In this document: positions 1-64,000 of the stretch, in pieces
Layout: every line of letters begins with the position of its first letter
Numbering within the stretch: position 1 is the first letter of the stretch
From: Escherichia phage Ecwhy_1
Reading direction: 5' to 3' (one strand)
Sequence record: MH791411.1
Length of the DNA: 64,000 nt
Notes under the pieces: generated by a model
What the model was told of the DNA's origin: nothing
What the model saw: only the letters and a program-made list of their open reading frames with translations
Database searches by the model: none
Made by a program: the position numbers and the translations under genes

Positions 1-63
1 TTAACGCTGAAGTTTAAAAATGCCTTGACTTTTTTATGATTCAGTACTAAATCCTTTTACGCA

Positions 64-273
64 TTAATCCTTCGTTACGCTTACGATTATCTGTGTATCC
101 CCATAGTCCTGCCATACTTCCACGCCAGCCGTCGCCTTGGTTAGTCGTGCTGTCATCTGCTTAATGGTCTTAGGCTTTAGTGGAACCTGTTGCAGTACTG
201 TACGCATAGCACTATCGACGTTATCATGTACGCCTGCAATAGTGCCTAGAACGCTATATACTGTATAGATCAT
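64..273 (-). CDS. hypothetical small protein (69 aa)
   Basis: ORF; SD CAGGAG upstream of ATG. Confidence 0.55.
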   Translation of the reverse strand: MIYTVYSVLGTIAGVHDNVDSAMRTVLQQVPLKPKTIKQMTARLTKATAGVEVWQDYGDTQIIVSVTKD

Positions 274-341
274 GTGTATGTACTCCTGATATAGTTAAGG
301 CCGCTAGAGAGCGGCCTATGATGTTTGATGATGTGTAACGC

Positions 342-743
342 TTACAGTCCTAAGATAGTGCGTGCTTCGTTACGTTCCGTACACAGCTGCATGATGTGAG
401 CAAGTAAGTCCTTGCTAATGTATCCGGTGTTCATAGCTTCACGAATAGATACATCATAAGCACCGAACCCAGTGCGAACGATACGCACATCATTCAGGTT
501 AGTATTATAGATACCGCCGAGATCAACGGCTTCGAATACTACATCAACAGAATATTCATTGTTGCCATCGTGGAAGTTTTCCAGTGCAATAGTATTGGAA
601 ACCGCCCAACGTTTGCAGTTTCCAATGATGCGGCACTGTTCCGGTTGGATAGTGCCATTACTTACAGCGTACTCCAGTGCATCTTTACCAAAAGTCCGAG
701 CCAGTACTAAAACGTCAGCGAAGGAAGTGATTGAGAAGGTCAT
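342..743 (-). CDS. hypothetical protein (133 aa)
   Basis: Track ORF 342-806 trimmed to internal ATG preceded by SD AAGGAG; sigma70-like promoter + 5'UTR hairpin upstream. Confidence 0.6.
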   Translation of the reverse strand: MTFSITSFADVLVLARTFGKDALEYAVSNGTIQPEQCRIIGNCKRWAVSNTIALENFHDGNNEYSVDVVFEAVDLGGIYNTNLNDVRIVRTGFGAYDVSIREAMNTGYISKDLLAHIMQLCTERNEARTILGL

Positions 744-828
744 GATAAAACTCCTTAATTTAGGAGGGAGAACCATTTCCCCCTCTCTATGTAAAACATT
801 ATACATGAATCTAAGTACTATGCAAGTA

Positions 829-1164
829 CTATTTCATTTTAATACCTGGATTCAGGTAGCGGTGAGATCCATATTCTGGATCGGTTTCGGTCCAGTACTG
901 TAAATCTATAGTACCTTTAGCGTTAATCTTATCTACCAGCTTATTCATCTTAGCGTATACTACATCAGCATCGATGCGTTTAAAGCCAGTGGCTTTAGTG
1001 AAGTAGTAGTGATTTGCTTCACTATCATTCAGGATGTACCGAGAACCGTCAGCCGTTTGTGCGACAATGAATGAGAATGATACTTTACGATCAAGGCCGT
1101 CGCAGTATACAGATGAATCATTGGTACGGATGAAAGCTTTAACGATAGCGATTGAAGTAGTCAT
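829..1164 (-). CDS. hypothetical protein (111 aa)
   Basis: ORF; SD AGGAG. Confidence 0.6.
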   Translation of the reverse strand: MTTSIAIVKAFIRTNDSSVYCDGLDRKVSFSFIVAQTADGSRYILNDSEANHYYFTKATGFKRIDADVVYAKMNKLVDKINAKGTIDLQYWTETDPEYGSHRYLNPGIKMK

Positions 1165-1314
1165 TTTGAATCTCCTAACTTTGTGGGCCGTCGCACCATT
1201 GCCGCCCTACGAGATACATTATTGCAGTACTGATATACTTTGTCAATACTTTTTTATTAATAGTTTTAGTTCCACCAGCAGATAGTTACTCACCGTTATT
1301 AACTATATATTTTG

Positions 1315-1400
1315 GATACACTTATGCACCCTGTGGGCTAGTTTTTGTCTATGCGTATATAATAGCAAAGGGACTGACCTGAGTCAATCCCTTTTTTTAT
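1315..1400 (-). repeat. repeated terminator-promoter-leader module (copies also at about 4065-4160, 7340-7430, 11345-11440)
   Basis: GATACACTTATGCACCCTGTGGGC..TATATAATAGCAAAGGGACTGACCGGAGTCAATCCCTTTTT. Confidence 0.55.
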
Positions 1401-1409
1401 TCTTTTTTG

Positions 1410-1610
1410 TTAGATGATTCTCCAATCATCAACGATCATGGTAAGATACCGAACCAGTGATTCGAGTGATTCGTGTTCTCGATAGTCTGACGCACCGCCA
1501 GCGGTACAAGTACAGCCGATTAAGCCGTTTTGCAATTCCTTAATCTGTACATCGATAAGGTTGGCTTTAGCTTCTTTCAGTACTTCAACCAGGGCGATAG
1601 CGATAGACAT
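1410..1610 (-). CDS. hypothetical small protein (66 aa)
   Basis: ORF; SD GGAG; promoter TTG..TATAAT + hairpin GGGGGAATAGTTCTCCC upstream. Confidence 0.55.
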   Translation of the reverse strand: MSIAIALVEVLKEAKANLIDVQIKELQNGLIGCTCTAGGASDYREHESLESLVRYLTMIVDDWRII

Positions 1611-1700
1611 AATGTTTTACTCCAAACTATTGGCGGGAGAACTATTCCCCCGCTCTATGTAAAACATTATACATTACTGGTTAGTACTGTCAAATAGTTT

Positions 1701-1958
1701 TTATGAAATATCTTCGATGTAGTCGGCCCATTTCATTTTTTCAGTACTGTCAATGGCTACCGGATTATTTGGATCAAACCATTCACCATTACCGCAATAC
1801 ATACCAACGGCTACGGTTTTATAGCCATCCTGGGCCGTACACCACGACATTGCACGATAGATATGGCCTTTAACTGGTTGTAGTACTGGTAACGTTTTAT
1901 GGTCTTCTACGTAGGCCATCGCTTGATGATTTACCCGATATTGTGTGAACTGTTCCAT
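1701..1958 (-). CDS. hypothetical protein (85 aa)
   Basis: ORF; SD AAGGGGAAAC; TTGACA-N17-TGTAAT upstream. Confidence 0.6.
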   Translation of the reverse strand: MEQFTQYRVNHQAMAYVEDHKTLPVLQPVKGHIYRAMSWCTAQDGYKTVAVGMYCGNGEWFDPNNPVAIDSTEKMKWADYIEDIS

Positions 1959-2034
1959 TATGTTTCCCCTTGTAGTTAGTAAAGTTATTACATCAGTACT
2001 ATCAAGCTATGTCAATAGTACTGAAATAAAACTT

Positions 2035-2259
2035 TTAGATTAGATTATTGAGGCCGTCAATGGTAGACTCACTTTCTTCTTTCTCCCATTGTCGGTAGTA
2101 CTTCCATGCTTCATGATAGGTGGCGATTAGTTCATCTTTTTGATCCTGGTTACATGCCAGTACTGAATCACGGTGAGCGGTGTTATAGATAGAATCGAAT
2201 GATTTCTTCTCTTCTGCCAGGTTAGCTACTTCCCGCATCAGTTCATCAAAGTTAGCCAT
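2035..2259 (-). CDS. hypothetical protein (74 aa)
   Basis: ORF; SD AAAGGAG; TTGCAT-N17-TATAAT then perfect hairpin GGGGGAGATATCCTCCCCC. Confidence 0.6.
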   Translation of the reverse strand: MANFDELMREVANLAEEKKSFDSIYNTAHRDSVLACNQDQKDELIATYHEAWKYYRQWEKEESESTIDGLNNLI

Positions 2260-2326
2260 TTTATTACTCCTTTTAGTGGGGGAGGATATCTCCCCCTATG
2301 CAAAACATTATACTTTGTTTTAGTTA

Positions 2327-2590
2327 TTATGCAAGTACTTTTTTCATATAAACATTAAATTCTACACCGCCGTAACCTTCCACGATGATATGTTTTGCGT
2401 TATCACGTTTGCACATAGTGAAACCATCGTTTACGTGTTTTGCATTTTCCAGGGCGACATCACCGATAGCGGCACATACGGCACTAATAACAGTATTCCG
2501 CAAAGTACTGGTATCATTGGCGGTCATAGTAGTTTGCAGTACTACGTTGTCGTATACGTGTGCATTGATAGTGATTTCGATAGTGTTCAT
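2327..2590 (-). CDS. hypothetical protein (87 aa)
   Basis: Track ORF trimmed to MNTIEI start with SD CAGGAG; promoter+hairpin upstream. Confidence 0.6.
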   Translation of the reverse strand: MNTIEITINAHVYDNVVLQTTMTANDTSTLRNTVISAVCAAIGDVALENAKHVNDGFTMCKRDNAKHIIVEGYGGVEFNVYMKKVLA

Positions 2591-2677
2591 GGTGTATCTC
2601 CTGGACTTGAGGGGAAACCATTTCCCCCTCTCGATATAAAACATTATACGTTAATCTAACTACAATGCAAGTACTTT

Positions 2678-2869
2678 TTAAATTTTATTTCCGATATAGT
2701 CCGGCATGTTCTTTTCAGTCATACGCTTTGCTAATGTCTGCATATGGCTTATAGCGTTCAAGGTGTCTTCCTCCAGGGATGAATCGAGATAATCAGGATC
2801 ATTCTTCACCTTGCAATGATTATGATAGCGTAGTACTGCCAGTACTTTTTTAACTTCTTCTACTGTCAT
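2678..2869 (-). CDS. hypothetical small protein (63 aa)
   Basis: ORF; 4-nt overlap with upstream gene suggests coupling. Confidence 0.5.
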   Translation of the reverse strand: MTVEEVKKVLAVLRYHNHCKVKNDPDYLDSSLEEDTLNAISHMQTLAKRMTEKNMPDYIGNKI

Positions 2870-3138
2870 AATAAGTACCCCACTTCGTTAGCTTTCAGGT
2901 TAGTATCAATCATCAGTGGATTTTTGTAGTTCACAAAACGAGTAGTTTTCTCGATAGCGAATCCCATATAATCCAGCTTACTAACAGTACATTCATTCTT
3001 AAAAACTTCTTTCGCTGCATCGATGGCTGATTGCATGGATAACCGACCATCTAAATTAATGTTTCCAAATGATCCACCAGCAGAAGTAGGATTACCGTTC
3101 ATATCTTTAATGATCATAGTAGCGGAGTAGCTGGACAT
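2866..3138 (-). CDS. hypothetical protein (90 aa)
   Basis: ORF; SD AAAGGAAAC; TTGACA-N17-TATAAT + hairpin GGGGAGAACTATTCTCCCC upstream. Confidence 0.6.
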   Translation of the reverse strand: MSSYSATMIIKDMNGNPTSAGGSFGNINLDGRLSMQSAIDAAKEVFKNECTVSKLDYMGFAIEKTTRFVNYKNPLMIDTNLKANEVGYLL

Positions 3139-3163
3139 AATTTTGTTTCCTTTTATTGGTGTG

Positions 3164-3182
3164 GGGAGAACTATTCTCCCCT
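3164..3182 (-). promoter_or_regulatory. 5'UTR hairpin GGGGAGAA-CTA-TTCTCCCC (example of recurring G-rich leader hairpins)
   Basis: Perfect 8-bp inverted repeat between -10 and SD; no T-run after it on the transcribed strand. Confidence 0.55.
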
Positions 3183-3193
3183 TGATGTAAACT

Positions 3194-3222
3194 ATTATAC
3201 AGTACTAAAATACTTTGTCAAA
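3194..3222 (-). promoter_or_regulatory. sigma70-like promoter TTGACA-N17-TATAAT (example of about 40 similar units)
   Basis: Reverse strand reads TTGACAAAGTATTTTAGTACTGTATAAT; AGTACT in spacer. Confidence 0.6.
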
Positions 3223-3227
3223 TACTT

Positions 3228-3635
3228 TTATTCGCCCATATAGATTAGATTATCATCGCCTACATAGGGATCGCAAACGTTGATTTCTTCACAGTACTTC
3301 GTGAATACATCGCCATAGTGACCTAAACCACGATCCCAAAAACCAGTTCCGTGACCTTCGCGGGTAAGGAACAGATCATGACCAGCTTGCTCATAACCGT
3401 AATCAATAAACATACCGCGAACTACTTCCAGATCATTACCGTGTTTCTCAATGAAGCGAGAACATGCAATCACCGCCGCTTGACGTGCTTCATCAGATAA
3501 CTCATAATCTTCCAGGTAATCGCCGTTATCATTATGTACAGTACTGAATTGCATAGCTTCAATGTAAGCTACAACCATTGCAGCATGATTTTTATCGTTA
3601 GTGATGTTCCGAGCGAGATTAGTAGTAGTAGACAT
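3228..3635 (-). CDS. hypothetical protein (135 aa)
   Basis: ORF; SD AAGGAATAAAATC; promoter+hairpin upstream. Confidence 0.6.
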   Translation of the reverse strand: MSTTTNLARNITNDKNHAAMVVAYIEAMQFSTVHNDNGDYLEDYELSDEARQAAVIACSRFIEKHGNDLEVVRGMFIDYGYEQAGHDLFLTREGHGTGFWDRGLGHYGDVFTKYCEEINVCDPYVGDDNLIYMGE

Positions 3636-3718
3636 GATTTTATTCCTTATTGTATTGGGGAGAACTATTCTCCCCTTGATGTAAACTATTATACAGTACT
3701 GATATACTTTGTCAATAC

Positions 3719-3940
3719 TTAATTACGTTTAAAATGATATGTGCCTTTATCATCCTGTACGCCCCATACTGATTTACCATCAACACCAGTGAAGCCGGAT
3801 TGTAATTCAATATGGAAACCATTATTATCAACTACAAAAACTTTTTTATTTTCATCCCGATAACATTGATATTCTGAATCAACATTAAAGGCCGCATCAT
3901 TCAGACGATTGGAAGCGTAAATGCAAGTCATTGTAGTCAT
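3719..3940 (-). CDS. hypothetical protein (73 aa)
   Basis: Track ORF trimmed to MTTMTC start; promoter+hairpin upstream. Confidence 0.55.
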   Translation of the reverse strand: MTTMTCIYASNRLNDAAFNVDSEYQCYRDENKKVFVVDNNGFHIELQSGFTGVDGKSVWGVQDDKGTYHFKRN

Positions 3941-4164
3941 GATTTTATTCCTTAATATACCAGGGAGAACCATTCCCCCTCTCGATATAAAACATTATAC
4001 TTGATTCTAAGTACAATGCAAGTACTTTTTTAAAAATAGTTTTCAGTACTGAATACTTATATAATAGATACACTTCCGCACCCTATGGGTCAGTGAGTTA
4101 TCTCTCAATGGATATATAATAGCAAAGGGACTGACCGGAGTCAATCCCTTTTTTTAATCTTTTT

Positions 4165-4749
4165 TTATCGTGTTACCTTACTTGCTGCCACATCACGCTT
4201 TTTATAGTACTGATTCCAGATATTGCTGGTTAAACCGTAATCAAGTACTTTAATAAGTCCATTACGATCCTGGCCGATATTCTGTTTTCTGATATCTCTT
4301 ATCGTTAGTGTTGATAATGTATCATCAACGTGTTGTAGTGCATCAGCAAAGCGGTGCTGGCGTTCGATTGCATTACGTTTAATATTGTACTTTAATTCAT
4401 TGCACGCGTTTACGTGCTTCACACTGCCTTTGCTTGCAGTACTCAACCGATCCATAACGATAAACATATTATCAGGATCGCATAAATGCATATGCACCTT
4501 TGCAAAGTACTGTTTCAATTGAGGGCGGTCATAGTCTAAAAAATTCCATACCTTACATTCAGTTTCATTTTGTTCTACACCCGCATCACAATTCGCGACC
4601 TTAATCACTAACCGATCATTTAAAGCGAAAACTATACGGGAAGAACCAGCACCGATGATCTCCAGGCCAGCTAACCGACAAGCTGAAAGGATCTCTTTGT
4701 TGGTTTCCATTTCTGACAGTGTACGGATGAATTTAGTATAATTACGCAT
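4165..4749 (-). CDS. protein kinase-like protein (194 aa)
   Basis: Trimmed to MRNYTKF start with SD AAGGAG; motifs IGAGSSRIV (Gly loop), VIKV (Lys), DIRKQN (catalytic-loop-like), DYG (DFG-like). Confidence 0.5.
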   Translation of the reverse strand: MRNYTKFIRTLSEMETNKEILSACRLAGLEIIGAGSSRIVFALNDRLVIKVANCDAGVEQNETECKVWNFLDYDRPQLKQYFAKVHMHLCDPDNMFIVMDRLSTASKGSVKHVNACNELKYNIKRNAIERQHRFADALQHVDDTLSTLTIRDIRKQNIGQDRNGLIKVLDYGLTSNIWNQYYKKRDVAASKVTR

Positions 4750-4780
4750 TGCATGTTCTCCTTGAGTTAATGAAACTATA

Positions 4781-5023
4781 TTACAGTACTTTACTATCAA
4801 TGGCAACTACTTTTTTAACATTAACGGCGTGGATCACTTCCTTCGTGTTTTTAGTACTGAATACTTTCGCCGCTCCTTGTTCGACCGTGATACGATAGCG
4901 ACCATTAACATCAACCATATTAATAAAGTCCGGCGTGCTGAATGGTGTTGTTTTACATTTGAGTACTGTTAACAGTTCCACCAGCGATGTAGTTTCTTTG
5001 ATACGTTTTTCTAAAGTAATCAT
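4781..5023 (-). CDS. hypothetical protein (80 aa)
   Basis: Trimmed to MITLEK start; TTGACA-N17-TACTAT and SD GGGGGAAAC upstream. Confidence 0.55.
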   Translation of the reverse strand: MITLEKRIKETTSLVELLTVLKCKTTPFSTPDFINMVDVNGRYRITVEQGAAKVFSTKNTKEVIHAVNVKKVVAIDSKVL

Positions 5024-5080
5024 TTTGTTTCCCCCGTGTTGGTATGTACATATAGTACTAAAACATTTGAGTACTGTCAA

Positions 5081-5299
5081 TTAGATAATATTATATTTCT
5101 TAAAATAAAATGCGTCCTGTGTTGGTTGATACTCGATACCGTTACCGTTATTGACTTCAACTAATAAACCTTTGTCAATTAGTTTTTTAATAGTACGATA
5201 CCCTTGTTGAAAATTGGTAAAATGTGAATCATTACGAAAGGTATAACCGTGCTTAACTGCTTCATCAATAGTTTTCTTTTCGATTTTAGATAATTTCAT
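5081..5299 (-). CDS. hypothetical protein (72 aa)
   Basis: Trimmed to MKLSKI start; promoter/leader near-identical to that of 4781-5023. Confidence 0.55.
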   Translation of the reverse strand: MKLSKIEKKTIDEAVKHGYTFRNDSHFTNFQQGYRTIKKLIDKGLLVEVNNGNGIEYQPTQDAFYFKKYNII

Positions 5300-5352
5300 T
5301 TTGTTTCTCCCGTGTTGGTATGTGTACATAGTACTAAAACAATTGAGTACTG

Positions 5353-5607
5353 TCAACGTGATATTAGTTTTATTTTCTTATTGTATTGTTGATGCTCATA
5401 AAGGTTTATCTTTCCTGTGTTCTCGATTACTATCCTGTTGTTAGTGTCCACGTCGATTACACGCAGTTTCCCGTTGCTTAACTTCCTAGGTAATAGGTTA
5501 CCATTAATAAACTCATTAGCAAGCTGTACGGCCTTTGTGATGATTCTCTGAGGTGCTTTATAGTGTACCCGTAAGATGTTATCTTTATATAGTTGAACCT
5601 TAATCAT
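5353..5607 (-). CDS. hypothetical protein (84 aa)
   Basis: ORF; SD AGGA; follows an intrinsic terminator. Confidence 0.55.
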   Translation of the reverse strand: MIKVQLYKDNILRVHYKAPQRIITKAVQLANEFINGNLLPRKLSNGKLRVIDVDTNNRIVIENTGKINLYEHQQYNKKIKLISR

Positions 5608-5620
5608 TTTGTTTGTCCTA

Positions 5621-5647
5621 TAAAAAAGGCGGGAACTGATCCCGCCG
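5621..5647 (-). terminator. intrinsic terminator
   Basis: Hairpin GGCGGGATCAGTTCCCGCC + TTTTTTAT on - strand. Confidence 0.6.
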
Positions 5648-5668
5648 TGTTGTTAGTACTGCAAGTTA

Positions 5669-6064
5669 TTAGATAACCTGGCGGCGTTTACTGTATACTG
5701 TTACACGATTACCCTTACGATCATGTCGGATCTCTTTCTGGTTGCGAATCAGTTCACTTGGACGCTTAAGGTTTGCCAGGTGATCCGCGTGAGTCCATGC
5801 GGTGTGGTTTACCTGTACTTTGATATCAGAATCAGCGATAAACTCATCTTGTGCGTCAAGTATTGCCGCCAGCATATCCGCTCGTTTTAGTTCTGCTGCT
5901 GTCAGTACTGGCTCAGGTGAATTCACAATATCAGAGATTTCTTTGAACTGTACGGCCCAGCGTTGACCTTTCGTTGCATCTTTGCCCATGTCTTTAAATG
6001 CTGCTCCTTCCTCGCGTGCAACAATACGGGCAGCTTCACGGGTAGCGTAGAATTTAGTAATCAT
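5669..6064 (-). CDS. hypothetical protein (131 aa), paralog of 19079-19345
   Basis: ORF; shared motifs KFYATREAARIVAR..FKDMG and DRKGNRVTVY; TTGACA-N17-TATAAT upstream. Confidence 0.6.
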   Translation of the reverse strand: MITKFYATREAARIVAREEGAAFKDMGKDATKGQRWAVQFKEISDIVNSPEPVLTAAELKRADMLAAILDAQDEFIADSDIKVQVNHTAWTHADHLANLKRPSELIRNQKEIRHDRKGNRVTVYSKRRQVI

Positions 6065-6159
6065 GGTATACATCCTATTAGTTGAGTTAGTACTACAAGT
6101 TAGAGTCTATTATAAAGTACTATCTGGGCAATGTCAAATAGTACTTTAAATGGATTCTA

Positions 6160-6483
6160 TTACATGTCTTTCTTACGTTTTACATCGTGGTAGCGAACTG
6201 TTATTTCTTTGTTGATCTCTTCCTCGATGCGATGAATAACTTTTTCTTTCGGGTTGAAACCTATAACGGTTTCTTTAATGATCTCCAAGCCCGTGTATTC
6301 GCCTTGTGTACCGTAACCGTATGTAAAGGTTTCGTGTCCCAGGTCTTCCCAGCGGTCGCCAATTAACGCAGACACGTAGCAAGAGTGGTAAGTATTGCCG
6401 TGTGAATCAGTCCACCGATTAACGTTAATGTCAAAGGAGGTTACAATTTTCAATTCTACTTTCTGGGCAAGGATCATAGCCAT
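6160..6483 (-). CDS. hypothetical protein (107 aa), paralog of 13003-13326
   Basis: ORF; shared motif RWTDSHGNTYHSC..FTYGY; promoter+hairpin upstream. Confidence 0.6.
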   Translation of the reverse strand: MAMILAQKVELKIVTSFDINVNRWTDSHGNTYHSCYVSALIGDRWEDLGHETFTYGYGTQGEYTGLEIIKETVIGFNPKEKVIHRIEEEINKEITVRYHDVKRKKDM

Positions 6484-6570
6484 TTTTATTTCTCTCTCTT
6501 TGTTAGGAGGGGAACCATTCCCCTCGCTTGATGTAAACTATTATACAGTACTAAGATACTTTGTCAATAC

Positions 6571-6753
6571 TTATTTTTTGGAAAGTTTACGCATTAATTC
6601 TACGCTTTCTTGTGAACGTTTTGCTACCTGGCAAGCTGTATGGGCAGTAAACATTTTTGTATAGTCTGACGCTTTGCCACCGAACCGAGCGGCACGTTCA
6701 CGGGCACTTGGAACTAATACTATTTCTTTATTACAGATAGTGCACTTAGCCAT
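6571..6753 (-). CDS. hypothetical small protein (60 aa)
   Basis: Trimmed to MAKCTICNKE start; promoter/leader duplicated from the 6160-6483 gene. Confidence 0.5.
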   Translation of the reverse strand: MAKCTICNKEIVLVPSARERAARFGGKASDYTKMFTAHTACQVAKRSQESVELMRKLSKK

Positions 6754-6841
6754 TTTTATTTCTCTCTCTTTGTTAGGAGGGGAACCGTTTCCCCTCACTT
6801 GATGTAAACTATTATACAGTACTAAGATACTTTGTCAATAC

Positions 6842-7117
6842 TTAAGTATTGTAAATGTCGTGAATAGTGATAAAGTTTTTACGACCGTAAACATGTAAAT
6901 CAGTATCAATGTAGTGCTTATCAAGTACATCCTCGACGCTTAAAGACGTGTCGTGAATATCTTCATAAAATTGTGGATCAACAATCGTGCTTAAGTCATC
7001 TGGCGTTAACTTATCGTTAAGGCATTGAACCGCCTGGATATCTGCTTCACGTTTCCATTGTTCCAGATTAGTAGTCAGTACTTGCTCGATTTCGTTAGCT
7101 GTAAGTAAAGTCCGCAT
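6842..7117 (-). CDS. hypothetical protein (91 aa)
   Basis: ORF; SD AAGGAAAC; tandem promoters with long conserved leader upstream. Confidence 0.6.
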   Translation of the reverse strand: MRTLLTANEIEQVLTTNLEQWKREADIQAVQCLNDKLTPDDLSTIVDPQFYEDIHDTSLSVEDVLDKHYIDTDLHVYGRKNFITIHDIYNT

Positions 7118-7185
7118 TTTAATGTTTCCTTATCAGTGGTTGATGTAAGTATTATACTCGTTTACTTTCTATTGTCAAACTATTT

Positions 7186-7262
7186 TATCAGGGGAGTTTT
7201 TCGTATGTCTTACTCCTGGACTACTTAACGGGGTTACTTATTTCGTTCCCCGTCCTGATGTA
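7186..7262 (-). promoter_or_regulatory. conserved ~75-nt structured leader, copy 1
   Basis: Near-identical to 18400-18478, related to 14990-15060. Confidence 0.5.
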
Positions 7263-7432
7263 AAACATTATACTTGATTCTAAGTACAATGCAAGTACTT
7301 TTTTAAAAATAGTTTTCAGTACTAGCCACCAGCAAACAATAGATACATTTATGCACCCTGTGGGCTAATTTGTTTCTATGCGTATATAATAGCAAAGGGA
7401 CTGACCGGAGTCAATCCCTTTTTCAAATATTT

Positions 7433-7582
7433 TTAAACTTCTTTCGGGTTGCGATATGTGATAGCGTTCGGGTACATTTGTTTAATGTTATTCCATGCCT
7501 GGTTAACATTATAACCACTTGATCGAATCAGTTGGTTATTACCGACACCTTGAAACACTACTTCAAATAAGAATTCTTTCAT
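7433..7582 (-). CDS. hypothetical small protein (49 aa, not in ORF track)
   Basis: ATG overlaps stop of upstream gene (ATGA); SD GAGG. Confidence 0.35.
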   Translation of the reverse strand: MKEFLFEVVFQGVGNNQLIRSSGYNVNQAWNNIKQMYPNAITYRNPKEV

Positions 7583-7752
7583 GCTTTCACCTCTCGATCT
7601 GCTTTGCCTTTACGCCAGGCCGTTGCTAATTGTTCGCGTTGCCATAAGTCGAGTGATACGTAAAGTTTTGCATTATCACCCTTCGGATATTCGCCAGTAG
7701 TACCAATCCGATAAAACAGATCTTTCAGTACTGTTAATTCTACCTGGACCAT
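7579..7752 (-). CDS. hypothetical small protein (57 aa)
   Basis: Trimmed to MVQVEL start; promoter+hairpin upstream. Confidence 0.5.
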   Translation of the reverse strand: MVQVELTVLKDLFYRIGTTGEYPKGDNAKLYVSLDLWQREQLATAWRKGKADREVKA

Positions 7753-7839
7753 TATACTTTCCTCTTTGTTAGGAGGGGAACTATTCCCCTTCCGATATAA
7801 AACATTATACACTTTATTCAGTACTGTGCAAGTACTTTT

Positions 7840-8052
7840 TTAATCTTTCAGCCAATGATCCTGAATGAATTTTTCACCGGAACCTTGCTGCATTGATTGT
7901 AACAGACGTTCGCGATGAGCGGCGGCGAATTGCTCAGTACTATGCGTTACACCTGGTTGATATCTGGATTCACCATTTGGGGCGATGTATTGTACATCCC
8001 ACGGTTTTTCGTTAGTATCAGACCATTTACGAACGATTAGTTGACCTTGCAT
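7840..8052 (-). CDS. hypothetical protein (70 aa)
   Basis: ORF; SD AAGAGGAAAG; promoter + hairpin GGGGAGAATCATTTCTCCCC. Confidence 0.6.
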   Translation of the reverse strand: MQGQLIVRKWSDTNEKPWDVQYIAPNGESRYQPGVTHSTEQFAAAHRERLLQSMQQGSGEKFIQDHWLKD

Positions 8053-8135
8053 TTTTCTTTCCTCTTAGTGGGGAGAATCATTTCTCCCCTTCATGTAAAC
8101 TATTATACAGTACTGGATTGCATTGTCAATAGTTT

Positions 8136-8459
8136 TTATTCACCTTGTTTGAATATAGTTTTCTCCATTGATTCCATGATTGCAACCAATACAGCATGGA
8201 TCTCACTTAACGCGGCATCACTAAAAGCATTAATGAATAGGCAATCATTCTCGCGAATATTTTTAATGTACTTATCAGCAGTGGTTGCGAATTCATTCAA
8301 CGGCAGATCAAATGCTTTATCCCATAATGGATGGCGTAACTGTAACAGTACTGGATTATCACGATCACCAGGGGAAAACGTACCAGTGATGAAACATACG
8401 CCCGGAATACTTTCGAACTGGCAACGGACTTCCTTTGTGATAGTAGTATGAATGTACAT
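8136..8459 (-). CDS. hypothetical protein (107 aa)
   Basis: ORF; SD AGAGGATAAC. Confidence 0.55.
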   Translation of the reverse strand: MYIHTTITKEVRCQFESIPGVCFITGTFSPGDRDNPVLLQLRHPLWDKAFDLPLNEFATTADKYIKNIRENDCLFINAFSDAALSEIHAVLVAIMESMEKTIFKQGE

Positions 8460-8486
8460 TTATTGTTATCCTCTATTAAATTAATA

Positions 8487-8675
8487 TTACAGTTTATGAA
8501 TTAATTCTTTATCTAAGCGATAGCGTACATTATTAATGGTAACAGCATTATTTTTAATGCTACGCTGTACGGGTCCACCAGCAATAACAAACGTTGCTTT
8601 ATTGCCCCGAACAATGATAGCACTTCCAGGATTACCGAAATCATCTTGTACTAAAATACTTGATAAGTTTTCCAT
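8487..8675 (-). CDS. hypothetical small protein (62 aa)
   Basis: ORF; SD AAGAGGAAAT; promoter+hairpin upstream. Confidence 0.55.
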   Translation of the reverse strand: MENLSSILVQDDFGNPGSAIIVRGNKATFVIAGGPVQRSIKNNAVTINNVRYRLDKELIHKL

Positions 8676-8753
8676 TTTTATTTCCTCTTAGTAGGGGAAG
8701 ATGTTTCCCCTTGATGCAAGTACTATAACAGTACTGAAAACTAAATGCAAGTA

Positions 8754-9110
8754 CTATGATAAAATCATGATAGGATATTCACTATCTATCAATACCTCGA
8801 ATCCGAAACCTTCGTACCATTCTTTAAGATTAAAGGCGTTATCTTCTCCCGTATCGCATTCTAAGATGATACAATCTGAATCATCGGCGGCATCAATAAA
8901 GGCATTCATTAATTCGTTACCTTCACCATTGCCCCGACTATCAGGATCAACATAAAGAGAATCAATAAACGCTACACGGTCATAATCAAGATCCGGTGCA
9001 ATGATTCCACGTTTAACAAACCAGTACTGCAATTGTGCTACTTTGCCCTGTACTTGATAGCCAGTGATCTCGCCATTGTCAGTAGTACGCGTGATATGTT
9101 GTATTCCCAT
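8754..9110 (-). CDS. GNAT-like acetyltransferase (118 aa), tentative
   Basis: Motifs RGNGEGN (R-x-x-G-x-G) and NAFNLKEWYEGFGF resemble GNAT motifs A/B; SD GAGGATAG. Confidence 0.45.
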   Translation of the reverse strand: MGIQHITRTTDNGEITGYQVQGKVAQLQYWFVKRGIIAPDLDYDRVAFIDSLYVDPDSRGNGEGNELMNAFIDAADDSDCIILECDTGEDNAFNLKEWYEGFGFEVLIDSEYPIMILS

Positions 9111-9173
9111 GATTACTATCCTCAGTTAAGATATAAAACATTATACACTATCTTTCAGTACTGTCAATACTTT

Positions 9174-9431
9174 TTATCTCATAGATCTATGCCAACAATT
9201 ACGCGGATCTCTTTTAAAAGTACTATCATGATCCTCCTGGCAAGTAATACAATACATGCACCCTATAACGGCCTGGCGTCGATTCTCAGGGATTTTATCG
9301 CCGCAGTCGAGGCAATGTACAAGTGATTCTCTTTGTGCGTTAATTTGCTTTCTAGCGTGGTTAACGGCGGCCTGAATCACTGCATGAATCTCGTCTTGTT
9401 CGGCCCCGTCTTTCGCGTATCCTACTGCCAT
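9174..9431 (-). CDS. TraR/DksA-like C4 zinc-finger protein (85 aa)
   Basis: C-x2-C...C-x2-C with CGDKIPENRR; SD GAGG. Confidence 0.55.
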   Translation of the reverse strand: MAVGYAKDGAEQDEIHAVIQAAVNHARKQINAQRESLVHCLDCGDKIPENRRQAVIGCMYCITCQEDHDSTFKRDPRNCWHRSMR

Positions 9432-9589
9432 TATTTTAACCTCATTATAAAAATACTATAGTACTGTAATGCTACAATAATACTACTAGTGTTTATCTTA
9501 TTCAAACCATATGATACTACATATCCACCAGCATTACCACGAATAGTAACGCCTTTGTACTGTCTATATAAATTCAACTGCGTATATTG

Positions 9590-9668
9590 CCTTTGATCAA
9601 GAATTGATCAGAATTATACGCCTTATGCTAAATTGATCCAGTACTTTTTTGATCATTTATTGATCGAT
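9590..9668. repeat. cluster of five TTGATC motifs (GATC sites)
   Basis: TTGATCAAGAATTGATCAGAA..AATTGATCC..TTTTTTGATCATTTATTGATCG. Confidence 0.5.
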
Positions 9669-9760
9669 ATTATATAGTTACATTTGTGCACCCTATGGGT
9701 TAGTGACGTTCTCGTCTTGATGTAAGTATTATGCCAGTACTGGAGGATATTGTCAATAGA

Positions 9761-9964
9761 TTATTTTAATTTTTTTCTGTCATTGATTAATGCTTTCAGT
9801 ACTATACTAATAACTTGCAATGATTCATCAATGACAATGAAATTATTCTCTTTCATTAGATGATAGTTACCATTGATTGTATATTCTAACGAGTACTGTT
9901 TACGTTTAATTTTTGATAATGTTTCTATTTGTTTTTGTACTGATTTCATGCTAATCATTGTCAA
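9761..9964 (-). CDS. hypothetical small protein (67 aa)
   Basis: ORF; weak SD AGGA. Confidence 0.45.
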   Translation of the reverse strand: MTMISMKSVQKQIETLSKIKRKQYSLEYTINGNYHLMKENNFIVIDESLQVISIVLKALINDRKKLK

Positions 9965-10064
9965 ACGTCCTGTAACGCATTCTAACGAGATAAACGGTTT
10001 AGTACTGGCATTGTATAGGGTAAATGATTAAAGCCCACCAGCGTTAACCAGTGGGCTATAATAT

Positions 10065-10208
10065 TACATCTTGCGGATAATCTTAACAGTATCTTTCACC
10101 GATTTACCGTTTTGCTGACATTGCTCGATCATCGCGTATTGTTCTGCGGTCAGATCCTCGCCAGTTTTTGCCAGTACTGCGTCGATGAATGAATCCAGTG
10201 CGATCATT
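10065..10208 (-). CDS. hypothetical small protein (~47 aa, not in track)
   Basis: TTGACA-N17-TATAAT, SD AAGAGAGAAAT, ATG; coordinates approximate. Confidence 0.35.
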
Positions 10209-10297
10209 TTATTTCTCTCTTAGGTTAAGTTAACTACTGTTTATAAAACTTATTATACAGTACTATCAATCTATGTCAATAGTACTGGTAATATATT

Positions 10298-10477
10298 TTA
10301 GCGGTAGTCGTCGTATGCTTTATTCACCTGGCGAATATAACTTTCAAAGGCTTCGTCTACCGTTTCATACTCCCGAACATAATCACCATATGAAACTACA
10401 TACATACCTTTTTGATCTTCAAACGTCATGATGATAGAATCCAGACCAACGATTTCAGTTTTTGCGATGATAGCCAT
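10298..10477 (-). CDS. hypothetical small protein (59 aa, not in track)
   Basis: TTGACA-N17-CATAAT, SD AAGGAA, ATG. Confidence 0.4.
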   Translation of the reverse strand: MAIIAKTEIVGLDSIIMTFEDQKGMYVVSYGDYVREYETVDEAFESYIRQVNKAYDDYR

Positions 10478-10560
10478 TTTTTAATTCCTTAGTAGTGTAG
10501 TTGATAAAAGTTATTATGTCAGTACTATCAAACTATGTCAATAGTACTGTGATAATATTT

Positions 10561-10773
10561 TTAGTTAATGATAGTCAGTGTAAAATTGTAATCACCGCAG
10601 CGATATAGCACGTTATTCCCAAATGTCCCAACTAATCGCACATCACACAAAACGCCGGTTTTTTCTTTTACTTCCTTGATACTTGTAACTCCTGTAATAT
10701 CTTTATTAAAGTATTCATGATCTGAAAATAAAACTTGTTTTGCATTTTTTAATTTCGACCGGATATTAGCCAT
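10561..10773 (-). CDS. hypothetical protein (70 aa)
   Basis: ORF; SD AGAGAGAAAAC; promoter + hairpin GGGGAGAAAAACTTCTCCCC. Confidence 0.55.
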   Translation of the reverse strand: MANIRSKLKNAKQVLFSDHEYFNKDITGVTSIKEVKEKTGVLCDVRLVGTFGNNVLYRCGDYNFTLTIIN

Positions 10774-10869
10774 TTTGTTTTCTCTCTCTGTTAGTGGGGA
10801 GAAGTTTTTCTCCCCTTGATGTAAACTATTATACAGTACTATAATCTATTGTCAAACTATTTTTTTATA

Positions 10870-11211
10870 TTATTCGAAATCTTCTGGACCGGACTGATAA
10901 TCATCTTCACCGTATGCACTTTCTAACCGCTCGCCAGTGTGATCATCAGTTAGTGAGTCATCCTCATAGTTCACGTCTACGCCAGTGATGTAAAACTGGC
11001 TATCGTCTGGATCATTGAAATTAATTTTCTGTATGTTTACAATAACTGTATTGATGCCCAGGACACCGCCATCAGCCGTTACAAAGTACTGATAGTTTTC
11101 GCAACCGCCTGAATTGAAACCGTAATTAATTTCGGCCCGACCATCATTTAAACGCAGTGCCTGGGCGATGATTTCGTTTTCAAAGTTAGATTGAGCAATT
11201 GAGATAGTCAT
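10870..11211 (-). CDS. hypothetical protein (113 aa)
   Basis: Trimmed to MTISIA start; promoter+hairpin upstream. Confidence 0.6.
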   Translation of the reverse strand: MTISIAQSNFENEIIAQALRLNDGRAEINYGFNSGGCENYQYFVTADGGVLGINTVIVNIQKINFNDPDDSQFYITGVDVNYEDDSLTDDHTGERLESAYGEDDYQSGPEDFE

Positions 11212-11663
11212 GATTTGTTTCCTTATTACCAGGGGAAACCGTTTCCCCCTCTCGATGTAAAACATTATACGCTTATTGAGATAGTTTGCAAGTACTTTCT
11301 ACAAATACTTTTAAAATAGTTTTCAGTACTCAATACTCATATAATAGATACACTTATGCACCCTGTGGGCTAGTGAGCTATCTCTCAATGAATATATAAT
11401 AGCAAAATGGCTGACCGGAGTCAACCACTTTTTTCATTTATTTTTAGCTTTTAGAATCGCCGCCTTTCGCGTCATGCCTTGCTTGATGTATTCTTGTACT
11501 TTCGCTTTACGTGCATTCGCTTTATTTGCTTTCGTAAATGCCGAACAACTTTTATAGTTTAAACCTGTTGGATTCATTTAAATCACCATAAAGAATAGAT
11601 AGGTTACTAACAACGCCGCGATCAATGCACCGACCAGGGCCGAACTATAGTAAGCTAATGTTT

Positions 11664-11816
11664 TCATTTTTTAGCCTGAAAGTAATGTTTAATTTGAGCG
11701 GCGGTCAGTGCACAATTACGCAGGAAGTTTTCTGTATAACTGCGGCGAGTACTGAAAGAGAATTGACCTTTGCCGTTACCGATAGTAACATCAAACCGAG
11801 CGTTGTATTGTTTCAT
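11664..11816 (-). CDS. hypothetical small protein (50 aa)
   Basis: Trimmed to MKQYNARF start; SD AGGAGAATC; promoter+hairpin. Confidence 0.45.
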   Translation of the reverse strand: MKQYNARFDVTIGNGKGQFSFSTRRSYTENFLRNCALTAAQIKHYFQAKK

Positions 11817-11897
11817 TTTGATTCTCCTGTTATTGGGGAGAATCATTTCTCCCCTTCATGTAAAACATTATACAGTACTAAAAACTAATTGCAAGTA

Positions 11898-12044
11898 CTA
11901 TTTTTTAGATTTACGCAAACTTTCTACCATCTCAGGAGTAAGGCCCGGCGGGTAGGAAACTACTTCATCAACGAAACGTAAAGGGAATACCCCAGCGAAA
12001 GGTGAACGTGCTTTCTTAGTATTACTCTTTTTTGATGCTTTCAT
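11898..12044 (-). CDS. hypothetical small basic protein (48 aa, not in track)
   Basis: SD AAGGAATATG; promoter+hairpin upstream. Confidence 0.4.
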   Translation of the reverse strand: MKASKKSNTKKARSPFAGVFPLRFVDEVVSYPPGLTPEMVESLRKSKK

Positions 12045-12113
12045 TTCATATTCCTTAATTAGTGGGGAGAATCATTTCTCCCCTTCATGTAAAACATTAT
12101 ACGCGTTTAAAAA

Positions 12114-12323
12114 CTAATTGCAAGTACTATTTGAAAGTAAATGCTCATACGCTGCATTAACTACGTTTTCAATAACCGACTGTACAGAAAGATCCCCCAC
12201 GTCCTGGCTATAGTAGAAATCGCTTACAGTGGTGTCATCGTATGCAAATACTTTACCAGGTACTGCATCAATCACATACATATTAACCTTTAAGATGTCG
12301 ATCTTATCCTGTACAGTAAGCAT
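12114..12323 (-). CDS. hypothetical protein (69 aa)
   Basis: ORF; SD AAAGG. Confidence 0.5.
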   Translation of the reverse strand: MLTVQDKIDILKVNMYVIDAVPGKVFAYDDTTVSDFYYSQDVGDLSVQSVIENVVNAAYEHLLSNSTCN

Positions 12324-12328
12324 ATTAA

Positions 12329-12601
12329 TTAACCTTTTAAGTACTGGCTTAAGTAGTCTTGTTGATCTTCGGTGATTGCAGCCATCTTCCCTAGTACTGG
12401 ATTAATGATATAATCCCCTGTAACGTCCTGTAACGCATTCTCAGGCGGTTTAACGGCTGGGGTAGCCATAGCCATCGCCTGGACTTGTTCGACGCTATAA
12501 CGCTCATATAGGCGGCATTCTTCCGGTGTTAACATAGCATCAATGCGTTTCATTGGTTTAATGATGCTTTCAACTTCATTCAGTACTTGATTAACGTTCA
12601 T
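12329..12601 (-). CDS. hypothetical protein (90 aa)
   Basis: ORF; weak SD. Confidence 0.55.
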   Translation of the reverse strand: MNVNQVLNEVESIIKPMKRIDAMLTPEECRLYERYSVEQVQAMAMATPAVKPPENALQDVTGDYIINPVLGKMAAITEDQQDYLSQYLKG

Positions 12602-12652
12602 GGTATAATCCCCAATATAAGCGGCCTGAATCGACCGCTAACGATGTTTTGA

Positions 12653-12922
12653 TTAATAGGTGTATGGTTGACGTTCAAACAATGATTGCACGTTGTACGC
12701 CCCACTAATGGGCTTTGCTGGTAAATCAATTTTATATTGCTCACGCTTAAAGATAATAAAACGGCAATTGTTTTTAACATCAAAATTGATTGAACGTTCC
12801 AGTAGTTTACCATCGTGCACAAATACAAGATAACCGCTCGCTACTTGTTTTGTAGTACTGGTTGCAACCATAGACCGCCGAACATGTGTACCTGCGTCGA
12901 TTAAAGTACTGATATTTTTCAT
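12653..12922 (-). CDS. hypothetical protein (89 aa)
   Basis: ORF; SD AAGAGGAACG; preferred over overlapping 12598-12828. Confidence 0.55.
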   Translation of the reverse strand: MKNISTLIDAGTHVRRSMVATSTTKQVASGYLVFVHDGKLLERSINFDVKNNCRFIIFKREQYKIDLPAKPISGAYNVQSLFERQPYTY

Positions 12923-13002
12923 TATACGTTCCTCTTAAGTTAATTTAATTTCTTTCCCCTATGCAGACACTATATCAAAGTATCTGCATAAAGTAAAGCT
13001 AA

Positions 13003-13326
13003 TTAAAGATCTTTTTTGCGTTTAACATTCTGTACAGTACAATGCAACGGGATATTAAGATCATTGCACAAACGAGTAAGGGAGGTTTCATCAGTATTAA
13101 GCCCGTCTACTGATTCCTTTAATAGATCTAACGCCGTTTGTTGATATGCATCTTCATAGCCATAAGTAAATGATTCAACCGCCAGATCATTCAAACCGTT
13201 ATCCAGTTCGACGCTTACATGACAAGAATGATAAGTATTGCCATATGAATCAGTCCAACGTTTACCGTCAACATTGATTGCACGGATTGCAGCCAGGGAA
13301 ACGGTGTTAATGATAGTTTTAGCCAT
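13003..13326 (-). CDS. hypothetical protein (107 aa), paralog of 6160-6483
   Basis: ORF; SD AAGGAATAC; TTGACA-N17-CATAAT upstream. Confidence 0.6.
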   Translation of the reverse strand: MAKTIINTVSLAAIRAINVDGKRWTDSYGNTYHSCHVSVELDNGLNDLAVESFTYGYEDAYQQTALDLLKESVDGLNTDETSLTRLCNDLNIPLHCTVQNVKRKKDL

Positions 13327-13415
13327 TTTTGTATTCCTTAAATTAATATGTTGTCTTGATAAAATCTATTATGCCAGTACTATCAAACTATGTCAATAGT
13401 ACTGTGATAATATTT

Positions 13416-13628
13416 TTACTTACTTTCTTTCGCTGCTTTGTGCGTTGCCACTGCCATAACCACATCAGCACGAACAAAGTTTTTAACCGTGTCGCTGTAA
13501 TAATTGATCGCTTCATCAATATCTGCGAACATCCGATACATACCGCACCACGATACTTTATAACCTGCTTTCACTTCTTCCAGCTTAACCAGTGATTTGT
13601 TAACTTTGATTTTAGTAATGATAGCCAT
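13416..13628 (-). CDS. hypothetical protein (70 aa)
   Basis: ORF; SD GAGGAAAAT; promoter duplicated from 13003 gene. Confidence 0.55.
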   Translation of the reverse strand: MAIITKIKVNKSLVKLEEVKAGYKVSWCGMYRMFADIDEAINYYSDTVKNFVRADVVMAVATHKAAKESK

Positions 13629-13707
13629 TTTATTTTCCTCAGTTGTCTTGATAAAATCTATTATGCCAGTACTATCAAACTATGTCAATAGCACTGTGAT
13701 AATATTT

Positions 13708-13851
13708 TTACTTACTTTTTGCTTTCTTGATTGCTTCCACCTGGTCGGCCCATTCTTTACCCCATACTTGTAAATTATAATGGTACTGGCAAAGAGCAAC
13801 GCCCCGCTTTAAACCCGTAATAGATTTCTGACCACATTGACAAGTTTTCAT
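13708..13851 (-). CDS. hypothetical small Cys-containing protein (47 aa, not in track)
   Basis: SD AAGGAAAC; promoter + hairpin upstream. Confidence 0.4.
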   Translation of the reverse strand: MKTCQCGQKSITGLKRGVALCQYHYNLQVWGKEWADQVEAIKKAKSK

Positions 13852-13937
13852 TTTAGTTTCCTTGTAGTGGGGAGAACCATTTTCTCCCCTTGATGTAATG
13901 TATTATACTTTATTCGATTTACTTTGCAAGTACTTTT

Positions 13938-14165
13938 TTAATTTAATTCATCAAGGCAAAGGATACGCTCAACGCCCAAATCAGTTAAACTAATCGACGG
14001 CACTTGATAGGTTTCAATGTATGCTACACTTGCCCACTGACCGAACTCATTAACGGCCCAGGTATTCATTGCATTTTGCAATTCCGCACCTTCCTTGTTG
14101 GTAATGACTGCAACTACTTGTTCGTTGCCAGTAGTACCAGATACGCGAGTAATGATAATAGCCAT
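13938..14165 (-). CDS. hypothetical protein (75 aa)
   Basis: Trimmed to MAIIIT start; promoter+hairpin. Confidence 0.55.
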   Translation of the reverse strand: MAIIITRVSGTTGNEQVVAVITNKEGAELQNAMNTWAVNEFGQWASVAYIETYQVPSISLTDLGVERILCLDELN

Positions 14166-14401
14166 TGTTTTGATTCCTTTGATTTGGAAGGAGAACCGTT
14201 TCCCCCTCTCGATGTAAAACATTATACGCTAATCTCTTAATCGTGCAAGTACTTTTTATTACTTTTTGCAAAATACTTTAAACGCTCTCAATCGCGTTCT
14301 TACAGCCTTAACGCCACCAGCTAGGGCAATGCATCAGATAATCAGTTTAATGCGTTAGAATCGTTTCTAGGCGGTGCTGGTGGCATGGTAAACGATAAAC
14401 A

Positions 14402-14430
14402 CAAAAAAGCCCACCGTTTAAGGTGGGCTA
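14402..14430 (-). terminator. intrinsic terminator
   Basis: Hairpin AGCCCACC-TTAAAC-GGTGGGCT + TTTTTTGT on - strand. Confidence 0.65.
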
Positions 14431-14450
14431 GTGATTCAGTACTTTAATTG

Positions 14451-14933
14451 TTATGCTTCAACTTTGCGATGAGATTCGATCCATTCCTCGCGAGTCATAC
14501 CGCTGGCGTTAATCGCGTCCAGTACTACCGCAATGCAGTTACCACGCACCGGAATCAGATATTCTTCCCCGTTGTCCAGTACTACCGCTACGCGTTCCTG
14601 AATCCATTTTTTGGCTTTTACTTCTGGCTTGTCTTCCCCATACTTAACCGCCAGGGCTTTTTGTGCCATCTCTGTAACTACTTCCAGATCCAATCCAACT
14701 ACTGCCGCCTGAATACTTTCGATTGTTGCTTGTAGTTCTGCTTCACGGGCCGCCTTTGCCGCTTCAATTTCTGCCGCTTTATTTGCTTGTAGTTCTTTCG
14801 CAGTACTGTACGCGATGTTAAAATTATTGCGTACCGCTTTCATGGTATCGTTATCCAGTTCAGCCAGGATCTCAGCCGCGACGTTAGTTTCATTTGCTAC
14901 CAGTGCTTTGATGAATGATTTTACATTAGCCAT
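14451..14933 (-). CDS. hypothetical Ala/Glu-rich protein (160 aa)
   Basis: Trimmed to MANVKS start; SD GAGGA; long structured leader; terminator downstream. Confidence 0.6.
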   Translation of the reverse strand: MANVKSFIKALVANETNVAAEILAELDNDTMKAVRNNFNIAYSTAKELQANKAAEIEAAKAAREAELQATIESIQAAVVGLDLEVVTEMAQKALAVKYGEDKPEVKAKKWIQERVAVVLDNGEEYLIPVRGNCIAVVLDAINASGMTREEWIESHRKVEA

Positions 14934-14989
14934 TTTATAAATCCTCAATTAAAGTTTAGTTTACGTTTATTAGTGTATCAAAGTTTTCT

Positions 14990-15060
14990 CGACGTGTCCA
15001 GTTTTTCGTTCGACTTACTGGCGGTCTACTTAGTGCTCCCCGTCTTGATGTAATACATTC
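14990..15060 (-). promoter_or_regulatory. conserved structured leader, copy 2 (diverged)
   Basis: Shares ACATCAAGACGGGGA..AAGTA..CGAAAAACT with copies 1 and 3. Confidence 0.4.
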
Positions 15061-15130
15061 TACGCTTTTCTGCGGTAATGTCAACTACTTTCTTAAAACT
15101 ATTTTCAAAGTATCTCAGTACTACGATACT

Positions 15131-15160
15131 ACAAAAACAAAAAAGCCCACCAGGTGGGCT
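15131..15160 (-). terminator. intrinsic terminator
   Basis: Hairpin AGCCCACCTGGTGGGCT + T-run on - strand. Confidence 0.6.
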
Positions 15161-15166
15161 ATGTAC

Positions 15167-15397
15167 TTAATCAGTGAGTAAAATATTAAACACTTTACCA
15201 TTTAACGTTATTGGTGCACTGCTACCAGGCACAAGATCCGTTAGTATACCTGCAATCGCTTTATCATTGGCTACCTTTCCAGTGTCCAACAGTACTACAG
15301 TACTGATAAGATTAACGCTCGTTTCAATATCATAATGCACGGCGTTAAGTAGTTGTGTAGTACTGCTTTCGTTAAGTAAAACAATTCGCTTAGTCAT
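15167..15397 (-). CDS. hypothetical protein (76 aa)
   Basis: ORF; terminator downstream. Confidence 0.5.
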   Translation of the reverse strand: MTKRIVLLNESSTTQLLNAVHYDIETSVNLISTVVLLDTGKVANDKAIAGILTDLVPGSSAPITLNGKVFNILLTD

Positions 15398-15418
15398 GAT
15401 GTTACCCCGTAGTATCTA

Positions 15419-15718
15419 TCAACGGCAATTAATAACGCCGGTATGAGTTACTTTCTCGGTATCCATTACAGTGACCGAACCGCGTTTAGCACTGGCATCA
15501 TAATAAATTGTCGTGCTACCGTTTTCGTCTTCTTCATGGAACGGGCCGTTTTTAAATGCTTCCGGCTGGATCTCTAAATCCTTTAATACAATCTCGCCAG
15601 TTCTTTCATCGGTCATTGCAACAGTGCACTGAATGAATTTTTCACTACTTACATCTAATGACGCATTAACAGCGAAAGAGGAAACAGATAAAGCCAGGGC
15701 GATGATTGCAATTTTCAT
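15419..15718 (-). CDS. secreted protein (99 aa), predicted signal peptide
   Basis: N-terminus MKIAIIALALSVSSFAVNA; SD AAGGATAATC; promoter+hairpin. Confidence 0.6.
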   Translation of the reverse strand: MKIAIIALALSVSSFAVNASLDVSSEKFIQCTVAMTDERTGEIVLKDLEIQPEAFKNGPFHEEDENGSTTIYYDASAKRGSVTVMDTEKVTHTGVINCR

Positions 15719-15802
15719 TTGATTATCCTTAGTTACCAGGGGAAACCGTTTCCCCTTGCGATGTAAAATATTATACAGTACTAAAAACTAATTGCAAGTA
15801 CT

Positions 15803-16039
15803 TTATGATTTTTTATAAAACATTTCAGCAGTGATATTTTTACCCGTTGGCTGTACTTTATCCAGAATTTTTTGATGCCCTGGTCGTCCAAAGGAATATG
15901 ATCCGTAAACAGTAAACCAGTAGTTACCCTCAGTGTTTACATGTACAGCACAATAAGGAACACCACGCGATTCATCACTAGTAAAGTGTGATACCGTTCC
16001 CGTTACATTCGCAGACGTTGATTTGATTTGTTCGACCAT
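15803..16039 (-). CDS. hypothetical protein (78 aa)
   Basis: ORF; SD AAGGAATAAG; promoter+hairpin. Confidence 0.55.
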   Translation of the reverse strand: MVEQIKSTSANVTGTVSHFTSDESRGVPYCAVHVNTEGNYWFTVYGSYSFGRPGHQKILDKVQPTGKNITAEMFYKKS

Positions 16040-16148
16040 TTTCTTATTCCTTAGTTACCAGGGGAACCGCTCCCCCTATGCAAAACATTATACGCGTTTA
16101 AAAACTAATTGCAAGTATTTTAATAAAAAGTATTTGAAAAATAGTTGT

Positions 16149-16290
16149 TGACAAGTGCATCCAGTACTGGCATAATTACTACATCAAGACGAAACAGTCA
16201 CTAACCCACCGGGTGCCGAGATCCGTCTATTAAATGATTCAGTACTGAAAAAGTAACGGGGAGTTATTATCTCCCCGTGTTGTTATTTTG
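16149..16290 (+). ncRNA. candidate small RNA: + strand promoter plus about 100 nt ending at a bidirectional hairpin
   Basis: TTGACA (16149)-N17-CATAAT; leader ACATCAAGACGAAACAGTCACTAACCCACCGGGTGC; hairpin GGGGAG..CTCCCC at 16256-16278 + T-rich; no ORF. Confidence 0.35.
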
Positions 16291-16504
16291 TAAGGTATAA
16301 ACAGAAGTCGCCTTTATTTGCTACGCCGCCAGTGTAACGCGAGGAATAGTTAGAAACGTCCTGGACTTCTGCTATTACCAGGGTATCATCATTCAATTCG
16401 TCGCAGAAGCAAACGGCTGGATCTTGTACGCCGATTTTGTCGGCATGTTCCCGCATAGATTTAACCAGTGCTTCCAGTTGGGAAAGAGTAGTGATATTAG
16501 CCAT
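16283..16504 (-). CDS. hypothetical protein (73 aa)
   Basis: Trimmed to MANITT start; promoter+hairpin. Confidence 0.55.
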   Translation of the reverse strand: MANITTLSQLEALVKSMREHADKIGVQDPAVCFCDELNDDTLVIAEVQDVSNYSSRYTGGVANKGDFCLYLTK

Positions 16505-16588
16505 TTTATTTTCCTCATTACCAGGGAGAACCATTTCTCCCTTTGATGTAAACCATTATACAGTACTGAAAACTAATTGCAAGTACTT

Positions 16589-16777
16589 TTAATTAAATTC
16601 CATAAAATCATTTTCAACGTGCACAACAATCTGATTATTTTTAAAGGACGCAGAAAACTCTATACAATCATAAACCGCTTTTTCTGTTACCAGACTATGA
16701 GCACCAATCGGATTAATTGGGGATTGAATTGTTTCAATCTCGTTACCTTGTTCATTAACGATTAAAATATTAAACAT
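16589..16777 (-). CDS. hypothetical small protein (62 aa)
   Basis: ORF; SD CAGGAGTAAC. Confidence 0.5.
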   Translation of the reverse strand: MFNILIVNEQGNEIETIQSPINPIGAHSLVTEKAVYDCIEFSASFKNNQIVVHVENDFMEFN

Positions 16778-16816
16778 TGCCGTTACTCCTGGATAGTGTT
16801 AACTCGATATAAAGTA

Positions 16817-16999
16817 TTATACGCCTTTATTGCTTAGTGTCCAGTGATCACGCATCATACGCCCCGCACGATCCCAGCTAGTAGGCATGGGTATGCCTTG
16901 CAATTCGTTAGGGGAGATCTCGACCTCGATCCCTACATCAATAACAGTCATTCCAGCTTTCGCAGCTTGCTCGCGGATAACCTCAGATAATGTTGTCAT
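16817..16999 (-). CDS. hypothetical small protein (60 aa)
   Basis: ORF; SD CAGGAGC; leader duplicated with 16589 gene. Confidence 0.5.
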   Translation of the reverse strand: MTTLSEVIREQAAKAGMTVIDVGIEVEISPNELQGIPMPTSWDRAGRMMRDHWTLSNKGV

Positions 17000-17073
17000 G
17001 ATTAAAGCTCCTGGATAGTGTTAACTCGATATAAAGTATTATACAGTACTGAAAACTAATTGCAAGTACTTTT

Positions 17074-17334
17074 TTAATATTGTTTGTCGTCGTCTTCCTC
17101 GATGAATTGACCGACGAAATGATCTACTTTCGCTTTGAGGCTTTTATAATCTTCTTCTACTTCCGTTAAACGTTCCTGGTAGTATTCCAATGCTTCAAGA
17201 TACGCCGCCTCAGCAGTTTTTGCACGCATAGCTAAATTCATTCCACGCGTTTCATCAAATAGCCAATAACCATCGGTGCACTGGCTAATAGATAATGACT
17301 TGCTTAGTACTGTATAGCTAATTACTTTACTCAT
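17074..17334 (-). CDS. hypothetical protein (86 aa)
   Basis: ORF; SD GAGGGTTATC. Confidence 0.55.
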   Translation of the reverse strand: MSKVISYTVLSKSLSISQCTDGYWLFDETRGMNLAMRAKTAEAAYLEALEYYQERLTEVEEDYKSLKAKVDHFVGQFIEEDDDKQY

Positions 17335-17391
17335 TAGATAACCCTCAGTAAAGGCGGGAACTATTACCCGCCATTATCTCAGTACTGAATA

Positions 17392-17631
17392 TTACATTCC
17401 AACCATTGCAGCACGGATCGCAGTAGTGCTATACTTAAAGCCGTCCGGCGTTGTAGTAGTACCGTTGGCTTTTAATCTGCGGTACATACATTCCGCAGCA
17501 ATATCTTTAGTTCTACTTTGTGCGATGCAACTTTGAGCAAGCCGATACAATGACTCACCGTTATTAATCCAAAGGCTTACATTCCAATGAGTTTTGTTTT
17601 TGTGTCCGTTGTAAGTTTTAGTACTAGCCAT
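17392..17631 (-). CDS. hypothetical protein (79 aa), paralog of 19432-19671
   Basis: Trimmed to MASTKT start; shared motif GHKNKTHWNVSLWINN..PDGFKYSTTAIRAAMVGM. Confidence 0.6.
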   Translation of the reverse strand: MASTKTYNGHKNKTHWNVSLWINNGESLYRLAQSCIAQSRTKDIAAECMYRRLKANGTTTTPDGFKYSTTAIRAAMVGM

Positions 17632-17721
17632 TTTTAAATCCTCGTTTGAGCGGGGAACCACTCCCCGCCTCGATATAAAGTATTATACGCTTTTAAACTT
17701 AGTTTGCAAGTACTTTTTAAA

Positions 17722-18333
17722 TTAATATTCGATTGATTCCACTACGCCATCAATAACATTGAATTGATACTCGTTACCCTCAATCAGTGCCGTAATGTTT
17801 TCAGTAGTGAATTGATCCTCATATGCATTCTCTAAATCACGGTACAACTTGCGGGACAATTCACGAATAGTTTCAGTGAGTAGTTCCTCAAGCTCATTAA
17901 CTAACGTTTCTTGTTTTGCGGTTAAATCAGTGTAAGCCGATTCAATGTACCCGCTTACAGTATTCTCATGCGAGTAGTGGGAGTGCGAACGTTTTACACT
18001 CATCGCCAAATCATCTTCATTCAGCAAGTGACGGATTGAGCGATACTTAGTTAATGCTCTTACCTTGCGTAAAAACTTCACTGCGTCAACGTGGTCAGTA
18101 CTGATTGATGCACCGTCACCCTGGGACCAAAAACCACTGAATTGTATTTCAGCGTCATTAATGCCATATTCCGGTAGTACTGTTTCTTTATAGTATTCAA
18201 TTTCACTTTCAGAAAAATAATTGTCGTTTGAGTTTTTTTCACGTTCCCGAACCAGTTCGATAGCTGACGTTTGTTGTTCTGCGTTCAATTCAGAAAAAGC
18301 CATAACATAAGTAGTAGTAGTGATAGTTTTCAT
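17722..18333 (-). CDS. hypothetical acidic protein (203 aa)
   Basis: ORF; SD GAGGGTTAC; tandem promoters with long leader. Confidence 0.65.
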   Translation of the reverse strand: MKTITTTTYVMAFSELNAEQQTSAIELVREREKNSNDNYFSESEIEYYKETVLPEYGINDAEIQFSGFWSQGDGASISTDHVDAVKFLRKVRALTKYRSIRHLLNEDDLAMSVKRSHSHYSHENTVSGYIESAYTDLTAKQETLVNELEELLTETIRELSRKLYRDLENAYEDQFTTENITALIEGNEYQFNVIDGVVESIEY

Positions 18334-18399
18334 TTTGTAACCCTCATTCAGTAGTTGATGTAAGTATTATACGCTTTTAAAAACATTTGTCAAACTATT

Positions 18400-18478
18400 T
18401 TATCAGGGGAGTTTTTCGTGTGCCTTACTCCTGGGCTACTTAACGGGAAGTTACTTATTTCGTTCCCCGTCCTGATGT
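18400..18478 (-). promoter_or_regulatory. conserved structured leader, copy 3
   Basis: Near-identical to 7186-7262. Confidence 0.5.
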
Positions 18479-18557
18479 AAAACATTATACGCCTTTAAAC
18501 ATAGTTTGCAAGTACTTTTTAAAAATAGTTTTCAGTACTGAATAGTAAAAAAAAGTA

Positions 18558-18650
18558 TTGACAGCATTATCAAGTACTGGTATAATATACCCCATGACAA
18601 CAGCTAACCCACCGGGTGCACAATTGTAACTATACTAAACTAATTTTTCT
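18558..18650 (+). ncRNA. candidate small/antisense RNA from a + strand promoter
   Basis: TTGACA-N17-TATAAT then AACCCACCGGGTGCAC; convergent with a - strand promoter at about 18700-18735. Confidence 0.3.
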
Positions 18651-18760
18651 ATAGATACACTCCCGCACCCTATGGGCTACGGCTTATCTGCCAATGAATA
18701 CATTATGCCAGTACTGACAAAATAAGTCAATACCGGCAATTGTAAAGATTTGTAAACTGC

Positions 18761-18997
18761 TTATACTGCAATCGCGTCCAGGCTATAATAATAATAAGTG
18801 CCGTATTGGTGTACTTTATTACCTTTTATTTCAGTACTGAATGAATCCGAACGGTTTGCATATGATGTTAATTTAAAGTACTTTGATTTGCTGATACGTT
18901 GCCATACACCACAGATCCGCTGTAAGTAAGTAGTTTTATTCGTGGTAGTATCTTTTACGGTTTTAACTTCAGTCATATACATATTAGTCATTTTCAT
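18761..18997 (-). CDS. hypothetical protein (78 aa)
   Basis: ORF; SD GGAG (start may be the third codon ATG); promoter + hairpin. Confidence 0.5.
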   Translation of the reverse strand: MKMTNMYMTEVKTVKDTTTNKTTYLQRICGVWQRISKSKYFKLTSYANRSDSFSTEIKGNKVHQYGTYYYYSLDAIAV

Positions 18998-19078
18998 TAC
19001 TCCAGGTTATAGGCGGGAAGAGTTCCCGCTCTCGATGTAAAACATTATACGCCATTAAACATAGTTTGCAAGTACTTT

Positions 19079-19345
19079 TTATTCAAGTACTGCAATCTTT
19101 TTAGTACGGTACACGGTCACGCGGTTGCCCTTTCGGTCGAGCTTTATTTCTACCACTCGACGCGATACACTATCGGGACTTTTTAAGGCCGCTAACCAGT
19201 ACTGTAATGATCTGGCGGTACTACGCTTTACAATGGCCCAACGTTTACCACGTTCCGATTGTACGCCCATATCTTTAAACGTTGCCCCGTCCTGGCGTGC
19301 GGCGATCCGAGCTTGTTCACGCGTCGCAAAATACTTAATTTTCAT
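19079..19345 (-). CDS. hypothetical protein (88 aa), paralog of 5669-6064
   Basis: Trimmed to MKIKYF start; SD AAGGGCAAC. Confidence 0.6.
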   Translation of the reverse strand: MKIKYFATREQARIAARQDGATFKDMGVQSERGKRWAIVKRSTARSLQYWLAALKSPDSVSRRVVEIKLDRKGNRVTVYRTKKIAVLE

Positions 19346-19431
19346 GCTGTTGCCCTTATCGTTGGTGTATGAATAAAACACTATTATAAAGTACTATCGC
19401 AAAAAAATGATAGTACTTTAAATAAATTCTA

Positions 19432-19671
19432 TTACATTCCAACCATCGCCGCACGGATCGCAGTAGTGCTATATTTGAATCCGTCCGGTGTTTTATCTTG
19501 TCCAGTCTGTTCTAAAAATAACATCATATGACGGGCCGCATCATTGCGATTAGTGCTATCGTTAATAAAGTCCTGGGCCAACCGATACAATCCCTCATCG
19601 TTATTAATCCAAAGGCTTACATTCCAATGAGTTTTGTTTTTGTGACCTAAGAACATTTTTGATTTAGCCAT
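19432..19671 (-). CDS. hypothetical protein (79 aa), paralog of 17392-17631
   Basis: Trimmed to MAKSKMF start; promoter+hairpin. Confidence 0.6.
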   Translation of the reverse strand: MAKSKMFLGHKNKTHWNVSLWINNDEGLYRLAQDFINDSTNRNDAARHMMLFLEQTGQDKTPDGFKYSTTAIRAAMVGM

Positions 19672-19764
19672 TTTTTTAATCCTCTTATATAGTGGGGAAC
19701 TATTCCCCACCTGATGTAAAACATTATACGCCATTAAACATAGTTTGCAAGTACTTTATTAAAC

Positions 19765-20127
19765 TTATTTGTAAATTTTGCCACTGTCAGCCCATACCAG
19801 GAAACGAGGCATATTATCCCATGCATCTTGTTTTAAGTTTAAGCCGTGCAATTCCTCAGTTGTTGCCATCCCTGGTACTGGCTTACTACACACCGCGAAA
19901 TTTTCGCCCATATACTGATAAACCATCGTCAAATCATTTGAGATCATTATATGGATCATTGAATCCAGCATCAAAGTAGCGGCGTATTGTTCACGCTTAA
20001 GCGGCAACATTGCAATAAGTTCCCGATAAGCTGCAATGTGAATTTTTACAGTTTCAGCCGGAAGACCTTTCATCTCATCGCGGAAGTTTACCAGGTTAAG
20101 CATGATTTTATTGATTTGAGTCGCCAT
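19765..20127 (-). CDS. hypothetical protein (120 aa)
   Basis: Trimmed to MATQINK start; promoter+hairpin. Confidence 0.6.
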   Translation of the reverse strand: MATQINKIMLNLVNFRDEMKGLPAETVKIHIAAYRELIAMLPLKREQYAATLMLDSMIHIMISNDLTMVYQYMGENFAVCSKPVPGMATTEELHGLNLKQDAWDNMPRFLVWADSGKIYK

Positions 20128-20242
20128 CGTTTTAATCTCTCTTAATGTGTAGCGGGAAGTGTTCCCGCTCTCGATGTAAAACATTATACGCTTTTATCAG
20201 TACGGTGCAAGTACTTTCTACAAATACTTTTAAAATAGTTTT

Positions 20243-20329
20243 CTTTCTATATAGGAGTACTATTATTCAGTACTGCAATCATCCAGGGGAACTATCTTTC
20301 TATATAGGAGTACTATTATTCAGTACTGA
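20243..20329. repeat. 34-bp direct repeat, two copies
   Basis: TCTTTCTATATAGGAGTACTATTATTCAGTACTG at about 20243 and 20296. Confidence 0.6.
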
Positions 20330-20490
20330 ATCAATCCACTAAATCATCCCTATACCCCGTAAAACGTCCTCAGACGCATTCTAACGCATTAATACACATA
20401 AGCTATACATTTGCACCATTCCAATCATTCCAGGGCTTTACAGGCCGTTTAAACGCGTTAAATTATTTTCAATTATTTTGTTTTTAGGTA

Positions 20491-20600
20491 TTGACTTGAT
20501 CCTGAAAAAGCGTATAATTACTACATAGACGCGAGAAAGCGGATACCCCAGGGGGTGGGAAGATCCGTCCAAAATTCAAGATATAAAAAAAGGATACACT
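20491..20600 (+). ncRNA. candidate + strand transcript in the non-coding region
   Basis: TTGACT-N16-TATAAT; leader with CCCCAGGGGGTGGG and GATCCGTCC. Confidence 0.3.
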
Positions 20601-20706
20601 CCCGCACCCTAGCAGGTAAACGCACTTTCTCAGTACTGAAATATAGTACCATAGTCCGGCCCAGGATAGCAAGCAAATTAATTAAAACTTTTTTGCTTCC
20701 AGGGTA

Positions 20707-20800
20707 TTGCTTTATTTTTCCAGTACTGTATAATAGTTCCATCAAGTCGAGAAAGACTCAAGCCCACCGGGTGCATAGTTACGCCCAAAATTCAGTACTG
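20707..20800 (+). ncRNA. candidate + strand transcript in the non-coding region
   Basis: TTGCTT..TGTATAAT (extended -10); leader CCATCAAGTCGAGAAAGACTCAAGCCCACCGGGTGC. Confidence 0.3.
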
Positions 20801-20954
20801 AAAAAATTTTTAAAAATATCCGGCCAGGCCGTTGACATTGCCCCCAGTTTATAAGATAATGATTCCAGATTCAGAAAAATCTAACACCAGATACTGCGGG
20901 GAAACTATCCCCACGCGGTAGGGGAACTATTGGAAAAAACAAAATAAAATTTTG

Positions 20955-21145
20955 ATTTAGCCGTCTATACTTCCAGACGTGTAACCATCTAGCCGTTTAG
21001 CCGTCCAAACGTCTAGCCATCCAGCCATCCAGAAATCTAGCCGTTTAGCCGTCTAGATGGATAGCCATCTTTACTTCCAGACTTCTGGAGGGCTAGACAT
21101 ATCTACGCCCAAAATCCATCCAGGGTAACTACGCCCAAAATCCGT
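20955..21145. repeat. iteron-like cluster of short direct and inverted repeats
   Basis: About 10 copies of TAGCCGT/TAGCCAT in about 120 bp; CTACGCCCAAAATCC twice; palindromes CCAGA..TCTGG, GATGG..CCATC. Confidence 0.5.
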
Positions 21146-22166
21146 CAGTACTATACCATAGATCTATCTTTTGAAAGGGAGTATTCAGTACTGCCATCAT
21201 AGCCCTCACTATGTTACCCTAGGAGGATGAAGACCATCATGTAGTACTGAATACTGTTAGAGGGAATCCACCAGCTTGTGCTGGTGGCATAATGCTTTAG
21301 ATTAAAATCAGTACTGACACCATTCTGTTAATATCAGTACTGTTATTACGATTTTCATATGAGGTTCAAAAAGATGTACCACCACAGGAGGAACTATCTT
21401 TTCTGTACTGTCTCACGACAGGAGGTAGAGTAAATGAATTGTTCGCAGCAACTCATCACCCTATGTAGAACATTATACAGTACTGAATCATAAAGTCAAT
21501 AACTTTCTTTCATCTTTCAGTACTGATATTCTTGAGAACTACCCGACTACAAACATCATTATATCCCACAAATCATAAACGTCCCAACGTAAATTTCAAC
21601 TTTCGAAGATCCAACTTTTATTTCATAGGTACTCCAAAATTTTTAGGATCGAGATTTAGGATGGAGTACTAACCAACTTTTTGCTGGAGCCTCAAGGGGT
21701 AATGGAATTTTACCCCGAAGGGTAAAGGGGTAATTGAAATTAAGGTGAAAGTAATAATTCAGTACTAATCATTGCGTGATTACTTTTGATTACATTTGAT
21801 GTAATTTGCAAAATGGAAAAGGAGCTTGGAAACTACAAAGTACGGCAGACTTCCTCTGCCTACTTAGTGGGATATCGCCACCTTCAGTACTGAATACTTT
21901 TAGGGCAGTACTGAATCCTTCCCTAGCATTCTTGAGTAATCTTGTCTATAATAATCAGTACTGAATCATATATAATCATTCTGTGATTCTACGGTGCTCA
22001 TATAAATGTTTATATATGATTACTTATGACTACATATGATTACGGGGTTTAGCCTGGGGAGAATCCTAGTGATCGCATTTGTCCAGGCTGAATTTTAACA
22101 ATTCTTCTAATTGTTAAAGCCTGTCCAATGCTTTCCCTGCGGAGCTTCCCCTGTCTATATGTTGAA

Positions 22167-22373
22167 TTACTTCCTATATATAAGCATTAACATATAGTAG
22201 TACTGATTATGCTGTACATTCTCTTTAATATTATAAGGGTCTATAGCAATCTCGGTACATCTGTTAAATGCATATCTATTAAATGCCAGTACTATTATAG
22301 ATCTAATCCATGCTTGGTCAGTCGGTGGTAGTTTACTTATATAGTACTCTTTATAGTTTTTTATGTTCTGCAT
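22167..22373 (-). CDS. small paralog family member (68 aa)
   Basis: Tandem family; N-terminal (K/E)EYY motif, hydrophobic C-terminus. Confidence 0.55.
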   Translation of the reverse strand: MQNIKNYKEYYISKLPPTDQAWIRSIIVLAFNRYAFNRCTEIAIDPYNIKENVQHNQYYYMLMLIYRK

Positions 22374-22384
22374 AGTATACCTTA

Positions 22385-22576
22385 TTATTTCAAAGTACCA
22401 TATAGTACTCTTAATAGGAAGTAGTACGTATTAGAGATATCATTAGTAGTTAAAACAATCTTTGTACACATATTAAATTCGTATTGAGTCATTGCCAGGG
22501 GGATTAAATTGTTAACCCATGCTTGTTCGTTTTCTTTTAGTTTACTTATATAGAAATCTTTATGTTCTTTATTCAT
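22385..22576 (-). CDS. small paralog family member (63 aa)
   Basis: Tandem family; MNKEHKDFY start. Confidence 0.55.
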   Translation of the reverse strand: MNKEHKDFYISKLKENEQAWVNNLIPLAMTQYEFNMCTKIVLTTNDISNTYYFLLRVLYGTLK

Positions 22577-22778
22577 ATAGGAATAGTATACCTATGATGC
22601 CGGAGTACATATTAGTACTGTTATTATTGTCGTTTGCGTTTAAAGTCATTTGAATACAATTATTGTAGCATACTCTGCCGAAATAAGTATCAGTACTTAA
22701 AGGTGCTGTAGTCCTTAGAAACATTTGTTCTGTGGGGCTGAGGTGTTTGGAGTAGAATTCTTTATGTTCTTTATTCAT
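22569..22778 (-). CDS. small paralog family member (69 aa)
   Basis: Tandem family; near-duplicate of 23152-23358. Confidence 0.55.
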   Translation of the reverse strand: MNKEHKEFYSKHLSPTEQMFLRTTAPLSTDTYFGRVCYNNCIQMTLNANDNNNSTNMYSGIIGILFLYE

Positions 22779-22783
22779 ATTAG

Positions 22784-22969
22784 TTAGTGTCTGTATATAA
22801 GTAATAGTAAGAATACGTACTGCACCTGTTCATCTTTAGTATTGAGTACTGTACGTATTGCGTCATGGAACAAGAATATAGTACTTGGGTCATTAGAATT
22901 TAAGGGGTTTACGGGGACGGCGTGTTTGTAGTTCCCTTTAACAAATTGTGTGTAGTATTCTCTATGCAT
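22784..22969 (-). CDS. small paralog family member (61 aa)
   Basis: Tandem family; MHREYYTQF start. Confidence 0.55.
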   Translation of the reverse strand: MHREYYTQFVKGNYKHAVPVNPLNSNDPSTIFLFHDAIRTVLNTKDEQVQYVFLLLLIYRH

Positions 22970-22970
22970 A

Positions 22971-23159
22971 TCAGTACCTATATATTAGGGCGAGAATGTA
23001 GTACAGTTTATATGTATTATAATCTGGGTTGATAGCACATAGTGTGTGGTAGTGGAATTGTTTGGTATTTTTCTTATCCTTGATATCTATTGGGTTTAGT
23101 GGTATAAGCATTTGGGAGTTTAGTTCCAGATGGTTTAAGTAGAATTCTTTGTTATTCAT
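22971..23159 (-). CDS. small paralog family member (62 aa)
   Basis: Tandem family; C-terminus LALIYRY. Confidence 0.55.
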   Translation of the reverse strand: MNNKEFYLNHLELNSQMLIPLNPIDIKDKKNTKQFHYHTLCAINPDYNTYKLYYILALIYRY

Positions 23160-23358
23160 AGAAGAATATTAGTCCCATTACGCCTGAGTACTGAATATTT
23201 TTGTTATTGTTTTCTAAAGCTTCTAGAGTAATACGTATACAATTATTAAAGCAATCTCTGGCGTGTGGTGTATCTAAACTTAAAGGTGATACACTCCTTA
23301 GAAACATTTGTTCTGATGCACTGAGGTGTTTGGTGTAAAATTCTTTCTGTTCGTTCAT
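23152..23358 (-). CDS. small paralog family member (68 aa)
   Basis: Tandem family. Confidence 0.55.
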   Translation of the reverse strand: MNEQKEFYTKHLSASEQMFLRSVSPLSLDTPHARDCFNNCIRITLEALENNNKNIQYSGVMGLIFFYE

Positions 23359-23368
23359 ATTGGCCTCT

Positions 23369-23557
23369 TTAGTACACGAAAGCTAGGTACAGGGTATGAT
23401 ACAGTACTCGATGATAGCTATCAAAATCTAGTATACATGCTTTAGTGCACATAGTAAAGTACACTTTATCGTTTTGAGCATTGATACCGCGAGGTTTATC
23501 TAATAGATTAGTACTGAGGTACATTGGGAAATATTTTGTGTAGTATTCTTTATGCAT
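23369..23557 (-). CDS. small paralog family member (62 aa)
   Basis: Trimmed to MHKEYY start. Confidence 0.5.
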   Translation of the reverse strand: MHKEYYTKYFPMYLSTNLLDKPRGINAQNDKVYFTMCTKACILDFDSYHRVLYHTLYLAFVY

Positions 23558-23558
23558 A

Positions 23559-23747
23559 TTAGTACCTGAATATAAGTAGGATAGTGTTATATAATTGGTC
23601 ATAGCTACTACTATTTTCTATACTGCGTTCTATGCAATTATTGAATCCCAGTACTGCCAAATCGTTATCCAGGGGGACTTTATATCTGGCGTAGTGTTCA
23701 AAAATACTGGGGAGAAATTGTGTGTAGTATTCTTTGTGGTTGTTCAT
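23559..23747 (-). CDS. small paralog family member (62 aa)
   Basis: Tandem family; MNNHKEYY start. Confidence 0.55.
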   Translation of the reverse strand: MNNHKEYYTQFLPSIFEHYARYKVPLDNDLAVLGFNNCIERSIENSSSYDQLYNTILLIFRY

Positions 23748-23748
23748 A

Positions 23749-23940
23749 TTAGTACTTATATATTAGTAAAAGGATGTGATACAGTACTCTATTATAGTCC
23801 TCAATATCTATCGAGGATTTAGTGCACTTAATGAAATAGTCTTTTTCGTAGTCTTTTTCTATACTCAATTGTTTTGTTGGTACAAGGTGTTGGAGATACA
23901 TTGGGAGTTTCTCTATGTAGTATTCTTTGTGGTTATTCAT
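23749..23940 (-). CDS. small paralog family member (63 aa)
   Basis: Tandem family; MNNHKEYY start. Confidence 0.55.
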   Translation of the reverse strand: MNNHKEYYIEKLPMYLQHLVPTKQLSIEKDYEKDYFIKCTKSSIDIEDYNRVLYHILLLIYKY

Positions 23941-23948
23941 ATTATGTG

Positions 23949-24122
23949 TTATTTCGTGAAAACAAGGGTTAGTACTGCATAGTACAAGTCATACGTATCT
24001 TTAGGGTTAATAGCACCTTTAATACATTCTTTCATTACTTCATTATAGATAATTTTAGTACTGAATGTATTGGATGTTACTATATCGGAATTAAGGTACG
24101 AGAGGTAGAATTCTTTATACAT
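23949..24122 (-). CDS. small paralog family member (57 aa)
   Basis: Trimmed to MYKEFY start. Confidence 0.5.
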   Translation of the reverse strand: MYKEFYLSYLNSDIVTSNTFSTKIIYNEVMKECIKGAINPKDTYDLYYAVLTLVFTK

Positions 24123-24774
24123 AGTTTGTAATATACGTAATGAGGTGATGAAATTTCTTATCAGTACTGATAAGTTCCTGTACATGTTTTGTTAGTTTGT
24201 ACGCGTTTTTATAGAGTCCTGGATTATCGATTACAGTACTGTACATGAATTCTTCTTCCTCGGATAATTCTTTGTGTTCTAGTTCTTTGAGGAATTGCAG
24301 TACTGTATCAGTTTCGTTAGTACGTTGCTTTTGGAAGAAGTGCATGTTATCGTGTATTTTTTCTGAACCCATGCAGTACATATCGCCGATTTGGAATTGT
24401 GCAGTACTGATATCATGGGTGCTATTACAATTCCCGAAGAAGTATACATTCCCGAAAGATAGAATTATAGTGCACGGGATATTATCCATGTGTATATAGA
24501 TAGATGCATTCTTTAGTGCTTTTGTGCTGGTATTAGTACTCAATACTTTTAAATCAGTATTATAGATATTAATAAAAGCAAGAGCTATATTATTTTTCTT
24601 CAAGTACGATTTGAGGTTCTTAGATACGAGAACATTTCTGGATTTTTTCTTTTTATTTCGTTTCTTTAGTACATTTGGGTCGTAAGTATATACTGGTGTA
24701 AAAGATTCTGCTTGAATACTGTTGAGGTATTTAAAGTGCTTAAGGTATTGTTTACTGTGTGCATTAAGTTTCAT
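24115..24774 (-). CDS. hypothetical protein (219 aa) embedded in the small-paralog array
   Basis: ORF; Lys-rich central region; no family motif. Confidence 0.55.
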   Translation of the reverse strand: MKLNAHSKQYLKHFKYLNSIQAESFTPVYTYDPNVLKKRNKKKKSRNVLVSKNLKSYLKKNNIALAFINIYNTDLKVLSTNTSTKALKNASIYIHMDNIPCTIILSFGNVYFFGNCNSTHDISTAQFQIGDMYCMGSEKIHDNMHFFQKQRTNETDTVLQFLKELEHKELSEEEEFMYSTVIDNPGLYKNAYKLTKHVQELISTDKKFHHLITYITNYV

Positions 24775-24785
24775 TTGGTTTTCCT

Positions 24786-24965
24786 TTATACAGATGCGAG
24801 AGCGAGGATTTCCCTGAAGGGATTATCTTTTGTTAGTGCGTGATGAATGCAGCTATTGAGATTAATATTTTTAGTACTGTTAGTTGCCAGGTTGTAGTAC
24901 TTCACGAAGGTGTCGTACATGAAACGGTCTTTAATGCTTATGTGTTCTATATAGTATTCTTGCAT
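24786..24965 (-). CDS. small paralog family member (59 aa, not in track)
   Basis: MQEYYIEH start; SD AAGGAATAAT. Confidence 0.45.
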   Translation of the reverse strand: MQEYYIEHISIKDRFMYDTFVKYYNLATNSTKNINLNSCIHHALTKDNPFREILALASV

Positions 24966-24973
24966 ATTATTCC

Positions 24974-25162
24974 TTACATAGAGATGAGTTTCAGTACATC
25001 AATATACATATAACGTTCAGATGACATTACACGGGTAGTGATAATCTCAATCGATATATTTTTAATTCCATGTGCAGATGATTGATGGTGCTGAATAAAT
25101 GAGTTGTGCATACTTTGTTCTATGTGGTTTAGTTTATTGAAGTAGTACTCAAAAGTGTTCAT
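24974..25162 (-). CDS. small paralog family member (62 aa)
   Basis: MNTFEYY start; C-terminus VLKLISM. Confidence 0.55.
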   Translation of the reverse strand: MNTFEYYFNKLNHIEQSMHNSFIQHHQSSAHGIKNISIEIITTRVMSSERYMYIDVLKLISM

Positions 25163-25169
25163 GTCTACC

Positions 25170-25349
25170 TTAGATTGAGATTAGTTTAAGTACTTCTCTG
25201 TACGTGTACTTTTCGTTTTGTGCTTCTACTGTACATGATAGTAGGTATCGTTTTTTATCTCTTTTGTTCCCGACTGTGTAGTACCTTTGGAATTTATTAT
25301 AGTTGTATCTATCTTTGTGCTGGAGGTTATAGATATAGAATTCTTGCAT
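25170..25349 (-). CDS. small paralog family member (59 aa, not in track)
   Basis: MQEFYIYN start; C-terminus REVLKLISI. Confidence 0.45.
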   Translation of the reverse strand: MQEFYIYNLQHKDRYNYNKFQRYYTVGNKRDKKRYLLSCTVEAQNEKYTYREVLKLISI

Positions 25350-25357
25350 AGAGTACC

Positions 25358-25543
25358 TTATATTGCTATCAGTTTGAGTACTTCAATATATGTGCGGTAC
25401 TCTGCTTTAATTAAATTTGTACACACTGTAAGGGAATTTCTTTGTATAAGTTTATTGCCGCTTTTATACGCATTTCTCCACACATAGAGATGAGATCTTT
25501 CAGGCATAGATAGTTTATTTGTATAGTACTCAAATGTATTCAT
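25358..25543 (-). CDS. small paralog family member (61 aa)
   Basis: MNTFEYY start. Confidence 0.55.
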   Translation of the reverse strand: MNTFEYYTNKLSMPERSHLYVWRNAYKSGNKLIQRNSLTVCTNLIKAEYRTYIEVLKLIAI

Positions 25544-25551
25544 ATATTACC

Positions 25552-25755
25552 TCAAATAGAGATTAGTTTAAGTACTTCTCTGTATGTGTACTTTTCGTTT
25601 TGTGCATCTCTTGTGCTTGTATATAGGTATCCTCGACGATATTTGTTGCTCCCGTTCTTGTAGTTGAATTCGAACTTATTGTAGATGAATCTATCGCCAG
25701 GCTGTAATTTACTTAAGTACAATTCAATGCTCATAGTATTCTCTTTACATATCAA
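25552..25755 (-). CDS. small paralog family member (67 aa; start may be internal MSIELY)
   Basis: C-terminus REVLKLISI. Confidence 0.5.
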   Translation of the reverse strand: MICKENTMSIELYLSKLQPGDRFIYNKFEFNYKNGSNKYRRGYLYTSTRDAQNEKYTYREVLKLISI

Positions 25756-25930
25756 TAAGTTTCAGTACTGCTCTGTACGTGTACTTAGTTGTTAGTGCTT
25801 CTTTTATAGCAATACAGAAGTAATGTTGTTTGTCTCTTATACTACCGCGTTTGTAGTACCATACATTGGAGTTGTGGGTGTACTTGTCCCTGTCGGATAG
25901 ATTTAGGTAATAGTATAATATATGATTCAT
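25745..25930 (-). CDS. small paralog family member (61 aa)
   Basis: C-terminus RAVLKLIDM. Confidence 0.55.
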   Translation of the reverse strand: MNHILYYYLNLSDRDKYTHNSNVWYYKRGSIRDKQHYFCIAIKEALTTKYTYRAVLKLIDM

Positions 25931-26139
25931 GGTAATGTAATTAGCCTTATTATGTTAAAGTACTCGGTCCCTGGTACACCTTGTAGAATATTATCAACTA
26001 CATTTTCTTGGTGCAGGATTAATACATTCGGTGCGGTTCTTTTAAGGTTTTTTAAAGTACTGTATTCTTGTTTAAGGATGAACTGTACATCTTTAGGGAG
26101 AATATCTAAGTAGTACTGGTGTATGTTCATAGTTTTCAT
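25927..26139 (-). CDS. small paralog family member (70 aa)
   Basis: MKTMNIHQYY start. Confidence 0.55.
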   Translation of the reverse strand: MKTMNIHQYYLDILPKDVQFILKQEYSTLKNLKRTAPNVLILHQENVVDNILQGVPGTEYFNIIRLITLP

Positions 26140-26150
26140 ATAGTACTCTT

Positions 26151-26336
26151 TTAGAACTTAAAGATGAGGTTCATGATAGATAAGTACTTAGTTTCAGGAA
26201 ATTGATGTTCTATTGCATAACGTGTCTCCAGTCTGAAGTCAAATTTATAAAAGGGACTATTCATATCCATAGGTTCATTGGGAAATGAATCTCTGTATTG
26301 TTTGTGCAGCTTACTACAGTAGAATTCTTTATACAT
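26151..26336 (-). CDS. small paralog family member (61 aa)
   Basis: MYKEFY start. Confidence 0.55.
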   Translation of the reverse strand: MYKEFYCSKLHKQYRDSFPNEPMDMNSPFYKFDFRLETRYAIEHQFPETKYLSIMNLIFKF

Positions 26337-26337
26337 A

Positions 26338-36652: not shown

Positions 36653-37840
36653 ATGTTACCTTTTGCAAGAATGGTTAAGTACGGGAATAAAGTCATTCCA
36701 TATGTTCCCAATTTTACTAAATTAGTCACCCCAGCAGTTGGTTATTCATTTACATGCACAATGCTGCTTGATGTAAATGGATCAGTGTGGGCTATGGGTC
36801 TTCAGAATGCAGGAATTTTTGGGTTAGGTAATACTACACAGGTTACTGAATGGACAAAAATATATAACAATGTTAAAGATTTTTGGTGCAGCACGGGGAA
36901 TGGTTTTTGTCTAATACGAACAAATGATGATAGATTCTTTTATAGTGGTTTAGATAAATGGCTAGGTAACAATACAACAAATACTGTAACAACATTCACT
37001 GAATGTACGAGTTATTTTACACAATTTGGTATTTCAAAAATCAAAGAAATATATGTAGGTCTTGATTATGCTTTGATTTTAGGTACTGATAATAGTTTAT
37101 ATTTGTTAGGTGATAATAAAAATTCAAAGTTTGGTTTAAACACTGCATCATATTTTAATAAATTTACATTTTTAGTCGATAATGTTAAAAAATTCTGTTC
37201 ATCCATCACACCATCTAACTGGATTATTAAACTAGATAATACAATATGGCGTACTGGGACAACATCTCATGGAACGTTGGGAAATGGAGTTCAAAACACA
37301 TATATATTTCCTTGGGTTCAATATAAGGGCACACCTGTTACCGAAGCTATAGACGTTTTTTGTAGTGCGAGTTATATTGGTATTATAACTAAAGGTACAC
37401 CAGAATCATGTCCTATGTATACACTAGGCTATCAAGCTGATGGTCAGTTGGGTAATAATACTACAGCAGGGGGTTATAAATTAACGCCAACATTATCGAA
37501 AACCGTTCCAGATGATAGTGAATTCATTCGAATTGAAAACATCTCATCCCGTGGTCTGGTATATTATAGCTCTGGTAAAATTTATAGTACTGGTTATAAT
37601 AACAATGGTCAGTTGGCAAATAATACTAAAATCAATTCTGGTTCATTTGTTGAAGCAATTTTACCTAATGGTGTTAACTTTAAGAAAAGTGAATCACTTG
37701 TAGCTGGGAACGATGCAACGTTGTATATGTACATTAATAATAAATTATACTACGCGGGGAAATCTCCTGATAATATTTCAGCAAGTAGTTCGTCTGTCAT
37801 GAAAGAATTCCCACTTCCAACAATTAATGCCAGTACTTGA
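36653..37840 (+). CDS. RCC1-like repeat protein, paralog 9 (395 aa)
   Basis: MLPFARMVKYGN; SD AAAGGAGG. Confidence 0.75.
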   Translation: MLPFARMVKYGNKVIPYVPNFTKLVTPAVGYSFTCTMLLDVNGSVWAMGLQNAGIFGLGNTTQVTEWTKIYNNVKDFWCSTGNGFCLIRTNDDRFFYSGLDKWLGNNTTNTVTTFTECTSYFTQFGISKIKEIYVGLDYALILGTDNSLYLLGDNKNSKFGLNTASYFNKFTFLVDNVKKFCSSITPSNWIIKLDNTIWRTGTTSHGTLGNGVQNTYIFPWVQYKGTPVTEAIDVFCSASYIGIITKGTPESCPMYTLGYQADGQLGNNTTAGGYKLTPTLSKTVPDDSEFIRIENISSRGLVYYSSGKIYSTGYNNNGQLANNTKINSGSFVEAILPNGVNFKKSESLVAGNDATLYMYINNKLYYAGKSPDNISASSSSVMKEFPLPTINAST

Positions 37841-37892
37841 TACTGGCTTTTCTTTTTGTATTAAATATAGTATAATGAATAAAGGAGGGAAT

Positions 37893-39044
37893 ATGTTACC
37901 TTTTGCAAGAATGGTTAAGTACGGGAATATTGCACCAGTTCCTGTAGTTCCTACAATAAAAGATTTTAAGATTGGATTTTCACATGAAGTGTTATTGGAC
38001 AGTGCAGGTGATGTATGGGGTATTGGATACAATACAGATGGACAGTTGGGATTTCTGGATGCTAACACAAATTCAATAGGAATGTGGTCTAAGATACATG
38101 AGAATGTTAGATTAATTGGCGTTACTGCCAATTATACTGTAGTTGTTACAAATGATAATAGAATACTTTACGCCGGAAATAACTTAATTTCTAGTACTAC
38201 AACGCTTGGGTGGAACGATATAACGTCCAGTATGGGAGAGGTTGCAGTGGATAGTATAGATACATTATATTGCACAGATGGAATGATGCATATTAAAACT
38301 GCTGATGGCTCTTTATATGCATATGGACGTAATATGAACGCGAACGCTGGAGTTACAGGCGTTTCTGGCGTTATTAGTGTTGCAACTAAAGTTAGTGGTT
38401 TACCATCGGCAGTGAAGGATATACGATATACGTTTAGTTATGGTTCAGTACTATGCCAATTTGATACCACTTCGGTATATGGATGGGGAAGAAATGTCAA
38501 TGGTGAATTAGGTCAGGGGAATGCAGCCGCAGTTCCTGCCCCATACCTATTGGCGGGAGCTTCTATTGTTATAGGTACTTCTTATAATGCTACTGCCATT
38601 GTTTCTGGTACTGGAACGTTAGTTACATGTGGTGGACAAAATAATGGTCAGTTAGGTAATGGTATTACTACTGCTGGTAATGTATACATATATGGTGCTA
38701 GGTCATACCCTGGCGATCTTAATAATATAAGAAGTCCAGTAGATTGTAGTACAACTTATACTTCCGCATTTATGAGTACAGATGGTATATATTACACGGG
38801 TTCGAACCGAAGTGTTTTTGGTGGTGCGAGTGGTTCTGCTACTGTTGCATTATATACTAAATGTAGTGATTTGCCAATATTATATTCCAATATAACTCAG
38901 TGGGGTAGTGGTACTATTGGTGGGGCGATATGTAGCAGAACTGAATTATATCAGTGTGGTACAGGTAGATACATTGCCGGAGATGGACAGAACGCAACTA
39001 GGTATGGGTTTAGAAAGACACCATTACCTTGGGATGTTTATTGA
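37893..39044 (+). CDS. RCC1-like repeat protein, paralog 10 (383 aa)
   Basis: MLPFARMVKYGN; SD AAAGGAGGG. Confidence 0.75.
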   Translation: MLPFARMVKYGNIAPVPVVPTIKDFKIGFSHEVLLDSAGDVWGIGYNTDGQLGFLDANTNSIGMWSKIHENVRLIGVTANYTVVVTNDNRILYAGNNLISSTTTLGWNDITSSMGEVAVDSIDTLYCTDGMMHIKTADGSLYAYGRNMNANAGVTGVSGVISVATKVSGLPSAVKDIRYTFSYGSVLCQFDTTSVYGWGRNVNGELGQGNAAAVPAPYLLAGASIVIGTSYNATAIVSGTGTLVTCGGQNNGQLGNGITTAGNVYIYGARSYPGDLNNIRSPVDCSTTYTSAFMSTDGIYYTGSNRSVFGGASGSATVALYTKCSDLPILYSNITQWGSGTIGGAICSRTELYQCGTGRYIAGDGQNATRYGFRKTPLPWDVY

Positions 39045-39114
39045 AATAATGCCAGTACTCTGTACTGGCTTTTCTTTTTGATTAAATATAGTATAAAGAA
39101 TAAAGGAGGGAATT

Positions 39115-40251
39115 ATGTTACCTTTTGCAAGAATGGTTAAGTACGGGAATATAAAAGTAAAGAGTACTATACAAAAAGTTATACTTGGTGGTGGTGGTCA
39201 ATGTGTGGTAACATTACTCAGTGATGGTAGAGTGTATGGACGTGGTTACAACACTACACATGGGTTAGGTACTGGTACAACAACATTCGTAAGTGATTGG
39301 GTATTAATGGGAGATAATATTGTTGATATCCATTCAAATGGTGTTACTGGAACATTCCTTATTACCAAAGAAAATAGAATATTGTATTCTGGTTTTGCGA
39401 CACCAATCAATGGCACAACATCACATTATACACGTTTCACTGATTTAACATCAACTGTATTTGCTGCGGTGGATGTTAGTAATATTAAAACAATTACGGG
39501 AAATGGTAATGTTACAATGGTTCTTTTGAATGATGGTTCACTTTATGGGAGTGGTGCAAATATAGGGGTTATAGGTAATGGTAGTAACGTTGCATTATCA
39601 ACACAAACATATGTGACTAATGATGTGCGTGATGTGAAAACATATCCATCAATGAACACTATAACAAAAAATAATAATCAAATATTGGCTAGTGGTATTT
39701 TATACCAAGGCGTGAACGGTACAAATTCATCAATAAACACGTCTTCATATACATTACTGTACACATTACCGAGTTCTGATTGTTTTCAATTTGCATTTGA
39801 TACATATACATTTGGATATGTTGACCCTAGTACTAACACTTCTTATATAAGAGGTATACCAATAAATGGTTCATTAGGTAATGGCGTTACTAATAATACA
39901 GCAGTTACAACATGGGTTACTAAAGTTTGGAATACACCAATTGATAGTTCTATACCTAATAAATCATATACAACTAACCATGTCTCCTTGTTCAATGATG
40001 GAAACTTATGGACAACTGGTGCATCTAGTGTAGGTTATTCCAATGGTACAAATAGCACAACAGCTAATACATGGACCAGTTCATCTAATTTACCATTCAA
40101 CACTAATAACATAACAGACTATGCTTTTGGTGGTAGTATTACTGTAGTGGTAATCGACTACAGGACTATGTACATACTAGCTAACAACGCCATTGCTGGT
40201 ACTGCTACGACAACTTATAAATTTGAGCCATATAATTCTCCACCAGTTTAA
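39115..40251 (+). CDS. RCC1-like repeat protein, paralog 11 (378 aa)
   Basis: MLPFARMVKYGN; SD AAAGGAGGG; -10 variant TATAAAG. Confidence 0.75.
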   Translation: MLPFARMVKYGNIKVKSTIQKVILGGGGQCVVTLLSDGRVYGRGYNTTHGLGTGTTTFVSDWVLMGDNIVDIHSNGVTGTFLITKENRILYSGFATPINGTTSHYTRFTDLTSTVFAAVDVSNIKTITGNGNVTMVLLNDGSLYGSGANIGVIGNGSNVALSTQTYVTNDVRDVKTYPSMNTITKNNNQILASGILYQGVNGTNSSINTSSYTLLYTLPSSDCFQFAFDTYTFGYVDPSTNTSYIRGIPINGSLGNGVTNNTAVTTWVTKVWNTPIDSSIPNKSYTTNHVSLFNDGNLWTTGASSVGYSNGTNSTTANTWTSSSNLPFNTNNITDYAFGGSITVVVIDYRTMYILANNAIAGTATTTYKFEPYNSPPV

Positions 40252-40283
40252 TATAATGCCAGTACTATGTACTGGCTTTTCTT

Positions 40284-40934
40284 TTACATATTATATAATG
40301 TGAATGCAGTCACTTTACCAGTTGTTGTTAGTTCATTATAAAGATACTCCAAGATTCTCGCACACTCTAAGTATATCTCGATATCATCATGAATAAGTGA
40401 GTACTGAAATAGCTGTTCTTCAGGTAATTTGTATTGACTTCCTTTTAATGAATTGAGAATATCTTTCACATCATCAAGTACTGGGTAAAGTACGAAATCT
40501 TCATCATATTTTGAAGCAATAAATTCAAATCCACCACCATCAGTACTAGATATACCAATCAGTACTTTATCAATCAAGTTAATGTTTATATAACGGTTGT
40601 GATTTGGGTGAATTGAAATCTCAAACATAAGAGTACTGTTACAATCAACATCAATATACAAATATACATCATTGAATTTATAAGTTAAGCAACCGTACTC
40701 AAGAAAATCAGAGCAAATAATTGATGAGTTTTTTCTCGTCTCTGCGTAATGCATCTTGATATTCTTTTCACGCATAAGTAATTCGAACTTTGCACTAAAC
40801 TTGCCACCAGCAAGATAGTTAGTATTAGGACGTTTGTAACTTGCAACTGGTCGGTGGGATGATGTAAAGTATTTTTTTGTGAATCGTTTATGTTTAGTGA
40901 AATATTCTTGATAGAACTTACTTCTTTTATTCAT
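40284..40934 (-). CDS. hypothetical protein (216 aa), opposite strand inside the RCC1-like array
   Basis: ORF; convergent with paralog 11 and sharing its terminator hairpin. Confidence 0.6.
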   Translation of the reverse strand: MNKRSKFYQEYFTKHKRFTKKYFTSSHRPVASYKRPNTNYLAGGKFSAKFELLMREKNIKMHYAETRKNSSIICSDFLEYGCLTYKFNDVYLYIDVDCNSTLMFEISIHPNHNRYININLIDKVLIGISSTDGGGFEFIASKYDEDFVLYPVLDDVKDILNSLKGSQYKLPEEQLFQYSLIHDDIEIYLECARILEYLYNELTTTGKVTAFTLYNM

Positions 40935-41011
40935 GAGTACCTCAATTAAATCGCTGTAAAATTGTACATTATAAAATGATTAAATAAAGTATAACACAAG
41001 GAGATTTTATC

Positions 41012-42136
41012 ATGTTACCTTTCGTATTGTTATTTGATTATGGGAACGAAAAACAAGAAAGTTCTTATGATGTTAGTGTATATGGAAACAATAACTACAT
41101 TTTAAATAAACAAACTGGAAACCTTTTTGCATCCGGTGCTGCGGCATTCATGGGTGATAACACAGTTAAGTATTATATTACCCAAATAGAATCAAATGTT
41201 CATAGCTGTGAGATAGGTTTCCTATCATCATGGATAATTAAGAAGGACAAAACTGTTTTCATTTTAGGAAACAAAAGCAGTATAGGATTAACTGGTTCGA
41301 CAACATCATGGTTCGAAATTACAAATTTATTTTCTGCTGTTCCTGAAATATGGGACAACCTATTTGAATGTAAAGTTCAATTGGGATATAACTGTATACG
41401 TGTTATGACACCACTAGGATCAATCTATGCGATTGGTACAAACACTTATGGTGCATTGGGTACTGGTACTACATCCTCATCAACTTCGTTCGTTAAAAGT
41501 GGTGCTGTGGATGCTGTACGCATGGAATCAACAGAACGTTCAGTGTTCTATCAAAACAGTTCTGGACAATGGTTTGGATGTGGTGATAACACATATGGTA
41601 TACTAGGTCTAGGAACTACCGCGAGTCGTGTAAACTCATACACCGCACCAGTATGGACTAATGCAGAAGCTGTTAGCTTCTCTAACCGTGGGATCATATA
41701 CAGCCTCAATGGTACTCTATACTCATGTGGTGACAAAGTTAATGGTCAGCTAGGGGATGGATATACACAAAGCATAGACGCTGCCAGGAGCACACCATAC
41801 ACCATAGGAACCGCATTCCAAATTGGTAAGGCAATAACATCAGCTACACAAGCATCAGCCAACGTATTCATTGGTAAAGATAATAAGTTCTATGGTACTG
41901 GTAGTATTGCTGCTGGTATAAATGGTAGTGCTAGTGCTGCATTAAGTAAAGTTACTGCGTTATCAGCATCACTACCACCTGACATTACATACAATGATAT
42001 TATAACATTTAATACAGGGACCGTAACTTTTATTCAAGCAAAAGGACAACTATATTATGTTGGTAGAAGAACTTACATAGATAATAGTTCAGACGTTACC
42101 ACACAGTTCAGTGTAATTGGTGGCTTAGATAATTAA
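41012..42136 (+). CDS. RCC1-like repeat protein, divergent paralog 12 (374 aa)
   Basis: MLPFVLLFDYGN; blocks GTNTYGALGTG, GDNTYGILGLG, VNGQLGDGY; SD AAGGAG. Confidence 0.7.
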   Translation: MLPFVLLFDYGNEKQESSYDVSVYGNNNYILNKQTGNLFASGAAAFMGDNTVKYYITQIESNVHSCEIGFLSSWIIKKDKTVFILGNKSSIGLTGSTTSWFEITNLFSAVPEIWDNLFECKVQLGYNCIRVMTPLGSIYAIGTNTYGALGTGTTSSSTSFVKSGAVDAVRMESTERSVFYQNSSGQWFGCGDNTYGILGLGTTASRVNSYTAPVWTNAEAVSFSNRGIIYSLNGTLYSCGDKVNGQLGDGYTQSIDAARSTPYTIGTAFQIGKAITSATQASANVFIGKDNKFYGTGSIAAGINGSASAALSKVTALSASLPPDITYNDIITFNTGTVTFIQAKGQLYYVGRRTYIDNSSDVTTQFSVIGGLDN

Positions 42137-42139
42137 AAT

Positions 42140-42172
42140 TAATCCAGTACTATTATAGTACTGGATTTTTTA
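42140..42172. terminator. bidirectional terminator between the RCC1-like array and the membrane-protein operon
   Basis: Palindrome TCCAGTACTATTATAGTACTGGA + TTTTTT. Confidence 0.6.
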
Positions 42173-42544
42173 TTATAACATACGTTTTTTACGAATAGTA
42201 TTGTGGATATTTTTTAAGTAGTTCACACCTTTACACAACCCATAAAATACACCAGCACATACACCAAATGCAGGTATCATACATGCAAACATCGTTATCA
42301 ATTCCCACATCTCCATGCCATCTTGATTCGGTCCAAGGTCAAAGATAACAACCGAAACCAAACCTGTGATACTTAGCATATAATATGCCATGAAGATAAT
42401 AAAAGAAACAATACCAACGTCAGATTTTACTGAATTTAGCATATTATATACTGGGGTTACACAGAAGTAATACAATAACCAAATCAAAGAACCTAAACTA
42501 AACACAATAATAGTAATGATTGAAAATATTTCACGATAACTCAT
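42173..42544 (-). CDS. small polytopic membrane protein, tandem family (123 aa)
   Basis: Hydrophobic helices; basic C-terminus NTIRKKRML; SD GAGGG. Confidence 0.6.
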   Translation of the reverse strand: MSYREIFSIITIIVFSLGSLIWLLYYFCVTPVYNMLNSVKSDVGIVSFIIFMAYYMLSITGLVSVVIFDLGPNQDGMEMWELITMFACMIPAFGVCAGVFYGLCKGVNYLKNIHNTIRKKRML

Positions 42545-42545
42545 T

Positions 42546-42908
42546 TTAGTCCCTCGTGCCTAAACGCTCATGGATTTCGGAAATCTTATGATACATCCAC
42601 GCCAGCAACTCAACGGATGCACAGAGAATAACCACACACAGTGTTAGTGAACATACCATAATACCAAATGTTATAAAATTCGAACTCGATGTTAATAATG
42701 CAACCAGCATTAGAATAAAACCAAAATTGAATGCTGTACTCAACACAGTATATGCTGGACTATATCTCCTTTGTATTACATCATATATATTTGATAATGG
42801 TCGCTTATGGAAGTACTTCCCAATGCACACGAATGCATTCAGTGAGAAGATAAATGTATACGCCATTACCATTAATTGACCAATAAAAGATAATTCAATA
42901 TTATTCAT
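42546..42908 (-). CDS. small polytopic membrane protein, tandem family (120 aa)
   Basis: Hydrophobic helices; basic C-terminus; SD GAGGATAAC. Confidence 0.6.
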   Translation of the reverse strand: MNNIELSFIGQLMVMAYTFIFSLNAFVCIGKYFHKRPLSNIYDVIQRRYSPAYTVLSTAFNFGFILMLVALLTSSSNFITFGIMVCSLTLCVVILCASVELLAWMYHKISEIHERLGTRD

Positions 42909-42909
42909 G

Positions 42910-43281
42910 TTATCCTCGTTTGCGGTATTTGATGCTTTGGTGCATTCTCTGAAAATGTGGAACTAATACATATTGTACGGTTTGCCAAATTACCATCAGA
43001 TTATGGACAGCACCACCGAGTAGACCAAACACTACACAGATAATTGCCAGTACTGGATCACCATCTACCATACCCCATTTGAATATATGTAAAATCCATA
43101 CAGTGATAAGTAGTAATAAACTAATCCAATACGTAGTAAAAAATCCTGCATGTAATTCATAGTCATCAGCAATTTCATCGTATACGGTTTCCAAGAAGGA
43201 TACACAGAAGAACTTGCCAATAATAACAATTGTACTAATAAACAACATAGCAGTTAATATAATAAGTGCAATTTCCATCAC
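42910..43281 (-). CDS. small polytopic membrane protein, tandem family (123 aa)
   Basis: Hydrophobic helices; C-terminus KYRKRG; SD GAGGGATG. Confidence 0.6.
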   Translation of the reverse strand: MMEIALIILTAMLFISTIVIIGKFFCVSFLETVYDEIADDYELHAGFFTTYWISLLLLITVWILHIFKWGMVDGDPVLAIICVVFGLLGGAVHNLMVIWQTVQYVLVPHFQRMHQSIKYRKRG

Positions 43282-43592
43282 ATCCCTCGTTTACGCTTTT
43301 GATTGCGTCTAAATTCGGTTAGCCCACGAGTAATCGGTGGCATCAGACTACATAAAAAAATAACAGTTGTTGGTAATAACATGAAGTCAATCATTGCTGT
43401 ATTAACAGGTGGTTCACATATCAAATAATACAAGCAAGTAATACTAATTATGGTTGACCCAATAAAAGGAATACAAAATTCTTTTATCTGTTTTTCAACA
43501 TAATCAAACATCTTCAGTACAAATAAAAATCCAACCCAACACATAATAAAATAGAATGAATAAAGCGTGTAAATCAATGTTACGATATCCAT
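43278..43592 (-). CDS. small polytopic membrane protein, tandem family (104 aa)
   Basis: Hydrophobic helices; C-terminus RRNQKRKRGM; SD GAGG. Confidence 0.6.
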   Translation of the reverse strand: MDIVTLIYTLYSFYFIMCWVGFLFVLKMFDYVEKQIKEFCIPFIGSTIISITCLYYLICEPPVNTAMIDFMLLPTTVIFLCSLMPPITRGLTEFRRNQKRKRGM

Positions 43593-43930
43593 TAGTACCT
43601 CGCATCAGGAACTTTAGCACGTAATTTATGAACGACTGGGAACAACAACAAACTTACATATGCAATAGTTGAACCCCAATAGAATACTAATATAATTGGT
43701 TCACCATTGGAACGGAACCCTCTACTAATCATTGAGTAGTGAATAATTGGCATAATCATCGCCATACCAAACCATGCGTGTAATTTTAATTGCAACAGGT
43801 GTTCAGAGATGAATACTGAAATTGGTCGTTTGAAGAACCACATAAGAAAGTAGAATCCAGCACTAAGAATATAGTACATAATACTAACTTTCATATACCA
43901 CGGCAGTAAGTGTAAAAAATATTCCATCAT
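43592..43930 (-). CDS. small polytopic membrane protein, tandem family (112 aa)
   Basis: Hydrophobic helices; SD GGAGGAATG. Confidence 0.6.
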   Translation of the reverse strand: MMEYFLHLLPWYMKVSIMYYILSAGFYFLMWFFKRPISVFISEHLLQLKLHAWFGMAMIMPIIHYSMISRGFRSNGEPIILVFYWGSTIAYVSLLLFPVVHKLRAKVPDARY

Positions 43931-44274
43931 TCCTCCGGTATCTTGTTTCGAAGTTCAATCATAACACAACAAATTTTAATGGTCAAGTAAAAAACTACAC
44001 ATATCATACCCAATGTACCGTAAACTGCGGAGAATGCTGGCAGTACCTTTCCTGTGAGTGTTGCTACAATACATGCTATCAATGTTGATGCAAACAACGA
44101 TTGATTAATGAAAGAATTCATAAAATCTTCACCATTACGCTTATAGAATTGTCGTTTAAAATACCATCCTAGAAACATAACTACCCAAAATGTTACATAA
44201 CCTGTTAGAATAATCCCTGCAATTGAATGTGCAACAGAACTACTCTTTAAAAACTCAAGATAAGATTCAAACAT
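43927..44274 (-). CDS. small polytopic membrane protein, tandem family (115 aa)
   Basis: Hydrophobic helices; C-terminus ELRNKIPEE. Confidence 0.6.
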   Translation of the reverse strand: MFESYLEFLKSSSVAHSIAGIILTGYVTFWVVMFLGWYFKRQFYKRNGEDFMNSFINQSLFASTLIACIVATLTGKVLPAFSAVYGTLGMICVVFYLTIKICCVMIELRNKIPEE

Positions 44275-44612
44275 TAGAAGTCCCCACGAATTTTTGCTCT
44301 ACCATTAATGATGAGATTAAACAAGTATATCAGCACCCAAATTAGTAATCCAAGGAATACAATATATTGTGATATTGAGTTCAACTGTGGATTAGCACAA
44401 TAAATTAAGTGTGCGATAAGACCAACAATTGCAAACATACCTTGGATAATAGTGAAAAGAAGTAGTGAAATGTTTCCATCAGGATACAGTTTGAAAACGA
44501 TTTTCTTTTTAAAATACCATAGTACTACAACTAGTGCATGATAAAAGAAAAAACCAAACAGATAAATCAAAGTAATACTAAGCATTGTATCTGAATTAAA
44601 AAACTCAAGCAT
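44274..44612 (-). CDS. small polytopic membrane protein, tandem family (112 aa), first gene of operon
   Basis: SD CAGGAG; TTGACA promoter upstream. Confidence 0.6.
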   Translation of the reverse strand: MLEFFNSDTMLSITLIYLFGFFFYHALVVVLWYFKKKIVFKLYPDGNISLLLFTIIQGMFAIVGLIAHLIYCANPQLNSISQYIVFLGLLIWVLIYLFNLIINGRAKIRGDF

Positions 44613-44679
44613 ATCGTATCTCCTGTGGTGAATATTAAGTTATAGTACTACACTATGGTAGTACTGTCAATACATGTAA

Positions 44680-45450
44680 TTAAATTTTCTCAAGGAACAA
44701 GTTTTCGCACTGCTCTTCCCAATCATACGGATTGTTGTTGTATACTGCTGAAATCAACAGAGGCATACGCAGTGAAGGAGCACGAAGTGCATCTTCATGT
44801 TTCAGCATCCAATTCAGGATTGCTTTGCTACCATTACTATTAACACCTTTAGTTGACAGGATGTTGGTCTTGTTCATTACGTTTTCAATGTGAATCATGA
44901 TATCGCTTTTAGTCTGGATCTGTAAGTCAACATACACAGAGCGAGACATAAGAGCAGCATAGTGAGCAGACATTTTGGTTTTAGCTTTAGCATTCAGTGC
45001 TAAATCTTTGTTAGTAATGAATACGATACGACCGTTAAAATCAAAGCTGTTAGGGATACCGTTGGTAGTTAAGTACTTAGAGCTAGTCATGTAAGACACA
45101 GTACGTTTACCGCTGTCCAGTACAGCTTTGAGCAGGTTCATACCGTCTTCTGAATCAAAGATGCTGTCCATATCATCCAGTACTAATACGTTGGTGCTGT
45201 GACGATTCTTGTACAGAACTTCATACAGAGCAAGAGTAGTCATCTTACCACTGATAGTAGCTACGTTCCATTCTGCTGCGTCATGAGCTTTCTGGAGGCG
45301 TTGTGACAGGGTGTAAGTCTTACCAACACCAGGTGCACCGCTGACAACCATACTTTTTACAGTACTGTTATCGTCGAGCAAACACTCAAGAGCAACCATC
45401 ATGGAGTTGAAGTTTTTCTGAATTTGAATGCTACGTGCTTCTCTGGTCAT
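44680..45450 (-). CDS. P-loop NTPase (AAA+/DnaC-IstB-like ATPase), 256 aa
   Basis: Walker A GAPGVGKT, Walker B-like VLVLDDMD; SD GAGGATAAC. Confidence 0.6.
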   Translation of the reverse strand: MTREARSIQIQKNFNSMMVALECLLDDNSTVKSMVVSGAPGVGKTYTLSQRLQKAHDAAEWNVATISGKMTTLALYEVLYKNRHSTNVLVLDDMDSIFDSEDGMNLLKAVLDSGKRTVSYMTSSKYLTTNGIPNSFDFNGRIVFITNKDLALNAKAKTKMSAHYAALMSRSVYVDLQIQTKSDIMIHIENVMNKTNILSTKGVNSNGSKAILNWMLKHEDALRAPSLRMPLLISAVYNNNPYDWEEQCENLFLEKI

Positions 45451-45517
45451 TTCGTTATCCTCATCAATTGATGAAATAATTATAGCAAAAAGGGCTGACC
45501 TAAGTCAACCCTTTTGT

Positions 45518-46861
45518 TTAGTTTTGTTTCACCCCACCCCATTTTTCATAGATGGCAATAATTTTATCTATGTTGTTTGGTGTAGTTGTTTCTGTATACC
45601 CATCCCCCACCTCTCTTTTAGTGAAGATTGGACAAAACTGCCTTTTACATTCATTTTCTGCGTTAGTACAATTTCCAACACTTGGAAAGCGATACGAATA
45701 CATTGGTTTTATATCAAAAATACTATTCAAATTTTGTTTTGAAACTCGATTGCCCTTTACTGTTTCTTTTCCATATTTCACACCAACACATACCCCGCTG
45801 TCCATTATTACATGAATATATGTATATGTTGCACACTTTCCGGCATCATATGGGTTACCTTGATGTTTATCTAAAAAGTTCGTTATAGATGTTTTATATG
45901 GTAAATTATTACTACTCCCCATCAACATTATGTTAGTTTTCTGATTTGGTTTTTCTGGATTGTGTTCAAACCCTATAAATTTATCATTTGAATTACGAAA
46001 TTCTAATTCCTTTTTTATACGATATACATACTGTGATTTAGTCCAGTGGAAATTAGTTGAACACCTACACGGTATAATATGTGCAGATGATAAATCATTT
46101 AGTGTTGCGTAGAATACACCATCACATACACCAGCTTGTACATATTCATCATAACTACACTTCGCACACACAAATTTGTATAAACGATAATTTCCCCTCA
46201 TCTTTTCTGATGGTTGAATTGTAAATTCATTAGTTAAATGACCATTATTATTAATTTTATCTATATGATATTGTAGTGGTTTAGAGTTAGTTTTAGTTAT
46301 TGACTCTTTTTTACATTTCATACAACCAAATGTTTTATTTTTTGATGTTAACGTATTAATATTAGAAATCGAACAAAACACATTATGTTTGTTACAATAA
46401 ATTAGTATCTCAGTGTTGGTAGCATTAATTTTATCATAAGAACCAAGACCCAATAATGTATATATCCCACCACTGAATTTTTTGAATTGTTCAATAATAG
46501 TCATAATATGTTGTGTATTTGTTTTCTTTGTCCACTTTGTTGCAGATTTCTTTTTAGTAATATGTATGGAGTTTATTCCCAATCCATATATTAAACCATT
46601 CGGGACATCATATTTTTTAAGATAGTGTTTACTATTATTGTAAATGAAATATCCCAAAATCGAGTTATCATTATTGGAAAAATCATCTTGGGGTAATTTA
46701 TTAAAATCCATATGGTTGAAATCTTTTGTTGGATGGCGTTCTGATAAAATAATACGAGTTATTTTATCAGAATCGACCATTTTTGAACAAATTGTAATTC
46801 TAACATCTTGTATGAAATTCAATTTGGTACATTTAAAAGGTACTTTAATATCAACACGCAT
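45518..46861 (-). CDS. hypothetical Cys-rich protein (447 aa)
   Basis: ORF; SD AAGGAG; several C-x2-C pairs (CMKCKK, CAKCS). Confidence 0.6.
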   Translation of the reverse strand: MRVDIKVPFKCTKLNFIQDVRITICSKMVDSDKITRIILSERHPTKDFNHMDFNKLPQDDFSNNDNSILGYFIYNNSKHYLKKYDVPNGLIYGLGINSIHITKKKSATKWTKKTNTQHIMTIIEQFKKFSGGIYTLLGLGSYDKINATNTEILIYCNKHNVFCSISNINTLTSKNKTFGCMKCKKESITKTNSKPLQYHIDKINNNGHLTNEFTIQPSEKMRGNYRLYKFVCAKCSYDEYVQAGVCDGVFYATLNDLSSAHIIPCRCSTNFHWTKSQYVYRIKKELEFRNSNDKFIGFEHNPEKPNQKTNIMLMGSSNNLPYKTSITNFLDKHQGNPYDAGKCATYTYIHVIMDSGVCVGVKYGKETVKGNRVSKQNLNSIFDIKPMYSYRFPSVGNCTNAENECKRQFCPIFTKREVGDGYTETTTPNNIDKIIAIYEKWGGVKQN

Positions 46862-47090
46862 TACTTAAAACTCCTTTCCAGTACTGAACCCGTCCAGCAC
46901 CATTAATCTTAGCTTGAATCTTATCTTTTTCGACAAGACCTTCTTTGTAATCGATGGAAGTATTATCGCACTGAATTACATCTAAGTCAAGTACTTCTTG
47001 TGTACTTAATGAAGTATTGTCTGCAATTTGTTGTAATGTAATGATATCAGTACCGAAGAATTCTGCTAAACGTATAAAAGATAGTTTCAT
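46851..47090 (-). CDS. hypothetical protein (79 aa)
   Basis: ORF; SD AGAGGCAATAC. Confidence 0.55.
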   Translation of the reverse strand: MKLSFIRLAEFFGTDIITLQQIADNTSLSTQEVLDLDVIQCDNTSIDYKEGLVEKDKIQAKINGAGRVQYWKGVLSNAC

Positions 47091-47210
47091 GTATTGCCTC
47101 TTGAGATGATGAAATAATTATAGCAAAAAGGGCTGACCTAAGTCAACCCTGTTTTAAAGTTTTTTTAATATGTTGATAACGACGGTATGTATTCACCATC
47201 TGTCATCATT

Positions 47211-47948
47211 TCACACGATATCCCCATATGGTTTAATTGTTTTTAGACACCAAGGAATAGGAATCCCATATTCAGAACCCCATAAATCTGAATAAGAATT
47301 ATAGAGTTCACCAAGTTCTTTCATCTGTTCATAGTTGTTCAACAACTGATATTGAAAGTCTAAGCCTTCATCCCCAACTGGTACAAACTTATTACCAAGT
47401 AGGTTATTTTTTACTTTACCTATATGTATGCCATGTGTCGCATCAGATATCGTCCCATCACTTTCTAACCAAAACGATCCATCATATGATCCACTACCTC
47501 TACGAATATAAATTCTTTCTCCATATGGAACAATAGCTGGAGTTGTCATATCATGCAATGCATTATTGTACTTATTATCTTTATCAAAAGTATTAATACT
47601 ACCTTCAGAAAAAGATTTATTATTAGAAAGAATAAAGTATGCCATATCATTTATTAATTGTGATGGAACCCATCCATGCGAATCACCATCAGAACCTACG
47701 TTGTAATAAGTAATTTCGTTTCCTAATTTATCAACTGTAATATCAATATCATATACAGGAAATGACCCACTATAACGTTCATAACCATGAGCATCGAATG
47801 TTAAATATCCATTATTATCTAATATCATACTATAAGTACTATTATTAATAACAATAGTAAGTTCTTTTTGTTTTCCACATTTTAAGGTAGTTCGCGAATA
47901 AGTTAATTCATAATATGTTTTGTATAAGTAATGTTCTTCTATCAACAT
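47211..47948 (-). CDS. hypothetical protein (245 aa)
   Basis: ORF; SD AAGGATATTTAA. Confidence 0.6.
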   Translation of the reverse strand: MLIEEHYLYKTYYELTYSRTTLKCGKQKELTIVINNSTYSMILDNNGYLTFDAHGYERYSGSFPVYDIDITVDKLGNEITYYNVGSDGDSHGWVPSQLINDMAYFILSNNKSFSEGSINTFDKDNKYNNALHDMTTPAIVPYGERIYIRRGSGSYDGSFWLESDGTISDATHGIHIGKVKNNLLGNKFVPVGDEGLDFQYQLLNNYEQMKELGELYNSYSDLWGSEYGIPIPWCLKTIKPYGDIV

Positions 47949-48146
47949 TTAAATATCCTTGTTGGATAATCATAACGTTAGTTCGTTAATGATTATTATA
48001 TAAAGGATGATAACTAACTATTTTTCAAGTTAATATATTCACCCCATAAATTATATATATTGTTTTCAACACAATCATCATCGCTTAATTCTATCATTGA
48101 CGATATAAGTACTGAATAGTTCATTACACATCTGTCACTACATCAA

Positions 48147-48341
48147 CTAATCCTCACTGAAAACAACAATAAGGAATGACACGAACAATGCCGCATAACA
48201 AGGAGCTATCTTCATGTACCACGGGACTTCATAATACCATGTACCCAATTCATCCCACGAAAAGAGTATACTCACACCGAAGCCGATTAGCGATAGTACA
48301 ATAAAAGAAATCCAGAAACGCTTTGAATATACTAATAACAT
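48147..48341 (-). CDS. small membrane protein (64 aa)
   Basis: Two hydrophobic segments; SD AAAGGAAC. Confidence 0.5.
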   Translation of the reverse strand: MLLVYSKRFWISFIVLSLIGFGVSILFSWDELGTWYYEVPWYMKIAPCYAALFVSFLIVVFSED

Positions 48342-48379
48342 GTTATGTTCCTTTGTGTGACCGAAGTTAACCCTTACCT

Positions 48380-48895
48380 TTAATAATTATTCATTTCATC
48401 TTTGATTTGTTCTTCAATTTCGTCGAACATATCAGTACTAGATTCTATATTACTACTTACGTCCTGCATATCTTTAACGTACTGTGGGCGTTCAACGTCA
48501 GTAAATTTATACCACATAGGCTTCATATGGAGCTTCTCAATCAAACGCTCACGAGACATTTTAATCTCTGACTCCGATGGTACGTAGTCATTACAAAACT
48601 CAGCAGGGAAGCCGCTAATGTCGTTTACTTCAGTGTTTTGAATCTTCATCCCACGACGCAAACATTCGTTAACAATATCAATATGACGCTTCTGTAAGTA
48701 CAATAACTTGTTGTAGAAGAATGTTACATGACCTGAACCTAACAGGTAAGTACTGTTAATTTTGAAATCACGGACTCGCTTACGTGCTTGAACATGTTTT
48801 TGTACAGCACCAAACACACGTGGGAGTTCACGATATTCAGCCATCAGATGTTGGTCAGCAAGTTCTTTAACGTGTACTAAGTTAATGCGTGTCAT
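48380..48895 (-). CDS. denV: pyrimidine dimer DNA glycosylase (T4 endonuclease V homolog), 171 aa
   Basis: N-terminal ~130 aa aligns from memory to T4 DenV ([42 protein letters not shown]); acidic C-terminal extension; SD GAGAGGATG. Confidence 0.85.
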
Positions 48896-48936
48896 GTATT
48901 CATCCTCTCGTTTCGATGAAATGATTATAGCAAAAA

Positions 48937-48956
48937 GGGCTGACCGAAGTCAACCC
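48937..48956 (-). terminator. terminator hairpin carrying the -35 of the next promoter (example; 8 copies between 45491 and 60069)
   Basis: - strand GGGTTGACTTCGGTCAGCCC + TTTTTGCTATAAT: stem contains TTGACT, T-run runs into TATAAT. Confidence 0.55.
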
Positions 48957-49237
48957 GTTTTGAAAGGATTTTTTAATGGTTTTCGTACTGTATGTATTTT
49001 GCTTTGTAGTTCTTCTTCCCACAAAACATTTATATTATAAACTAAATCATTGTAGTCACTGTTCACAAAGATAAAATCATACTTCTCATTAAAAGTATGA
49101 GAAATCAATTGCATTTTCATAAGTATTATTGAACTTTTAAATTTATATGTTTCTTTTTCTTCTCCAGTTTTTGAACTTTGTATATTTTTTATAAATTCCA
49201 TGAATTCATCATTGGTCATTGTTTCAGCATCCAACAA
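48950..49237 (-). CDS. hypothetical protein (95 aa)
   Basis: ORF; weak SD. Confidence 0.45.
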   Translation of the reverse strand: MLDAETMTNDEFMEFIKNIQSSKTGEEKETYKFKSSIILMKMQLISHTFNEKYDFIFVNSDYNDLVYNINVLWEEELQSKIHTVRKPLKNPFKTG

Positions 49238-49496
49238 TACCCAACTTCACAATCTCATACCCATCCAAATATCCATATGAACACTCAGGCGTTTCATAAG
49301 ATGAACCATCATGGATGCCCTGGCATTGACTTTTGGAATTCTCAAGCAATCGTTGCAGTACTGATACGTCATCAAGAACGTAATACAAGTTAGCATATAG
49401 GTCCGTTACAATACAGTACTCCAACATGTCAAATGTATCAATCGAAATTTCAACCTTAGCAAATTGTTTCTTTTCTTTATTATACAGTGCGTACAT
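49224..49496 (-). CDS. hypothetical protein (90 aa)
   Basis: Trimmed to MYALYNK start with SD GGAG. Confidence 0.5.
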   Translation of the reverse strand: MYALYNKEKKQFAKVEISIDTFDMLEYCIVTDLYANLYYVLDDVSVLQRLLENSKSQCQGIHDGSSYETPECSYGYLDGYEIVKLGIVGC

Positions 49497-49497
49497 A

Positions 49498-49869
49498 TTA
49501 ATCTCCATAATCAAGTTTAACTAACTTACCACCCAGATACCCAAAGTTTTCTGGCTTCGCATCTGAATAGAAGAAGTCAGTACTCAACTCTGAATCCAAT
49601 GCTAAAGCACACAACTCCACCCAAAATAAACCCCTATGTTGTACTGGCTTACAACGTTTCTGTACAGTTACTAGTCCAGTACATGATGACCACAACGTAG
49701 GGCAGATACCACTATCACTACGCTTGGAGTACTGCATCCAAGAACGTTCATTGAGGTTAGCTATCATCCCTGTTAAGAATAGCTTCCAACTTTTAAAGGT
49801 TGGAATCTTGATAGCATATTCCCCAATGAGTATGACAGTTCGTGTTGCACCTTTCAAATCTATATTCAT
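49498..49869 (-). CDS. short kinase-like protein (123 aa)
   Basis: Motifs EYAIKIP (Lys), DAKPENFG (catalytic-loop-like), KLDYGD (DFG-like), ending right after DYG; no clear SD. Confidence 0.45.
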   Translation of the reverse strand: MNIDLKGATRTVILIGEYAIKIPTFKSWKLFLTGMIANLNERSWMQYSKRSDSGICPTLWSSCTGLVTVQKRCKPVQHRGLFWVELCALALDSELSTDFFYSDAKPENFGYLGGKLVKLDYGD

Positions 49870-49878
49870 ATTTTTTAA

Positions 49879-50130
49879 TTAGAAGAACACAAACCAAGTC
49901 CAGAATAAATTCCACACTACAAATAAAGACATAGTGGTTTTATGTACAATATCAGCAGTACTGGTCCATCCTCCACCGTGTCCTATTCCATTTATGAATA
50001 GAACTAAGAACAAGATACCATTTACTACAATAGTACATAGTAAGTACACAAACACATTCCATGCAAGTTCAGGGGATACTAACGTAAATGGTAAAACAAT
50101 TAGTAGTATTAGAACTAATAAAATTTTCAT
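49879..50130 (-). CDS. small membrane protein (83 aa)
   Basis: Hydrophobic N-terminus; SD GTGAGG. Confidence 0.55.
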   Translation of the reverse strand: MKILLVLILLIVLPFTLVSPELAWNVFVYLLCTIVVNGILFLVLFINGIGHGGGWTSTADIVHKTTMSLFVVWNLFWTWFVFF

Positions 50131-50158
50131 TTATCGCCTCACTTAATTAACGTGACAA

Positions 50159-50335
50159 TTAGTACGAATCAGATTCCCAGTACTCGATTGCTTCTTTCAG
50201 CAATTCTTTAGCACGTTGTTTTGCAATGCGAGCGGGTAACAGATATGTGTACATTAACTGACGCTTCACTTCATTCAGTGAAAGCTGTTCATGGTACAGT
50301 GCATCCATCAGTCGATTACGAGTACGTAGTTTCAT
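50159..50335 (-). CDS. hypothetical small protein (58 aa, not in track)
   Basis: SD AAGGATAAC; replaces overlapping + strand track ORF 50221-50424. Confidence 0.4.
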   Translation of the reverse strand: MKLRTRNRLMDALYHEQLSLNEVKRQLMYTYLLPARIAKQRAKELLKEAIEYWESDSY

Positions 50336-50346
50336 ATAAGTTATCC

Positions 50347-50901
50347 TTATTTCAAAGAATCATAGTAAGCAGTGTCAAAGATTGGAGTCATAATAACATA
50401 GTCAATACGGTCAATGTAAGTTGAACTCCACATTTCTGGTTTGTCATAAAATTGACGCTCGCGTTCATTCATACGAGTCAGTACTTCTTCCAATTTACTA
50501 CGTGAAGCCATCAATGTATTACGCGATCCATAAGTGAAGTACTCAGTCCATTGATATTCATATTCAGTACTGATAGATTGAATAGTACCATCTTTGAAAT
50601 GAGCTAAGGCATATCCTTTCTCTACAAAGTTATCAGGTGGAAGAACACTATCTGGATTAGTTTTCAATGCTTTGGTTAACTTTTCTTTAATTTCAGTTAA
50701 CGTGCATACTGAACGAATGTTCTTCAGGTTTGATACTTGAAAATCACTGTACTTTCCAAAGAAAAATACACGCCAATCTTTAGGTTCATTATCAGATACG
50801 GTAATATTCGGATGATGGGCGAGTAAACGAAGAAGGCCAGCTTTGTGACCGTTAATGTAGATCTCATGGATGTGGTTAGCAGTTTTCTTAAAAGTAATCA
50901 T
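50347..50901 (-). CDS. hypothetical protein (184 aa)
   Basis: ORF; SD GAGGAATTG; TTGACA-N17-TATAAT + hairpin GGGGATGAACTTCTCATCCCC. Confidence 0.65.
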   Translation of the reverse strand: MITFKKTANHIHEIYINGHKAGLLRLLAHHPNITVSDNEPKDWRVFFFGKYSDFQVSNLKNIRSVCTLTEIKEKLTKALKTNPDSVLPPDNFVEKGYALAHFKDGTIQSISTEYEYQWTEYFTYGSRNTLMASRSKLEEVLTRMNERERQFYDKPEMWSSTYIDRIDYVIMTPIFDTAYYDSLK

Positions 50902-50977
50902 GACAATTCCTCGATTGTGGGGATGAGAAGTTCATCCCCTTGATAAACATTATACAGTACTGAATGAGTTTGTCAAC

Positions 50978-51358
50978 TCAAAATAAATTCATTTCATGTG
51001 CGTATTGTGGTTCAAGATGCGATAAGTTTTTGAAGCTTTCTTTCAACTCAGCATCATCTACATACACCGTGCCTGGTACATTCCCCATAGTGAAACCTAC
51101 CCACACAGTCATGTCACCAGTCCCTAAGCGTGGCATTGATAGCGAACCATCAGGTGAAACATCAAACGCTACACTGAAGTCATCAGTAACAACGTCAGAA
51201 CCATTTTCGAGAATAATACATCCACTATCTTTAAGCTTCTGAATGTGGATAGCAGCCTCTACAGCACGTTTGAAGTTATAGTAAGACTCTTTATCCTCAA
51301 ACATTGATTGTTTAATCAGACGCTTGTTTAGCTCGGTTACTTTGTGCATTTGACGCAT
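50978..51358 (-). CDS. hypothetical protein (126 aa)
   Basis: ORF. Confidence 0.5.
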   Translation of the reverse strand: MRQMHKVTELNKRLIKQSMFEDKESYYNFKRAVEAAIHIQKLKDSGCIILENGSDVVTDDFSVAFDVSPDGSLSMPRLGTGDMTVWVGFTMGNVPGTVYVDDAELKESFKNLSHLEPQYAHEMNLF

Positions 51359-51615
51359 TACTTATCCATCTCCCACAGTTGTAGAATTTCATAAGAGCCT
51401 GGTGGTGCAGGATTCCTGATCTCAGGGAATTGAGTACTTTTAGGATTTCCACCAGCATTAAATTCGTCAAGTAATGATTCCAGTTCGCGACGATCCTGAA
51501 CAACATAAACACAATCACCTGAACCTTCTTCGAGAATCATTTCACTTCCTGCACAATCCCATACTATTGAGATACATAGAATCTCTTTTGTATTTTTATT
51601 ACGCAATGCAAACAT
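51358..51615 (-). CDS. hypothetical protein (85 aa)
   Basis: ORF; SD GGGGATTG; preferred over 51312-51518. Confidence 0.5.
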   Translation of the reverse strand: MFALRNKNTKEILCISIVWDCAGSEMILEEGSGDCVYVVQDRRELESLLDEFNAGGNPKSTQFPEIRNPAPPGSYEILQLWEMDK

Positions 51616-51624
51616 AGCAATCCC

Positions 51625-51993
51625 CTATCGATTTGGCATTTTATCTCGTAATTTCACAAGATAATCAATCACGGTACATCCTGAAATAAAGGTAATATAA
51701 GTACTGAAAAATCCTACCAGAATAAAGGCAACAAGCGTACTCCCATTTGGTTCTTCAGCTTTAATACCAATGATACCATCAGATGCAGTGAAAAATGTAG
51801 ACATAAACGTTAGACAGATGTACATCACTAATAAGAATTCATGTTCTAATGACGGATAAAAACGGTCAAAGAGTTTATAAAATTTAAAGTACAGTAGGAG
51901 TATACCAACAAAGGCATAGAAAGTAAACAGTGTTGTTATGATATATGATATTAAATTTAAATTATACATCTCAACGCTCCGGTAGATTATCAC
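51625..51993 (-). CDS. small polytopic membrane protein, second tandem cluster (122 aa)
   Basis: Hydrophobic helices; C-terminus KLRDKMPNR. Confidence 0.6.
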   Translation of the reverse strand: MIIYRSVEMYNLNLISYIITTLFTFYAFVGILLLYFKFYKLFDRFYPSLEHEFLLVMYICLTFMSTFFTASDGIIGIKAEEPNGSTLVAFILVGFFSTYITFISGCTVIDYLVKLRDKMPNR

Positions 51994-52318
51994 GTAATGT
52001 TTTGATTCGATTATACAATTTCATTGCTACATTTCCAAATAAACCAAAACCCATTACTAAAATGTATGCGATGAACATAGTAATAATCACAATAGTACCT
52101 AGACTGTAATGTACTGCACTAATACCCATTATTGTTTCTACAATGATGTGAGCAACAGAAATAATCAAAAGTACTACTACAATTGGATGATTTGGATACA
52201 TTCGGTTAAACAATGTTTTGTACTTAAAGAAGTACAGTACTCCACCAAATAAGAAGTACACAATGTAGATTGATGCAATAGCATAAGCAAAAGCATTAGT
52301 GTAGAAAATCATTATCAA
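51971..52318 (-). CDS. small polytopic membrane protein, second tandem cluster (115 aa)
   Basis: Hydrophobic helices; C-terminus TLRDNLPER. Confidence 0.6.
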   Translation of the reverse strand: MIMIFYTNAFAYAIASIYIVYFLFGGVLYFFKYKTLFNRMYPNHPIVVVLLIISVAHIIVETIMGISAVHYSLGTIVIITMFIAYILVMGFGLFGNVAMKLYNRIKTLRDNLPER

Positions 52319-52321
52319 TCC

Positions 52322-52660
52322 TTACTTTTCAGGGATTTTATCACGCCACTCATCAATACGATGAAGCAGTTTAAAGAGCAAAAATATCGGAACAGTAGCT
52401 ATCATAATGGCAATTGTTAGTAATGTCAACCCCGATACGAGATTTAATTCGTCAGTACTATATCCACATACCAGTGCTTCAATTATCCCCCACGTACATG
52501 CACAGAACATCATAAATGAAATGGGTGCATCGTAGTATATGCGTTGATACAAGGTTGTGTATCGGAAGAATGCAATAATGTAACAAAACATGTAATACAC
52601 CCAAATTAACGATACTACATAAAATGATACCTTATTAATTAATTCAAAATGTTGTTCCAT
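52322..52660 (-). CDS. small polytopic membrane protein, second tandem cluster (112 aa)
   Basis: Hydrophobic helices; C-terminus EWRDKIPEK. Confidence 0.6.
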   Translation of the reverse strand: MEQHFELINKVSFYVVSLIWVYYMFCYIIAFFRYTTLYQRIYYDAPISFMMFCACTWGIIEALVCGYSTDELNLVSGLTLLTIAIMIATVPIFLLFKLLHRIDEWRDKIPEK

Positions 52661-52670
52661 TTTTTTACCC

Positions 52671-52973
52671 CTACATATATTCTAAGAATAATGTATTAGC
52701 TTCGTCTATGTTCTTAAGATAATACATGTAATACAGATTTGGTTGTCCGTCTTTTGAACTCAAATCAAAGTACTTTAAACTATGCACCTTCATGACAAAA
52801 ACAAATAATGACTTAAAACCAATCTCACCGTACTTAATAAACAGTTCATCTAAATGAATGTAACTCTTAGTTTCAGATAATTCCTTCACATCAGCTTCAA
52901 TTTCTTGTAAGCGAAGTTTACCGATTAAGTTTTCAAATGAACGCATGATGTTGTTCCTTATGCTGGTACACAA
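52671..52973 (-). CDS. hypothetical protein (100 aa)
   Basis: ORF. Confidence 0.5.
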   Translation of the reverse strand: MCTSIRNNIMRSFENLIGKLRLQEIEADVKELSETKSYIHLDELFIKYGEIGFKSLFVFVMKVHSLKYFDLSSKDGQPNLYYMYYLKNIDEANTLFLEYM

Positions 52974-53371
52974 TTTTTTATAATGAATACACGTTTCATG
53001 AATGAACTTTCATATACGTACTTCAGTTTACCATTTTCACGCATACGATGAAACACATCTTTACCACTAGTACTCCATGTTGAACCAGTCTCTGCATCAA
53101 CATTGTTCATTACACCAGATGTTACGTTCACCCCGTACTTGAAGCTAAAGGTACTGCCTTCTTCTACTAGAGGGATTGGTGTACTACGTTCATGTTCCAG
53201 TACAAGTTTACTGCCGATGATGTTGTACGAAGTTAGCTTGCATTTTAAAACACCCATCTCTTGTGCAGTTGGGTAATTCTTCTCAAATAAATCAGATACT
53301 TCATTTGCATAACAAACTGAACTAATCATAAGAAGTAATGAACTGATAGAACGGAAAATAACTTTTAACAT
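52958..53371 (-). CDS. secreted protein (137 aa), predicted signal peptide
   Basis: N-terminus MLKVIFRSISSLLLMISSVCYA; SD GGAGGCAAAC. Confidence 0.6.
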   Translation of the reverse strand: MLKVIFRSISSLLLMISSVCYANEVSDLFEKNYPTAQEMGVLKCKLTSYNIIGSKLVLEHERSTPIPLVEEGSTFSFKYGVNVTSGVMNNVDAETGSTWSTSGKDVFHRMRENGKLKYVYESSFMKRVFIIKNCVPA

Positions 53372-53437
53372 GTTTGCCTCCAGTAGTTGATGAAATGATT
53401 ATAGCAAAAAGGGCCGACCGAAGTCAACCCTTTTCTT

Positions 53438-53788
53438 TTATATTTTACATGTCATGTCTGGTTTTGGCTTTTCATTCTTTGGCTTTTCAAATGGATTTGG
53501 CTTAGGGGACTTTTTATCTTTGTCATCTTTAGCTTTCTTTTTGTTTTCTTTTTTATCCGATTTGTCAGCTTTGTCTTTCTTATCTTTTGAATCTTTGTCA
53601 GCTTTAGATTGTGGTTCCTCACATACAGCAGTTTTTGGCTCCGGCATATCACATGAGTTATCCACAGGTTTAATGAACTCTTTACAGTTGTAGAAGTATA
53701 AACTTTCATTGGTAGTAAGATTGTGGAATCTAAAAGTATTTTCACCATTAGTATATACTTTCTTAGTACTCTCAATATCATTACACAT
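53438..53788 (-). CDS. hypothetical protein with Lys/Asp-rich low-complexity tail
   Basis: Track ORF begins at a GTG; first ATG used here; alternative frame 53452-53802 is also open. Confidence 0.35.
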   Translation of the reverse strand: MCNDIESTKKVYTNGENTFRFHNLTTNESLYFYNCKEFIKPVDNSCDMPEPKTAVCEEPQSKADKDSKDKKDKADKSDKKENKKKAKDDKDKKSPKPNPFEKPKNEKPKPDMTCKI

Positions 53789-53798
53789 TGCAACCGTG

Positions 53799-54050
53799 TC
53801 ACCGGAATTCACGCTCGATACCTAGTATATCCGACTTACGTTCAGATAGTATTCCAGACGTATATCGATCTTTGTTATCAAATGCATTGAACCCTATAGT
53901 TTTATAATTGTCATGTACCAATCCTCTAGTGTAAGACTTGGTATAGAACTCACCGTTTCTAAACTCCTGTCTAGCAATGGAGCACTGGTATTCAGTACTA
54001 TAAACTATATCAGTAAACAATACAAGTGAAAATAAAACATATTTAAACAT
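53799..54050 (-). CDS. secreted protein (83 aa), predicted signal peptide
   Basis: N-terminus MFKYVLFSLVLFTDIVYS; SD AGAGGTAATG. Confidence 0.55.
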   Translation of the reverse strand: MFKYVLFSLVLFTDIVYSTEYQCSIARQEFRNGEFYTKSYTRGLVHDNYKTIGFNAFDNKDRYTSGILSERKSDILGIEREFR

Positions 54051-54121
54051 TGCATTACCTCTTATAAAACCCTCTACAATATTTACAAAAAAAGGTTGAC
54101 CGAAGTCAACCTTTTAAATGT

Positions 54122-55633
54122 TTATTTTTTATCCTTTCCAACACCACGGTCGTACTCTTTGAATGAGTTATCAAGTGTAGTTAGTGCATACTCATATGCT
54201 TCTGGTGATTCAATGTCAACATCATCTGCACCATTTACTAAATCAGCCCAAGCCTTTTGAAGTTTACGAGCATTGTTACCAACATTATCTTTAATCCAAC
54301 TAATGTTTTTGTTGATACTTTTACTATCAGCACCTGCTTTTTTACCAATCTCGGATATCCACATCATTAGCTTTTGAAGTTCATGAATTGATTTATCGGT
54401 CATTTCAAGATGTTCTTCTTCCATACCTTCGGAATCAGATGAACCAACGTCAATTCCATGTTTAGCTAATAGTTTACCAAGTTCAAAGAATGCAGCTTCA
54501 GCAGGGAAGTCATAACCTTTGTCTTTATAGTTATTCCATGCACTATCAAACTCGTCAACAAAACGGTTAGCATAATCTGGATTTTTAACTAATGCTTTAT
54601 ATACTGCCATTGCATGTTCAAAACCTTCTTTATCTGACCCAAACTCTTCCATCTCAGGACGATGAATGTATCCATCCATATCAACGGTATCAGGTAGATC
54701 TTCTTGCTCAGGCTCAACATCTTTCTGTTCAACTGCACCTTCTTCATCTTTACGTAGTAGATATCCATCAGGTGTCACTTTCTCACCATGTTCTGCTTCA
54801 TACTTTTTCATAGTGTTGAATGCAGCATCCATAGCTGTTACGAAGCGACTTTTCTCACCTTGTACATAAGATTTAAGTGCACTGTTAACTGCATCTGATA
54901 CGAGCTTAACCTTATCATCTTTACCTTCTAAACGGTTTTCAAGTTTAGCCAGTACATTCTTGACTTGCTGGGCATTAGCACGTTCTGCTTTACCAATACT
55001 ATCAAAAATTTTAAGAATACCATCAAGACTTGCTTCACCCTGTTCAGGTTCTTTGGAATCTTCTTTGTGTGTACCTTCAAGTGCACGCATGATAGTACTG
55101 AATACTTCAGTAGGTTCAGTGCTCTTATTACCTTTCATTGCATCAAGTACAGCTTGTGCTTTACCTTTGAGTTCTTCTTTAGGAACTGCCTGTAGTGCTT
55201 TGACAATACCCTGAATCAACTGTGGTTTGTTAGCAAAGATCTTACCTAAGTTATCAGATAACTCTTTAACAGGGTTAGCAGCTTTAGGAGCTTCTGGTTT
55301 TGGTTCTTCTTTAGGAACTGCTTGTTCTTTCTCAGCACGTTCCATATCAGCAAGGCGTTGTTTCTGTGTTGCGTTAAGAAGACCTAATGAGTTAACATAA
55401 CGTAGCTTTTCTAGCTCAGTCATGTTCTCAGTACTCTTAACTTCACCTGCTTCTGCGTTTGCCTTACCAGCTAAACCTGTCCCTTGATTACGTGAACCAC
55501 GTGACCCCTGTCCTGCTTGGTAGCTATTTTGACGACGATTGCGTTCACTCCATTTATCAGAGTGACCTGCCATGTTCCCGCCATTTTTATCAGTAAATTG
55601 ACCTGGCATTTGATTTCTCTCCATAGATTTCAT
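54122..55633 (-). CDS. hypothetical protein (about 500 aa), G/N/Q/R-rich N-terminus
   Basis: ORF (start may be ATG at 55609 with SD GGAGAG); shares motif with 56481-56864. Confidence 0.65.
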   Translation of the reverse strand: MKSMERNQMPGQFTDKNGGNMAGHSDKWSERNRRQNSYQAGQGSRGSRNQGTGLAGKANAEAGEVKSTENMTELEKLRYVNSLGLLNATQKQRLADMERAEKEQAVPKEEPKPEAPKAANPVKELSDNLGKIFANKPQLIQGIVKALQAVPKEELKGKAQAVLDAMKGNKSTEPTEVFSTIMRALEGTHKEDSKEPEQGEASLDGILKIFDSIGKAERANAQQVKNVLAKLENRLEGKDDKVKLVSDAVNSALKSYVQGEKSRFVTAMDAAFNTMKKYEAEHGEKVTPDGYLLRKDEEGAVEQKDVEPEQEDLPDTVDMDGYIHRPEMEEFGSDKEGFEHAMAVYKALVKNPDYANRFVDEFDSAWNNYKDKGYDFPAEAAFFELGKLLAKHGIDVGSSDSEGMEEEHLEMTDKSIHELQKLMMWISEIGKKAGADSKSINKNISWIKDNVGNNARKLQKAWADLVNGADDVDIESPEAYEYALTTLDNSFKEYDRGVGKDKK

Positions 55634-55714
55634 ATTGTTTATTCTCTATGACTATATTTATAGTATAAAGAAAAGGTTGACCGAAGTCAACCCTATTTTC
55701 ACTGTACTATACCA

Positions 55715-56011
55715 TTAGTAGTTACAGTCAGCTTTCGCTGTGAATGTTTTACTTTCACCTCGTTGTGTGGTGATTCGTCCGAGTAAAGTAGTTTTGTCAA
55801 TAGTCATTGTAGTTAGTACTGGAACATTACCTTCAAAGTCAATAGCTTTGAAATTGTAGGTGGTTTCATTCTCCACTACACTTGGACCAAAGAGTTCATA
55901 TGTGTTGATTTCAAGTGTGTCACCATCTGAACGCAACAGTGTGCAGTCCAGATTAGGAGTAGCCAGTACTGGGAAAGCCAAAAACATCATCATTACAATA
56001 ATTAATTTCAT
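55715..56011 (-). CDS. secreted protein (98 aa), predicted signal peptide
   Basis: N-terminus MKLIIVMMMFLAFPVLA; SD CAGGAG. Confidence 0.6.
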   Translation of the reverse strand: MKLIIVMMMFLAFPVLATPNLDCTLLRSDGDTLEINTYELFGPSVVENETTYNFKAIDFEGNVPVLTTMTIDKTTLLGRITTQRGESKTFTAKADCNY

Positions 56012-56271
56012 TTCACTTCTCCTGTTTTTTTCTTAGGATCAACCAATGACCAAATGAAGAATCCGAGAATTACAAGTACCCACAGAATCATGATAAAGAA
56101 AGCGAACAGTACAATAGTGTTTGTCAAAAAGAAATACAATAGAATGTTCGACCCAATACTACATACAATCAATGCAGCTTCATGTTTAACAACACGAATG
56201 GCTGTAATGAGTGCAGGAAGAAATCCGACAAATAACAGTACTAACGCATATAGTGATAATGTTTCAGCCAT
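56008..56271 (-). CDS. small membrane protein (87 aa)
   Basis: Hydrophobic helices; SD AAGGGATATC. Confidence 0.55.
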   Translation of the reverse strand: MAETLSLYALVLLFVGFLPALITAIRVVKHEAALIVCSIGSNILLYFFLTNTIVLFAFFIMILWVLVILGFFIWSLVDPKKKTGEVK

Positions 56272-56480
56272 GATATCCCTTATTTGGTTTGTTCAAAACT
56301 AGGTGTATTGATATAGGTGTCAATTGAATAACATACTGTACCCACTACAACAGCAGCGATTAGGGCAGCGATGATGAATTTAGTACCTTGCATAATTTAA
56401 TACCTCACGTTGTTTGTATTTTGTATCACTTGATGAAAATATTATACGACAAAGGGCTGACTGAAGTCAACCCCTTTTAA

Positions 56481-56864
56481 TTATTTTTTAAACTTATGTT
56501 TTTCGCCTTCAATAGAGTTCACGATGTCATCATGAATCTTGCGAAGGTTATGAGTTTTCTTTAGTGCTTCATGTAGTGCACGGAATGCTGCGTGTACTGT
56601 TGCCTTGAAGTGCTCTTTAGGAGTCACTTTAAGTTTCTCAATGATATCACGTACATAAATTGGATGATCTTCAAATACACGATTCAATTCATGGCCTAGT
56701 GATTCTAAACTGAAAGCTTTTTCGCGTGAAGGACGATCATGTGCAAGACTTTGGTCAGGCTTTAGTAGACCTAGTGAATCAAGATACTTATGCTTATGTG
56801 CATTATCAATTCCAGAAATATCCACATCATGCGATGGATCTTTCTTATTCCATTTATCAACCAT
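56481..56864 (-). CDS. hypothetical protein (127 aa), related to N-terminal part of 54122-55633
   Basis: Shared Y-x-(N/D)-SLGLL motif; SD AAGGAGTATG. Confidence 0.6.
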   Translation of the reverse strand: MVDKWNKKDPSHDVDISGIDNAHKHKYLDSLGLLKPDQSLAHDRPSREKAFSLESLGHELNRVFEDHPIYVRDIIEKLKVTPKEHFKATVHAAFRALHEALKKTHNLRKIHDDIVNSIEGEKHKFKK

Positions 56865-56975
56865 TTCATACTCCTTAAAGAGATAAATTACTTTAATATT
56901 TATACTTCATGTGCTGTTTATTTCAACAGACACTTAAGATTATATCACATATGAAATGGTTGTTCCAAAGTCAAA

Positions 56976-57419
56976 TCAGTACTGTTTAAGTTCTGAACTG
57001 AAGATAAAGGAATCCATATCTTCTAGTGTTAACTTCAAGTTCGGTGTGTACTTTAATATCACACATTCAGGTTTCTTAATGGCAGCTTGATAGGCAGCAA
57101 TTGCCAACTGTTGAAGCTGCTCTGGTGTGTAGTTCATGCGTTCTGCATTGAATACGATGTTCTTAATATCACCACCTGGCAGCTTCTCAAACTCACGCAT
57201 AACAGCAGCCATCACATCATCAGATGTATTCTTATAAGCCCAATGAGGTAGTTGCATAACGTCATAAATCTCGCCATTGTCGTTCATAAGAGAGATCCAT
57301 TTTTTACCGTCCGATGAACTAAACAGACGACCTTTAATAGCAATGTTCTCTACCAAATTAACAAAGGCAAATATGTCTTGCTCATTTAGTTCAATGCTAT
57401 TAACGTTAATCCAACCCAT
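56976..57419 (-). CDS. hypothetical protein (147 aa)
   Basis: Trimmed to MGWINV start with SD GGAG. Confidence 0.55.
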   Translation of the reverse strand: MGWINVNSIELNEQDIFAFVNLVENIAIKGRLFSSSDGKKWISLMNDNGEIYDVMQLPHWAYKNTSDDVMAAVMREFEKLPGGDIKNIVFNAERMNYTPEQLQQLAIAAYQAAIKKPECVILKYTPNLKLTLEDMDSFIFSSELKQY

Positions 57420-57432
57420 ACTACATCTCCAG

Positions 57433-58005
57433 TTATAAATCACGAACGACATTCATTAAACACAATTTGGGCTTTATCGCATTCAAAACCCATATGCATT
57501 CTTTGTAAGTTGCTATTATAGCATCTAAATGCTCAGTTACAATGCTTTCTTGAAAATATTCTTCTTCATTGAGCTTTGCTAAATTAGTCACATCACATGT
57601 AGGTACTATAGGTCTGGATTGTACACCCATTCCATTATTGATATTGGTAAAATGTAAAAAATTGTACTTCACCACACCGTTATCTACACTTATGATACAT
57701 GTCAAATGTTCCAACTCAGTTAGTTCGGTATTACAAGTGACATGAATGAATCCAGCATTATAGGCTCTATAATCATCTACTAATATCTCAAAATCATTAC
57801 GTTTAAATATAAGTGAAATGAGTTTGTCTTGTGGTTTAACCTTCTGAAATTTTACCGAATTTACGTATGATACTTTAATCTTAGATGAAATTATCTTTTT
57901 ACTAAGTGCAGTTAATTCTTCTTTAGCCTTAAAAGTTAAAGTTATAGGTCTAAATCTAGAACTTTTGTTCTTCTTTGATACTTTGAACTTACCTTTTCTA
58001 TTCAT
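57433..58005 (-). CDS. hypothetical basic protein (190 aa)
   Basis: ORF; terminator hairpin and SD upstream. Confidence 0.6.
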   Translation of the reverse strand: MNRKGKFKVSKKNKSSRFRPITLTFKAKEELTALSKKIISSKIKVSYVNSVKFQKVKPQDKLISLIFKRNDFEILVDDYRAYNAGFIHVTCNTELTELEHLTCIISVDNGVVKYNFLHFTNINNGMGVQSRPIVPTCDVTNLAKLNEEEYFQESIVTEHLDAIIATYKECIWVLNAIKPKLCLMNVVRDL

Positions 58006-58019
58006 TAATTAAACCCCAC

Positions 58020-58052
58020 ATAAAGTAAAAGGGTTGGAATAATACCAACCCT
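58020..58052 (-). terminator. intrinsic terminator
   Basis: Hairpin GGGTTGG-TATTATTCC-AACCC + TTTTACTTT on - strand. Confidence 0.5.
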
Positions 58053-58059
58053 ATATCTT

Positions 58060-58296
58060 TTATTTTTTAATAGATTCATAAAGCAGAAACAACCAAATAA
58101 ACATTGATGAACAAACTACTACTGGGATTAATGTAAATTCAGTAAAGAATAAAAGTATTCCATAAGTTAGTATGCAACATAAGTTTACGTACATAATTGC
58201 TTCTGCATTTTTATTTTTCATTTTATATGCAATGAATGTTGGTGACCACATTACCAAAAATGCAAACAACGCACATATGATGATTATAGTTTCCAT
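58060..58296 (-). CDS. small membrane protein (78 aa)
   Basis: Hydrophobic helices; SD GGAGGTG. Confidence 0.55.
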   Translation of the reverse strand: METIIIICALFAFLVMWSPTFIAYKMKNKNAEAIMYVNLCCILTYGILLFFTEFTLIPVVVCSSMFIWLFLLYESIKK

Positions 58297-58366
58297 ATTA
58301 CACCTCCGTAAAATAATGTTCTGTACTGCTATTATTTACAGAGAATATCTGAAAAATTGATCTAGA

Positions 58367-58591
58367 TCAATTTTTAGTCACTTTACAATTTGAATCTTTT
58401 TTGTACTGAACAATCACATTGTTCTTAAGGAAGATGATGGTCCCATAGGAACCTTGGGCTGCAACTTCAACAATATGGTTCTTATATGTTTCAGTATATC
58501 CTTCCATCTCGTTGATACACACTACATGATACTTTGGTTTAGCACATACAACAGTACTCAAGAATAGCAGTACTAGTACTAGATATTTCAT
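58367..58591 (-). CDS. secreted protein (74 aa), predicted signal peptide
   Basis: N-terminus MKYLVLVLLFLSTVVCA; SD AAGGTAATAA. Confidence 0.55.
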   Translation of the reverse strand: MKYLVLVLLFLSTVVCAKPKYHVVCINEMEGYTETYKNHIVEVAAQGSYGTIIFLKNNVIVQYKKDSNCKVTKN

Positions 58592-58641
58592 TTTATTACC
58601 TTATAAACAAGAACAGGAATCCTTTTACGGATTCCTATAAT

Positions 58642-58935
58642 TTAGTCCTTTAATGTACCATTGTGTAAACGATTATACACATCATTGCGACGCAACTCAA
58701 CAATATCTTCAGCGTACTTCATTGTAAACGCCCATGCTTTTGGATGCACATTAAGCTTCATACGAATGCGATTCTTCATCAATTCACCGCTTAGGCGAAC
58801 AAACTCATGAACACCACGACTTCCGTACTCTGAAATCAAATCATTGATGTACATGTTGCGAAGGGTTTCGTCTGTACATTCTTTAACCATTTCTACGTCT
58901 GCCACGATGCTTGCATTTACTGAAGTACTGATCAT
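58642..58935 (-). CDS. hypothetical protein (97 aa)
   Basis: ORF; SD AAGGTAAC. Confidence 0.55.
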   Translation of the reverse strand: MISTSVNASIVADVEMVKECTDETLRNMYINDLISEYGSRGVHEFVRLSGELMKNRIRMKLNVHPKAWAFTMKYAEDIVELRRNDVYNRLHNGTLKD

Positions 58936-58946
58936 TTTAAGTTACC

Positions 58947-59213
58947 TTATTTGAATTGGACTGTAATTTTATCACCTTCAACTACGAACTTACAGTCGTA
59001 GCGACGGGCCATATCCATATACATATGCTCAGAATACCACGGAACATCAATAACTGGATGCTCTGCGTATTGTAGCACTTCACGGTCACCAACAGTAGTG
59101 ATGACGAAAGGAATGTTCATCTCTCGCAAAAACAACTCGGCACCTGGTGAACGATTGACAAACTCAGTGTCGTTACGCAAAGTAAAACCATTGTATTGTA
59201 ATTTAAGCTTCAT
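58947..59213 (-). CDS. hypothetical protein (88 aa)
   Basis: ORF; SD AGAGGATAATC. Confidence 0.55.
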   Translation of the reverse strand: MKLKLQYNGFTLRNDTEFVNRSPGAELFLREMNIPFVITTVGDREVLQYAEHPVIDVPWYSEHMYMDMARRYDCKFVVEGDKITVQFK

Positions 59214-59227
59214 GATTATCCTCTAAG

Positions 59228-59572
59228 TTAATACCATTCTTTTAAACCATCAAGTTCGGCTATGTGAGTAATTATAACACAGATAACACTCAGGTCAAGC
59301 ATTATTTGCTCATAATTTAATTTTATTCTATCATCACTGTATGCTCTAAAAACAACATCAAAGTCAAAGTAGTTATCGTTTTCATCATTCATTGGAATGA
59401 TTCTATATCTACGTCTACCATCATCATTGAATACAGTCAAACATTGTTTGAATTTCTTCATTAACTGTGTAGTCAATGCATTGTAATATGCAACATCATA
59501 TTGTGTACAACGTGGGTCATTGGGTAGATAAAACGATACAAATTTTTTTAATTCTATTTGAGTCTTATCCAT
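59228..59572 (-). CDS. hypothetical protein (about 114 aa)
   Basis: Trimmed to MDKTQI start with SD GAGG. Confidence 0.5.
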   Translation of the reverse strand: MDKTQIELKKFVSFYLPNDPRCTQYDVAYYNALTTQLMKKFKQCLTVFNDDGRRRYRIIPMNDENDNYFDFDVVFRAYSDDRIKLNYEQIMLDLSVICVIITHIAELDGLKEWY

Positions 59573-60005
59573 ATACAGCCTCATGTATTACTCTTTTACT
59601 TTGGCGGTACTCATCCTTTGCTTCTCTCACTGACATGATACGAACCAGATTGGCACTACCACAATAGTACTGAACCTGACTACGACCAATGTCAACATGA
59701 TTATCAGGAACTTCATATACTGATACAGCAAACCCTGCACGATGTAATTTACCCAAGTCCATAGTAAAGAACTTAAACAAATCATTCAAACTCTGACAGC
59801 CAAATGCCCAGCCACGTTTGATTGAATAGATTCCATCTTCAGTTGGTTCTGGTTGGAATTGCGAAGGCGTGGTCATGCACAAACGGTCAAATCCATTTTT
59901 AGTACTGTATCGTGAAGAGTACCGTGCGAACGGCCCTACTGTTTTTGCTGGATCTAAGTTAGGTTCAATATAACTGAATTTAAGTTCAAAACGATATACG
60001 TACAT
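59565..60005 (-). CDS. hypothetical protein (146 aa)
   Basis: ORF; SD GGGGATTTTAAT; terminator-promoter hairpin upstream. Confidence 0.6.
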   Translation of the reverse strand: MYVYRFELKFSYIEPNLDPAKTVGPFARYSSRYSTKNGFDRLCMTTPSQFQPEPTEDGIYSIKRGWAFGCQSLNDLFKFFTMDLGKLHRAGFAVSVYEVPDNHVDIGRSQVQYYCGSANLVRIMSVREAKDEYRQSKRVIHEAVYG

Positions 60006-60060
60006 AATTAAAATCCCCAGTAGTTGATGAAATAATTATAACAAAAAAGGTTGACCGAAG

Positions 60061-60252
60061 TCAACCTTTATTTTGAAGTTCTTGAACTAATTGTCGTACT
60101 TCTTTGATGTTATGACACTGCTTTACAGTGAAGTAATCATACTTACGACCATAGGTTCTTGGATCATCACCTTCCATATACTGCTGCACATCAAAGATTT
60201 GTAAGTAGGGATGCTGCATAACACGAATGTTACCACATTGATAAATCAACAT
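60061..60252 (-). CDS. hypothetical small protein (about 63 aa)
   Basis: Track ORF begins at a GTG; trimmed to ATG with SD GAGGA. Confidence 0.45.
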   Translation of the reverse strand: MLIYQCGNIRVMQHPYLQIFDVQQYMEGDDPRTYGRKYDYFTVKQCHNIKEVRQLVQELQNKG

Positions 60253-60256
60253 ATGT

Positions 60257-60607
60257 TTAGTCCTCATATTTACACAAGCCACCGAATGTTGCCTGTTTTG
60301 CTGCCTTACGCATCATCACAAGTTTAACATACTGTTCGCCATTACTTTCTTCATATACATCAACTTGAAGAAATGCAAGCATATTGGGATCAGTATCGTT
60401 CGAGTACTGCGTAAAACTAATGTCACCTACAGTATGTTCTTTAACAAAATTATACACTTCACCATCGATATAAACGATAGTATGGTCATCGCTATCACCT
60501 TGGTAAATGTGTTTAATATCACCTTCAGTACAGACTAGTCCAGGTAATGGTTCTGCATAAGACATACCACATATAATCATACAAACAAAAAACAAAATTA
60601 CTTTCAT
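60257..60607 (-). CDS. secreted protein (116 aa), predicted signal peptide
   Basis: N-terminus MKVILFFVCMIICGMSYA; SD AAAGGAAAC. Confidence 0.6.
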   Translation of the reverse strand: MKVILFFVCMIICGMSYAEPLPGLVCTEGDIKHIYQGDSDDHTIVYIDGEVYNFVKEHTVGDISFTQYSNDTDPNMLAFLQVDVYEESNGEQYVKLVMMRKAAKQATFGGLCKYED

Positions 60608-60987
60608 GATTTGTTTCCTTTGGATAAAATGGATTTCTTCACTTTGTACTGCTTGTAGTTATTATACCAAACATCGATTACATAAATCAAGTACCAAAGT
60701 GATGGATATAATGATAGACCAATAAAAACTGAAAAAATACTTGTATTAATAAAACCAATACAGTGCAGTGTAAATGCAACGATTAGAATACCAATCGTAA
60801 TCATACTAGCTGAATATGGTACGCTATCAGATGCGAACCATGAATCAACCTTACTAATTAAAGTATACTTCCCAGTACTAACAGCATAAACAATTGCTAC
60901 TATACCAAATAATGCCATTGAAATAGTTATTACTGAGTTAATAAGAATCGGAGTAATTAATACATAAAGCATTACATCGTTTATCAT
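60604..60987 (-). CDS. small polytopic membrane protein (127 aa)
   Basis: Hydrophobic helices; SD AAGGTATAAC. Confidence 0.6.
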   Translation of the reverse strand: MINDVMLYVLITPILINSVITISMALFGIVAIVYAVSTGKYTLISKVDSWFASDSVPYSASMITIGILIVAFTLHCIGFINTSIFSVFIGLSLYPSLWYLIYVIDVWYNNYKQYKVKKSILSKGNKS

Positions 60988-60997
60988 TTGTTATACC

Positions 60998-61363
60998 TTA
61001 AAGTTCACAATGAATATTCAATTTATCAATATCCTGATCGCGTTTGTTCGACGAATCTTGATAAATGACTATGTAAATATCCCCATCCTTTGTCTTGGGG
61101 TCCACTATCAATATTACATTTGCTATTATACCAGCATCTGATTTATATGTCGATACCTTTTTATTCCCAATCAAACTCTCGGCCCTGAAACGGTAAACCT
61201 CATTATCTACGACAATATTGTTTCCATTTTGTGGGTCATTAGAAAGTACATGCCATGTTCCATCGTTTCCCATACAATCAAGGTAAGCAGGTACGGCTGT
61301 ACTGAACCTTGAATAAAGCATGAATACTACAAACACCATTATCATTCTTATATATTTTTTCAT
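60998..61363 (-). CDS. secreted protein (about 121 aa), predicted signal peptide
   Basis: Trimmed to MKKYIRMIMVFVVF start with SD AGAGG. Confidence 0.55.
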   Translation of the reverse strand: MKKYIRMIMVFVVFMLYSRFSTAVPAYLDCMGNDGTWHVLSNDPQNGNNIVVDNEVYRFRAESLIGNKKVSTYKSDAGIIANVILIVDPKTKDGDIYIVIYQDSSNKRDQDIDKLNIHCEL

Positions 61364-61441
61364 TATAACCTCTAACGAGCAATACTTCTGCACATATTAT
61401 TTGTACAGAAGTATTTAATACTATTAGAGACTTTTTGAACG

Positions 61442-61768
61442 TTACTTCTTACTAGTTAGTTTATCTTTCAAGATATCAAACCAAATGGAAACTTTACCAG
61501 CAAACAATGCATTAGTAAACCACACAATACCAACAATGTTCTCAACTAAATTCATAATTGAAACAAATGGTCCAATTGGTAATACAAAACTTACTAACCA
61601 TGACAGTACTGAAATAAGTACTACAACGAAGAAGATTCGTACAATGGGTGAGTCTAACATAAACAACTCACGAAACTCATCACGCTCGGTTTCGTCTTTA
61701 ATGAAGAATTCGAAAACCATAACCCATAACAGAATTAGAGCAGGAATTGAAATTAGAACTGATAACAT
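61442..61768 (-). CDS. small polytopic membrane protein (108 aa)
   Basis: Hydrophobic helices; SD GAGGATATAA. Confidence 0.6.
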   Translation of the reverse strand: MLSVLISIPALILLWVMVFEFFIKDETERDEFRELFMLDSPIVRIFFVVVLISVLSWLVSFVLPIGPFVSIMNLVENIVGIVWFTNALFAGKVSIWFDILKDKLTSKK

Positions 61769-61826
61769 GTTTTATATCCTCAAGTTTAAGTGTTAAGTTT
61801 CAGACTACAAGAACCATTATACAGTA

Positions 61827-62069
61827 CTACAAACGTTTGTCAACAGGTTTTTCTTCAATAAGCATAAGATAACTGAAGACGAATAGTAATACAGATGCCA
61901 TATCAATAACCGTAAAGCTCACGGGAATGATAATAGACACTAGAATGAGTGCCACGTTTAGCAAGAATACAGTAGTGATATCCACCAGCTTTCGTTTAGT
62001 GGCTACTGCTACTAGTGTAGGGTAGAACATAAACAATAATGCAACTACAAAACTCAATACTAGATACAT
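61827..62069 (-). CDS. small membrane protein (80 aa)
   Basis: Hydrophobic helices; SD AAGGTGAAAA. Confidence 0.55.
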   Translation of the reverse strand: MYLVLSFVVALLFMFYPTLVAVATKRKLVDITTVFLLNVALILVSIIIPVSFTVIDMASVLLFVFSYLMLIEEKPVDKRL

Positions 62070-62722
62070 TTCTTTTTCACCTTAAGAAAATTATAACATA
62101 AAACAACCTCAACATCTGGCTCATCATACAAGTACTCAAAGCGTTCTTTACTACGCTTAGTACCGATGTACTCACCATTCTTATGCCAACGCCACCCACC
62201 ACTCTCTGGTTGGTCAGACTTCAGTACTGGATGATAGCACATGACAATTTCTTCTGGACCTTCAATAAGGTTCTTGTACTTCGTCAAAATCTGTTCAAGC
62301 GTATCTGCTACACCATAAGACGAGTGCATAAGATAAGACTCAGGACGTGGACGACCACTTGGTAGAATGTCATCAGTACTATTAAAGATAGCACGGAAGT
62401 CTTCTGACGTGTATAAACTTCCATCTTCATGGATCATTGGATACTCATCTACTACATCATAATCAGTGAAGTGTTCAATCGCATGTCCTGGTCTGTAACC
62501 TGCGAGGATACCTGTATGTTTCGTCTGTACAATAGTCATAACAGATGTACTATTGTTTACATTAGGATCATGAATTTCAGCCCAAAAAGGATGATGAGGA
62601 TCAAATTTAGCATTAACTAAAGTACAATCACCAATGTAGTCGAAATTAGTTTCTTTAAAGTTCAAAGAAACACCACGCAATGCCCAATCAGGAGAAGTGA
62701 TGAAATTAAGATTAACTAACAT
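62060..62722 (-). CDS. hypothetical protein (220 aa)
   Basis: ORF; SD GAGGATAC; TTGACA..GATATAAT upstream. Confidence 0.65.
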   Translation of the reverse strand: MLVNLNFITSPDWALRGVSLNFKETNFDYIGDCTLVNAKFDPHHPFWAEIHDPNVNNSTSVMTIVQTKHTGILAGYRPGHAIEHFTDYDVVDEYPMIHEDGSLYTSEDFRAIFNSTDDILPSGRPRPESYLMHSSYGVADTLEQILTKYKNLIEGPEEIVMCYHPVLKSDQPESGGWRWHKNGEYIGTKRSKERFEYLYDEPDVEVVLCYNFLKVKKKCI

Positions 62723-62756
62723 AGTATCCTCAGTTGCGGTTGTTTTGATACAGTTA

Positions 62757-62969
62757 TTATATCAAAGACGTGTCAATTTGTACAACATTTATTGTAACTA
62801 TTTCGTACATAAAATCAATTGCATTGAACTCTGCATACCACTCTACAATCTCACAAGCAGCATCAACTTGGTTTTTCGCATTAACACGTCTGGCATAGGT
62901 GCTGCTCATTTTGAATCTACCATATTCATAGACATTGTAGACACCATGACACCACCACATCTTAGTCAT
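62757..62969 (-). CDS. hypothetical small protein (about 70 aa)
   Basis: Trimmed to MTKMWW start overlapping stop of upstream gene. Confidence 0.4.
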   Translation of the reverse strand: MTKMWWCHGVYNVYEYGRFKMSSTYARRVNAKNQVDAACEIVEWYAEFNAIDFMYEIVTINVVQIDTSLI

Positions 62970-63180
62970 TAATGCTAGGCCATACAGTGAATTGTAAGTC
63001 TTGGTATTCAAATTTACCAATATCATTCTTCTTACGGAATGATTCTTCAACCTGAATTTCTGCGTCGTACTGACCATCGGCCTTTACTACGTACTTAAAA
63101 TATTCTACATGTGAAAAACGATACCCTTCTCCGTCTTGCTTGGATACTTGTACTGACCCTTCAACTAGATATAAATTCAT
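62962..63180 (-). CDS. hypothetical protein (72 aa)
   Basis: ORF; SD GGAGAATGAC. Confidence 0.55.
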   Translation of the reverse strand: MNLYLVEGSVQVSKQDGEGYRFSHVEYFKYVVKADGQYDAEIQVEESFRKKNDIGKFEYQDLQFTVWPSIND

Positions 63181-63183
63181 TTG

Positions 63184-63405
63184 TCATTCTCCATCATATT
63201 CAGTGAGTATTACACTATGTACTGTTTCAATATAGCGTTGTGTTTTTGGTGTGTTGTACTTAGTTACTTCATCAAACAATTTAAATAGTGCATGTGTTGG
63301 ACTTAATGCACGAACAAATACATCAATCTTCTGTACTTCTTTCTTATAACCACGTACATTATTAAACTCAGATACATGCTCATACACAATGTAGTAACGA
63401 TTCAT
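63184..63405 (-). CDS. hypothetical protein (73 aa)
   Basis: ORF; ATGA overlap with upstream gene. Confidence 0.55.
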   Translation of the reverse strand: MNRYYIVYEHVSEFNNVRGYKKEVQKIDVFVRALSPTHALFKLFDEVTKYNTPKTQRYIETVHSVILTEYDGE

Positions 63406-63917
63406 ATATTAAGTAGTTCCATAAATTCATCGATCAAGGAAGTTCTAATGCACATAACAAATTCAAAATCAACATCGATAGTATCGAGTAGTTTGAACAA
63501 CTTTGGTACATTTGGATCATTCAACTGGAAGTTATGAATCAAGCTCTGTTGAAACACACTTTCTTCAGTACTGTAATCAATAACAAAATATTCAGCTACA
63601 CCTGGAGGTGAATAAACATCATATAATATCTGACGTTTATTGTGTGTTTCTGAACCAGGACAATATATAAGTTCTATTTCATACGAACCTGCCGAGGATC
63701 TATCATAAAACACAATCTCAGTACTAGTTATTTCACTACCATCACTTCTTTCATAAAAACATACATCGGCATATCGTTTACCATTGGGCTTCAAGATCTC
63801 ATGAGTTGTTTTACCATAACATTTATCAGTTTCAATGTGTACTTTGCCTTGATATTCAGAACGTCTTACATCATTTCCACGATTAAACAATATGTTCAAC
63901 AACTCATTAATATCCAT
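63402..63917 (-). CDS. hypothetical protein (171 aa)
   Basis: ORF; SD GAGGCGAAATA. Confidence 0.6.
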   Translation of the reverse strand: MDINELLNILFNRGNDVRRSEYQGKVHIETDKCYGKTTHEILKPNGKRYADVCFYERSDGSEITSTEIVFYDRSSAGSYEIELIYCPGSETHNKRQILYDVYSPPGVAEYFVIDYSTEESVFQQSLIHNFQLNDPNVPKLFKLLDTIDVDFEFVMCIRTSLIDEFMELLNI

Positions 63918-63918
63918 T

Positions 63919-64000
63919 ATTTCGCCTCGATAACCTTAAGGTTAACAAAATCACCTTTTACTTTCATACATTTGAATTCAGTGCGTGTTTCATCACCACT
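63919..64000 (-). CDS. 3' end of a gene running off the window (partial)
   Basis: Open frame to window edge, stop overlapping downstream ATG (TAATG). Confidence 0.3.

Follow-up and report, generated by a model that had tools for sequence, protein, structure and literature searches.

Putative terminator–promoter modules of the PeSL type among the small genes of an Asteriusvirus jumbo coliphage

The DNA analysed here, 64,000 nucleotides of Escherichia phage Ecwhy_1 (MH791411.1; hereafter the window), derives from an Asteriusvirus, i.e., a jumbo coliphage of the 121Q/PBECO4/RaK2-like type, and carries a family of short intergenic hairpins. A search of both strands with GGGTTGACTTYRGTCARCCC, allowing at most two mismatches and using shuffled sequences as the null, returned exactly eight matches, every one on the minus strand, at 45492–45511 (M1), 47130–47149 (M2), 48937–48956 (M3), 53411–53430 (M4), 54093–54112 (M5), 55674–55693 (M6), 56454–56473 (M7), and 60048–60067 (M8), which reproduces to within 1 nt the coordinates proposed in an earlier note on this sequence. 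The number expected by chance is 0.01, and eight were reached in none of 100 shuffles. The sequence of the hairpin is nearly fixed (GGG-TTGAC-UUCG-GUCAG-CCC). The family is larger than eight, with four diverged copies in the left arm between 1.4 and 11.4 kb (L1–L4) and one degraded copy at 48358–48387; all 12 copies M1–M8 and L1–L4 lie on the coding (minus) strand. In the 352-kb genome of phage TH47, all 12 such hairpins are likewise on one strand and within a 57-kb stretch (90–147 kb).

Six of the eight right-arm copies (M1–M4, M7, and M8) have a full layout in which a stop codon is followed by an A-tract, a hairpin containing TTGACT, a T-run, TATAAT at a spacing of 18 bp, a C-A start 7 nt further on, and then a Shine-Dalgarno motif and an ATG. 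M1 (45472–45517, paired region 45488–45515) lies 6 nt past the stop codon of a 447-aa open reading frame (ORF) and combines an A-tract with a −35 TTGACT at 45503–45508, TG-n-TATAAT at 45479–45484, and a predicted +1 A at 45472, ahead of an AAA-ATPase-like gene with its ATG at 45450. M2 (47110–47157) has a UUAG loop, a −35 at 47141–47146, a −10 TATAAT at 47117–47122, a predicted +1 at 47110, and an ATG at 47090. M3 (48917–48964; cUUCGg loop, −35 at 48948–48953, −10 at 48924–48929, predicted +1 at 48917) precedes the gene for an endonuclease V (DenV-like, ATG at 48895), and M4 (53391–53437; −35 at 53422–53427, −10 at 53398–53403, predicted +1 at 53391, ATG at 53371) has two G·U pairs in its stem. 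M7 (56434–56480; UUCA loop, −35 at 56465–56470, −10 TATAAT at 56441–56446, predicted +1 at 56434) is followed by an ORF for a small membrane protein and by an immunity-like gene. In M8 (60028–60069; −35 at 60059–60064, TG-n-TATAAT at 60035–60040, predicted +1 at 60028, ATG at 60005), the outer pair of the stem is A-U instead of G-C.

According to the earlier note, every copy would be flanked by TTTTTGCTATAAT and CATTTCATC. This flank, with TG-n-TATAAT at an 18-bp spacer, is present in M1–M4 and M8, whereas TATAAT lacks the TG in M7 and the remaining two copies differ more strongly. M5 (54086–54118) is a perfect palindrome with an A-tract on one flank and a run of seven T on the other; a usable −10 was looked for and not found, the place being taken by TGTAAA, and this −10-less state is kept in vB_Ec-M-J, G17, 121Q, TH47, and ECO103. 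M5 is a putative terminator only, and possibly a bidirectional one. M6 (55655–55699) has TATACT at 55662–55667 after a 17-bp spacer, followed by TATAAATA at 55655–55662 instead of CATTTCATC, and precedes a 503-aa gene annotated in relatives as a virion structural protein.

The left-arm copies have the same parts with longer leaders. L1 (1352–1399) forms a GGGATTGAC-UCAG-GUCAGUCCC hairpin with one extra compensated A-U pair, a T-run of 3 T only, a −35 at 1382–1387, a 17-bp spacer, TG-n-TATTAT at 1359–1364, and a predicted +1 at 1352. L2 (4109–4156; UCCG loop), L3 (7379–7426), and L4 (11389–11436; compensated outer stem UGG/CCA) have their −35 boxes at 4139–4144, 7409–7414, and 11419–11424, a −10 TATTAT at 4116–4121, 7386–7391, and 11396–11401, and predicted starts at 4109, 7379, and 11389, respectively. 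A terminator and a promoter within about 45 bp of the minus strand, as the earlier note had proposed for the right-arm hairpins, are backed by sequence and comparative evidence in six of the eight right-arm copies and in all four left-arm ones; the proposal is not supported as stated for M5, which has no promoter half, and for M6, where the late motif TATAAATA appears to stand in place of a standard early promoter.

In most copies, about 5–21 nt separate the stop codon from the hairpin; this distance is 61 nt for M2, whereas the stems of M3 and M8 are directly adjoined or overlapped by the stop codon. Every copy has an A-tract immediately before the stem on its 5′ side (columns 1–5 of alignment A2 are A-rich). 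Except in one right-arm copy, 39–42 nt lie between the hairpin end and the ATG of the eight right-arm modules. The right-arm leaders have Shine-Dalgarno-like motifs of the GAGG/GGAG type 5–10 nt 5′ of the ATG.

Among close relatives, indels end in or beside the hairpins, with five of 12 breakpoint clusters at most 30 nt from one (P = 2 × 10−5 on a uniform null, 0.034 on an intergenic null). These junctions could reflect recombination between modules, yet several module-adjacent indels involve HNH homing-endonuclease genes in relatives, which could account for the breakpoints in another way: such genes lie directly upstream of M1 and M3 in vB_Ec-M-J and fEgEco12, where the window has other DNA. 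That free-standing homing-endonuclease genes inserted into intergenic DNA and, with other illegitimate events there, produced the breakpoints is possible, and the marginal enrichment on the intergenic-only null favours it, but we consider it doubtful; it bears on the shuffling part of our explanation only. It sits poorly with fEgEco12, which lacks window positions 45521–48357 and in which the crossover falls inside the hairpin, with 25 bp at the junction common to both flanks. The left junction of this absent 2.8-kb segment is the degraded half-module GGGTTAACTTCGGTCAC (48358–48387, minus strand), directly 3′ of the endonuclease V stop codon. Further evidence for exchange between modules comes from M1 and M2, which are identical across 46 nt including the derived UUAG loop, and from M4, whose hairpin is the sole conserved island within a segment replaced relative to G17, between unrelated flanks.

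Regarding the promoter half, a −10 (TATAAT, TATTAT, or TATACT) lies 17–18 bp from TTGACT in 11 of the 12 window copies, all except M5, and a TG precedes it in nine. Among 121 distinct contexts with the same hairpin in related phages, 105 (87%) have a −10 at a 16–19-bp spacer, 102 of them at 17–18 bp, against a background of 12.6%; the TG is present in 82 of these 105. In 131 of 156 contexts (84%), position +7 past the −10 is an A with a pyrimidine in front of it. In TH47, only six of 115 near-consensus promoters have the hairpin-embedded layout, which is thus one option among several and no rule. In all six of these, T occupies the sixth position of the −35, a base that doubles as the first of the loop; only 7 of the 109 others have T there, and TTGACA predominates among them (70/109), a sign of dual constraint. 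Half of the hairpin loops are UNCG, which sets this base to T.

Use of the host sigma-70 at these promoters is our assumption, as the phage encodes a sigma-70-family factor of its own; in relatives, an RpoD-like sigma gene lies just past the right end of the region. The modules might be read by this factor, or by the host holoenzyme in a modified form, and would then belong to a middle class rather than to the immediate-early one. We think this unlikely, since the promoters conform almost perfectly to the sigma-70 consensus of E. coli, with extended −10 and UP-like A-tract. In addition, the main text of the report on phage CBB describes RpoD-like promoters that cluster in a small-ORF region taken as early, and a second class with −35 TGAAACG (PMC5259590).

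The hairpin half was assessed on RNA of both strands. Minus-strand RNA of the eight right-arm sites folds at −12.1 to −18.0 kcal/mol (z = −4.4 to −5.6), the range over the family being −12 to −19.5 kcal/mol, and plus-strand RNA of the same sites folds more weakly (z about −2.9 for the two plus-strand sites run) because a G·U pair of the minus strand becomes C·A; the earlier claim that this pair exists only in minus-strand RNA holds. In a set of 133 distinct hairpin cores with 500 shuffles as the null, 95.5% of cells were paired and 45 cells had changed on both sides, which no shuffle matched.

Alternatively, the element could be a promoter only, with an irrelevant RNA hairpin and an inverted repeat that works as double-stranded DNA, for instance as a palindromic operator by which a dimeric phage regulator switches early promoters off, or as a signal for recombination. 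The near-palindrome TTGAC-N4-GTCAA does coincide precisely with the −35, a place for which repressor and sigma would compete, and Arbiol et al. (2010, PMC2839356) speculated about protein binding to the stem of PeSLs (promoter-early stem-loops). The comparative data render this very improbable. Outer stems that are wholly changed and still complementary (GTAC/GTAC, GGAT/ATCC, TGG/CCA) point to structure rather than a sequence-specific site; imperfect positions are G·U in minus-strand RNA and C·A in the other sense in 105 of the 133 cores; and the loops are rich in the RNA-specific stable classes UNCG (65/133) and GNRA (16/133). Moreover, a T-run of at least three follows the stem in 118 cores, and the elements always lie right behind a stop codon, in gene orientation.

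If an intrinsic terminator is taken to be a transcribed-strand stem that is GC-rich and no shorter than 5 bp, with a 3–8-nt loop and a U-rich tail immediately behind it, the window hairpins have the sequence of one, and a consensus scan flagged M2, M3, M6, and M8 on the minus strand and M5 on the plus strand. Termination may be incomplete, since the U-tract is broken (UUUUUGC) and no longer than UUU in L1–L4. Like M5, about 13% of the copies in relatives (of the 121 contexts) lack a −10, and the hairpin can hence stand as a plain terminator, while TTGAC in its stem is no proof of promoter use. For Asteriusvirus phages, mapped transcript 5′ or 3′ ends (Term-seq, RNA-seq) were not found in the searchable literature. 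That the element is everywhere just a terminator or 3′-stabilising hairpin, with TTGAC and TATAAT-like hexamers as by-products of a favoured hairpin and AT-rich intergenic DNA, agrees with these −10-less copies and with the G17 GenBank record, where ARNOLD terminators alone are annotated on the equivalent hairpins, and is nevertheless scarcely credible given the −10 spacing (nearly always 17–18 bp), the TG, the C/T-A at exactly +7, the Shine-Dalgarno motif and ATG at a fixed 39–42 nt, and the invariance of TTGAC where any complementary sequence could form a hairpin.

Both halves, hairpin and promoter, look to be under selection. We consider it probable, at roughly 80%, that the modules are compact, self-contained transcription units of the PeSL type in the small-gene and presumably early region of this phage, in which an RNA hairpin probably ends one transcript and the same DNA carries the −35 of the next promoter. 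What we observed directly is how the sequences are built, the covariation of the paired positions, the asymmetry between strands, the restriction to a single genome region, and the indel junctions at modules, whereas actual termination, initiation, early timing, and host sigma-70 use are what we infer. RNA polymerase coming from the upstream gene would first transcribe the A-tract on the minus strand, then a GC-clamped hairpin of 8–13 bp, as a rule with a UUCG loop, and then the U-rich tract UUUUUGCUAUAAU, where it would terminate, so that the upstream mRNA would keep a hairpin at its 3′ end. This duplex would also act as a strong host sigma-70 promoter, with the A-tract as UP-like element, TTGACT of the 5′ arm as −35, the 3′ arm and T-run filling the 17–18-bp spacer, and TG-n-TATAAT as extended −10; transcription would start at the C-A 7 nt downstream of the −10 and yield a leader that is about 20 nt long and contains a Shine-Dalgarno motif. 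If so, each cassette would be shielded from read-through and have its own promoter, and cassettes could consequently be gained, lost, or swapped by recombination in the repeated module with their neighbours undisturbed.

The composite design is already known from T4-like phages, which makes the modules a real and largely ordinary feature. As described in the passages of Arbiol et al. (2010, PMC2839356) and Comeau et al. (2014, PMC4122927) that deal with them, the PeSLs of RB49/phi1, T4/PST, and KVP40/nt-1 have in common with the modules an AT-rich tract, sigma-70-like −35 and −10 boxes, a GC-rich stem-loop with G·T pairs, and a concentration in variable small-ORF regions where indels end at cassettes. 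A stem-loop over the −35 is one of five PeSL positions described there, and it is this subclass that the modules match; an identical hairpin with embedded −35 is present in KVP40. In lacZ fusions, selected phi1/RB49 PeSLs of unstated subclass had terminator and promoter activity, a stem-loop lowering lacZ expression to a degree similar to that of the rrnB T1 terminator, and one of the PeSLs driving about 13,000 Miller units, and inverse PCR for RB49 and phi1 indicated mini-circles formed by recombination of neighbouring cassettes (PMC2839356, PMC4122927).

The modules have promoter boxes at about 17 bp, an A-tract, a stem-loop over the −35, a Shine-Dalgarno motif with start codon, and a variable small-ORF location with indels that end at the cassettes, the breakpoint statistic being marginal on the intergenic null (P = 0.034) and homing endonucleases a confounder. 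They differ from PeSLs in being borne by a RaK2/121Q-like jumbo myovirus rather than a strict T4-like phage, in the fixed place of the hairpin relative to the −35, which varies in PeSLs, in an almost fully determined hairpin sequence, and in being known from sequence alone. The PeSL class is defined by architecture rather than taxon. Intrinsic (Rho-independent) terminators with a cUUCGg tetraloop, which Tuerk et al. reportedly found in 1988 to be common in T4 intercistronic regions, likewise combine a stem rich in GC and a UNCG loop of extra stability with a U-tract behind and an A-tract ahead of the hairpin. Unlike in these, the module U-tract is short, as TG-n-TATAAT must sit 17–18 bp from the −35, and its distal U-rich part is supplied by the −10 itself.

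RaK2-like phages are placed near T4-like phages on the portal-protein tree of the CBB paper (PMC5259590), and CBB, a RaK2-like phage, has RpoD-like early promoters with UP-like elements, of the same consensus type as the modules and similarly clustered among short hypothetical genes; unlike here, the main text of that paper lists promoters and terminators apart and does not use "stem-loop" or "hairpin". Genome-wide promoter–terminator coupling described in bacteria (bioRxiv 10.64898/2026.08.19.745784, in the portion available) also places initiation and termination sites of adjacent units together, and what the module sequences indicate for their predicted sites is co-location only, not a mechanistic coupling of termination to re-initiation.

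In M6, the promoter that accompanies the hairpin seems to be a late one of the T4 type rather than a standard early one. The passages on PeSLs in Arbiol et al. (2010, PMC2839356) and Comeau et al. (2014, PMC4122927) make no mention of a late-promoter version, and the closest parallel described there is the nt-1 PmSL, in which a terminator hairpin is likewise joined to a promoter of another temporal class, namely a Mot-box middle promoter instead of the late motif TATAAATA. If a T4-type late promoter is taken to be TATAAATA at about 20–40 nt upstream of a gene that is late or structural, with the motif avoided elsewhere, M6 has the sequence of one: the motif occurs three times in the window against 13.7 expected, and its two minus-strand sites (that of M6 and 56897–56904) precede the two genes annotated in relatives as virion-structural.

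A search of the window with GGGTTGACTTYRGTCARCCC allowing up to two mismatches returned exactly eight sites compared with 0.01 expected from shuffles. All fall on the - strand of the right arm (41-64 kb), which carries small, densely packed and mostly hypothetical genes on that strand, and they lie at 45492 (M1), 47130 (M2), 48937 (M3), 53411 (M4), 54093 (M5), 55674 (M6), 56454 (M7) and 60048 (M8). This bears out the eight hairpins that an earlier note had described as doubling as terminator and -35 element; the element is real and well defined, and the note was right in its essentials. Its statement that each copy continues into TATAAT and CATTTCATC holds for six of the eight and fails for M5 and M6. 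In M1-M4 and M8, 18 bp separate the TTGACT of the 5' arm from a TG-n-TATAAT, and a conserved (C/T)ATTTCATC comes next; M7 has TATAAT and lacks the TG, M6 has TATACT at 17 bp, and M5 has no acceptable -10. A profile made from the eight copies brought up four diverged left-arm copies on the same strand (-35 boxes at 1382, 4139, 7409 and 11419), which read GGGATTGAC-UCCG-GUCAGUCCC, have TATTAT at a spacing of 17 bp and carry a T-run of three only, as well as one degraded remnant at 48358-48387. On the - strand, a module starts at the stop codon of the upstream gene, followed by an A-rich stretch (about 5-21 nt from stop codon to hairpin in most copies, 61 nt in M2), the hairpin and a T-run; the stem of M3 and M8 directly adjoins the stop codon or overlaps with it. 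The hairpin spans 20 nt, with 8-13 bp paired including A-U extensions. Past the T-run come the -10 hexamer, a C-A seven nt further on, a leader of about 20 nt that includes the Shine-Dalgarno sequence, and the ATG. The hairpin-to-ATG distance is 39-42 nt in seven of the eight copies of the right arm. Two more intergenic hairpins with T-rich tails lie in the same gene run on the - strand (58030-58052 and 58613-58638); with stems devoid of TTGAC and no convincing -10, they are candidates for plain terminators.

The promoter half was assessed over a wider set of phages. Scanning IMG/VR viral contigs with the exact pattern recovered the same hairpin in 73 stretches, including presumed genomes of RaK2, GAP32, CBB, 121Q, KVP40 and VH7D. 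In 105 of 121 distinct contexts a -10-like hexamer follows at a spacing of 16-19 bp (102 of these at 17-18), against a background of 12.6% for a -10 at that spacing in the same DNA, and 82 of the 105 carried the extended -10 TG. With contexts aligned on the -10, an A preceded by C or T occurs seven nt past it in 131 of 156, as would be expected of a start site. The complete 352-kb genome of the related phage TH47 holds 115 near-consensus promoters of sigma-70 type, with 11 or more of 12 positions matching, versus about 21 in shuffles, of which 107 lie on one strand, scattered over most of the genome; only six of the 115 have the hairpin-embedded layout. Instead of host sigma-70, a phage sigma factor may read the module promoters, and in relatives a phage sigma-factor gene closes the right-arm gene run. 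That the repeats are terminators only is disfavoured, since the -10, the TG, the start-site signature and the Shine-Dalgarno spacing speak against it.

For the other half, the - strand RNA of M1-M8 folds at -12.1 to -18.0 kcal/mol (z -4.4 to -5.6) and that of the left-arm copies at down to -19.5 kcal/mol. Folds of the + strand are weaker by 0.4-10 kcal/mol because G·U pairs turn into C·A, and the earlier argument that G-U pairing favours - strand function is thereby confirmed. Covariation was evaluated in 133 distinct cores collected with TTGAC-N4-GTCRR as the sole anchor. Paired cells make up 95.5%, both sides have changed in 45 cells, and the observed covariation was matched by none of 500 shuffles; in some cores the GGG/CCC outer stem is swapped for others such as GTAC/GTAC, GGAT/ATCC and TGG/CCA. 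UNCG loops account for 65 and GNRA loops for 16 of the 133 cores, and at least three T follow the stem in 118. The sixth base of the -35 doubles as the first loop base. TH47 has T there in each of the six near-consensus promoters that are embedded in a hairpin and in only 7 of the remaining 109, most of which read TTGACA; at this least critical position of the promoter consensus, the demands of the loop take precedence. In 105 of the 133 cores the first T of TTGAC forms a wobble with G, and in only 28 does it have an A partner (columns 9 and 22 of the alignment), so that the asymmetric state is preferred; this wobble keeps the hairpin strand-asymmetric, weakens the antisense hairpin and deletes the antisense mirror TTGAC. 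A promoter whose inverted repeat serves as a DNA operator is disfavoured by the covariation, the G·U asymmetry, the loop classes and the T-run, and the operator reading was rejected on the first three. Function on the + strand was rejected, given that + copies occur only as mirror images of perfect palindromes and fold more weakly. In the GenBank record of phage G17, orthologous hairpins are already marked as ARNOLD-predicted terminators. A scan of the whole window found no tRNA and no Rfam family at gathering thresholds, and the repeats are therefore not known RNA genes.

M5, a perfect palindrome flanked by A- and T-tracts, has kept its state without a -10 in five relatives and is best read, from its sequence, as a terminator only. 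After M6 comes TATAAATA, a T4-type late-promoter motif that is strongly under-represented in the window (3 sites versus 13.7 expected: 55655-55662 and 56897-56904 on the - strand and 26846-26853 on the + strand). Both - strand sites lie ahead of two genes annotated in relatives as virion structural proteins. Given this avoidance and position, M6 looks like the same terminator hairpin joined to a late promoter. The two - strand sites fall inside an otherwise early-looking region.

We consider it probable, at roughly 0.8, that the modules have a dual use, in which each would act on the upstream transcript as an intrinsic terminator and 3'-protective hairpin and on the downstream gene as a host sigma-70 extended -10 promoter, with portability of the cassette as a side-effect. 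A further-reaching proposal, which we regard as improbable, is that the overlap does more than save space and hands termination over to initiation, and that the cassette spread horizontally between phage lineages rather than converging. Under such a hand-over, a polymerase stopping in the T-run would be freed some 10-20 bp short of the next start site, recaptured by sigma-70 and re-initiated there. A nearly identical cassette is found in RaK2-like jumbo phages, KVP40-like phages and probably T4-like Aeromonas phages, and some copies across these groups have the start region CATCGAAAC in common. The likeness to KVP40-type copies need not mean common descent because design constraints nearly fix the sequence: if TTGAC has to sit in a stem with a GC clamp and a UUCG loop, flanked by an A-tract and a T-run, almost every base is determined.

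The modules belong to a class described in 2010-2014, and the mechanism is not of a new kind. Promoter-early stem-loops (PeSLs), known first from RB49/phi1 and then from T4/PST and KVP40/nt-1, combine a stop codon with an AT-rich tract, a promoter of sigma-70 type, a GC stem-loop containing G·T pairs, a Shine-Dalgarno sequence and an ATG (Arbiol 2010, PMC2839356; Comeau 2014, PMC4122927), the same architecture as here. They gather in hyperplastic regions, are linked to indels and fall into five subclasses by stem-loop position, one of which overlaps the -35; in tests of selected phi1/RB49 PeSLs a stem-loop cut lacZ expression like rrnB T1, and one PeSL gave about 13,000 Miller units (PMC2839356, PMC4122927). 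The -35 consensus published for nt-1/KVP40 PeSLs, TTGYVH, does not fit the TTGACT found here. For the RaK2-like phage CBB, the published account describes RpoD-like promoters with UP-like elements and gives terminators in a separate list (PMC5259590). The RaK2 genome paper holds no promoter or terminator analysis, and our literature search found no paper tying PeSLs to the RaK2-like group.

The window DNA shares 98-99% identity with the Escherichia phages vB_Ec-M-J, Turkey3, BF17 and fEgEco12 and 80-90% with 121Q, PBECO4 and G17, all jumbo myoviruses with genomes of about 350-385 kb in the genus Asteriusvirus (RaK2-like group). All 12 TTGAC-N4-GTCRR hairpins of TH47 lie on one strand, which also holds 107 of its 115 near-consensus promoters, at 90-147 kb, the region syntenic with the window. 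Alignments to four relatives break at M1 (45519-45538), M2 (47150), M3 (48955-48961), M6 (55699), M7 (56430-56451) and the degraded copy (48358). The 2.8 kb at 45521-48357 are missing from fEgEco12, whose single module is a chimera with an upstream part like the degraded copy, a downstream part like M1 and the crossover point inside the hairpin; M1 and M2 share 46 nt with no difference, including an unusual UUAG loop. Besides M2, the segment missing from fEgEco12 comprises ORFs of 447, 79, 245 and 64 aa. A CapR homology domain was recognised in the 447-aa ORF (Pfam PF21817, E = 1.4e-6), where vB_Ec-M-J carries an HNH endonuclease gene instead, and the 245-aa ORF matched nothing in Pfam. At M4, the 30-bp hairpin is the only island of conservation where a segment has been exchanged between the window and G17. 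As seen on comparing window 52961-53678 with G17 locus L002 11790-13190, a T7 gp0.7-like protein kinase gene lies beside the M4 orthologue in G17 and 121Q and is absent from the window, and a lipoprotein-like gene (137 aa) is downstream of M4 in the window and its homologue upstream of the module in G17. Among the three closest relatives, 5 of 12 breakpoint clusters lie no more than 30 nt from a hairpin (P = 2e-5 with a uniform null, only 0.034 with breakpoints taken as intergenic). These breakpoints have a competing cause in HNH homing-endonuclease genes, which relatives carry beside M1 and M3. A MITE-like mobile element is disfavoured, the junctions having shown neither terminal repeats nor target duplications other than the module.

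With the modules, transcription units of 121Q/PBECO4/RaK2-like jumbo phages can be annotated by a rule at the level of sequence. Several of these phages were obtained as candidates for biocontrol or phage therapy, and the records of the group currently annotate the terminator half at most. The modules also show likely swap points for accessory genes (superinfection-immunity, lipoprotein, nuclease), extend PeSL-type cassettes beyond classic T4-like phages, and represent very compact natural "insulated promoter" parts and a clean natural substrate for the question of physical termination-initiation coupling.

Other promoter cassettes occur in the window. Each left-arm hairpin-promoter opens a repeated cassette of about 250 bp on the - strand (1050-1440, 3800-4200, 7050-7470 and 11050-11480). 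A conserved leader TA(G/A)CCCA(C/T)AGGGTGCATAAGTGTATC is succeeded there by a second promoter-like AAAAAGTACTTGCA-N17-TATAATG and another GC hairpin, with Shine-Dalgarno sequence and ATG at the end. The ACCC-N3/4-GGGT motif of the leader recurs downstream of hairpin-promoters in presumed RaK2, GAP32 and CBB contigs and matches no Rfam family; as its stem is invariant, a protein-binding site or a small leader RNA is conceivable. A promoter cassette of a second and more abundant type, (A)AGTATTGACA-N16 (ending AGTACTG)-TATAAT-AGTTTACATCAA, has its -35 at 1693, 3221, 3715, 6567, 6838, 8129, 10855 and 50976 on the - strand, with looser relatives at 1246, 9167, 10279 and 21499 on the same strand. 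Its eight copies are followed by a GC hairpin such as GGGGAGAA..TTCTCCCC with no T-run behind it, which is therefore likely a 5'-leader stem-loop rather than a terminator. The AGTACT palindrome recurs in and near these promoters.

Follow-up and report, generated by a model that had tools for sequence, protein, structure and literature searches.

The open reading frame at 48380-48895 on the minus strand of the window (the whole 64,000-nucleotide stretch of DNA that was analysed) very probably encodes a functional DenV-type cyclobutane-pyrimidine-dimer DNA glycosylase/AP lyase, as judged for both enzyme identity and mechanism from sequence comparison. The protein is an ordinary DenV, already known and annotated as such. 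Its acidic C-terminal tail is a real, dispensable and lineage-restricted extension. The gene and its parts were delimited as follows.

48380 to 48895, minus strand: denV coding sequence, 171 codons plus a TAA stop at 48380-48382, with an ATG start.
48503 to 48895, minus strand: catalytic core, residues 1-131, colinear with T4 endonuclease V in an ungapped alignment to 2END.
48464 to 48502, minus strand: short extension, residues 132-144, taken from the alignment of 30 homologs and the 3'-end DNA alignment.
48383 to 48463, minus strand: acidic tail, residues 145-171, 27 aa, net charge -8.

The open reading frame is intact, and its translation gives a product of 171 aa that begins with MTRINL. 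The initial annotation had described the product as a homolog of T4 endonuclease V (DenV) whose first ~130 residues align closely to the T4 protein, and the similarity search against the endonuclease V family that it proposed as a check was highly significant. Using phmmer against PDB sequences, the product matched 2END (T4 endonuclease V) with E=7e-53 over residues 1-131 of both proteins and with no gaps, 83 of these 131 residues being identical (63%). Pfam PF03013 (Pyr_excise) was matched with 55.2 bits (E=9e-15), where the gathering cutoff is 23 bits, and PHROG 1183 (“endonuclease V N-glycosylase UV repair enzyme”) with E=4.5e-58 across profile positions 1-137 of 139. Homology and close alignment were thus both borne out, and so was the report of an N-terminal MTRINL together with a 21-residue stretch, the latter being identical to T4 residues 11-31 in the alignment to 2END.

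A structure of the window DenV was predicted with AF2 from an alignment of 30 sequences (mean pLDDT 82) and compared to the PDB using Foldseek. The best matches were 2END, 1ENK, 1ENJ and 1ENI (TM-target 0.83-0.85, E~1e-14), with 2END at E=2.5e-14, TM-target 0.83 and rmsd 2.5 A, and entries of T4 endonuclease V were the sole significant PDB matches. The predicted structure fits the single-domain all-alpha fold of 2END.

The established essential residues of T4 DenV are taken here to be Thr2, Arg3, Arg22, Glu23, Arg26, Arg117, Lys121 and Trp128-Tyr129-Lys130, where the alpha-amino group of Thr2 is the nucleophile once Met1 has been removed and Glu23 the catalytic acid. The core of the window DenV keeps T2, R3, E20, Y21, R22, E23, R26, H56, R117, K121, W128, Y129 and K130, and the EYRELPR motif (E20, Y21, R22, E23, L24, P25, R26) was invariant in all 30 aligned homologs, the window DenV included. 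The MTR N-terminus is read from MTRINL at the first ATG after the Shine-Dalgarno sequence, an upstream ATG being out of frame. Y131/Y132 of the T4 aromatic C-terminal segment are F131/T132 in the window DenV and also in other jumbo-phage members; the replacement of Y131 by F is conservative, and the W128-Y129-K130 segment is present.

Because all relevant residues are kept, we infer that the window DenV would follow the T4 mechanism. With Met1 cleaved off, Thr2 would use its alpha-amino group to attack C1' of the dimer's 5' pyrimidine and form a Schiff-base intermediate with Glu23 assisting, and R3, R22, R26, R117 and K121 on the protein's basic face would hold the kinked DNA. Beta-elimination would then produce a strand nick, and host AP endonuclease, Pol I and ligase would finish short-patch repair.

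Members of the DenV family differ in lesion spectrum, as reported for some homologs, and the window protein could accordingly be a DenV fold with a shifted substrate range (other dimer isomers, Fapy lesions) that does not primarily repair cis-syn CPDs. Apart from this general variation, the differences from T4 speak for such a shift, namely F131/T132 in place of Y131/Y132 and ~37% overall divergence. The known dimer-DNA-contact and catalytic residues are, however, all identical to those of T4, and 63% identity without gaps across the core makes a change of primary substrate unlikely, so we regard this reading as improbable. It is more improbable still that the long reading frame is an artefact (a sequencing frameshift or read-through) or an inactive relic. 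The difference in length from T4 DenV was the sole point found in favour of this, against an uninterrupted 171-codon frame in 17 independently sequenced phages and a start context, Shine-Dalgarno sequence, promoter and set of catalytic residues that are all intact. With the long form carried by 17 independent genomes, a frameshift or assembly artefact was rejected.

The enzyme being a DenV by these comparisons, its distinguishing part is the C-terminus. The window DenV is 33 aa longer than T4 DenV (171 vs 138 aa), in agreement with the earlier estimate of about 30 aa, and the Glu/Asp-rich tail that had been noted was found in residues 132-171, which contain 12 D/E and 3 K/R (net -9, pI 4.05). 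The core has a net charge of +7 and a pI of 9.5. After WYKF, the first ~13 aa of the extension (residues 132-144) are of a type common to all Rak2-like jumbo-phage DenVs in the 30-homolog alignment, with the consensus T.VE.P.YY.DM, and stand where T4 has YGKAIYA. The acidic tail that follows is made up of a Ser/Thr/Asn-rich linker and then a 14-residue terminal motif (48383-48424, minus strand).

AF2 placed residues 138-169 in one helix with modest confidence (block pLDDT 52-71), and at this only moderate model confidence the tail may be disordered. In the last 18 residues, the hydrophobic side chains F157, I160, I164, M168 and Y171 fall on one face, and the hydrophobic moment of 0.48 was reached by only 0.16% of composition-matched shuffles. 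The terminal motif is a predicted amphipathic helix.

Homologs of the tail outside denV were searched for with tblastn, using the 40-aa query on 50,697 phage records at E<=10, and none were found beyond chance-level Microviridae matches. The phmmer search of the tail against 1.84 billion representatives gave 0 matches at E<=0.001, and among the proteins of the 64-kb window the terminal motif was found on the denV product only. PHROG 20902 (unknown function) matched residues 116-169 with E=0.027, which was judged not significant. The ORF at 10870-11298 (minus strand) also has a C-terminus that is strongly acidic (…DDHTGERLESAYGEDDYQSGPEDFE; its last 25 aa carry net -9), with a sequence unrelated to the DenV tail.

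Alleles with and without the tail were counted among phage records at E<=1e-60. The tail-bearing form, of 171 or 167 aa, was present in 18 records (17 phages). Tail-less forms were present in about 14 Asteriusvirus-like records, which were those of PBECO4, phAPEC6, slurp01, CMSTMSU, A4, SHEFM2K, Turkey3/5, WPEC3/5 and three Salmonella SD phages, and all are 144-aa alleles except SD-2_S15, which is a fusion. The “standard” jumbo length without the tail is 144-147 aa, as in RaK2, K64-1, CBB and PBECO4. Among the best 80 relatives in IMG/VR, the tail was seen in 121Q only, the other lengths falling into clusters of 134-139 aa (T4-like) and 144-147 aa (jumbo). Members of the genus thus differ in the tail, which about half of the sister phages lack. 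It is accessory and not needed for basic function, as the naturally occurring 144-aa alleles of sister phages show.

In the alignment of 3'-end DNA, the two kinds of allele, with and without the tail, part at about codon 136. Tail-less forms were also considered as nonsense truncations of the long form, and this was rejected because the DNA differs from codon ~136 onward. The denV 3' end (48464-48502, codons ~132-144; also at loci L004, L006 and L089) was observed to be a recombination junction. The 242-aa protein of Salmonella phage SD-2_S15 (P0005) is an in-frame fusion of denV with an ORF that is found downstream in phAPEC6 and PBECO4. Unrelated tails occur on other metagenomic DenVs (P0012, P0014 and P0017), and P0026 has an independent tail that is likewise acidic and aromatic.

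The terminal motif, written as [DE][IV]E[EQR]QIK[DE]EMN, is kept in XbC2, P0015 and P0008 behind linkers that differ in length and sequence. The DenV of XbC2 (Mimasvirus) has 179 aa, ends in …EDVERQIKEEMNNY and has a core 68% identical to that of the window DenV. The DenV of metagenomic cluster P0015 ends in …ENIERQIKEEMNNY and that of P0008 (176 aa) in …EDIEQQIKDEMNLE, both with cores 73% identical to the window DenV. Between the window and XbC2, 6 of the last 14 codons differ, only 1 of them synonymously, in a synonymous/non-synonymous count that covers few sites, and nucleotide identity is 81% in these 14 codons (42 nt) vs 71% in the core. Because terminal nucleotide identity exceeds that of the core and there is almost no synonymous change, a recent transfer of the denV 3' end could account for the conservation of the motif, instead of purifying selection on the peptide.

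These patterns bear on whether the tail does anything at all. It may be a selectively neutral appendage, a by-product of recombination or indels at a plastic 3' boundary that is translated and functionless, and we give this somewhat less than an even chance. Such an origin would fit a tail that is present in 17 close relatives and absent from about 14, at a 3' end that also gave rise to the 242-aa SD-2_S15 fusion and the unrelated tails of P0012, P0014, P0017 and P0026. It would likewise fit the absence of homologs among 1.84 billion representatives and outside denV in 50,697 phage records, and the terminal 42 nt, which are more conserved in DNA than the core and almost free of synonymous change. 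Neutrality is harder to reconcile with the fact that three lineages have retained the terminal 13-14 residues despite core identities of only 68-73% and dissimilar linkers. The clean amphipathic pattern of F157, I160, I164, M168 and Y171, with a moment that 0.16% of shuffles reach, also argues against it, as does the P0026 tail, which is independent and yet acidic and aromatic as well.

A specific function of any kind for the tail is, in our judgement, doubtful. One version, which we consider rather unlikely, is that the acidic amphipathic C-terminal helix would be a functional regulatory module added to DenV by jumbo phages, serving as an intramolecular DNA mimic or a docking peptide. T4 DenV locates dimers by salt-sensitive electrostatic scanning of non-target DNA, and by analogy an appendage of -9 on a core of +7 would be expected to weaken or tune DNA binding if folded back; the acidic tails of T4 gp32, T7 gp2.5, E. 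coli SSB and HMGB1 follow the same principle. In the reading that we prefer, the helix would fold back on the basic face and temper the electrostatic, non-specific DNA binding that is used for scanning. Alternatively or additionally, the tail would dock on a partner protein, as the tails of T4 gp32, T7 gp2.5 and E. coli SSB do, and in this docking version dimer incision would be coupled to the phage replisome or to a repair partner. If a regulatory helix of this kind were real, a textbook DNA glycosylase would here have acquired a natural ‘tail switch’. The tail-plus and tail-minus alleles provide a simple experimental handle on charge effects in glycosylase target search.

The DNA flanking denV contains a repeated cassette made up of a hairpin and a promoter. 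The features on either side of the gene and the copies of the cassette in the window are listed below.

48904 to 48909, minus strand: Shine-Dalgarno sequence GAGAGG, 8 nt upstream of the ATG, read from the sequence.
48924 to 48953, minus strand: sigma70-type promoter, TTGACT, 18-nt spacer and TG-TATAAT, 11/12 matches, extended -10.
48937 to 48956, minus strand: hairpin GGGTTGAC-TTCG-GTCAGCCC, then a T-run, an intrinsic-terminator-like stem-loop from the terminator scan.
48355 to 48373, minus strand: decayed cassette copy GGGTTAACTTCGGTCACAC, directly after the denV stop, with no T-run and no -10 box.
48147 to 48341, minus strand: 64-aa hydrophobic small ORF, present in 121Q and EcMJ, absent from BF17 and TH47.
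4128-4147, 7398-7417, 11408-11427, 45492-45511, 47130-47149 and 48937-48956, minus strand: cassette copies, first part, from the 20-mer search.
53411-53430, 54093-54112, 55674-55693, 56454-56473 and 60048-60067, minus strand: cassette copies, second part, from the 20-mer search.

The predicted transcription start lies ~22 nt before the denV ATG. The hairpin is 42 nt upstream of the ATG, with TTTTTGC-TATAAT after the stem, and the -35 box TTGACT sits within the 5' arm of the stem; its RNA fold was calculated at -16.8 kcal/mol (z=-4.6). At 48950-48956 the TGA stop of the upstream ORF (…KNPFKTG*) falls inside the GGGTTGAC arm, so that the coding end, terminator stem and -35 box overlap. The hairpin 20-mer occurs in 11 copies in the 64-kb window, all on the minus strand, vs 0 expected, and the copies align over about 55 nt that include the hairpin, the T-run, the -10 box TATAAT and a conserved leader. 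The same arrangement was found upstream of denV in 121Q, BF17, ph0011, PBECO4, RaK2, CBB, XbC2 and a metagenome contig. Phage XbC2 (L003, OP292654.1) is labelled a Xanthomonas phage and classified in Mimasvirus, and its denV region has both the PeSL-like cassette and the DenV tail motif, as in enterobacterial jumbo phages. A search of the whole window against Rfam at gathering thresholds gave no match, the cassette not being a curated RNA family, and a tRNA search of the window found none.

Downstream of denV, the decayed copy no longer folds (-1.5 kcal/mol, z=0.3). It follows the denV stop in 121Q and vB_Ec-M-J as it does in the window, and BF17, ph0011 and TH47 have an intact or near-intact cassette at that position. 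The sequences of BF17, TH47 and ph0011 diverge from the window directly after this downstream cassette. A family search with the 64-aa ORF gave no match above threshold. As there is no functional terminator or promoter between them, this ORF is probably co-transcribed with denV. From the sequence signals, denV would be transcribed early by host sigma70 RNA polymerase from its own hairpin-terminator/promoter cassette, and the transcription unit would begin with the promoter at 48924-48953, take in denV and the small downstream ORFs and end at the next intact cassette, at 47130-47149.

In its make-up the cassette resembles a PeSL, a composite of terminator and sigma70 promoter, and it marks the gene-content breakpoints seen here. 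PeSL (promoter-early stem-loop) elements of T4-type phages are described as mediators of modular shuffling in the parts of two studies that deal with them (PMC2839356; PMC4122927). As part of a plastic early region, denV would be a mobile module, and the tail/no-tail polymorphism would result from recombination in or close to the cassettes that flank it.

To find the source of the window, the 1.8 kb around the gene were searched with megablast and the protein with tblastn, and both searches matched E. coli jumbo phages of the genus Asteriusvirus. The matched genomes (121Q, PBECO4, BF17, TH47, G17, SP27 and others; 347-386 kb) showed 94-98% nucleotide identity, with protein identity up to 98.8%. 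The window is from an Asteriusvirus, a 121Q/PBECO4-like E. coli jumbo phage, and the initial annotation had been right to take it for phage DNA. Its further suggestion of a UV-exposed lifestyle was not supported, as relatives with denV come from sewage, pig and poultry farms, rivers and hospital effluent. T4, which is from similar habitats, also carries denV. Given this and the varied sources of the relatives, little can be read from the gene about ecology.

Public records already contain the 171-aa protein under the name “endonuclease V”, in 121Q, BF17, EcMJ, G17 and others, and further labels in the records of relatives are “endonuclease V N-glycosylase UV repair enzyme” and “pyrimidine dimer DNA glycosylase”. 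The 121Q protein, gp217, has 171 aa and is 94.7% identical to the window DenV. In the sections of the CBB paper that treat T4 homologs of Rak2-like phages, “UV repair endonuclease V (CBB_519)” is listed among them, and it lies within CBB_390-546, a region of short ORFs with many RpoD-like promoters that is read there as early genes (PMC5259590). A survey of jumbo phages records T4 endonuclease V in a subset of them (PMC7824862). The gene confirms the window as that of a 121Q-like jumbo coliphage, and otherwise adds nothing beyond the GenBank annotation and the papers on Rak2-like phages.

The genes next to denV vary among relatives and include HNH endonuclease insertions that adjoin it. An HNH homing-endonuclease gene is located directly upstream of denV in vB_Ec-M-J (L007 3314-3727), JP4, UB, fEgEco12 and WPEC3, and is absent from the window. 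Farther away, at 26881-42136, the plus strand (opposite to the denV region) carries a row of 12 ORFs, each of 358-414 aa, that seem to form a large paralogous family; the two of them that were tested (29278-30456 and 35390-36577) match RCC1-like beta-propeller repeats (PF25390, PF00415, PF13540). A 447-aa ORF at 45518-46861 (minus strand) matches the endonuclease PHROG phrog_681 and carries a CapR homology domain. The adjoining 256-aa P-loop/AAA-like ORF at 44680-45450 (minus strand) matched generic AAA/STAND NTPase models only, most of them below threshold. By length and position it appears to be the vB_Ec-M-J gene labelled ‘clamp loader of DNA polymerase’, and this label looks weak because of those generic and mostly subthreshold matches.

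The window DenV shares 63-66% identity with Tequatrovirus DenVs, vs about 36% with the DenV of KVP40. T4-like core proteins of Rak2-like phages in rows of Table 3 of PMC5259590 are about 28-38% identical to their T4 counterparts. Because 63-66% identity to the T-even DenV is an outlier against these values for the proteins in those rows, it is probable that T-even and jumbo phages of enterobacteria have exchanged DenV as a cassette with its own promoter.

The architecture of the window DenV has possible functional analogues in T4 gp32, T7 gp2.5 and E. coli SSB, which likewise combine a basic DNA-binding core, a flexible linker and an acidic terminus that ends in an aromatic residue. There is no sequence similarity to these proteins and DenV is a monomeric glycosylase; the likeness would be one of function and not of family. 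The closest proteins are 121Q gp217 and its orthologs (TH47, BF17, vB_Ec-M-J, G17, SP27 and others), which have 171 aa, are 94-99% identical including the tail and share the upstream cassette; they differ by point differences only, with downstream neighbours that vary between phages. The tail-less DenVs of PBECO4, phAPEC6 and slurp01 and of RaK2, K64-1 and CBB (144-147 aa) have the core, the 13-aa extension and the upstream PeSL-like cassette in common with the window DenV, but end at …YY..M(I/L) and lack the acidic tail. In phAPEC6 and CMSTMSU the DNA of the tail-less forms differs from codon ~136, and these are different alleles.

The cassette upstream of denV is like the PeSL cassettes of Arbiol et al. 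2010 (PMC2839356) and Comeau et al. 2014 (PMC4122927), as these are characterised in the relevant parts of both papers, in that a stem-loop terminator is joined to a near-consensus sigma70 early promoter, and in being repeated in plastic short-ORF regions at gene-content breakpoints between close relatives. It is unlike those described there in having its -35 hexamer inside the 5' stem arm and in belonging to Rak2-like jumbo phages.

With T4 endonuclease V (DenV; PDB 2END/1VAS/2FCC), the window DenV has in common 131 colinear residues, MTRINL, E23, the basic DNA-binding residues and WYK. Where the T4 enzyme ends in YYGKAIYA, the window DenV has a 13-residue stretch and the 27-aa acidic tail, and its overall net charge is -2 vs +5 for T4 DenV. 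The two genes also differ in their host genomes, that of the window DenV being a ~350-kb Rak2-like jumbo phage and that of T4 DenV a T-even phage.

Follow-up and report, generated by a model that had tools for sequence, protein, structure and literature searches.

The account we favour, with a confidence somewhat short of even, is that the interval at 52900-62100 of the DNA analysed here forms, in a RaK2-like jumbo coliphage (Asteriusvirus), an accessory region that is variable and transcribed early and whose proteins remodel the envelope of the infected cell, most likely excluding superinfecting phages. The window (the whole 64,000-nucleotide stretch of Escherichia phage Ecwhy_1, record MH791411.1) comes from a phage 99.5% identical to vB_Ec-M-J. 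The computational basis is made up of the localisation signals predicted for the proteins, their conservation and purifying selection, the types of promoter, a fold predicted for one exported protein (S5), and the cassette structure of the region; the time of expression and the exclusion or binding activity are what we infer. As we envisage it, soon after infection the proteins would be placed in the inner membrane or exported through it and would change the envelope there, with the exclusion of other phages as the most likely purpose: Imm-like membrane proteins may stop an incoming genome from passing the inner membrane, and periplasmic barrels may bind a component of the incoming phage or a host envelope protein. 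Among the three functions named in the original prediction (superinfection exclusion, lipoprotein mimicry, and lysis modulation), exclusion would be the best fit, the indications being indirect: early sigma70-type promoters without the late motif, a weak, subthreshold Imm-like motif, and cassette-like, fast-diverging genes. We know of no work on how RaK2-like jumbo coliphages, which have been proposed for therapy, handle superinfection. The result is an orderly description of a region of an expected kind and holds no surprise.

We called signal peptides and transmembrane (TM) segments with custom Kyte-Doolittle and von Heijne-type heuristics, taking hydrophobic 19-mers of mean hydropathy of at least 1.6 as TM segments. 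Genes with a signal peptide or one to three TM segments make up 12 of the 22 in 52900-62100 (six of each kind) and, by identical rules, 12 of the 24 in 42150-52700, against 1 of 82 in the left 42 kb (1-42150); the right 22 kb differs from the left 42 kb at Fisher p = 4e-11, and the interval from 1-52700 at p = 5e-5. The enrichment therefore sets in at ~42.2 kb and not at 52.9 kb, and the concentration of secreted and membrane proteins that had been claimed for the right arm is confirmed, having been, if anything, understated. The SignalP/TMHMM-type check that the original prediction had proposed, made here with the heuristics above, recovers every claimed feature: all six signal peptides have a basic n-region, an h-region of 10-17 residues, and a small -3/-1 site, and each of the five small membrane proteins has two or three hydrophobic 19-mers. 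Envelope targeting is well supported for about half of the genes, by prediction, conservation, and selection.

The proteins concerned are small (membrane proteins of 37-127 aa with one to three TM segments; mature exported domains of 57-115 residues), and their short genes, low GC content (33-38%), and lack of family matches might suggest functionless, chance hydrophobic ORFs in AT-rich DNA. This reading is effectively refuted, since the same rules flag a single gene in the equally AT-rich DNA to the left, the genes have promoters of their own, and selection has acted on them. Their dN/dS of 0.05-0.42 is well below 1, and orthologues in PBECO4, JNE01, and RaK2 keep signal-peptidase sites, cysteine pairs, and TM counts at 24-86% identity (the -3/-1 sites, cysteine pairs, and TM counts persisting out to RaK2 at 24-46%), so the ORFs are real genes. 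They nevertheless evolve about threefold faster than their neighbours, with a mean dN against PBECO4 of 0.27 versus 0.083 (p = 3e-4), and dS is saturated (1.5 to >3) for S1, S2, M1b, S5, M3, and S6 but 0.13-0.27 for flanking genes. Scans of 20 proteins against Pfam, PHROGs, NCBIfam, and PADLOC returned PHROGs of unknown function and subthreshold matches only, no envelope protein reaching the threshold of any family of known function.

Here S1 to S6 denote the exported proteins and M1, M1b, and M2 to M5 the membrane proteins, all encoded on the minus strand (a slash marks predicted signal-peptide cleavage). S1 (52958..53371; 137 aa; CYA/NE) has an invariant Cys44/Cys134 pair in its mature domain and is 43-56% identical to its PBECO4 and JNE01 orthologues (dN/dS 0.23-0.32). 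S2 (53799..54050; 83 aa; PHROG 28901, no assigned function) has one conserved cysteine and a cleavage site, VYS/TE, that is weak in the window, its PBECO4 orthologue having the canonical AYG/AD. S3 (55715..56011; 98 aa; VLA/TP; invariant Cys23/Cys96 pair) starts within the end of M1, with an overlap of 4 nt, and is predicted to be a small up-and-down beta-barrel, in a model less reliable than that of S5. S4 (58367..58591; 74 aa; VCA/KP; invariant Cys25/Cys69 pair; PHROG 31284, no assigned function) has a homologue of 30% identity in the equivalent slot of JNE01; the label "protein kinase" on its 73-aa orthologue in CRJP21 looks automated and is backed by no paper. In five of the six exported proteins, one conserved cysteine pair lies close to both termini, an arrangement that would allow a disulfide between the termini. 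Pairwise profile-profile comparison of S1, S3, and S5/S6 finds no relationship, and the exported proteins therefore do not form one detectable family, despite their common cysteine-pair layout.

Short units make up the interval; each has a host sigma70 promoter close to the consensus, and several are bounded by a repeated terminator/promoter hairpin. Across the window, 37 promoters match sigma70 at 11 or more of 12 positions (4.6 expected), nearly all on the coding strand and 27-58 nt ahead of a start codon, those of S1, M1b, and M4 included. The M4 promoter is perfect (TTGACA-16-TATAAT; 61816..61843, minus strand), lies 48 nt upstream of the gene, and is kept in position in PBECO4 (12/12), JNE01 (11/12), and RaK2 (11/12). 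The hairpin GGTTGACTTCGGTCAACC occurs, at up to two mismatches, in nine copies (0 expected), all on the coding strand and most of them overlapping a TTGACT-18-TATAAT promoter. One copy (60049..60066, minus strand), with a T-run and such an overlapping promoter, closes the M4...S5 unit as a PeSL-like terminator/promoter composite; two others, also on the minus strand, lie after S3 (55675..55692), with the T4-type late motif TATAAATA next at 55662-55655 ahead of the virion gene 54122-55609, and between that virion gene and S2 (54094..54111). Hairpin variants with the TTGACT-18-TATAAT promoter stand ahead of S1 (53398..53429, promoter 53427-53398) and of M1b-M1-S3 (56441..56472), both on the minus strand.

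This layout resembles that of PeSL cassettes, in which a stem-loop terminator is combined with an early sigma70 promoter in the hyperplastic regions of T4-like phages (PMC2839356, PMC4122927). As there, the genes lying between repeats of the terminator and early sigma70 promoter are small, variable, and without an assigned function, and PBECO4, JNE01, and the window differ in which genes the copies enclose; unlike there, the lineage is that of RaK2-like jumbo phages and the hairpin has another sequence, GGTTGACTTCGGTCAACC, with the -35 hexamer inside its stem. The variability is judged from gene presence or absence and dS discontinuities. M1b-M1-S3, S4-M2, S2, and S1 fill variable slots, whose content differs among close relatives. 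The first of these cassettes begins with M1b (56280..56393; 37 aa, a single TM segment), a gene missing from the original prediction and 59% identical to its PBECO4 orthologue, and continues with M1 (56008..56271; 87 aa, three TM segments by hydropathy), which is lineage specific, being found in eight phage records only, all at least 95% identical. M2 (58060..58296; 78 aa, three TM segments, TM1 motif SPTFIAYKMKNKNAEA) is present in 11 phage records and is followed by a terminator-like hairpin at 58052-58030. M1, S3, and M2 are each present or absent among relatives.

The late motif TATAAATA has three sites in the window (13.7 expected), of which two fall in the interval, ahead of the virion genes 54122-55609 and 56481-56864, and the third precedes the first gene of an RCC1-like array. 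With early sigma70-type promoters and no TATAAATA, the envelope genes are apparently transcribed early, the promoter class being assigned by analogy with T4. These promoters also bear on whether the membrane proteins might be membrane-associated morphogenesis factors, promoting assembly of the adjacent virion proteins on the inner membrane, much as T4 gp40 serves the head vertex. Both virion structural genes do lie among the envelope genes, and the annotation of gp40 is that of a membrane-associated initiator of assembly, but we regard such a role as very improbable: promoter classes differ, the late motif standing ahead of the virion genes only, and M1, S3, and M2 are absent from close relatives whose virion genes stay 94-97% identical.

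M5-M4-S6-M3-S5 form one module behind a 220-aa gene, kept from Escherichia phages to the Klebsiella phage RaK2. The gene at its head (62060..62722, minus strand; PHROG 18298) encodes a nonmembrane protein that is 46% identical to RaK2 ORF262 and has no match in Pfam, PDB sequences, or NCBIfam; it overlaps by 10 nt the gene for M5 (61827..62069; 80 aa, three TM segments), which is 42% identical to RaK2 ORF263. M4 (61442..61768; 108 aa; PHROG 31401, no assigned function), with two TM segments in the window and three in orthologues, is the first gene of the M4-S6-M3-S5 unit and is followed by S6 (60998..61363; 121 aa; STA/VP), M3 (60604..60987; 127 aa, three TM segments and a basic C terminus; PHROG 31707, no assigned function), and S5 (60257..60607; 116 aa; SYA/EP), whose first 4 nt are shared with the end of M3. 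M3 is 24-43% identical to its orthologues, with a dN of 0.54 and saturated dS. S6 is a paralogue of S5 (blastp E = 8e-5), and the two have in common an invariant Cys pair (in S5 near both termini), D, Y, G, and V; S5 is predicted, in a confident model, to be an eight-stranded antiparallel, up-and-down beta-barrel. The label "structural protein" given to S5 in CRJP21 looks automated, with no paper behind it. An exhaustive HMMER profile search of 1.84e9 representative proteins places only 11 clusters in the S5/S6 family, and a search of an index of 5.8e9 proteins gives seven relatives of S6, eight of S5, and four of S3, so there are no bacterial relatives usable for inference. Profiles of S1, S2, S3, S5/S6, and the 220-aa protein retrieve nothing below E = 0.25 from PDB sequences.

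Retention of the five genes across genera with different hosts could equally reflect a step central to the cycle of the phage itself. It would also suit lysis control, with the holin and/or antiholin of RaK2-like phages residing in M5-M4-S6-M3-S5, its 2-3-TM proteins with charged C termini forming the membrane lesion and its periplasmic proteins setting the timing. No holin or antiholin was found in the RaK2 paper (PMC3622015), fEgEco12 has a single gene labelled "holin," placed elsewhere in the genome and named from a weak HHpred match (E 2.6), and M3 and M4 are holin-like in size, TM number, and basic C termini; M1-M5 all fit the description of a small 2-3-TM holin with a charged C terminus, which is generic for small inner-membrane proteins. 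Against this stand the failure to find any holin family in Pfam (at E <= 0.1) or PHROGs, the lack of a lysozyme gene within the window and of a lysozyme or spanin gene nearby (the lysozymes of fEgEco12 lie at ~118 kb and ~185 kb), the lack of a lipobox for an o-spanin, and the perfect, conserved sigma70-type promoter of the M4 unit, which is without the late motif of the neighbouring virion genes. On these grounds, lysis modulation is somewhat disfavoured, and a holin or antiholin in this module seems to us unlikely.

For superinfection exclusion, the closest known counterpart of the membrane proteins is T4 Imm, like which M5, M2, and M1 are membrane proteins of ~80 aa, with an early-type promoter in the case of M1 and a TM1 of the form aromatic-x-P-x-hydrophobic-hydrophobic-A followed by a basic loop (YMLPWFIALMRGSK in T4 Imm, FYPTLVAVATKRK in M5, WSPTFIAYKMKNK in M2). 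The motif is weak and below the Pfam threshold: M2 scores 15.7 bits (E 0.014) against PF14373 (Imm_superinfect), for which the gathering score is 27.9, and M1, M5, and their orthologues do not match that family. A pooled M5/M2/M1 profile aligns with T4 Imm at an hhalign probability of 69.5% and a score of 29.3, resting mainly on one TM helix. None of 60 block shuffles reaches this score (12.2 +/- 2.4, maximum 19), and control membrane proteins (M3, M4, and a tandem trio described below) score 8.5-13.6 with probabilities of 0.1-0.6%; tested singly, M5 reaches 21%, M1 7%, and M2 2%. Unlike Imm, with two TM segments, M5, M2, and M1 have three predicted, and similarity is weak past TM1. One of two public annotations that fail here is "immunity to superinfection" for M1 in vB_Ec-M-J, given that M1 has no Pfam Imm match and the family threshold is not reached.

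A specific version of the exclusion account, and one that we consider doubtful, makes S5 and S6 periplasmic peptidoglycan-hydrolase inhibitors, functional analogues of T4 Spackle or of bacterial MliC/PliC/PhiA, whose target would be the tail lysozyme of a superinfecting phage, an autolysin of the host, or the endolysin of the phage itself. T4 Spackle (Sp, gp61.3) is an early periplasmic inhibitor of the gp5 tail lysozyme (PMC7677548), and the exported proteins here are likewise small and predicted to be Sec-exported, periplasmic, and early. The setting is also alike, in that the RaK2-like phage group carries a gp5-like spike whose lysozyme domain, of the GH24 family, is a possible target. Unlike Spackle, whose published structure is reportedly alpha-helical, S5 is modelled confidently, and S3 less reliably, as all-beta, and there is no sequence relationship.

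The modelled S5 does have the MliC/PliC feature of an exported, antiparallel beta-barrel of eight strands with cysteines close to its two ends, but the small eight-stranded barrel is a widespread fold that serves many functions, and MliC/PliC inhibit C-type (GH22) lysozymes, not GH24. Sequence identity is 3-9%, and the MliC contact motifs are missing, ISxSGAxY and WxKGxxA being absent from all 14 S5/S6 sequences and invariant in 2f09, 3f6z, and 4mir. The S5/S6 profile aligns with that of MliC at 0.25% (hhalign), with no Pfam match at E <= 0.1, and Foldseek against the PDB does not list the MliC/PliC family, its best match being a lipocalin-fold protein (E ~0.01). Membership of S5/S6 in MliC/PliC (Pfam PF09864) is thus rejected by motif, profile, and Foldseek tests alike. 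Between the window lineage and PBECO4, the tail lysozyme is 92.9% identical, S5 78%, and S6 62%, and there is therefore no sign of codivergence. Similarly doubtful is the broader proposal that M4-S6-M3-S5 with M5 constitute a previously unrecognised envelope module of RaK2-like jumbo phages, in which the S5/S6 barrels, with their terminal cysteine pair, would act together with polytopic inner-membrane proteins dedicated to them and represent a phage periplasmic inhibitor of a new structural class, MliC/PliC-like in fold and unrelated to Spackle or Llp, that controls superinfection or the lysis machinery.

Exclusion might alternatively operate by receptor masking in the style of T5 Llp, with one or more exported proteins binding an outer-membrane receptor, blocking further adsorption, and shielding progeny from debris. 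Llp is a small exclusion protein that contains a disulfide (PMC9586334), and S2, like it a small exported phage protein proposed for exclusion, has a published HHpred match to it (8A60_B; probability 94.5%, E 0.18, marginal) in the fEgEco12 paper. We nonetheless give masking very little credence: unlike Llp, S2 has no lipobox or acylated cysteine and one conserved cysteine only, and Llp is absent from the HMMER matches of the S2 profile among PDB sequences (hmmsearch, E <= 10). None of S1-S6 carries a lipobox, [LVI][ASTVI][GAS]C, which leaves no Llp-type outer-membrane anchoring possible; S2 has EYQC, where its PBECO4 orthologue reads AYG/ADYHC, and the cysteine within the S4 signal peptide is not conserved. 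Lipoprotein mimicry, which had also been suggested, accordingly goes unsupported in all six exported proteins. The second public annotation that fails is "lytic conversion lipoprotein," given to S2 in fEgEco12, which presupposes the lipobox as a defining family feature and relies on the marginal HHpred link that HMMER does not reproduce. Apart from this label, these genes go unmentioned in the Sharanji, fEgEco12, and RaK2 papers and in a 2026 review of jumbo phages.

The analysis delivers testable units: one conserved five-gene Escherichia-Klebsiella module, three variable slots, and one very small family of exported barrels for which the model is confident. If these units confer exclusion, the behaviour of phage cocktails containing such phages would be affected.

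We further find two tandem arrays of 3-TM proteins outside the interval, both on the minus strand. Three paralogues of 112-114 aa lie just beyond its edge (51625..52660), and seven proteins of 104-123 aa, with the common C-terminal motif LRxK[IVM]P[ED], lie at 42173..44612; the seven are distantly related to the trio (hhalign probability 88%).

The block at 52.9-62.1 kb is, we conclude firmly, a variable, cassette-built stretch with early-type promoters, given over to exported and inner-membrane proteins; its protein families are uncharacterised and confined to the RaK2-like phage group, and this kind of region is already familiar from T4-like phages. Nine complete Escherichia jumbo-phage genomes match 52900-62100 over at least 87% of its length, and the matching phages are Asteriusvirus (RaK2-like group); identity is at least 99% in seven genomes (vB_Ec-M-J 99.5%, fEgEco12 99.3%) and 81-85% for PBECO4, 121Q, and G17. 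Rightward of ~42.2 kb, the window has genes on the minus strand only, and almost all of them carry the public label "hypothetical," the exceptions being the "virion structural" pair 54122-55609 and 56481-56864, two labelled "immunity to superinfection," one "membrane protein," and one "lytic conversion lipoprotein." The two virion proteins (495 and 127 aa, minus strand) have a domain in common (blastp E 7e-7), each matches both PHROG 16530 and PHROG 20398, and at 94-97% identity to PBECO4 their genes are among the most conserved of the block.

We used simple rules of our own to identify envelope proteins, requiring, for transmembrane (TM) segments, non-overlapping 19-residue windows whose Kyte-Doolittle hydropathy averages 1.6 or more and, for signal peptides, an n-region that is short and basic, 8-17 uncharged residues as the h-region, and small residues at -3/-1; a lipobox pattern was scanned as well. 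The six signal peptides of the original prediction all pass (S1 to S6: 52958-53371, 53799-54050, 55715-56011, 58367-58591, 60257-60607, and 60998-61363), as do its five polytopic membrane proteins (M1 to M5: 56008-56271, 58060-58296, 60604-60987, 61442-61768, and 61827-62069), and we add a 37-aa single-TM gene, M1b (56280-56393), absent from that list. The proposed concentration of envelope proteins in the right arm is real and stronger than was stated: by these rules an envelope protein is encoded by 12 of the 22 genes at 52.9-62.1 kb and by 12 of the 24 at 42.2-52.7 kb, compared with a single one of the 82 genes of the first 42 kb (Fisher p = 4e-11), which puts the onset of the enrichment ~10 kb ahead of the start first given. 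Base composition does not account for the contrast, the left arm being just as rich in AT. The sole signal-peptide protein of the left 42 kb (15419-15718, minus; 99 aa; MKIAIIALALSVSSFAVNA/SLD, the slash marking the cleavage site) stands alone among cytoplasmic early genes. Small 3-TM proteins, ten in all and 104-123 aa long, lie in tandem runs of seven and three (42173-44612 and 51625-52660, minus); they have a C-terminal motif in common (e.g., LRNKIPEE, WRDKIPEK, LRDKMPNR), and from profile alignment (hhalign 88%) both runs appear to form one divergent family.

Gene-by-gene comparison with the syntenic loci of PBECO4, JNE01, and Klebsiella phage RaK2 gives dN/dS of 0.05-0.42 wherever an envelope gene has an orthologue. 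TM counts are kept in orthologues, and the cleavage-site pattern persists despite sequence change, that of S5 reading SYA/EP, VYA/EP, SFA/EP, SYS/AP, or AHA/EP, and ARA/EL in RaK2. S1, S3, S4, S5, and S6 have an invariant cysteine shortly past the cleavage site (22 residues past in S1) and a second 2-6 residues from the C terminus, a layout expected of periplasmic proteins in which a disulfide would join both ends; a cysteine within the S4 signal peptide is not conserved. The lipobox pattern matched none of the proteins scanned. S2 was named "lytic conversion lipoprotein" in the fEgEco12 paper, from an HHpred match to T5 Llp (E 0.18), but S2 and its PBECO4 orthologue have one conserved cysteine only and no lipobox, and thus lack one of the features by which Llp is defined; an HMMER search of all PDB sequences with S2 found no Llp. 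The interpretation first offered is partly right: envelope targeting stands, whereas lipoprotein mimicry is not supported, none of the six exported proteins having a lipobox. Two labels in phage CRJP21 (locus L008), "structural protein" for the S5 orthologue (2501-2851) and "protein kinase" for the 73-aa S4 orthologue (4519-4740), look like automated mislabels.

One part of the block is conserved and the rest is variable. In PBECO4, JNE01, and RaK2 (ORF262-267) alike, the genes run 220-aa protein (62060-62722)-M5-M4-S6-M3-S5, with identities to RaK2 of 46% for the 220-aa protein, 42% for M5, 41% for S6, 24% for M3, and 41% for S5; tblastn of M4 against RaK2 gives no match, and its position is occupied by ORF264, of near-equal size (107 vs. 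108 aa). In RaK2, ORF263 and ORF264 are separated by a 286-bp "gap" (~7630-7890 of locus L005) that can be read as a small ORF missing from the annotation, whose product would have a C4 zinc-finger pattern of the DksA/TraR type, CTDCGDEIPEKRRAVLSGVKRCVKCQSK. S5 and S6 are paralogues, each with a polytopic membrane gene directly ahead of it, and genes overlap by 4 bases at M3/S5 and M1/S3 and by 10 bases between the 220-aa gene and M5. The other envelope genes occupy three slots whose content differs among relatives: the slot between the virion genes holds M1b-M1-S3 in the window, M1b only in PBECO4, and S3 only in JNE01, and that between the 97-aa and 190-aa genes holds S4-M2 in the window and JNE01 and S4 only in PBECO4. 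M1 is carried by 8 phage records, S3 by 10, and M2 by 11. The protein encoded at 53438-53812 (minus; 124 aa) carries a long low-complexity tail rich in lysine and aspartate (KADKDSKDKKDKADKSDKKENKKKAKDDKDKK...); its gene shares 14 nt with the end of S2, and its start codon differs among public records.

Against PBECO4, mean dN is 0.27 for envelope genes and 0.083 for their neighbours (p = 3e-4), and mean protein identity is 65% and 85%, respectively. Synonymous divergence is discontinuous, with dS of 1.5 to >3 or saturated for S1, S2, M1b, S5, M3, and S6, and of 0.13-0.27 for M5, the virion gene, the 190-aa gene, and the 63-aa gene that adjoins S5, and therefore indicates old, divergent envelope alleles within a closely related backbone. 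This pattern points to cassette exchange, and not faster drift alone, as the probable origin of the divergent alleles.

The window contains 37 matches to TTGACA-N16-18-TATAAT at 11-12 of 12 positions (4.6 expected), nearly all on the coding strand and 27-58 nt ahead of a start codon. Such minus-strand promoters precede S1 (53427-53398), M1b-M1-S3 (56470-56441), and M4 (61843-61816), the last a perfect match whose position is conserved in PBECO4, JNE01, and RaK2. Many small genes in 1-19000 (minus) have their own perfect or near-perfect TTGACA-16/17-TATAAT 30-58 nt upstream (~20 promoters at ≥11/12 positions), and the segment resembles a classical early region in which each gene is served by a separate promoter.

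Nine copies of a hairpin, GGTTGACTTCGGTCAACC with a T-run after it, are present at no more than two mismatches (0 expected), always on the coding strand (minus; 11409, 45493, 47131, 48938, 53412, 54094, 55675, 56455, and 60049). It has the form GGTTGAC-TTCG-GTCA(A/G)CC, and the -35 hexamer (TTGACT) of a TTGACT-18-TATAAT promoter is provided by the 5' arm of its stem, so that terminator and promoter are combined. Copies past M4...S5, ahead of M1b, past S3, ahead of S2, and ahead of S1 bound units whose architecture matches the PeSL (promoter-early stem-loop) cassettes described in hyperplastic regions of T4-like phages (PMC2839356; PMC4122927). The T4 late-promoter motif TATAAATA is depleted across the window (3 sites vs. 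13.7 ± 3.9 expected), with two sites 46 nt ahead of the 495-aa and 33 nt ahead of the 127-aa virion gene and the third at 26846, ahead of the first RCC1-like gene. This distribution suggests that the sites may act as T4-type late promoters and that the motif is selected against elsewhere. By analogy with T4, we infer that host RNA polymerase transcribes the envelope genes, as early or middle genes, and that the interspersed virion genes are late. Lysis control by the conserved module, for which the lack of a known holin in RaK2-like phages leaves room, is unlikely in view of the module's early-type promoter and its lack of a holin-family match.

M5, M2, and M1 have in common a first helix of aromatic-x-P-T/A-L/F-I/V-A followed by a basic loop, and T4 Imm has YMLPWFIALMRGSK at the equivalent position. 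Their pooled profile matches Imm at a probability of 69.5% and a score of 29.3, compared with 12.2 ± 2.4 (maximum 19) for 60 block-shuffled versions of Imm; singly, M5 reaches 21%, M1 7%, and M2 2%, and the unrelated M3, M4, and 3-TM trio (51625-52660) reach 0.1-0.6%. Because these single-protein probabilities are low and M2, at 15.7 bits, falls below the Pfam Imm_superinfect gathering score of 27.9, their labelling in vB_Ec-M-J as "immunity to superinfection" is a plausible lead, short of an established assignment.

Searches of Pfam, PHROGs, NCBIfam, and PADLOC placed none of the envelope proteins in a family of known function, and profile comparison found S1, S3, and S5/S6 dissimilar to one another. 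The S5/S6 family is tiny: an indexed search gave 7 relatives for S6 and 8 for S5, and 1.84 billion proteins yielded 11 clusters at 50% identity. The AlphaFold2 model of mature S5 (14-sequence alignment) is confident, with eight strands (pLDDT 85.6, pTM 0.76), and S5 is accordingly modelled as a small barrel of the calycin type whose cysteine pair is terminal. By one method its closest resemblance is to the lysozyme-inhibitor barrel; the top Foldseek match is the lipocalin-fold protein Tp0751 (E ~0.01). Membership of the MliC/PliC family is not demonstrable: the invariant motifs ISxSGAxY and WxKGxxA are absent from S5/S6, comparison of the S5/S6 and MliC profiles gives 0.25% probability, and PliC is absent from the Foldseek matches. 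PliC-type inhibitors target a lysozyme class other than GH24. In this phage group a GH24 lysozyme domain (residues 765-882 of fEgEco12 g332) forms part of a gp5-like spike; the spike protein is 92.9% identical between lineages in which S5 is 78% and S6 62% identical, so that no co-divergence is seen. S3, like S5, is modelled as an up-and-down barrel, but its matches are generic and agreement among the five models is poor (pLDDT from 82 to 34).

Known precedents come from T4, whose Imm and Spackle both act early and in the envelope (PMC7677548). With these precedents, the weak Imm-like signal in the membrane proteins, the use of the S5 fold by periplasmic inhibitors, and the divergent alleles in a conserved backbone, envelope remodelling or superinfection exclusion is our best functional reading of the block, held tentatively and at slightly less than even confidence, with lysis control well behind it and the other rival readings sharing what is left. 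Divergent alleles in a conserved backbone are expected of genes for phage-phage or phage-host specificity. Early envelope proteins would remodel the envelope of the infected cell, chiefly shutting out superinfecting phage, and superinfection exclusion, part of the original prediction, is a plausible function.

Elsewhere in the window, 26881-42136 (plus) holds 13 tandem paralogous genes of ~370-400 aa, one split at 32918/33066, all beginning MLPF(V/A)R(M/L)(F/V)(D/K)YGN and labelled "regulator of chromosome condensation" (RCC1-like) in vB_Ec-M-J. Directly ahead of this array, 22167-26774 (minus) contains two families of tiny tandem paralogues of 59-75 aa, to which blastp assigns 9 and 4 members; many of these start M..(K)E(F)Y...KL.

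Follow-up and report, generated by a model that had tools for sequence, protein, structure and literature searches.

Two paralogous virion proteins of an Asteriusvirus jumbo phage share a helical module that may dock them in the particle

A 495-aa and a 127-aa protein encoded by Escherichia phage Ecwhy_1 are ordinary paralogues in a small, already catalogued virion-protein family (PHROG 16530 / PHROG 20398) found only in RaK2-like jumbo phages. The analysis of the 64-kb window, i.e. the whole stretch of DNA under study, established their homology and revealed a late-promoter motif in front of both genes, while published proteomic data document the association of their orthologues with virions. 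On balance, we lean towards the view that both are late-transcribed proteins docked in the particle by their shared module, possibly inside the head.

Identification of the two genes

The window was assigned to an Asteriusvirus jumbo phage of the 121Q/PBECO4 group, with several GenBank phages showing more than 99% identity. Both open reading frames were confirmed on the minus strand, and the peptides quoted in an earlier note on this DNA are present in each of them. The two genes are distant from the structural-gene clusters and are annotated as 'virion structural protein' in GenBank relatives such as 121Q and fEgEco12. Locus and architecture are the same in the orthologues. The differences are of no substance: in comparison with the 121Q locus, the window carries two additional small genes between the paralogues, and the large protein is present in the 495-aa form and not in the 417-aa form. 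An identical small protein (100%) was found in seven GenBank phages. The following features were defined:

54122..55609, minus strand: coding sequence of the large paralogue, 495 aa plus stop; orthologue of 121Q gp201, phAPEC6 gp035c and RaK2 gp275
55439..55609, minus strand: leader, aa 1-57; basic (pI ~10) and conserved, rich in G/S/R/N/Q and containing a near-invariant SRNQGTG (alignment A1)
55322..55438, minus strand: helix, K-x-(K/R)-Y-x-x-x-L-G-L-L motif and next helix, aa 58-96
55277..55321, minus strand: P/E/K-rich linker, aa 97-111; insertion relative to the small paralogue (alignment A2)
55076..55276, minus strand: four-helix core of the shared module, aa 112-178, from hhalign against the core of the small family
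54125..55075, minus strand: C-terminal extension, aa 179-495; acidic (pI 4.75), all-helical, absent from the small paralogue
56481..56864, minus strand: coding sequence of the small paralogue, 127 aa plus stop; orthologue of 121Q gp199, phAPEC6 gp037c and JP4_541
56763..56795, minus strand: KHKYLDSLGLL motif, aa 24-34
56484..56714, minus strand: four-helix core, aa 51-127, from AF2 and hhalign

The start of the large gene is most likely Met9 (ATG at 55609, giving 495 aa), as a GGAGAG Shine-Dalgarno sequence (55617-55622) precedes it by 7 nt and almost all homologues open with MPGxF. The start at 55633 considered previously is thus probably 8 codons too far upstream. The small gene is preceded by an AAGGAG Shine-Dalgarno sequence at 56871-56876.

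Homology of the two proteins

The earlier note had proposed that two otherwise different proteins share an N-terminal region. The similarity was clearly significant in pairwise alignment: BLASTP aligned residues 75-187 of the large protein with residues 23-120 of the small one at 26% identity (E = 5e-9), and the Smith-Waterman score of 89 compared with a shuffle mean of 35.6 +/- 5.3 (z = 10; 0 of 2000 shuffles scored as high). With the Y-x-x-SLGLL motif left out, the core alone reached a z of 11.6 against shuffles. A phmmer search over the 573 translated open reading frames of the window returned the reciprocal partner as sole match (E about 1e-5 to 1e-6), and hhalign comparison of the family profiles of both cores gave 96% probability (E 3.6e-9, 64 columns). 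The phrog_16530 profile matches residues 9-188 of the large protein (E 2.1e-40) and 6-124 of the small one (E 7.7e-55), the large protein being also matched by phrog_20398 (E 1.1e-244). Furthermore, P0013 and CBB_38 are sequences intermediate between the two proteins. The low identity and the compositional bias of the large protein could point to a resemblance by chance or through low complexity; nevertheless, alignment statistics, reciprocal profile matches and linking intermediates rule this out, and we give it practically no credence.

While the sharing itself was thereby confirmed, it is not limited to an N-terminal patch. The region of similarity spans essentially the whole small protein, which is homologous to residues ~67-179 of the large one. 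The description as otherwise different proteins does not hold either: the small protein is the shared module, with no further part.

Domain architecture

The leader of the large protein (residues 1-57) was predicted to be disordered (AF2 pLDDT below 50), and the linker (97-111) likewise displayed a pLDDT below 50. Residues K68, Y71, L75 and G76 of the motif are invariant in both paralogue families and in the single-copy orthologues. The helices of the core were predicted at residues 113-124, 129-140, 144-160 and 166-178 of the large protein, and at 53-63, 68-79, 83-103 and 107-126 of the small one (pLDDT 71-88 in the latter core), in AF2 models of moderate quality (pLDDT about 70). The G/N/Q/R-rich leader is mostly missing from the small protein, where the gap aligns as a clean internal deletion of 33 residues, from 'DKW' to 'PSHDVD'.

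The C-terminal extension is less uniform. Its middle (~aa 305-390) is present in some and absent in other near-identical phages; its last helical bundle (~405-488) is conserved, including G426 and N433 in alignment A1. In divergent large homologues, the N-terminal ~185 aa are best conserved (55-68% identity), and much of the remainder, namely the middle segments, could not be aligned. An origin of the extension's bundles by divergence from the shared core found no support in hhalign of segment profiles: against the core, no probability exceeded 2.4% for segment B (187-280), C (311-392) or D (397-492), and the highest value among comparisons of extension segments was 10% (B against D). The label 'chromosome segregation protein / SMC / SbcC' given to the large protein in phAPEC6 was rejected, no Pfam match being obtained at E <= 1, and is treated here as a coiled-coil or low-complexity artefact.

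No informative fold match was obtained for the proteins. A profile search of the PDB gave no match below E = 0.26, and Foldseek against BFVD retrieved family members alone at E <= 1e-3; fold searches otherwise delivered generic helical bundles.

Family distribution and ancestry

An exhaustive profile search of 1.84 billion representatives retrieved solely proteins of RaK2-like phages, with just two paralogue lineages in them. The family architecture consists of a basic G/S/R/N leader with SRNQGTG, followed by the KxKYxxxLGLL motif and the four-helix core. All three elements are found in the large protein, while the small one has kept motif and core. In the window, a regex search of the six-frame translations identified these two open reading frames as the only carriers of the motif. 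A third carrier was found neither by phmmer across all window open reading frames, nor by regex in six-frame translations of the window and seven other loci, nor in the profile search of the 1.84 billion representatives or a scan of IMG/VR. One of the seven loci comprised 26.5 kb of the 121Q head-gene cluster, where the motif has no copy.

The ancestral form was probably a protein of ~155-172 aa with a disordered basic G/S/R/N-rich leader, the K-x-K-Y-x-x-x-L-G-L-L motif and a four-helix bundle. It is still encoded by a single-copy gene in CBB, GAP32, Serratia BF and Yersinia fHe-Yen9-04, whereas a duplication probably took place in the Asteriusvirus lineage. One duplicate, the 127-aa protein, would have lost 33 leader residues; the other would have kept the leader and gained the P/E/K linker, and it carries an acidic helical extension of ~315 aa, the middle segments of which vary. 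Both the ancestral architecture and the leader deletion are supported by alignment A2 and by P0013. In some metagenomic relatives (P0093, P0096) the core is duplicated in tandem. The family thus forms a natural 'deletion series' of leaderless small, leader-bearing 170-aa, tandem-core and long forms.

Presence in virions

Mass spectrometry of purified phAPEC6 virions detected gp037c with 5 peptides (48% coverage) and gp035c with 8 peptides (28.8% coverage) (PMC7247149). The proteins of the window are 95-100% (small) and about 86% (large) identical to these orthologues. In virions of JP4, both JP4_543 and JP4_541 were found (PMC12648861), and CBB_038, GAP32_032 and RaK2 ORF275 were all positive (PMC5259590 Table S1). 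In CBB, GAP32 and RaK2 the detected protein is the ~170-aa counterpart encoded by a single-copy gene, or the long form of it; 9 peptides (56.6% coverage) were reported for CBB_38 and 20 peptides (34.3% coverage) for RaK2 gp275. The same phAPEC6 dataset also lists SSB, a RecA-like protein, a topoisomerase subunit and thymidylate synthase (PMC7247149). As these are obviously non-structural, detection by mass spectrometry alone does not prove a structural role. The small paralogue lacks the low-complexity leader and is yet found in virions, hence the leader cannot be the packaging signal.

Promoters and hairpins

The intergenic regions contain the following elements:

55655..55662, minus strand: TATAAATA, T4-type late promoter consensus, 45 nt upstream of the large-gene ATG
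56897..56904, minus strand: TATAAATA, 32 nt upstream of the small-gene ATG; conserved upstream of 121Q gp199
54094..54111, minus strand: terminator-like hairpin GGTTGACTTCGGTCAACC with T-run, directly after the large-gene stop
55675..55692, minus strand: hairpin identical to the GGTTGACTTCGGTCAACC hairpin, upstream of the large gene
56455..56472, minus strand: variant of the GGTTGACTTCGGTCAACC hairpin, just after the small-gene stop, paired with TATAAT at 18 nt

The TATAAATA motif is depleted in the window (3 copies in 64 kb, against 13.7 +/- 3.9 expected), and all three copies are located 27-45 nt upstream of genes with virion-protein homologues. The motif also precedes the scaffold, MCP and baseplate-hub genes of 121Q, a phage which encodes a late sigma factor. 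Together with the proteomic detection of orthologues in phAPEC6 and JP4 and of distant members in CBB, GAP32 and RaK2, this T4-type motif upholds the earlier proposal that the proteins are packaged in virions. Expression may not be exclusively late, since the stem of the hairpin at 55675..55692 provides a TTGACT that is paired with TATACT (17-nt spacing), forming a sigma-70-like promoter which overlaps the late motif of the large gene, and since a consensus sigma-70 promoter takes the place of TATAAATA at the CBB and BF orthologues.

Possible roles of the shared module

The shared module most likely serves as the anchor of both proteins within the particle. The LGLL motif and the helical core are proposed as the docking part, as they are common to every virion-associated member, and leader and C-terminal extension may be lineage-specific payload or modulators. 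The most speculative element is a docking site inside the head, where the proteins could be DNA-associated or part of an inner body. Such a location is suggested by the inner body made visible by bubblegram imaging in 121Q (PMC5646251) and phAPEC6 (PMC7247149), and by the position of the genes outside the structural clusters, like those of T4 internal proteins.

The parallel with the T4 internal proteins (IPI, IPII, IPIII and Alt) deserves closer consideration. These are also products of late genes outside the head-gene cluster that end up in virions, and they also combine a conserved N-terminal portion with a variable remainder, which in the paralogues corresponds to the middle segments of the extension at a plastic locus. 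In a strictly T4-like scheme, which takes the earlier comparison with targeting sequences literally, an N-terminal capsid-targeting sequence (CTS) would be bound by the scaffold core and cut by a gp21-like protease, and the mature proteins would be ejected with the DNA. The 121Q genome does encode a T4-like head module (genes 598 and 601-603, annotated as T4 gp20/21/22/23-like portal, protease, scaffold and MCP), and an L-T-E|S occurs in its MCP near residue 43, in agreement with the reported processing from 42 to 37 kDa. However, the T4 CTS is a peptide of ~10 residues cut at L/I-x-E, whereas the paralogues share a folded module of ~110 aa, the removal of which would leave nothing of the small protein. 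No conserved L/I-x-E site was found between leader, motif and core or after the module, the sole triplets (408 and 418 in the large protein, 74 and 97 in the small one) being located within predicted helices; processing of the head-core type is therefore not indicated. Moreover, there are only two carriers per genome, and neither protein gave a Pfam or PHROG match to T4 IPI/II/III or Alt. We consider the T4-like scheme quite improbable, and the picture of a short targeting tag is not supported.

The failure to find a protease site would also fit an external accessory, such as a protein that decorates or cements the capsid, an anchor of the 'hairy' fibres of capsid or tail, or a neck or tail accessory. 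In that case the module would attach to the outer face of shell or sheath, leaving the variable acidic extension exposed at the surface, a setting that would equally suit its indels among near-identical phages. Cement proteins are commonly small and helical, and the phAPEC6 cryo-EM structure displays decoration, vertex and fibre-anchor densities without assigned protein; the phiKp24 cryo-EM paper, for its part, contains nothing on the PHROG 16530/20398 family. Against this location stand the distance of the genes from the structural clusters, the disordered, basic and conserved leader and the strongly acidic extension, neither of which is typical of cement proteins, and the signals in mass spectrometry, which are moderate and do not reach that of the major capsid protein (abundance of 5e6 for JP4_541, compared with 1.4e8 for one abundant structural protein). 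An external position thus appears possible but rather unlikely. Still less can be said for non-structural proteins, associated with nucleic acids or membranes, that co-purify with virions and owe their similarity to duplication of a gene of unrelated function. The replication and metabolic proteins in the phAPEC6 preparation and the sigma-70-like promoters would be in line with such contaminants, but detection in five independent preparations from five phages with good coverage, and the otherwise depleted late motif at both genes, make them very improbable.

Returning to the docking of both proteins by their module, a more specific version was considered in relation to the inner bodies of phiKZ-type phages. 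The inner-body and ejection proteins of phiKZ, 201phi2-1 and SPN3US resemble the paralogues in being virion proteins in paralogous families, mostly of helical or disordered structure, whose genes lie apart from the main structural ones. The setting is comparable too, namely a jumbo phage with an inner body visible in bubblegrams, as in 121Q and phAPEC6. The phAPEC6 study found no counterparts of the phiKZ inner-body proteins in that phage (PMC7247149), and no similarity in sequence or fold (Foldseek against BFVD) of the paralogues to phiKZ gp89/90/93/95/97/162 or to their SPN3US/201phi2-1 homologues was detected. S/A/G-x-E triplets do occur (e.g. AGE 54 and ALE 176 in the large protein, SIE 117 in the small one), without being conserved in the orthologues of CBB and BF. 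It is conceivable, if unlikely, that the KxKYxxxLGLL and four-helix module docks to an inner body or DNA-associated core of non-phiKZ type in the T=28 RaK2-like phages, with the small protein as building block and the large one as an early effector. The latter would then deliver its acidic, indel-variable extension by ejection into the host.

In its present form, the result is correct but amounts to routine annotation: the virion-protein family is already catalogued and the phage genus well sampled. It would gain importance only if the shared module turned out to direct incorporation into the inner body of 121Q and phAPEC6. Should the module indeed dock there, the family would provide a first molecular entry point to an inner body whose evolution was independent of that of phiKZ, and the module would represent a natural packaging tag for cargo.

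Similarity of the two proteins and identity of the phage

The earlier note had reported two proteins, at 54122-55633 (large) and 56481-56864 (small), that share a Y-x-(N/D)-SLGLL region. Both ORFs lie on the minus strand and contain the peptides given in the note, and the similarity was borne out by pairwise alignment, shuffling and profile comparison. BLASTP aligned residues 23-120 of the small protein with residues 75-187 of the large one at 26% identity (E = 5e-9), and a phmmer search over the translations of all 573 window ORFs retrieved solely the reciprocal partner. The Smith-Waterman score lay 10 sd above 2000 shuffles; the helical core without the Y-x-x-SLGLL motif reached 11.6 sd. Core-restricted hhalign of the two family profiles gave 96% probability (E 3.6e-9), and PHROG profile 16530 (168 positions) matched both proteins. 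The similarity is real, and it is no short N-terminal patch, as the shared region is essentially the entire small protein.

Megablast of 54000-57000 matched eight jumbo coliphages, including vB_Ec-M-J, Turkey3, BF17, WPEC3/5 and fEgEco12, at 98-99.5% identity over the full 3 kb (96% coverage for one), and 121Q and PBECO4 at about 92% identity. The phage was therefore assigned to Asteriusvirus, within the RaK2-like jumbo myoviruses. The counterparts in RefSeq 121Q, gp201 (large, 495 aa) and gp199 (small, 127 aa), are labelled 'virion structural protein', as are g555 and g551 of fEgEco12. The two window proteins belong to PHROGs 16530 and 20398. As GGAGAG is located 7 nt 5' of the ATG at 55609 and nearly all homologues start with MPGxF, the large gene almost certainly begins at Met9 of the ORF as first read.

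Architecture and history of the family

The alignment included the single-copy orthologues CBB_38 (Pectobacterium phage CBB, 172 aa) and gp027 of Serratia phage BF (155 aa), as well as the N-terminus of RaK2 gp275. It points to an ancestral protein with three parts, namely a leader, a motif helix and a four-helix bundle. The leader is basic, conserved and G/S/R/N/Q-rich with a near-invariant SRNQGTG, and was predicted by AF2 to be disordered (pLDDT below 50 across residues 1-57). The motif helix reads K-x-(K/R)-Y-x-x-x-L-G-L-L with invariant K, Y, L and G. The small protein displays this architecture minus 33 leader residues, a clean internal deletion between 'DKW' and 'PSHDVD'; the full leader together with a small-type core occurs in P0013, a metagenomic relative of 171 aa. 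The large protein has kept the leader, has gained a P/E/K-rich linker behind the motif and ends in an acidic (pI 4.75), all-helical extension of ~315 aa. While its N-terminal ~185 residues are 55-68% identical across divergent homologues, much of the remainder, chiefly the middle segments, no longer aligns. The last bundle (~405-488) is conserved, with G426 and N433 invariant. Indels affect the middle of the extension even among near-identical phages, and 121Q gp201 minus a segment of ~85 aa corresponds to phAPEC6 gp035c. Two tandem cores were found in some metagenomic relatives (P0093, P0096). The family is very small. A search of 1.84 billion representatives yielded 35 clusters (50% identity), and IMG/VR gave matches to 121Q and RaK2 only.

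Foldseek against BFVD returned family members only and gave no functional lead, and a profile search of PDB sequences gave no match. The label 'chromosome segregation/SMC' of phAPEC6 gp035c had no Pfam support.

Detection of orthologues in virions

The proposal of the earlier note that these are packaged proteins is supported by published virion proteomes, which consistently include orthologues. In phAPEC6, gp035c (large) was detected with 28.8% coverage and 8 unique peptides, and gp037c (small), which shares 95% identity with its window counterpart, with 48% coverage and 5 peptides (PMC7247149, Table 1). Both JP4_543 (large) and JP4_541 (small) were found in JP4 virions (PMC12648861, dataset 1). 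CBB_038, GAP32_032 and RaK2 ORF275 were positive in all three of CBB, GAP32 and RaK2 (PMC5259590, Table S1). CBB_38 reached 56.6% coverage with 9 peptides. For RaK2 gp275, coverage was 34.3% with 20 peptides (PMC3622015, Table S3).

Promoters and hairpins

The sequence TATAAATA is the T4 late-promoter consensus. It occurs three times in the 64-kb window, where 13.7 +/- 3.9 copies are expected, and is thus avoided elsewhere.

Copies of TATAAATA in the window
55655-55662, minus strand, 45 nt upstream of the large gene start codon
56897-56904, minus strand, 32 nt upstream of the small gene start codon
26846-26853, plus strand, 27 nt upstream of an RCC1-like gene

All three copies are located 27-45 nt upstream of genes with virion-protein homologues, the phAPEC6 paralogues of the RCC1-like gene being in the virion proteome as well (PMC7247149). 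The distribution of TATAAATA is that of a T4-type late promoter, with selection against further copies in the window. Since in 121Q this octamer lies ahead of the genes for the scaffold, the major capsid protein and the baseplate hub, and a late sigma factor is encoded, late transcription of both paralogue genes is a well supported prediction.

The prediction is qualified by the promoters of the CBB and BF orthologues, described below, and by a sigma-70-like promoter (TTGACT, 17 nt, TATACT) of the large gene, partly made of the upstream terminator hairpin. This hairpin is conserved; it consists of GGTTGACTTCGGTCAACC with a T-run behind it and has nine copies on the coding strand against 0 expected by chance.

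Copies of the GGTTGACTTCGGTCAACC hairpin (18 nt each)
11409, minus strand
45493, minus strand
47131, minus strand
48938, minus strand
53412, minus strand
54094, minus strand
55675, minus strand
56455, minus strand
60049, minus strand

At two copies (55675 and 56455), the TTGACT of the stem is followed 17-18 nt on by TATACT or TATAAT, which would let the hairpin serve as terminator and sigma-70-type promoter in a single cassette. Promoter-stem-loop cassettes exist in T4-type phages, of which this arrangement is reminiscent.

CBB_38 and BF gp027 are preceded by a consensus TTGACA-17-TATAAT sigma-70 promoter (4890-5000 in both comparison loci, L004 and L006, respectively), and TATAAATA is absent upstream of both genes. 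The spacer of this promoter, together with the region downstream, forms a CCCCTAA...TTAGGGG hairpin. The family is therefore regulated differently from genus to genus. CBB_38 is present twice because it lies inside the 22-kb terminal repeat of CBB.

Place in the particle

The LGLL motif and the four-helix core would hold both proteins in the particle; being common to every virion-associated member, they are the best candidate for such an element. The low-complexity leader appears dispensable for incorporation, as phAPEC6 and JP4 virions contain the small paralogue despite its missing leader. The earlier note had likened the shared region to targeting sequences, as an N-terminal module borne by proteins that otherwise differ. 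What is shared is a folded domain of ~110 aa, against the ~10-aa peptide of T4. No conserved L/I-x-E was found at any domain boundary of the paralogues, whereas the 121Q MCP does show LTE|S at the expected processing point, and the motif occurs in no other ORF of the window or of the 121Q head cluster. A literal T4-style targeting sequence is thus not supported. In gene placement, timing and conservation pattern the paralogues resemble T4 internal proteins and phiKZ-type inner-body families, but no conserved cleavage motif and no sequence or fold similarity to them was found, and on testable grounds they do not qualify as members of either.

Docking of the module in the head interior is weakly favoured. 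Bubblegrams revealed a phiKZ-like inner body in 121Q (PMC5646251) and phAPEC6 (PMC7247149), presumably made of proteins unrelated to those of phiKZ (PMC7247149, PMC5646251), and neither paralogue gene is part of a structural cluster. The disordered, basic leader and the acidic extension with its variable segments would also suit DNA-associated or ejected proteins. An external role, as decoration protein, fibre anchor or tail accessory, is a serious rival to the interior location, as several external densities in the phAPEC6 maps have no assigned protein (PMC7247149).

Neighbouring loci

The paralogue locus is plastic. Two small genes between the paralogues (55715-56271, minus strand), present in fEgEco12 and absent from 121Q, encode a 98-aa protein whose N-terminus resembles a signal peptide and a multi-pass membrane protein of 87 aa; in vB_Ec-M-J, 'immunity to superinfection' and 'membrane protein' are among the annotations across this 3-kb stretch. 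Further features were observed in the window:

26881-28029 and 27968-29206, plus strand, tandem RCC1-like ('DNA condensation protein') paralogues with the common conserved N-terminal peptide MLPFVRM(F/V)(D/K)YGN
51625-52660, minus strand, tandem array of three small membrane proteins (122, 115 and 112 aa), paralogues with similar C-termini (...RDKMPNR, ...RDNLPER, ...RDKIPEK)
53438-53812, minus strand, 124-aa ORF with a long K/D-rich low-complexity tail (KADKDSKDKKDKADKSDKKENKKKAKDDKDKK...)
53799-54050, downstream of the latter, 83-aa signal-peptide protein labelled 'lytic conversion lipoprotein' in fEgEco12

The JP4 virion proteins JP4_581 and JP4_577 have the same start as the RCC1-like peptide (PMC12648861). 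This start may be a true N-terminal signal common to several virion proteins, or no more than the first propeller blade. In 121Q, gp597 ('virion structural protein', 734 aa), encoded just upstream of the portal gene (L007, 6522-8726), contains a stretch rich in G/S/N/R/K, GSKSGKRNGSNSSSTGNRGSRTNNK, and after it GKIFKSL. It loosely recalls the family leader and 'LGKIF' helix; gp597 matched neither the SRNQGTG nor the KYxxLGLL pattern. The GC skew of the window switches sign at about 21-22 kb and 41-42 kb, in line with the changes of coding strand, and G+C ranges from 30 to 41%.

The genes, their virion association and the relationship between CBB_38 and RaK2 ORF275 are already in databases and papers. 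Added here are the explicit paralogy of the small and large proteins, the history of leader deletion, a revised start codon for the large gene, and the late-promoter setting of the genes.
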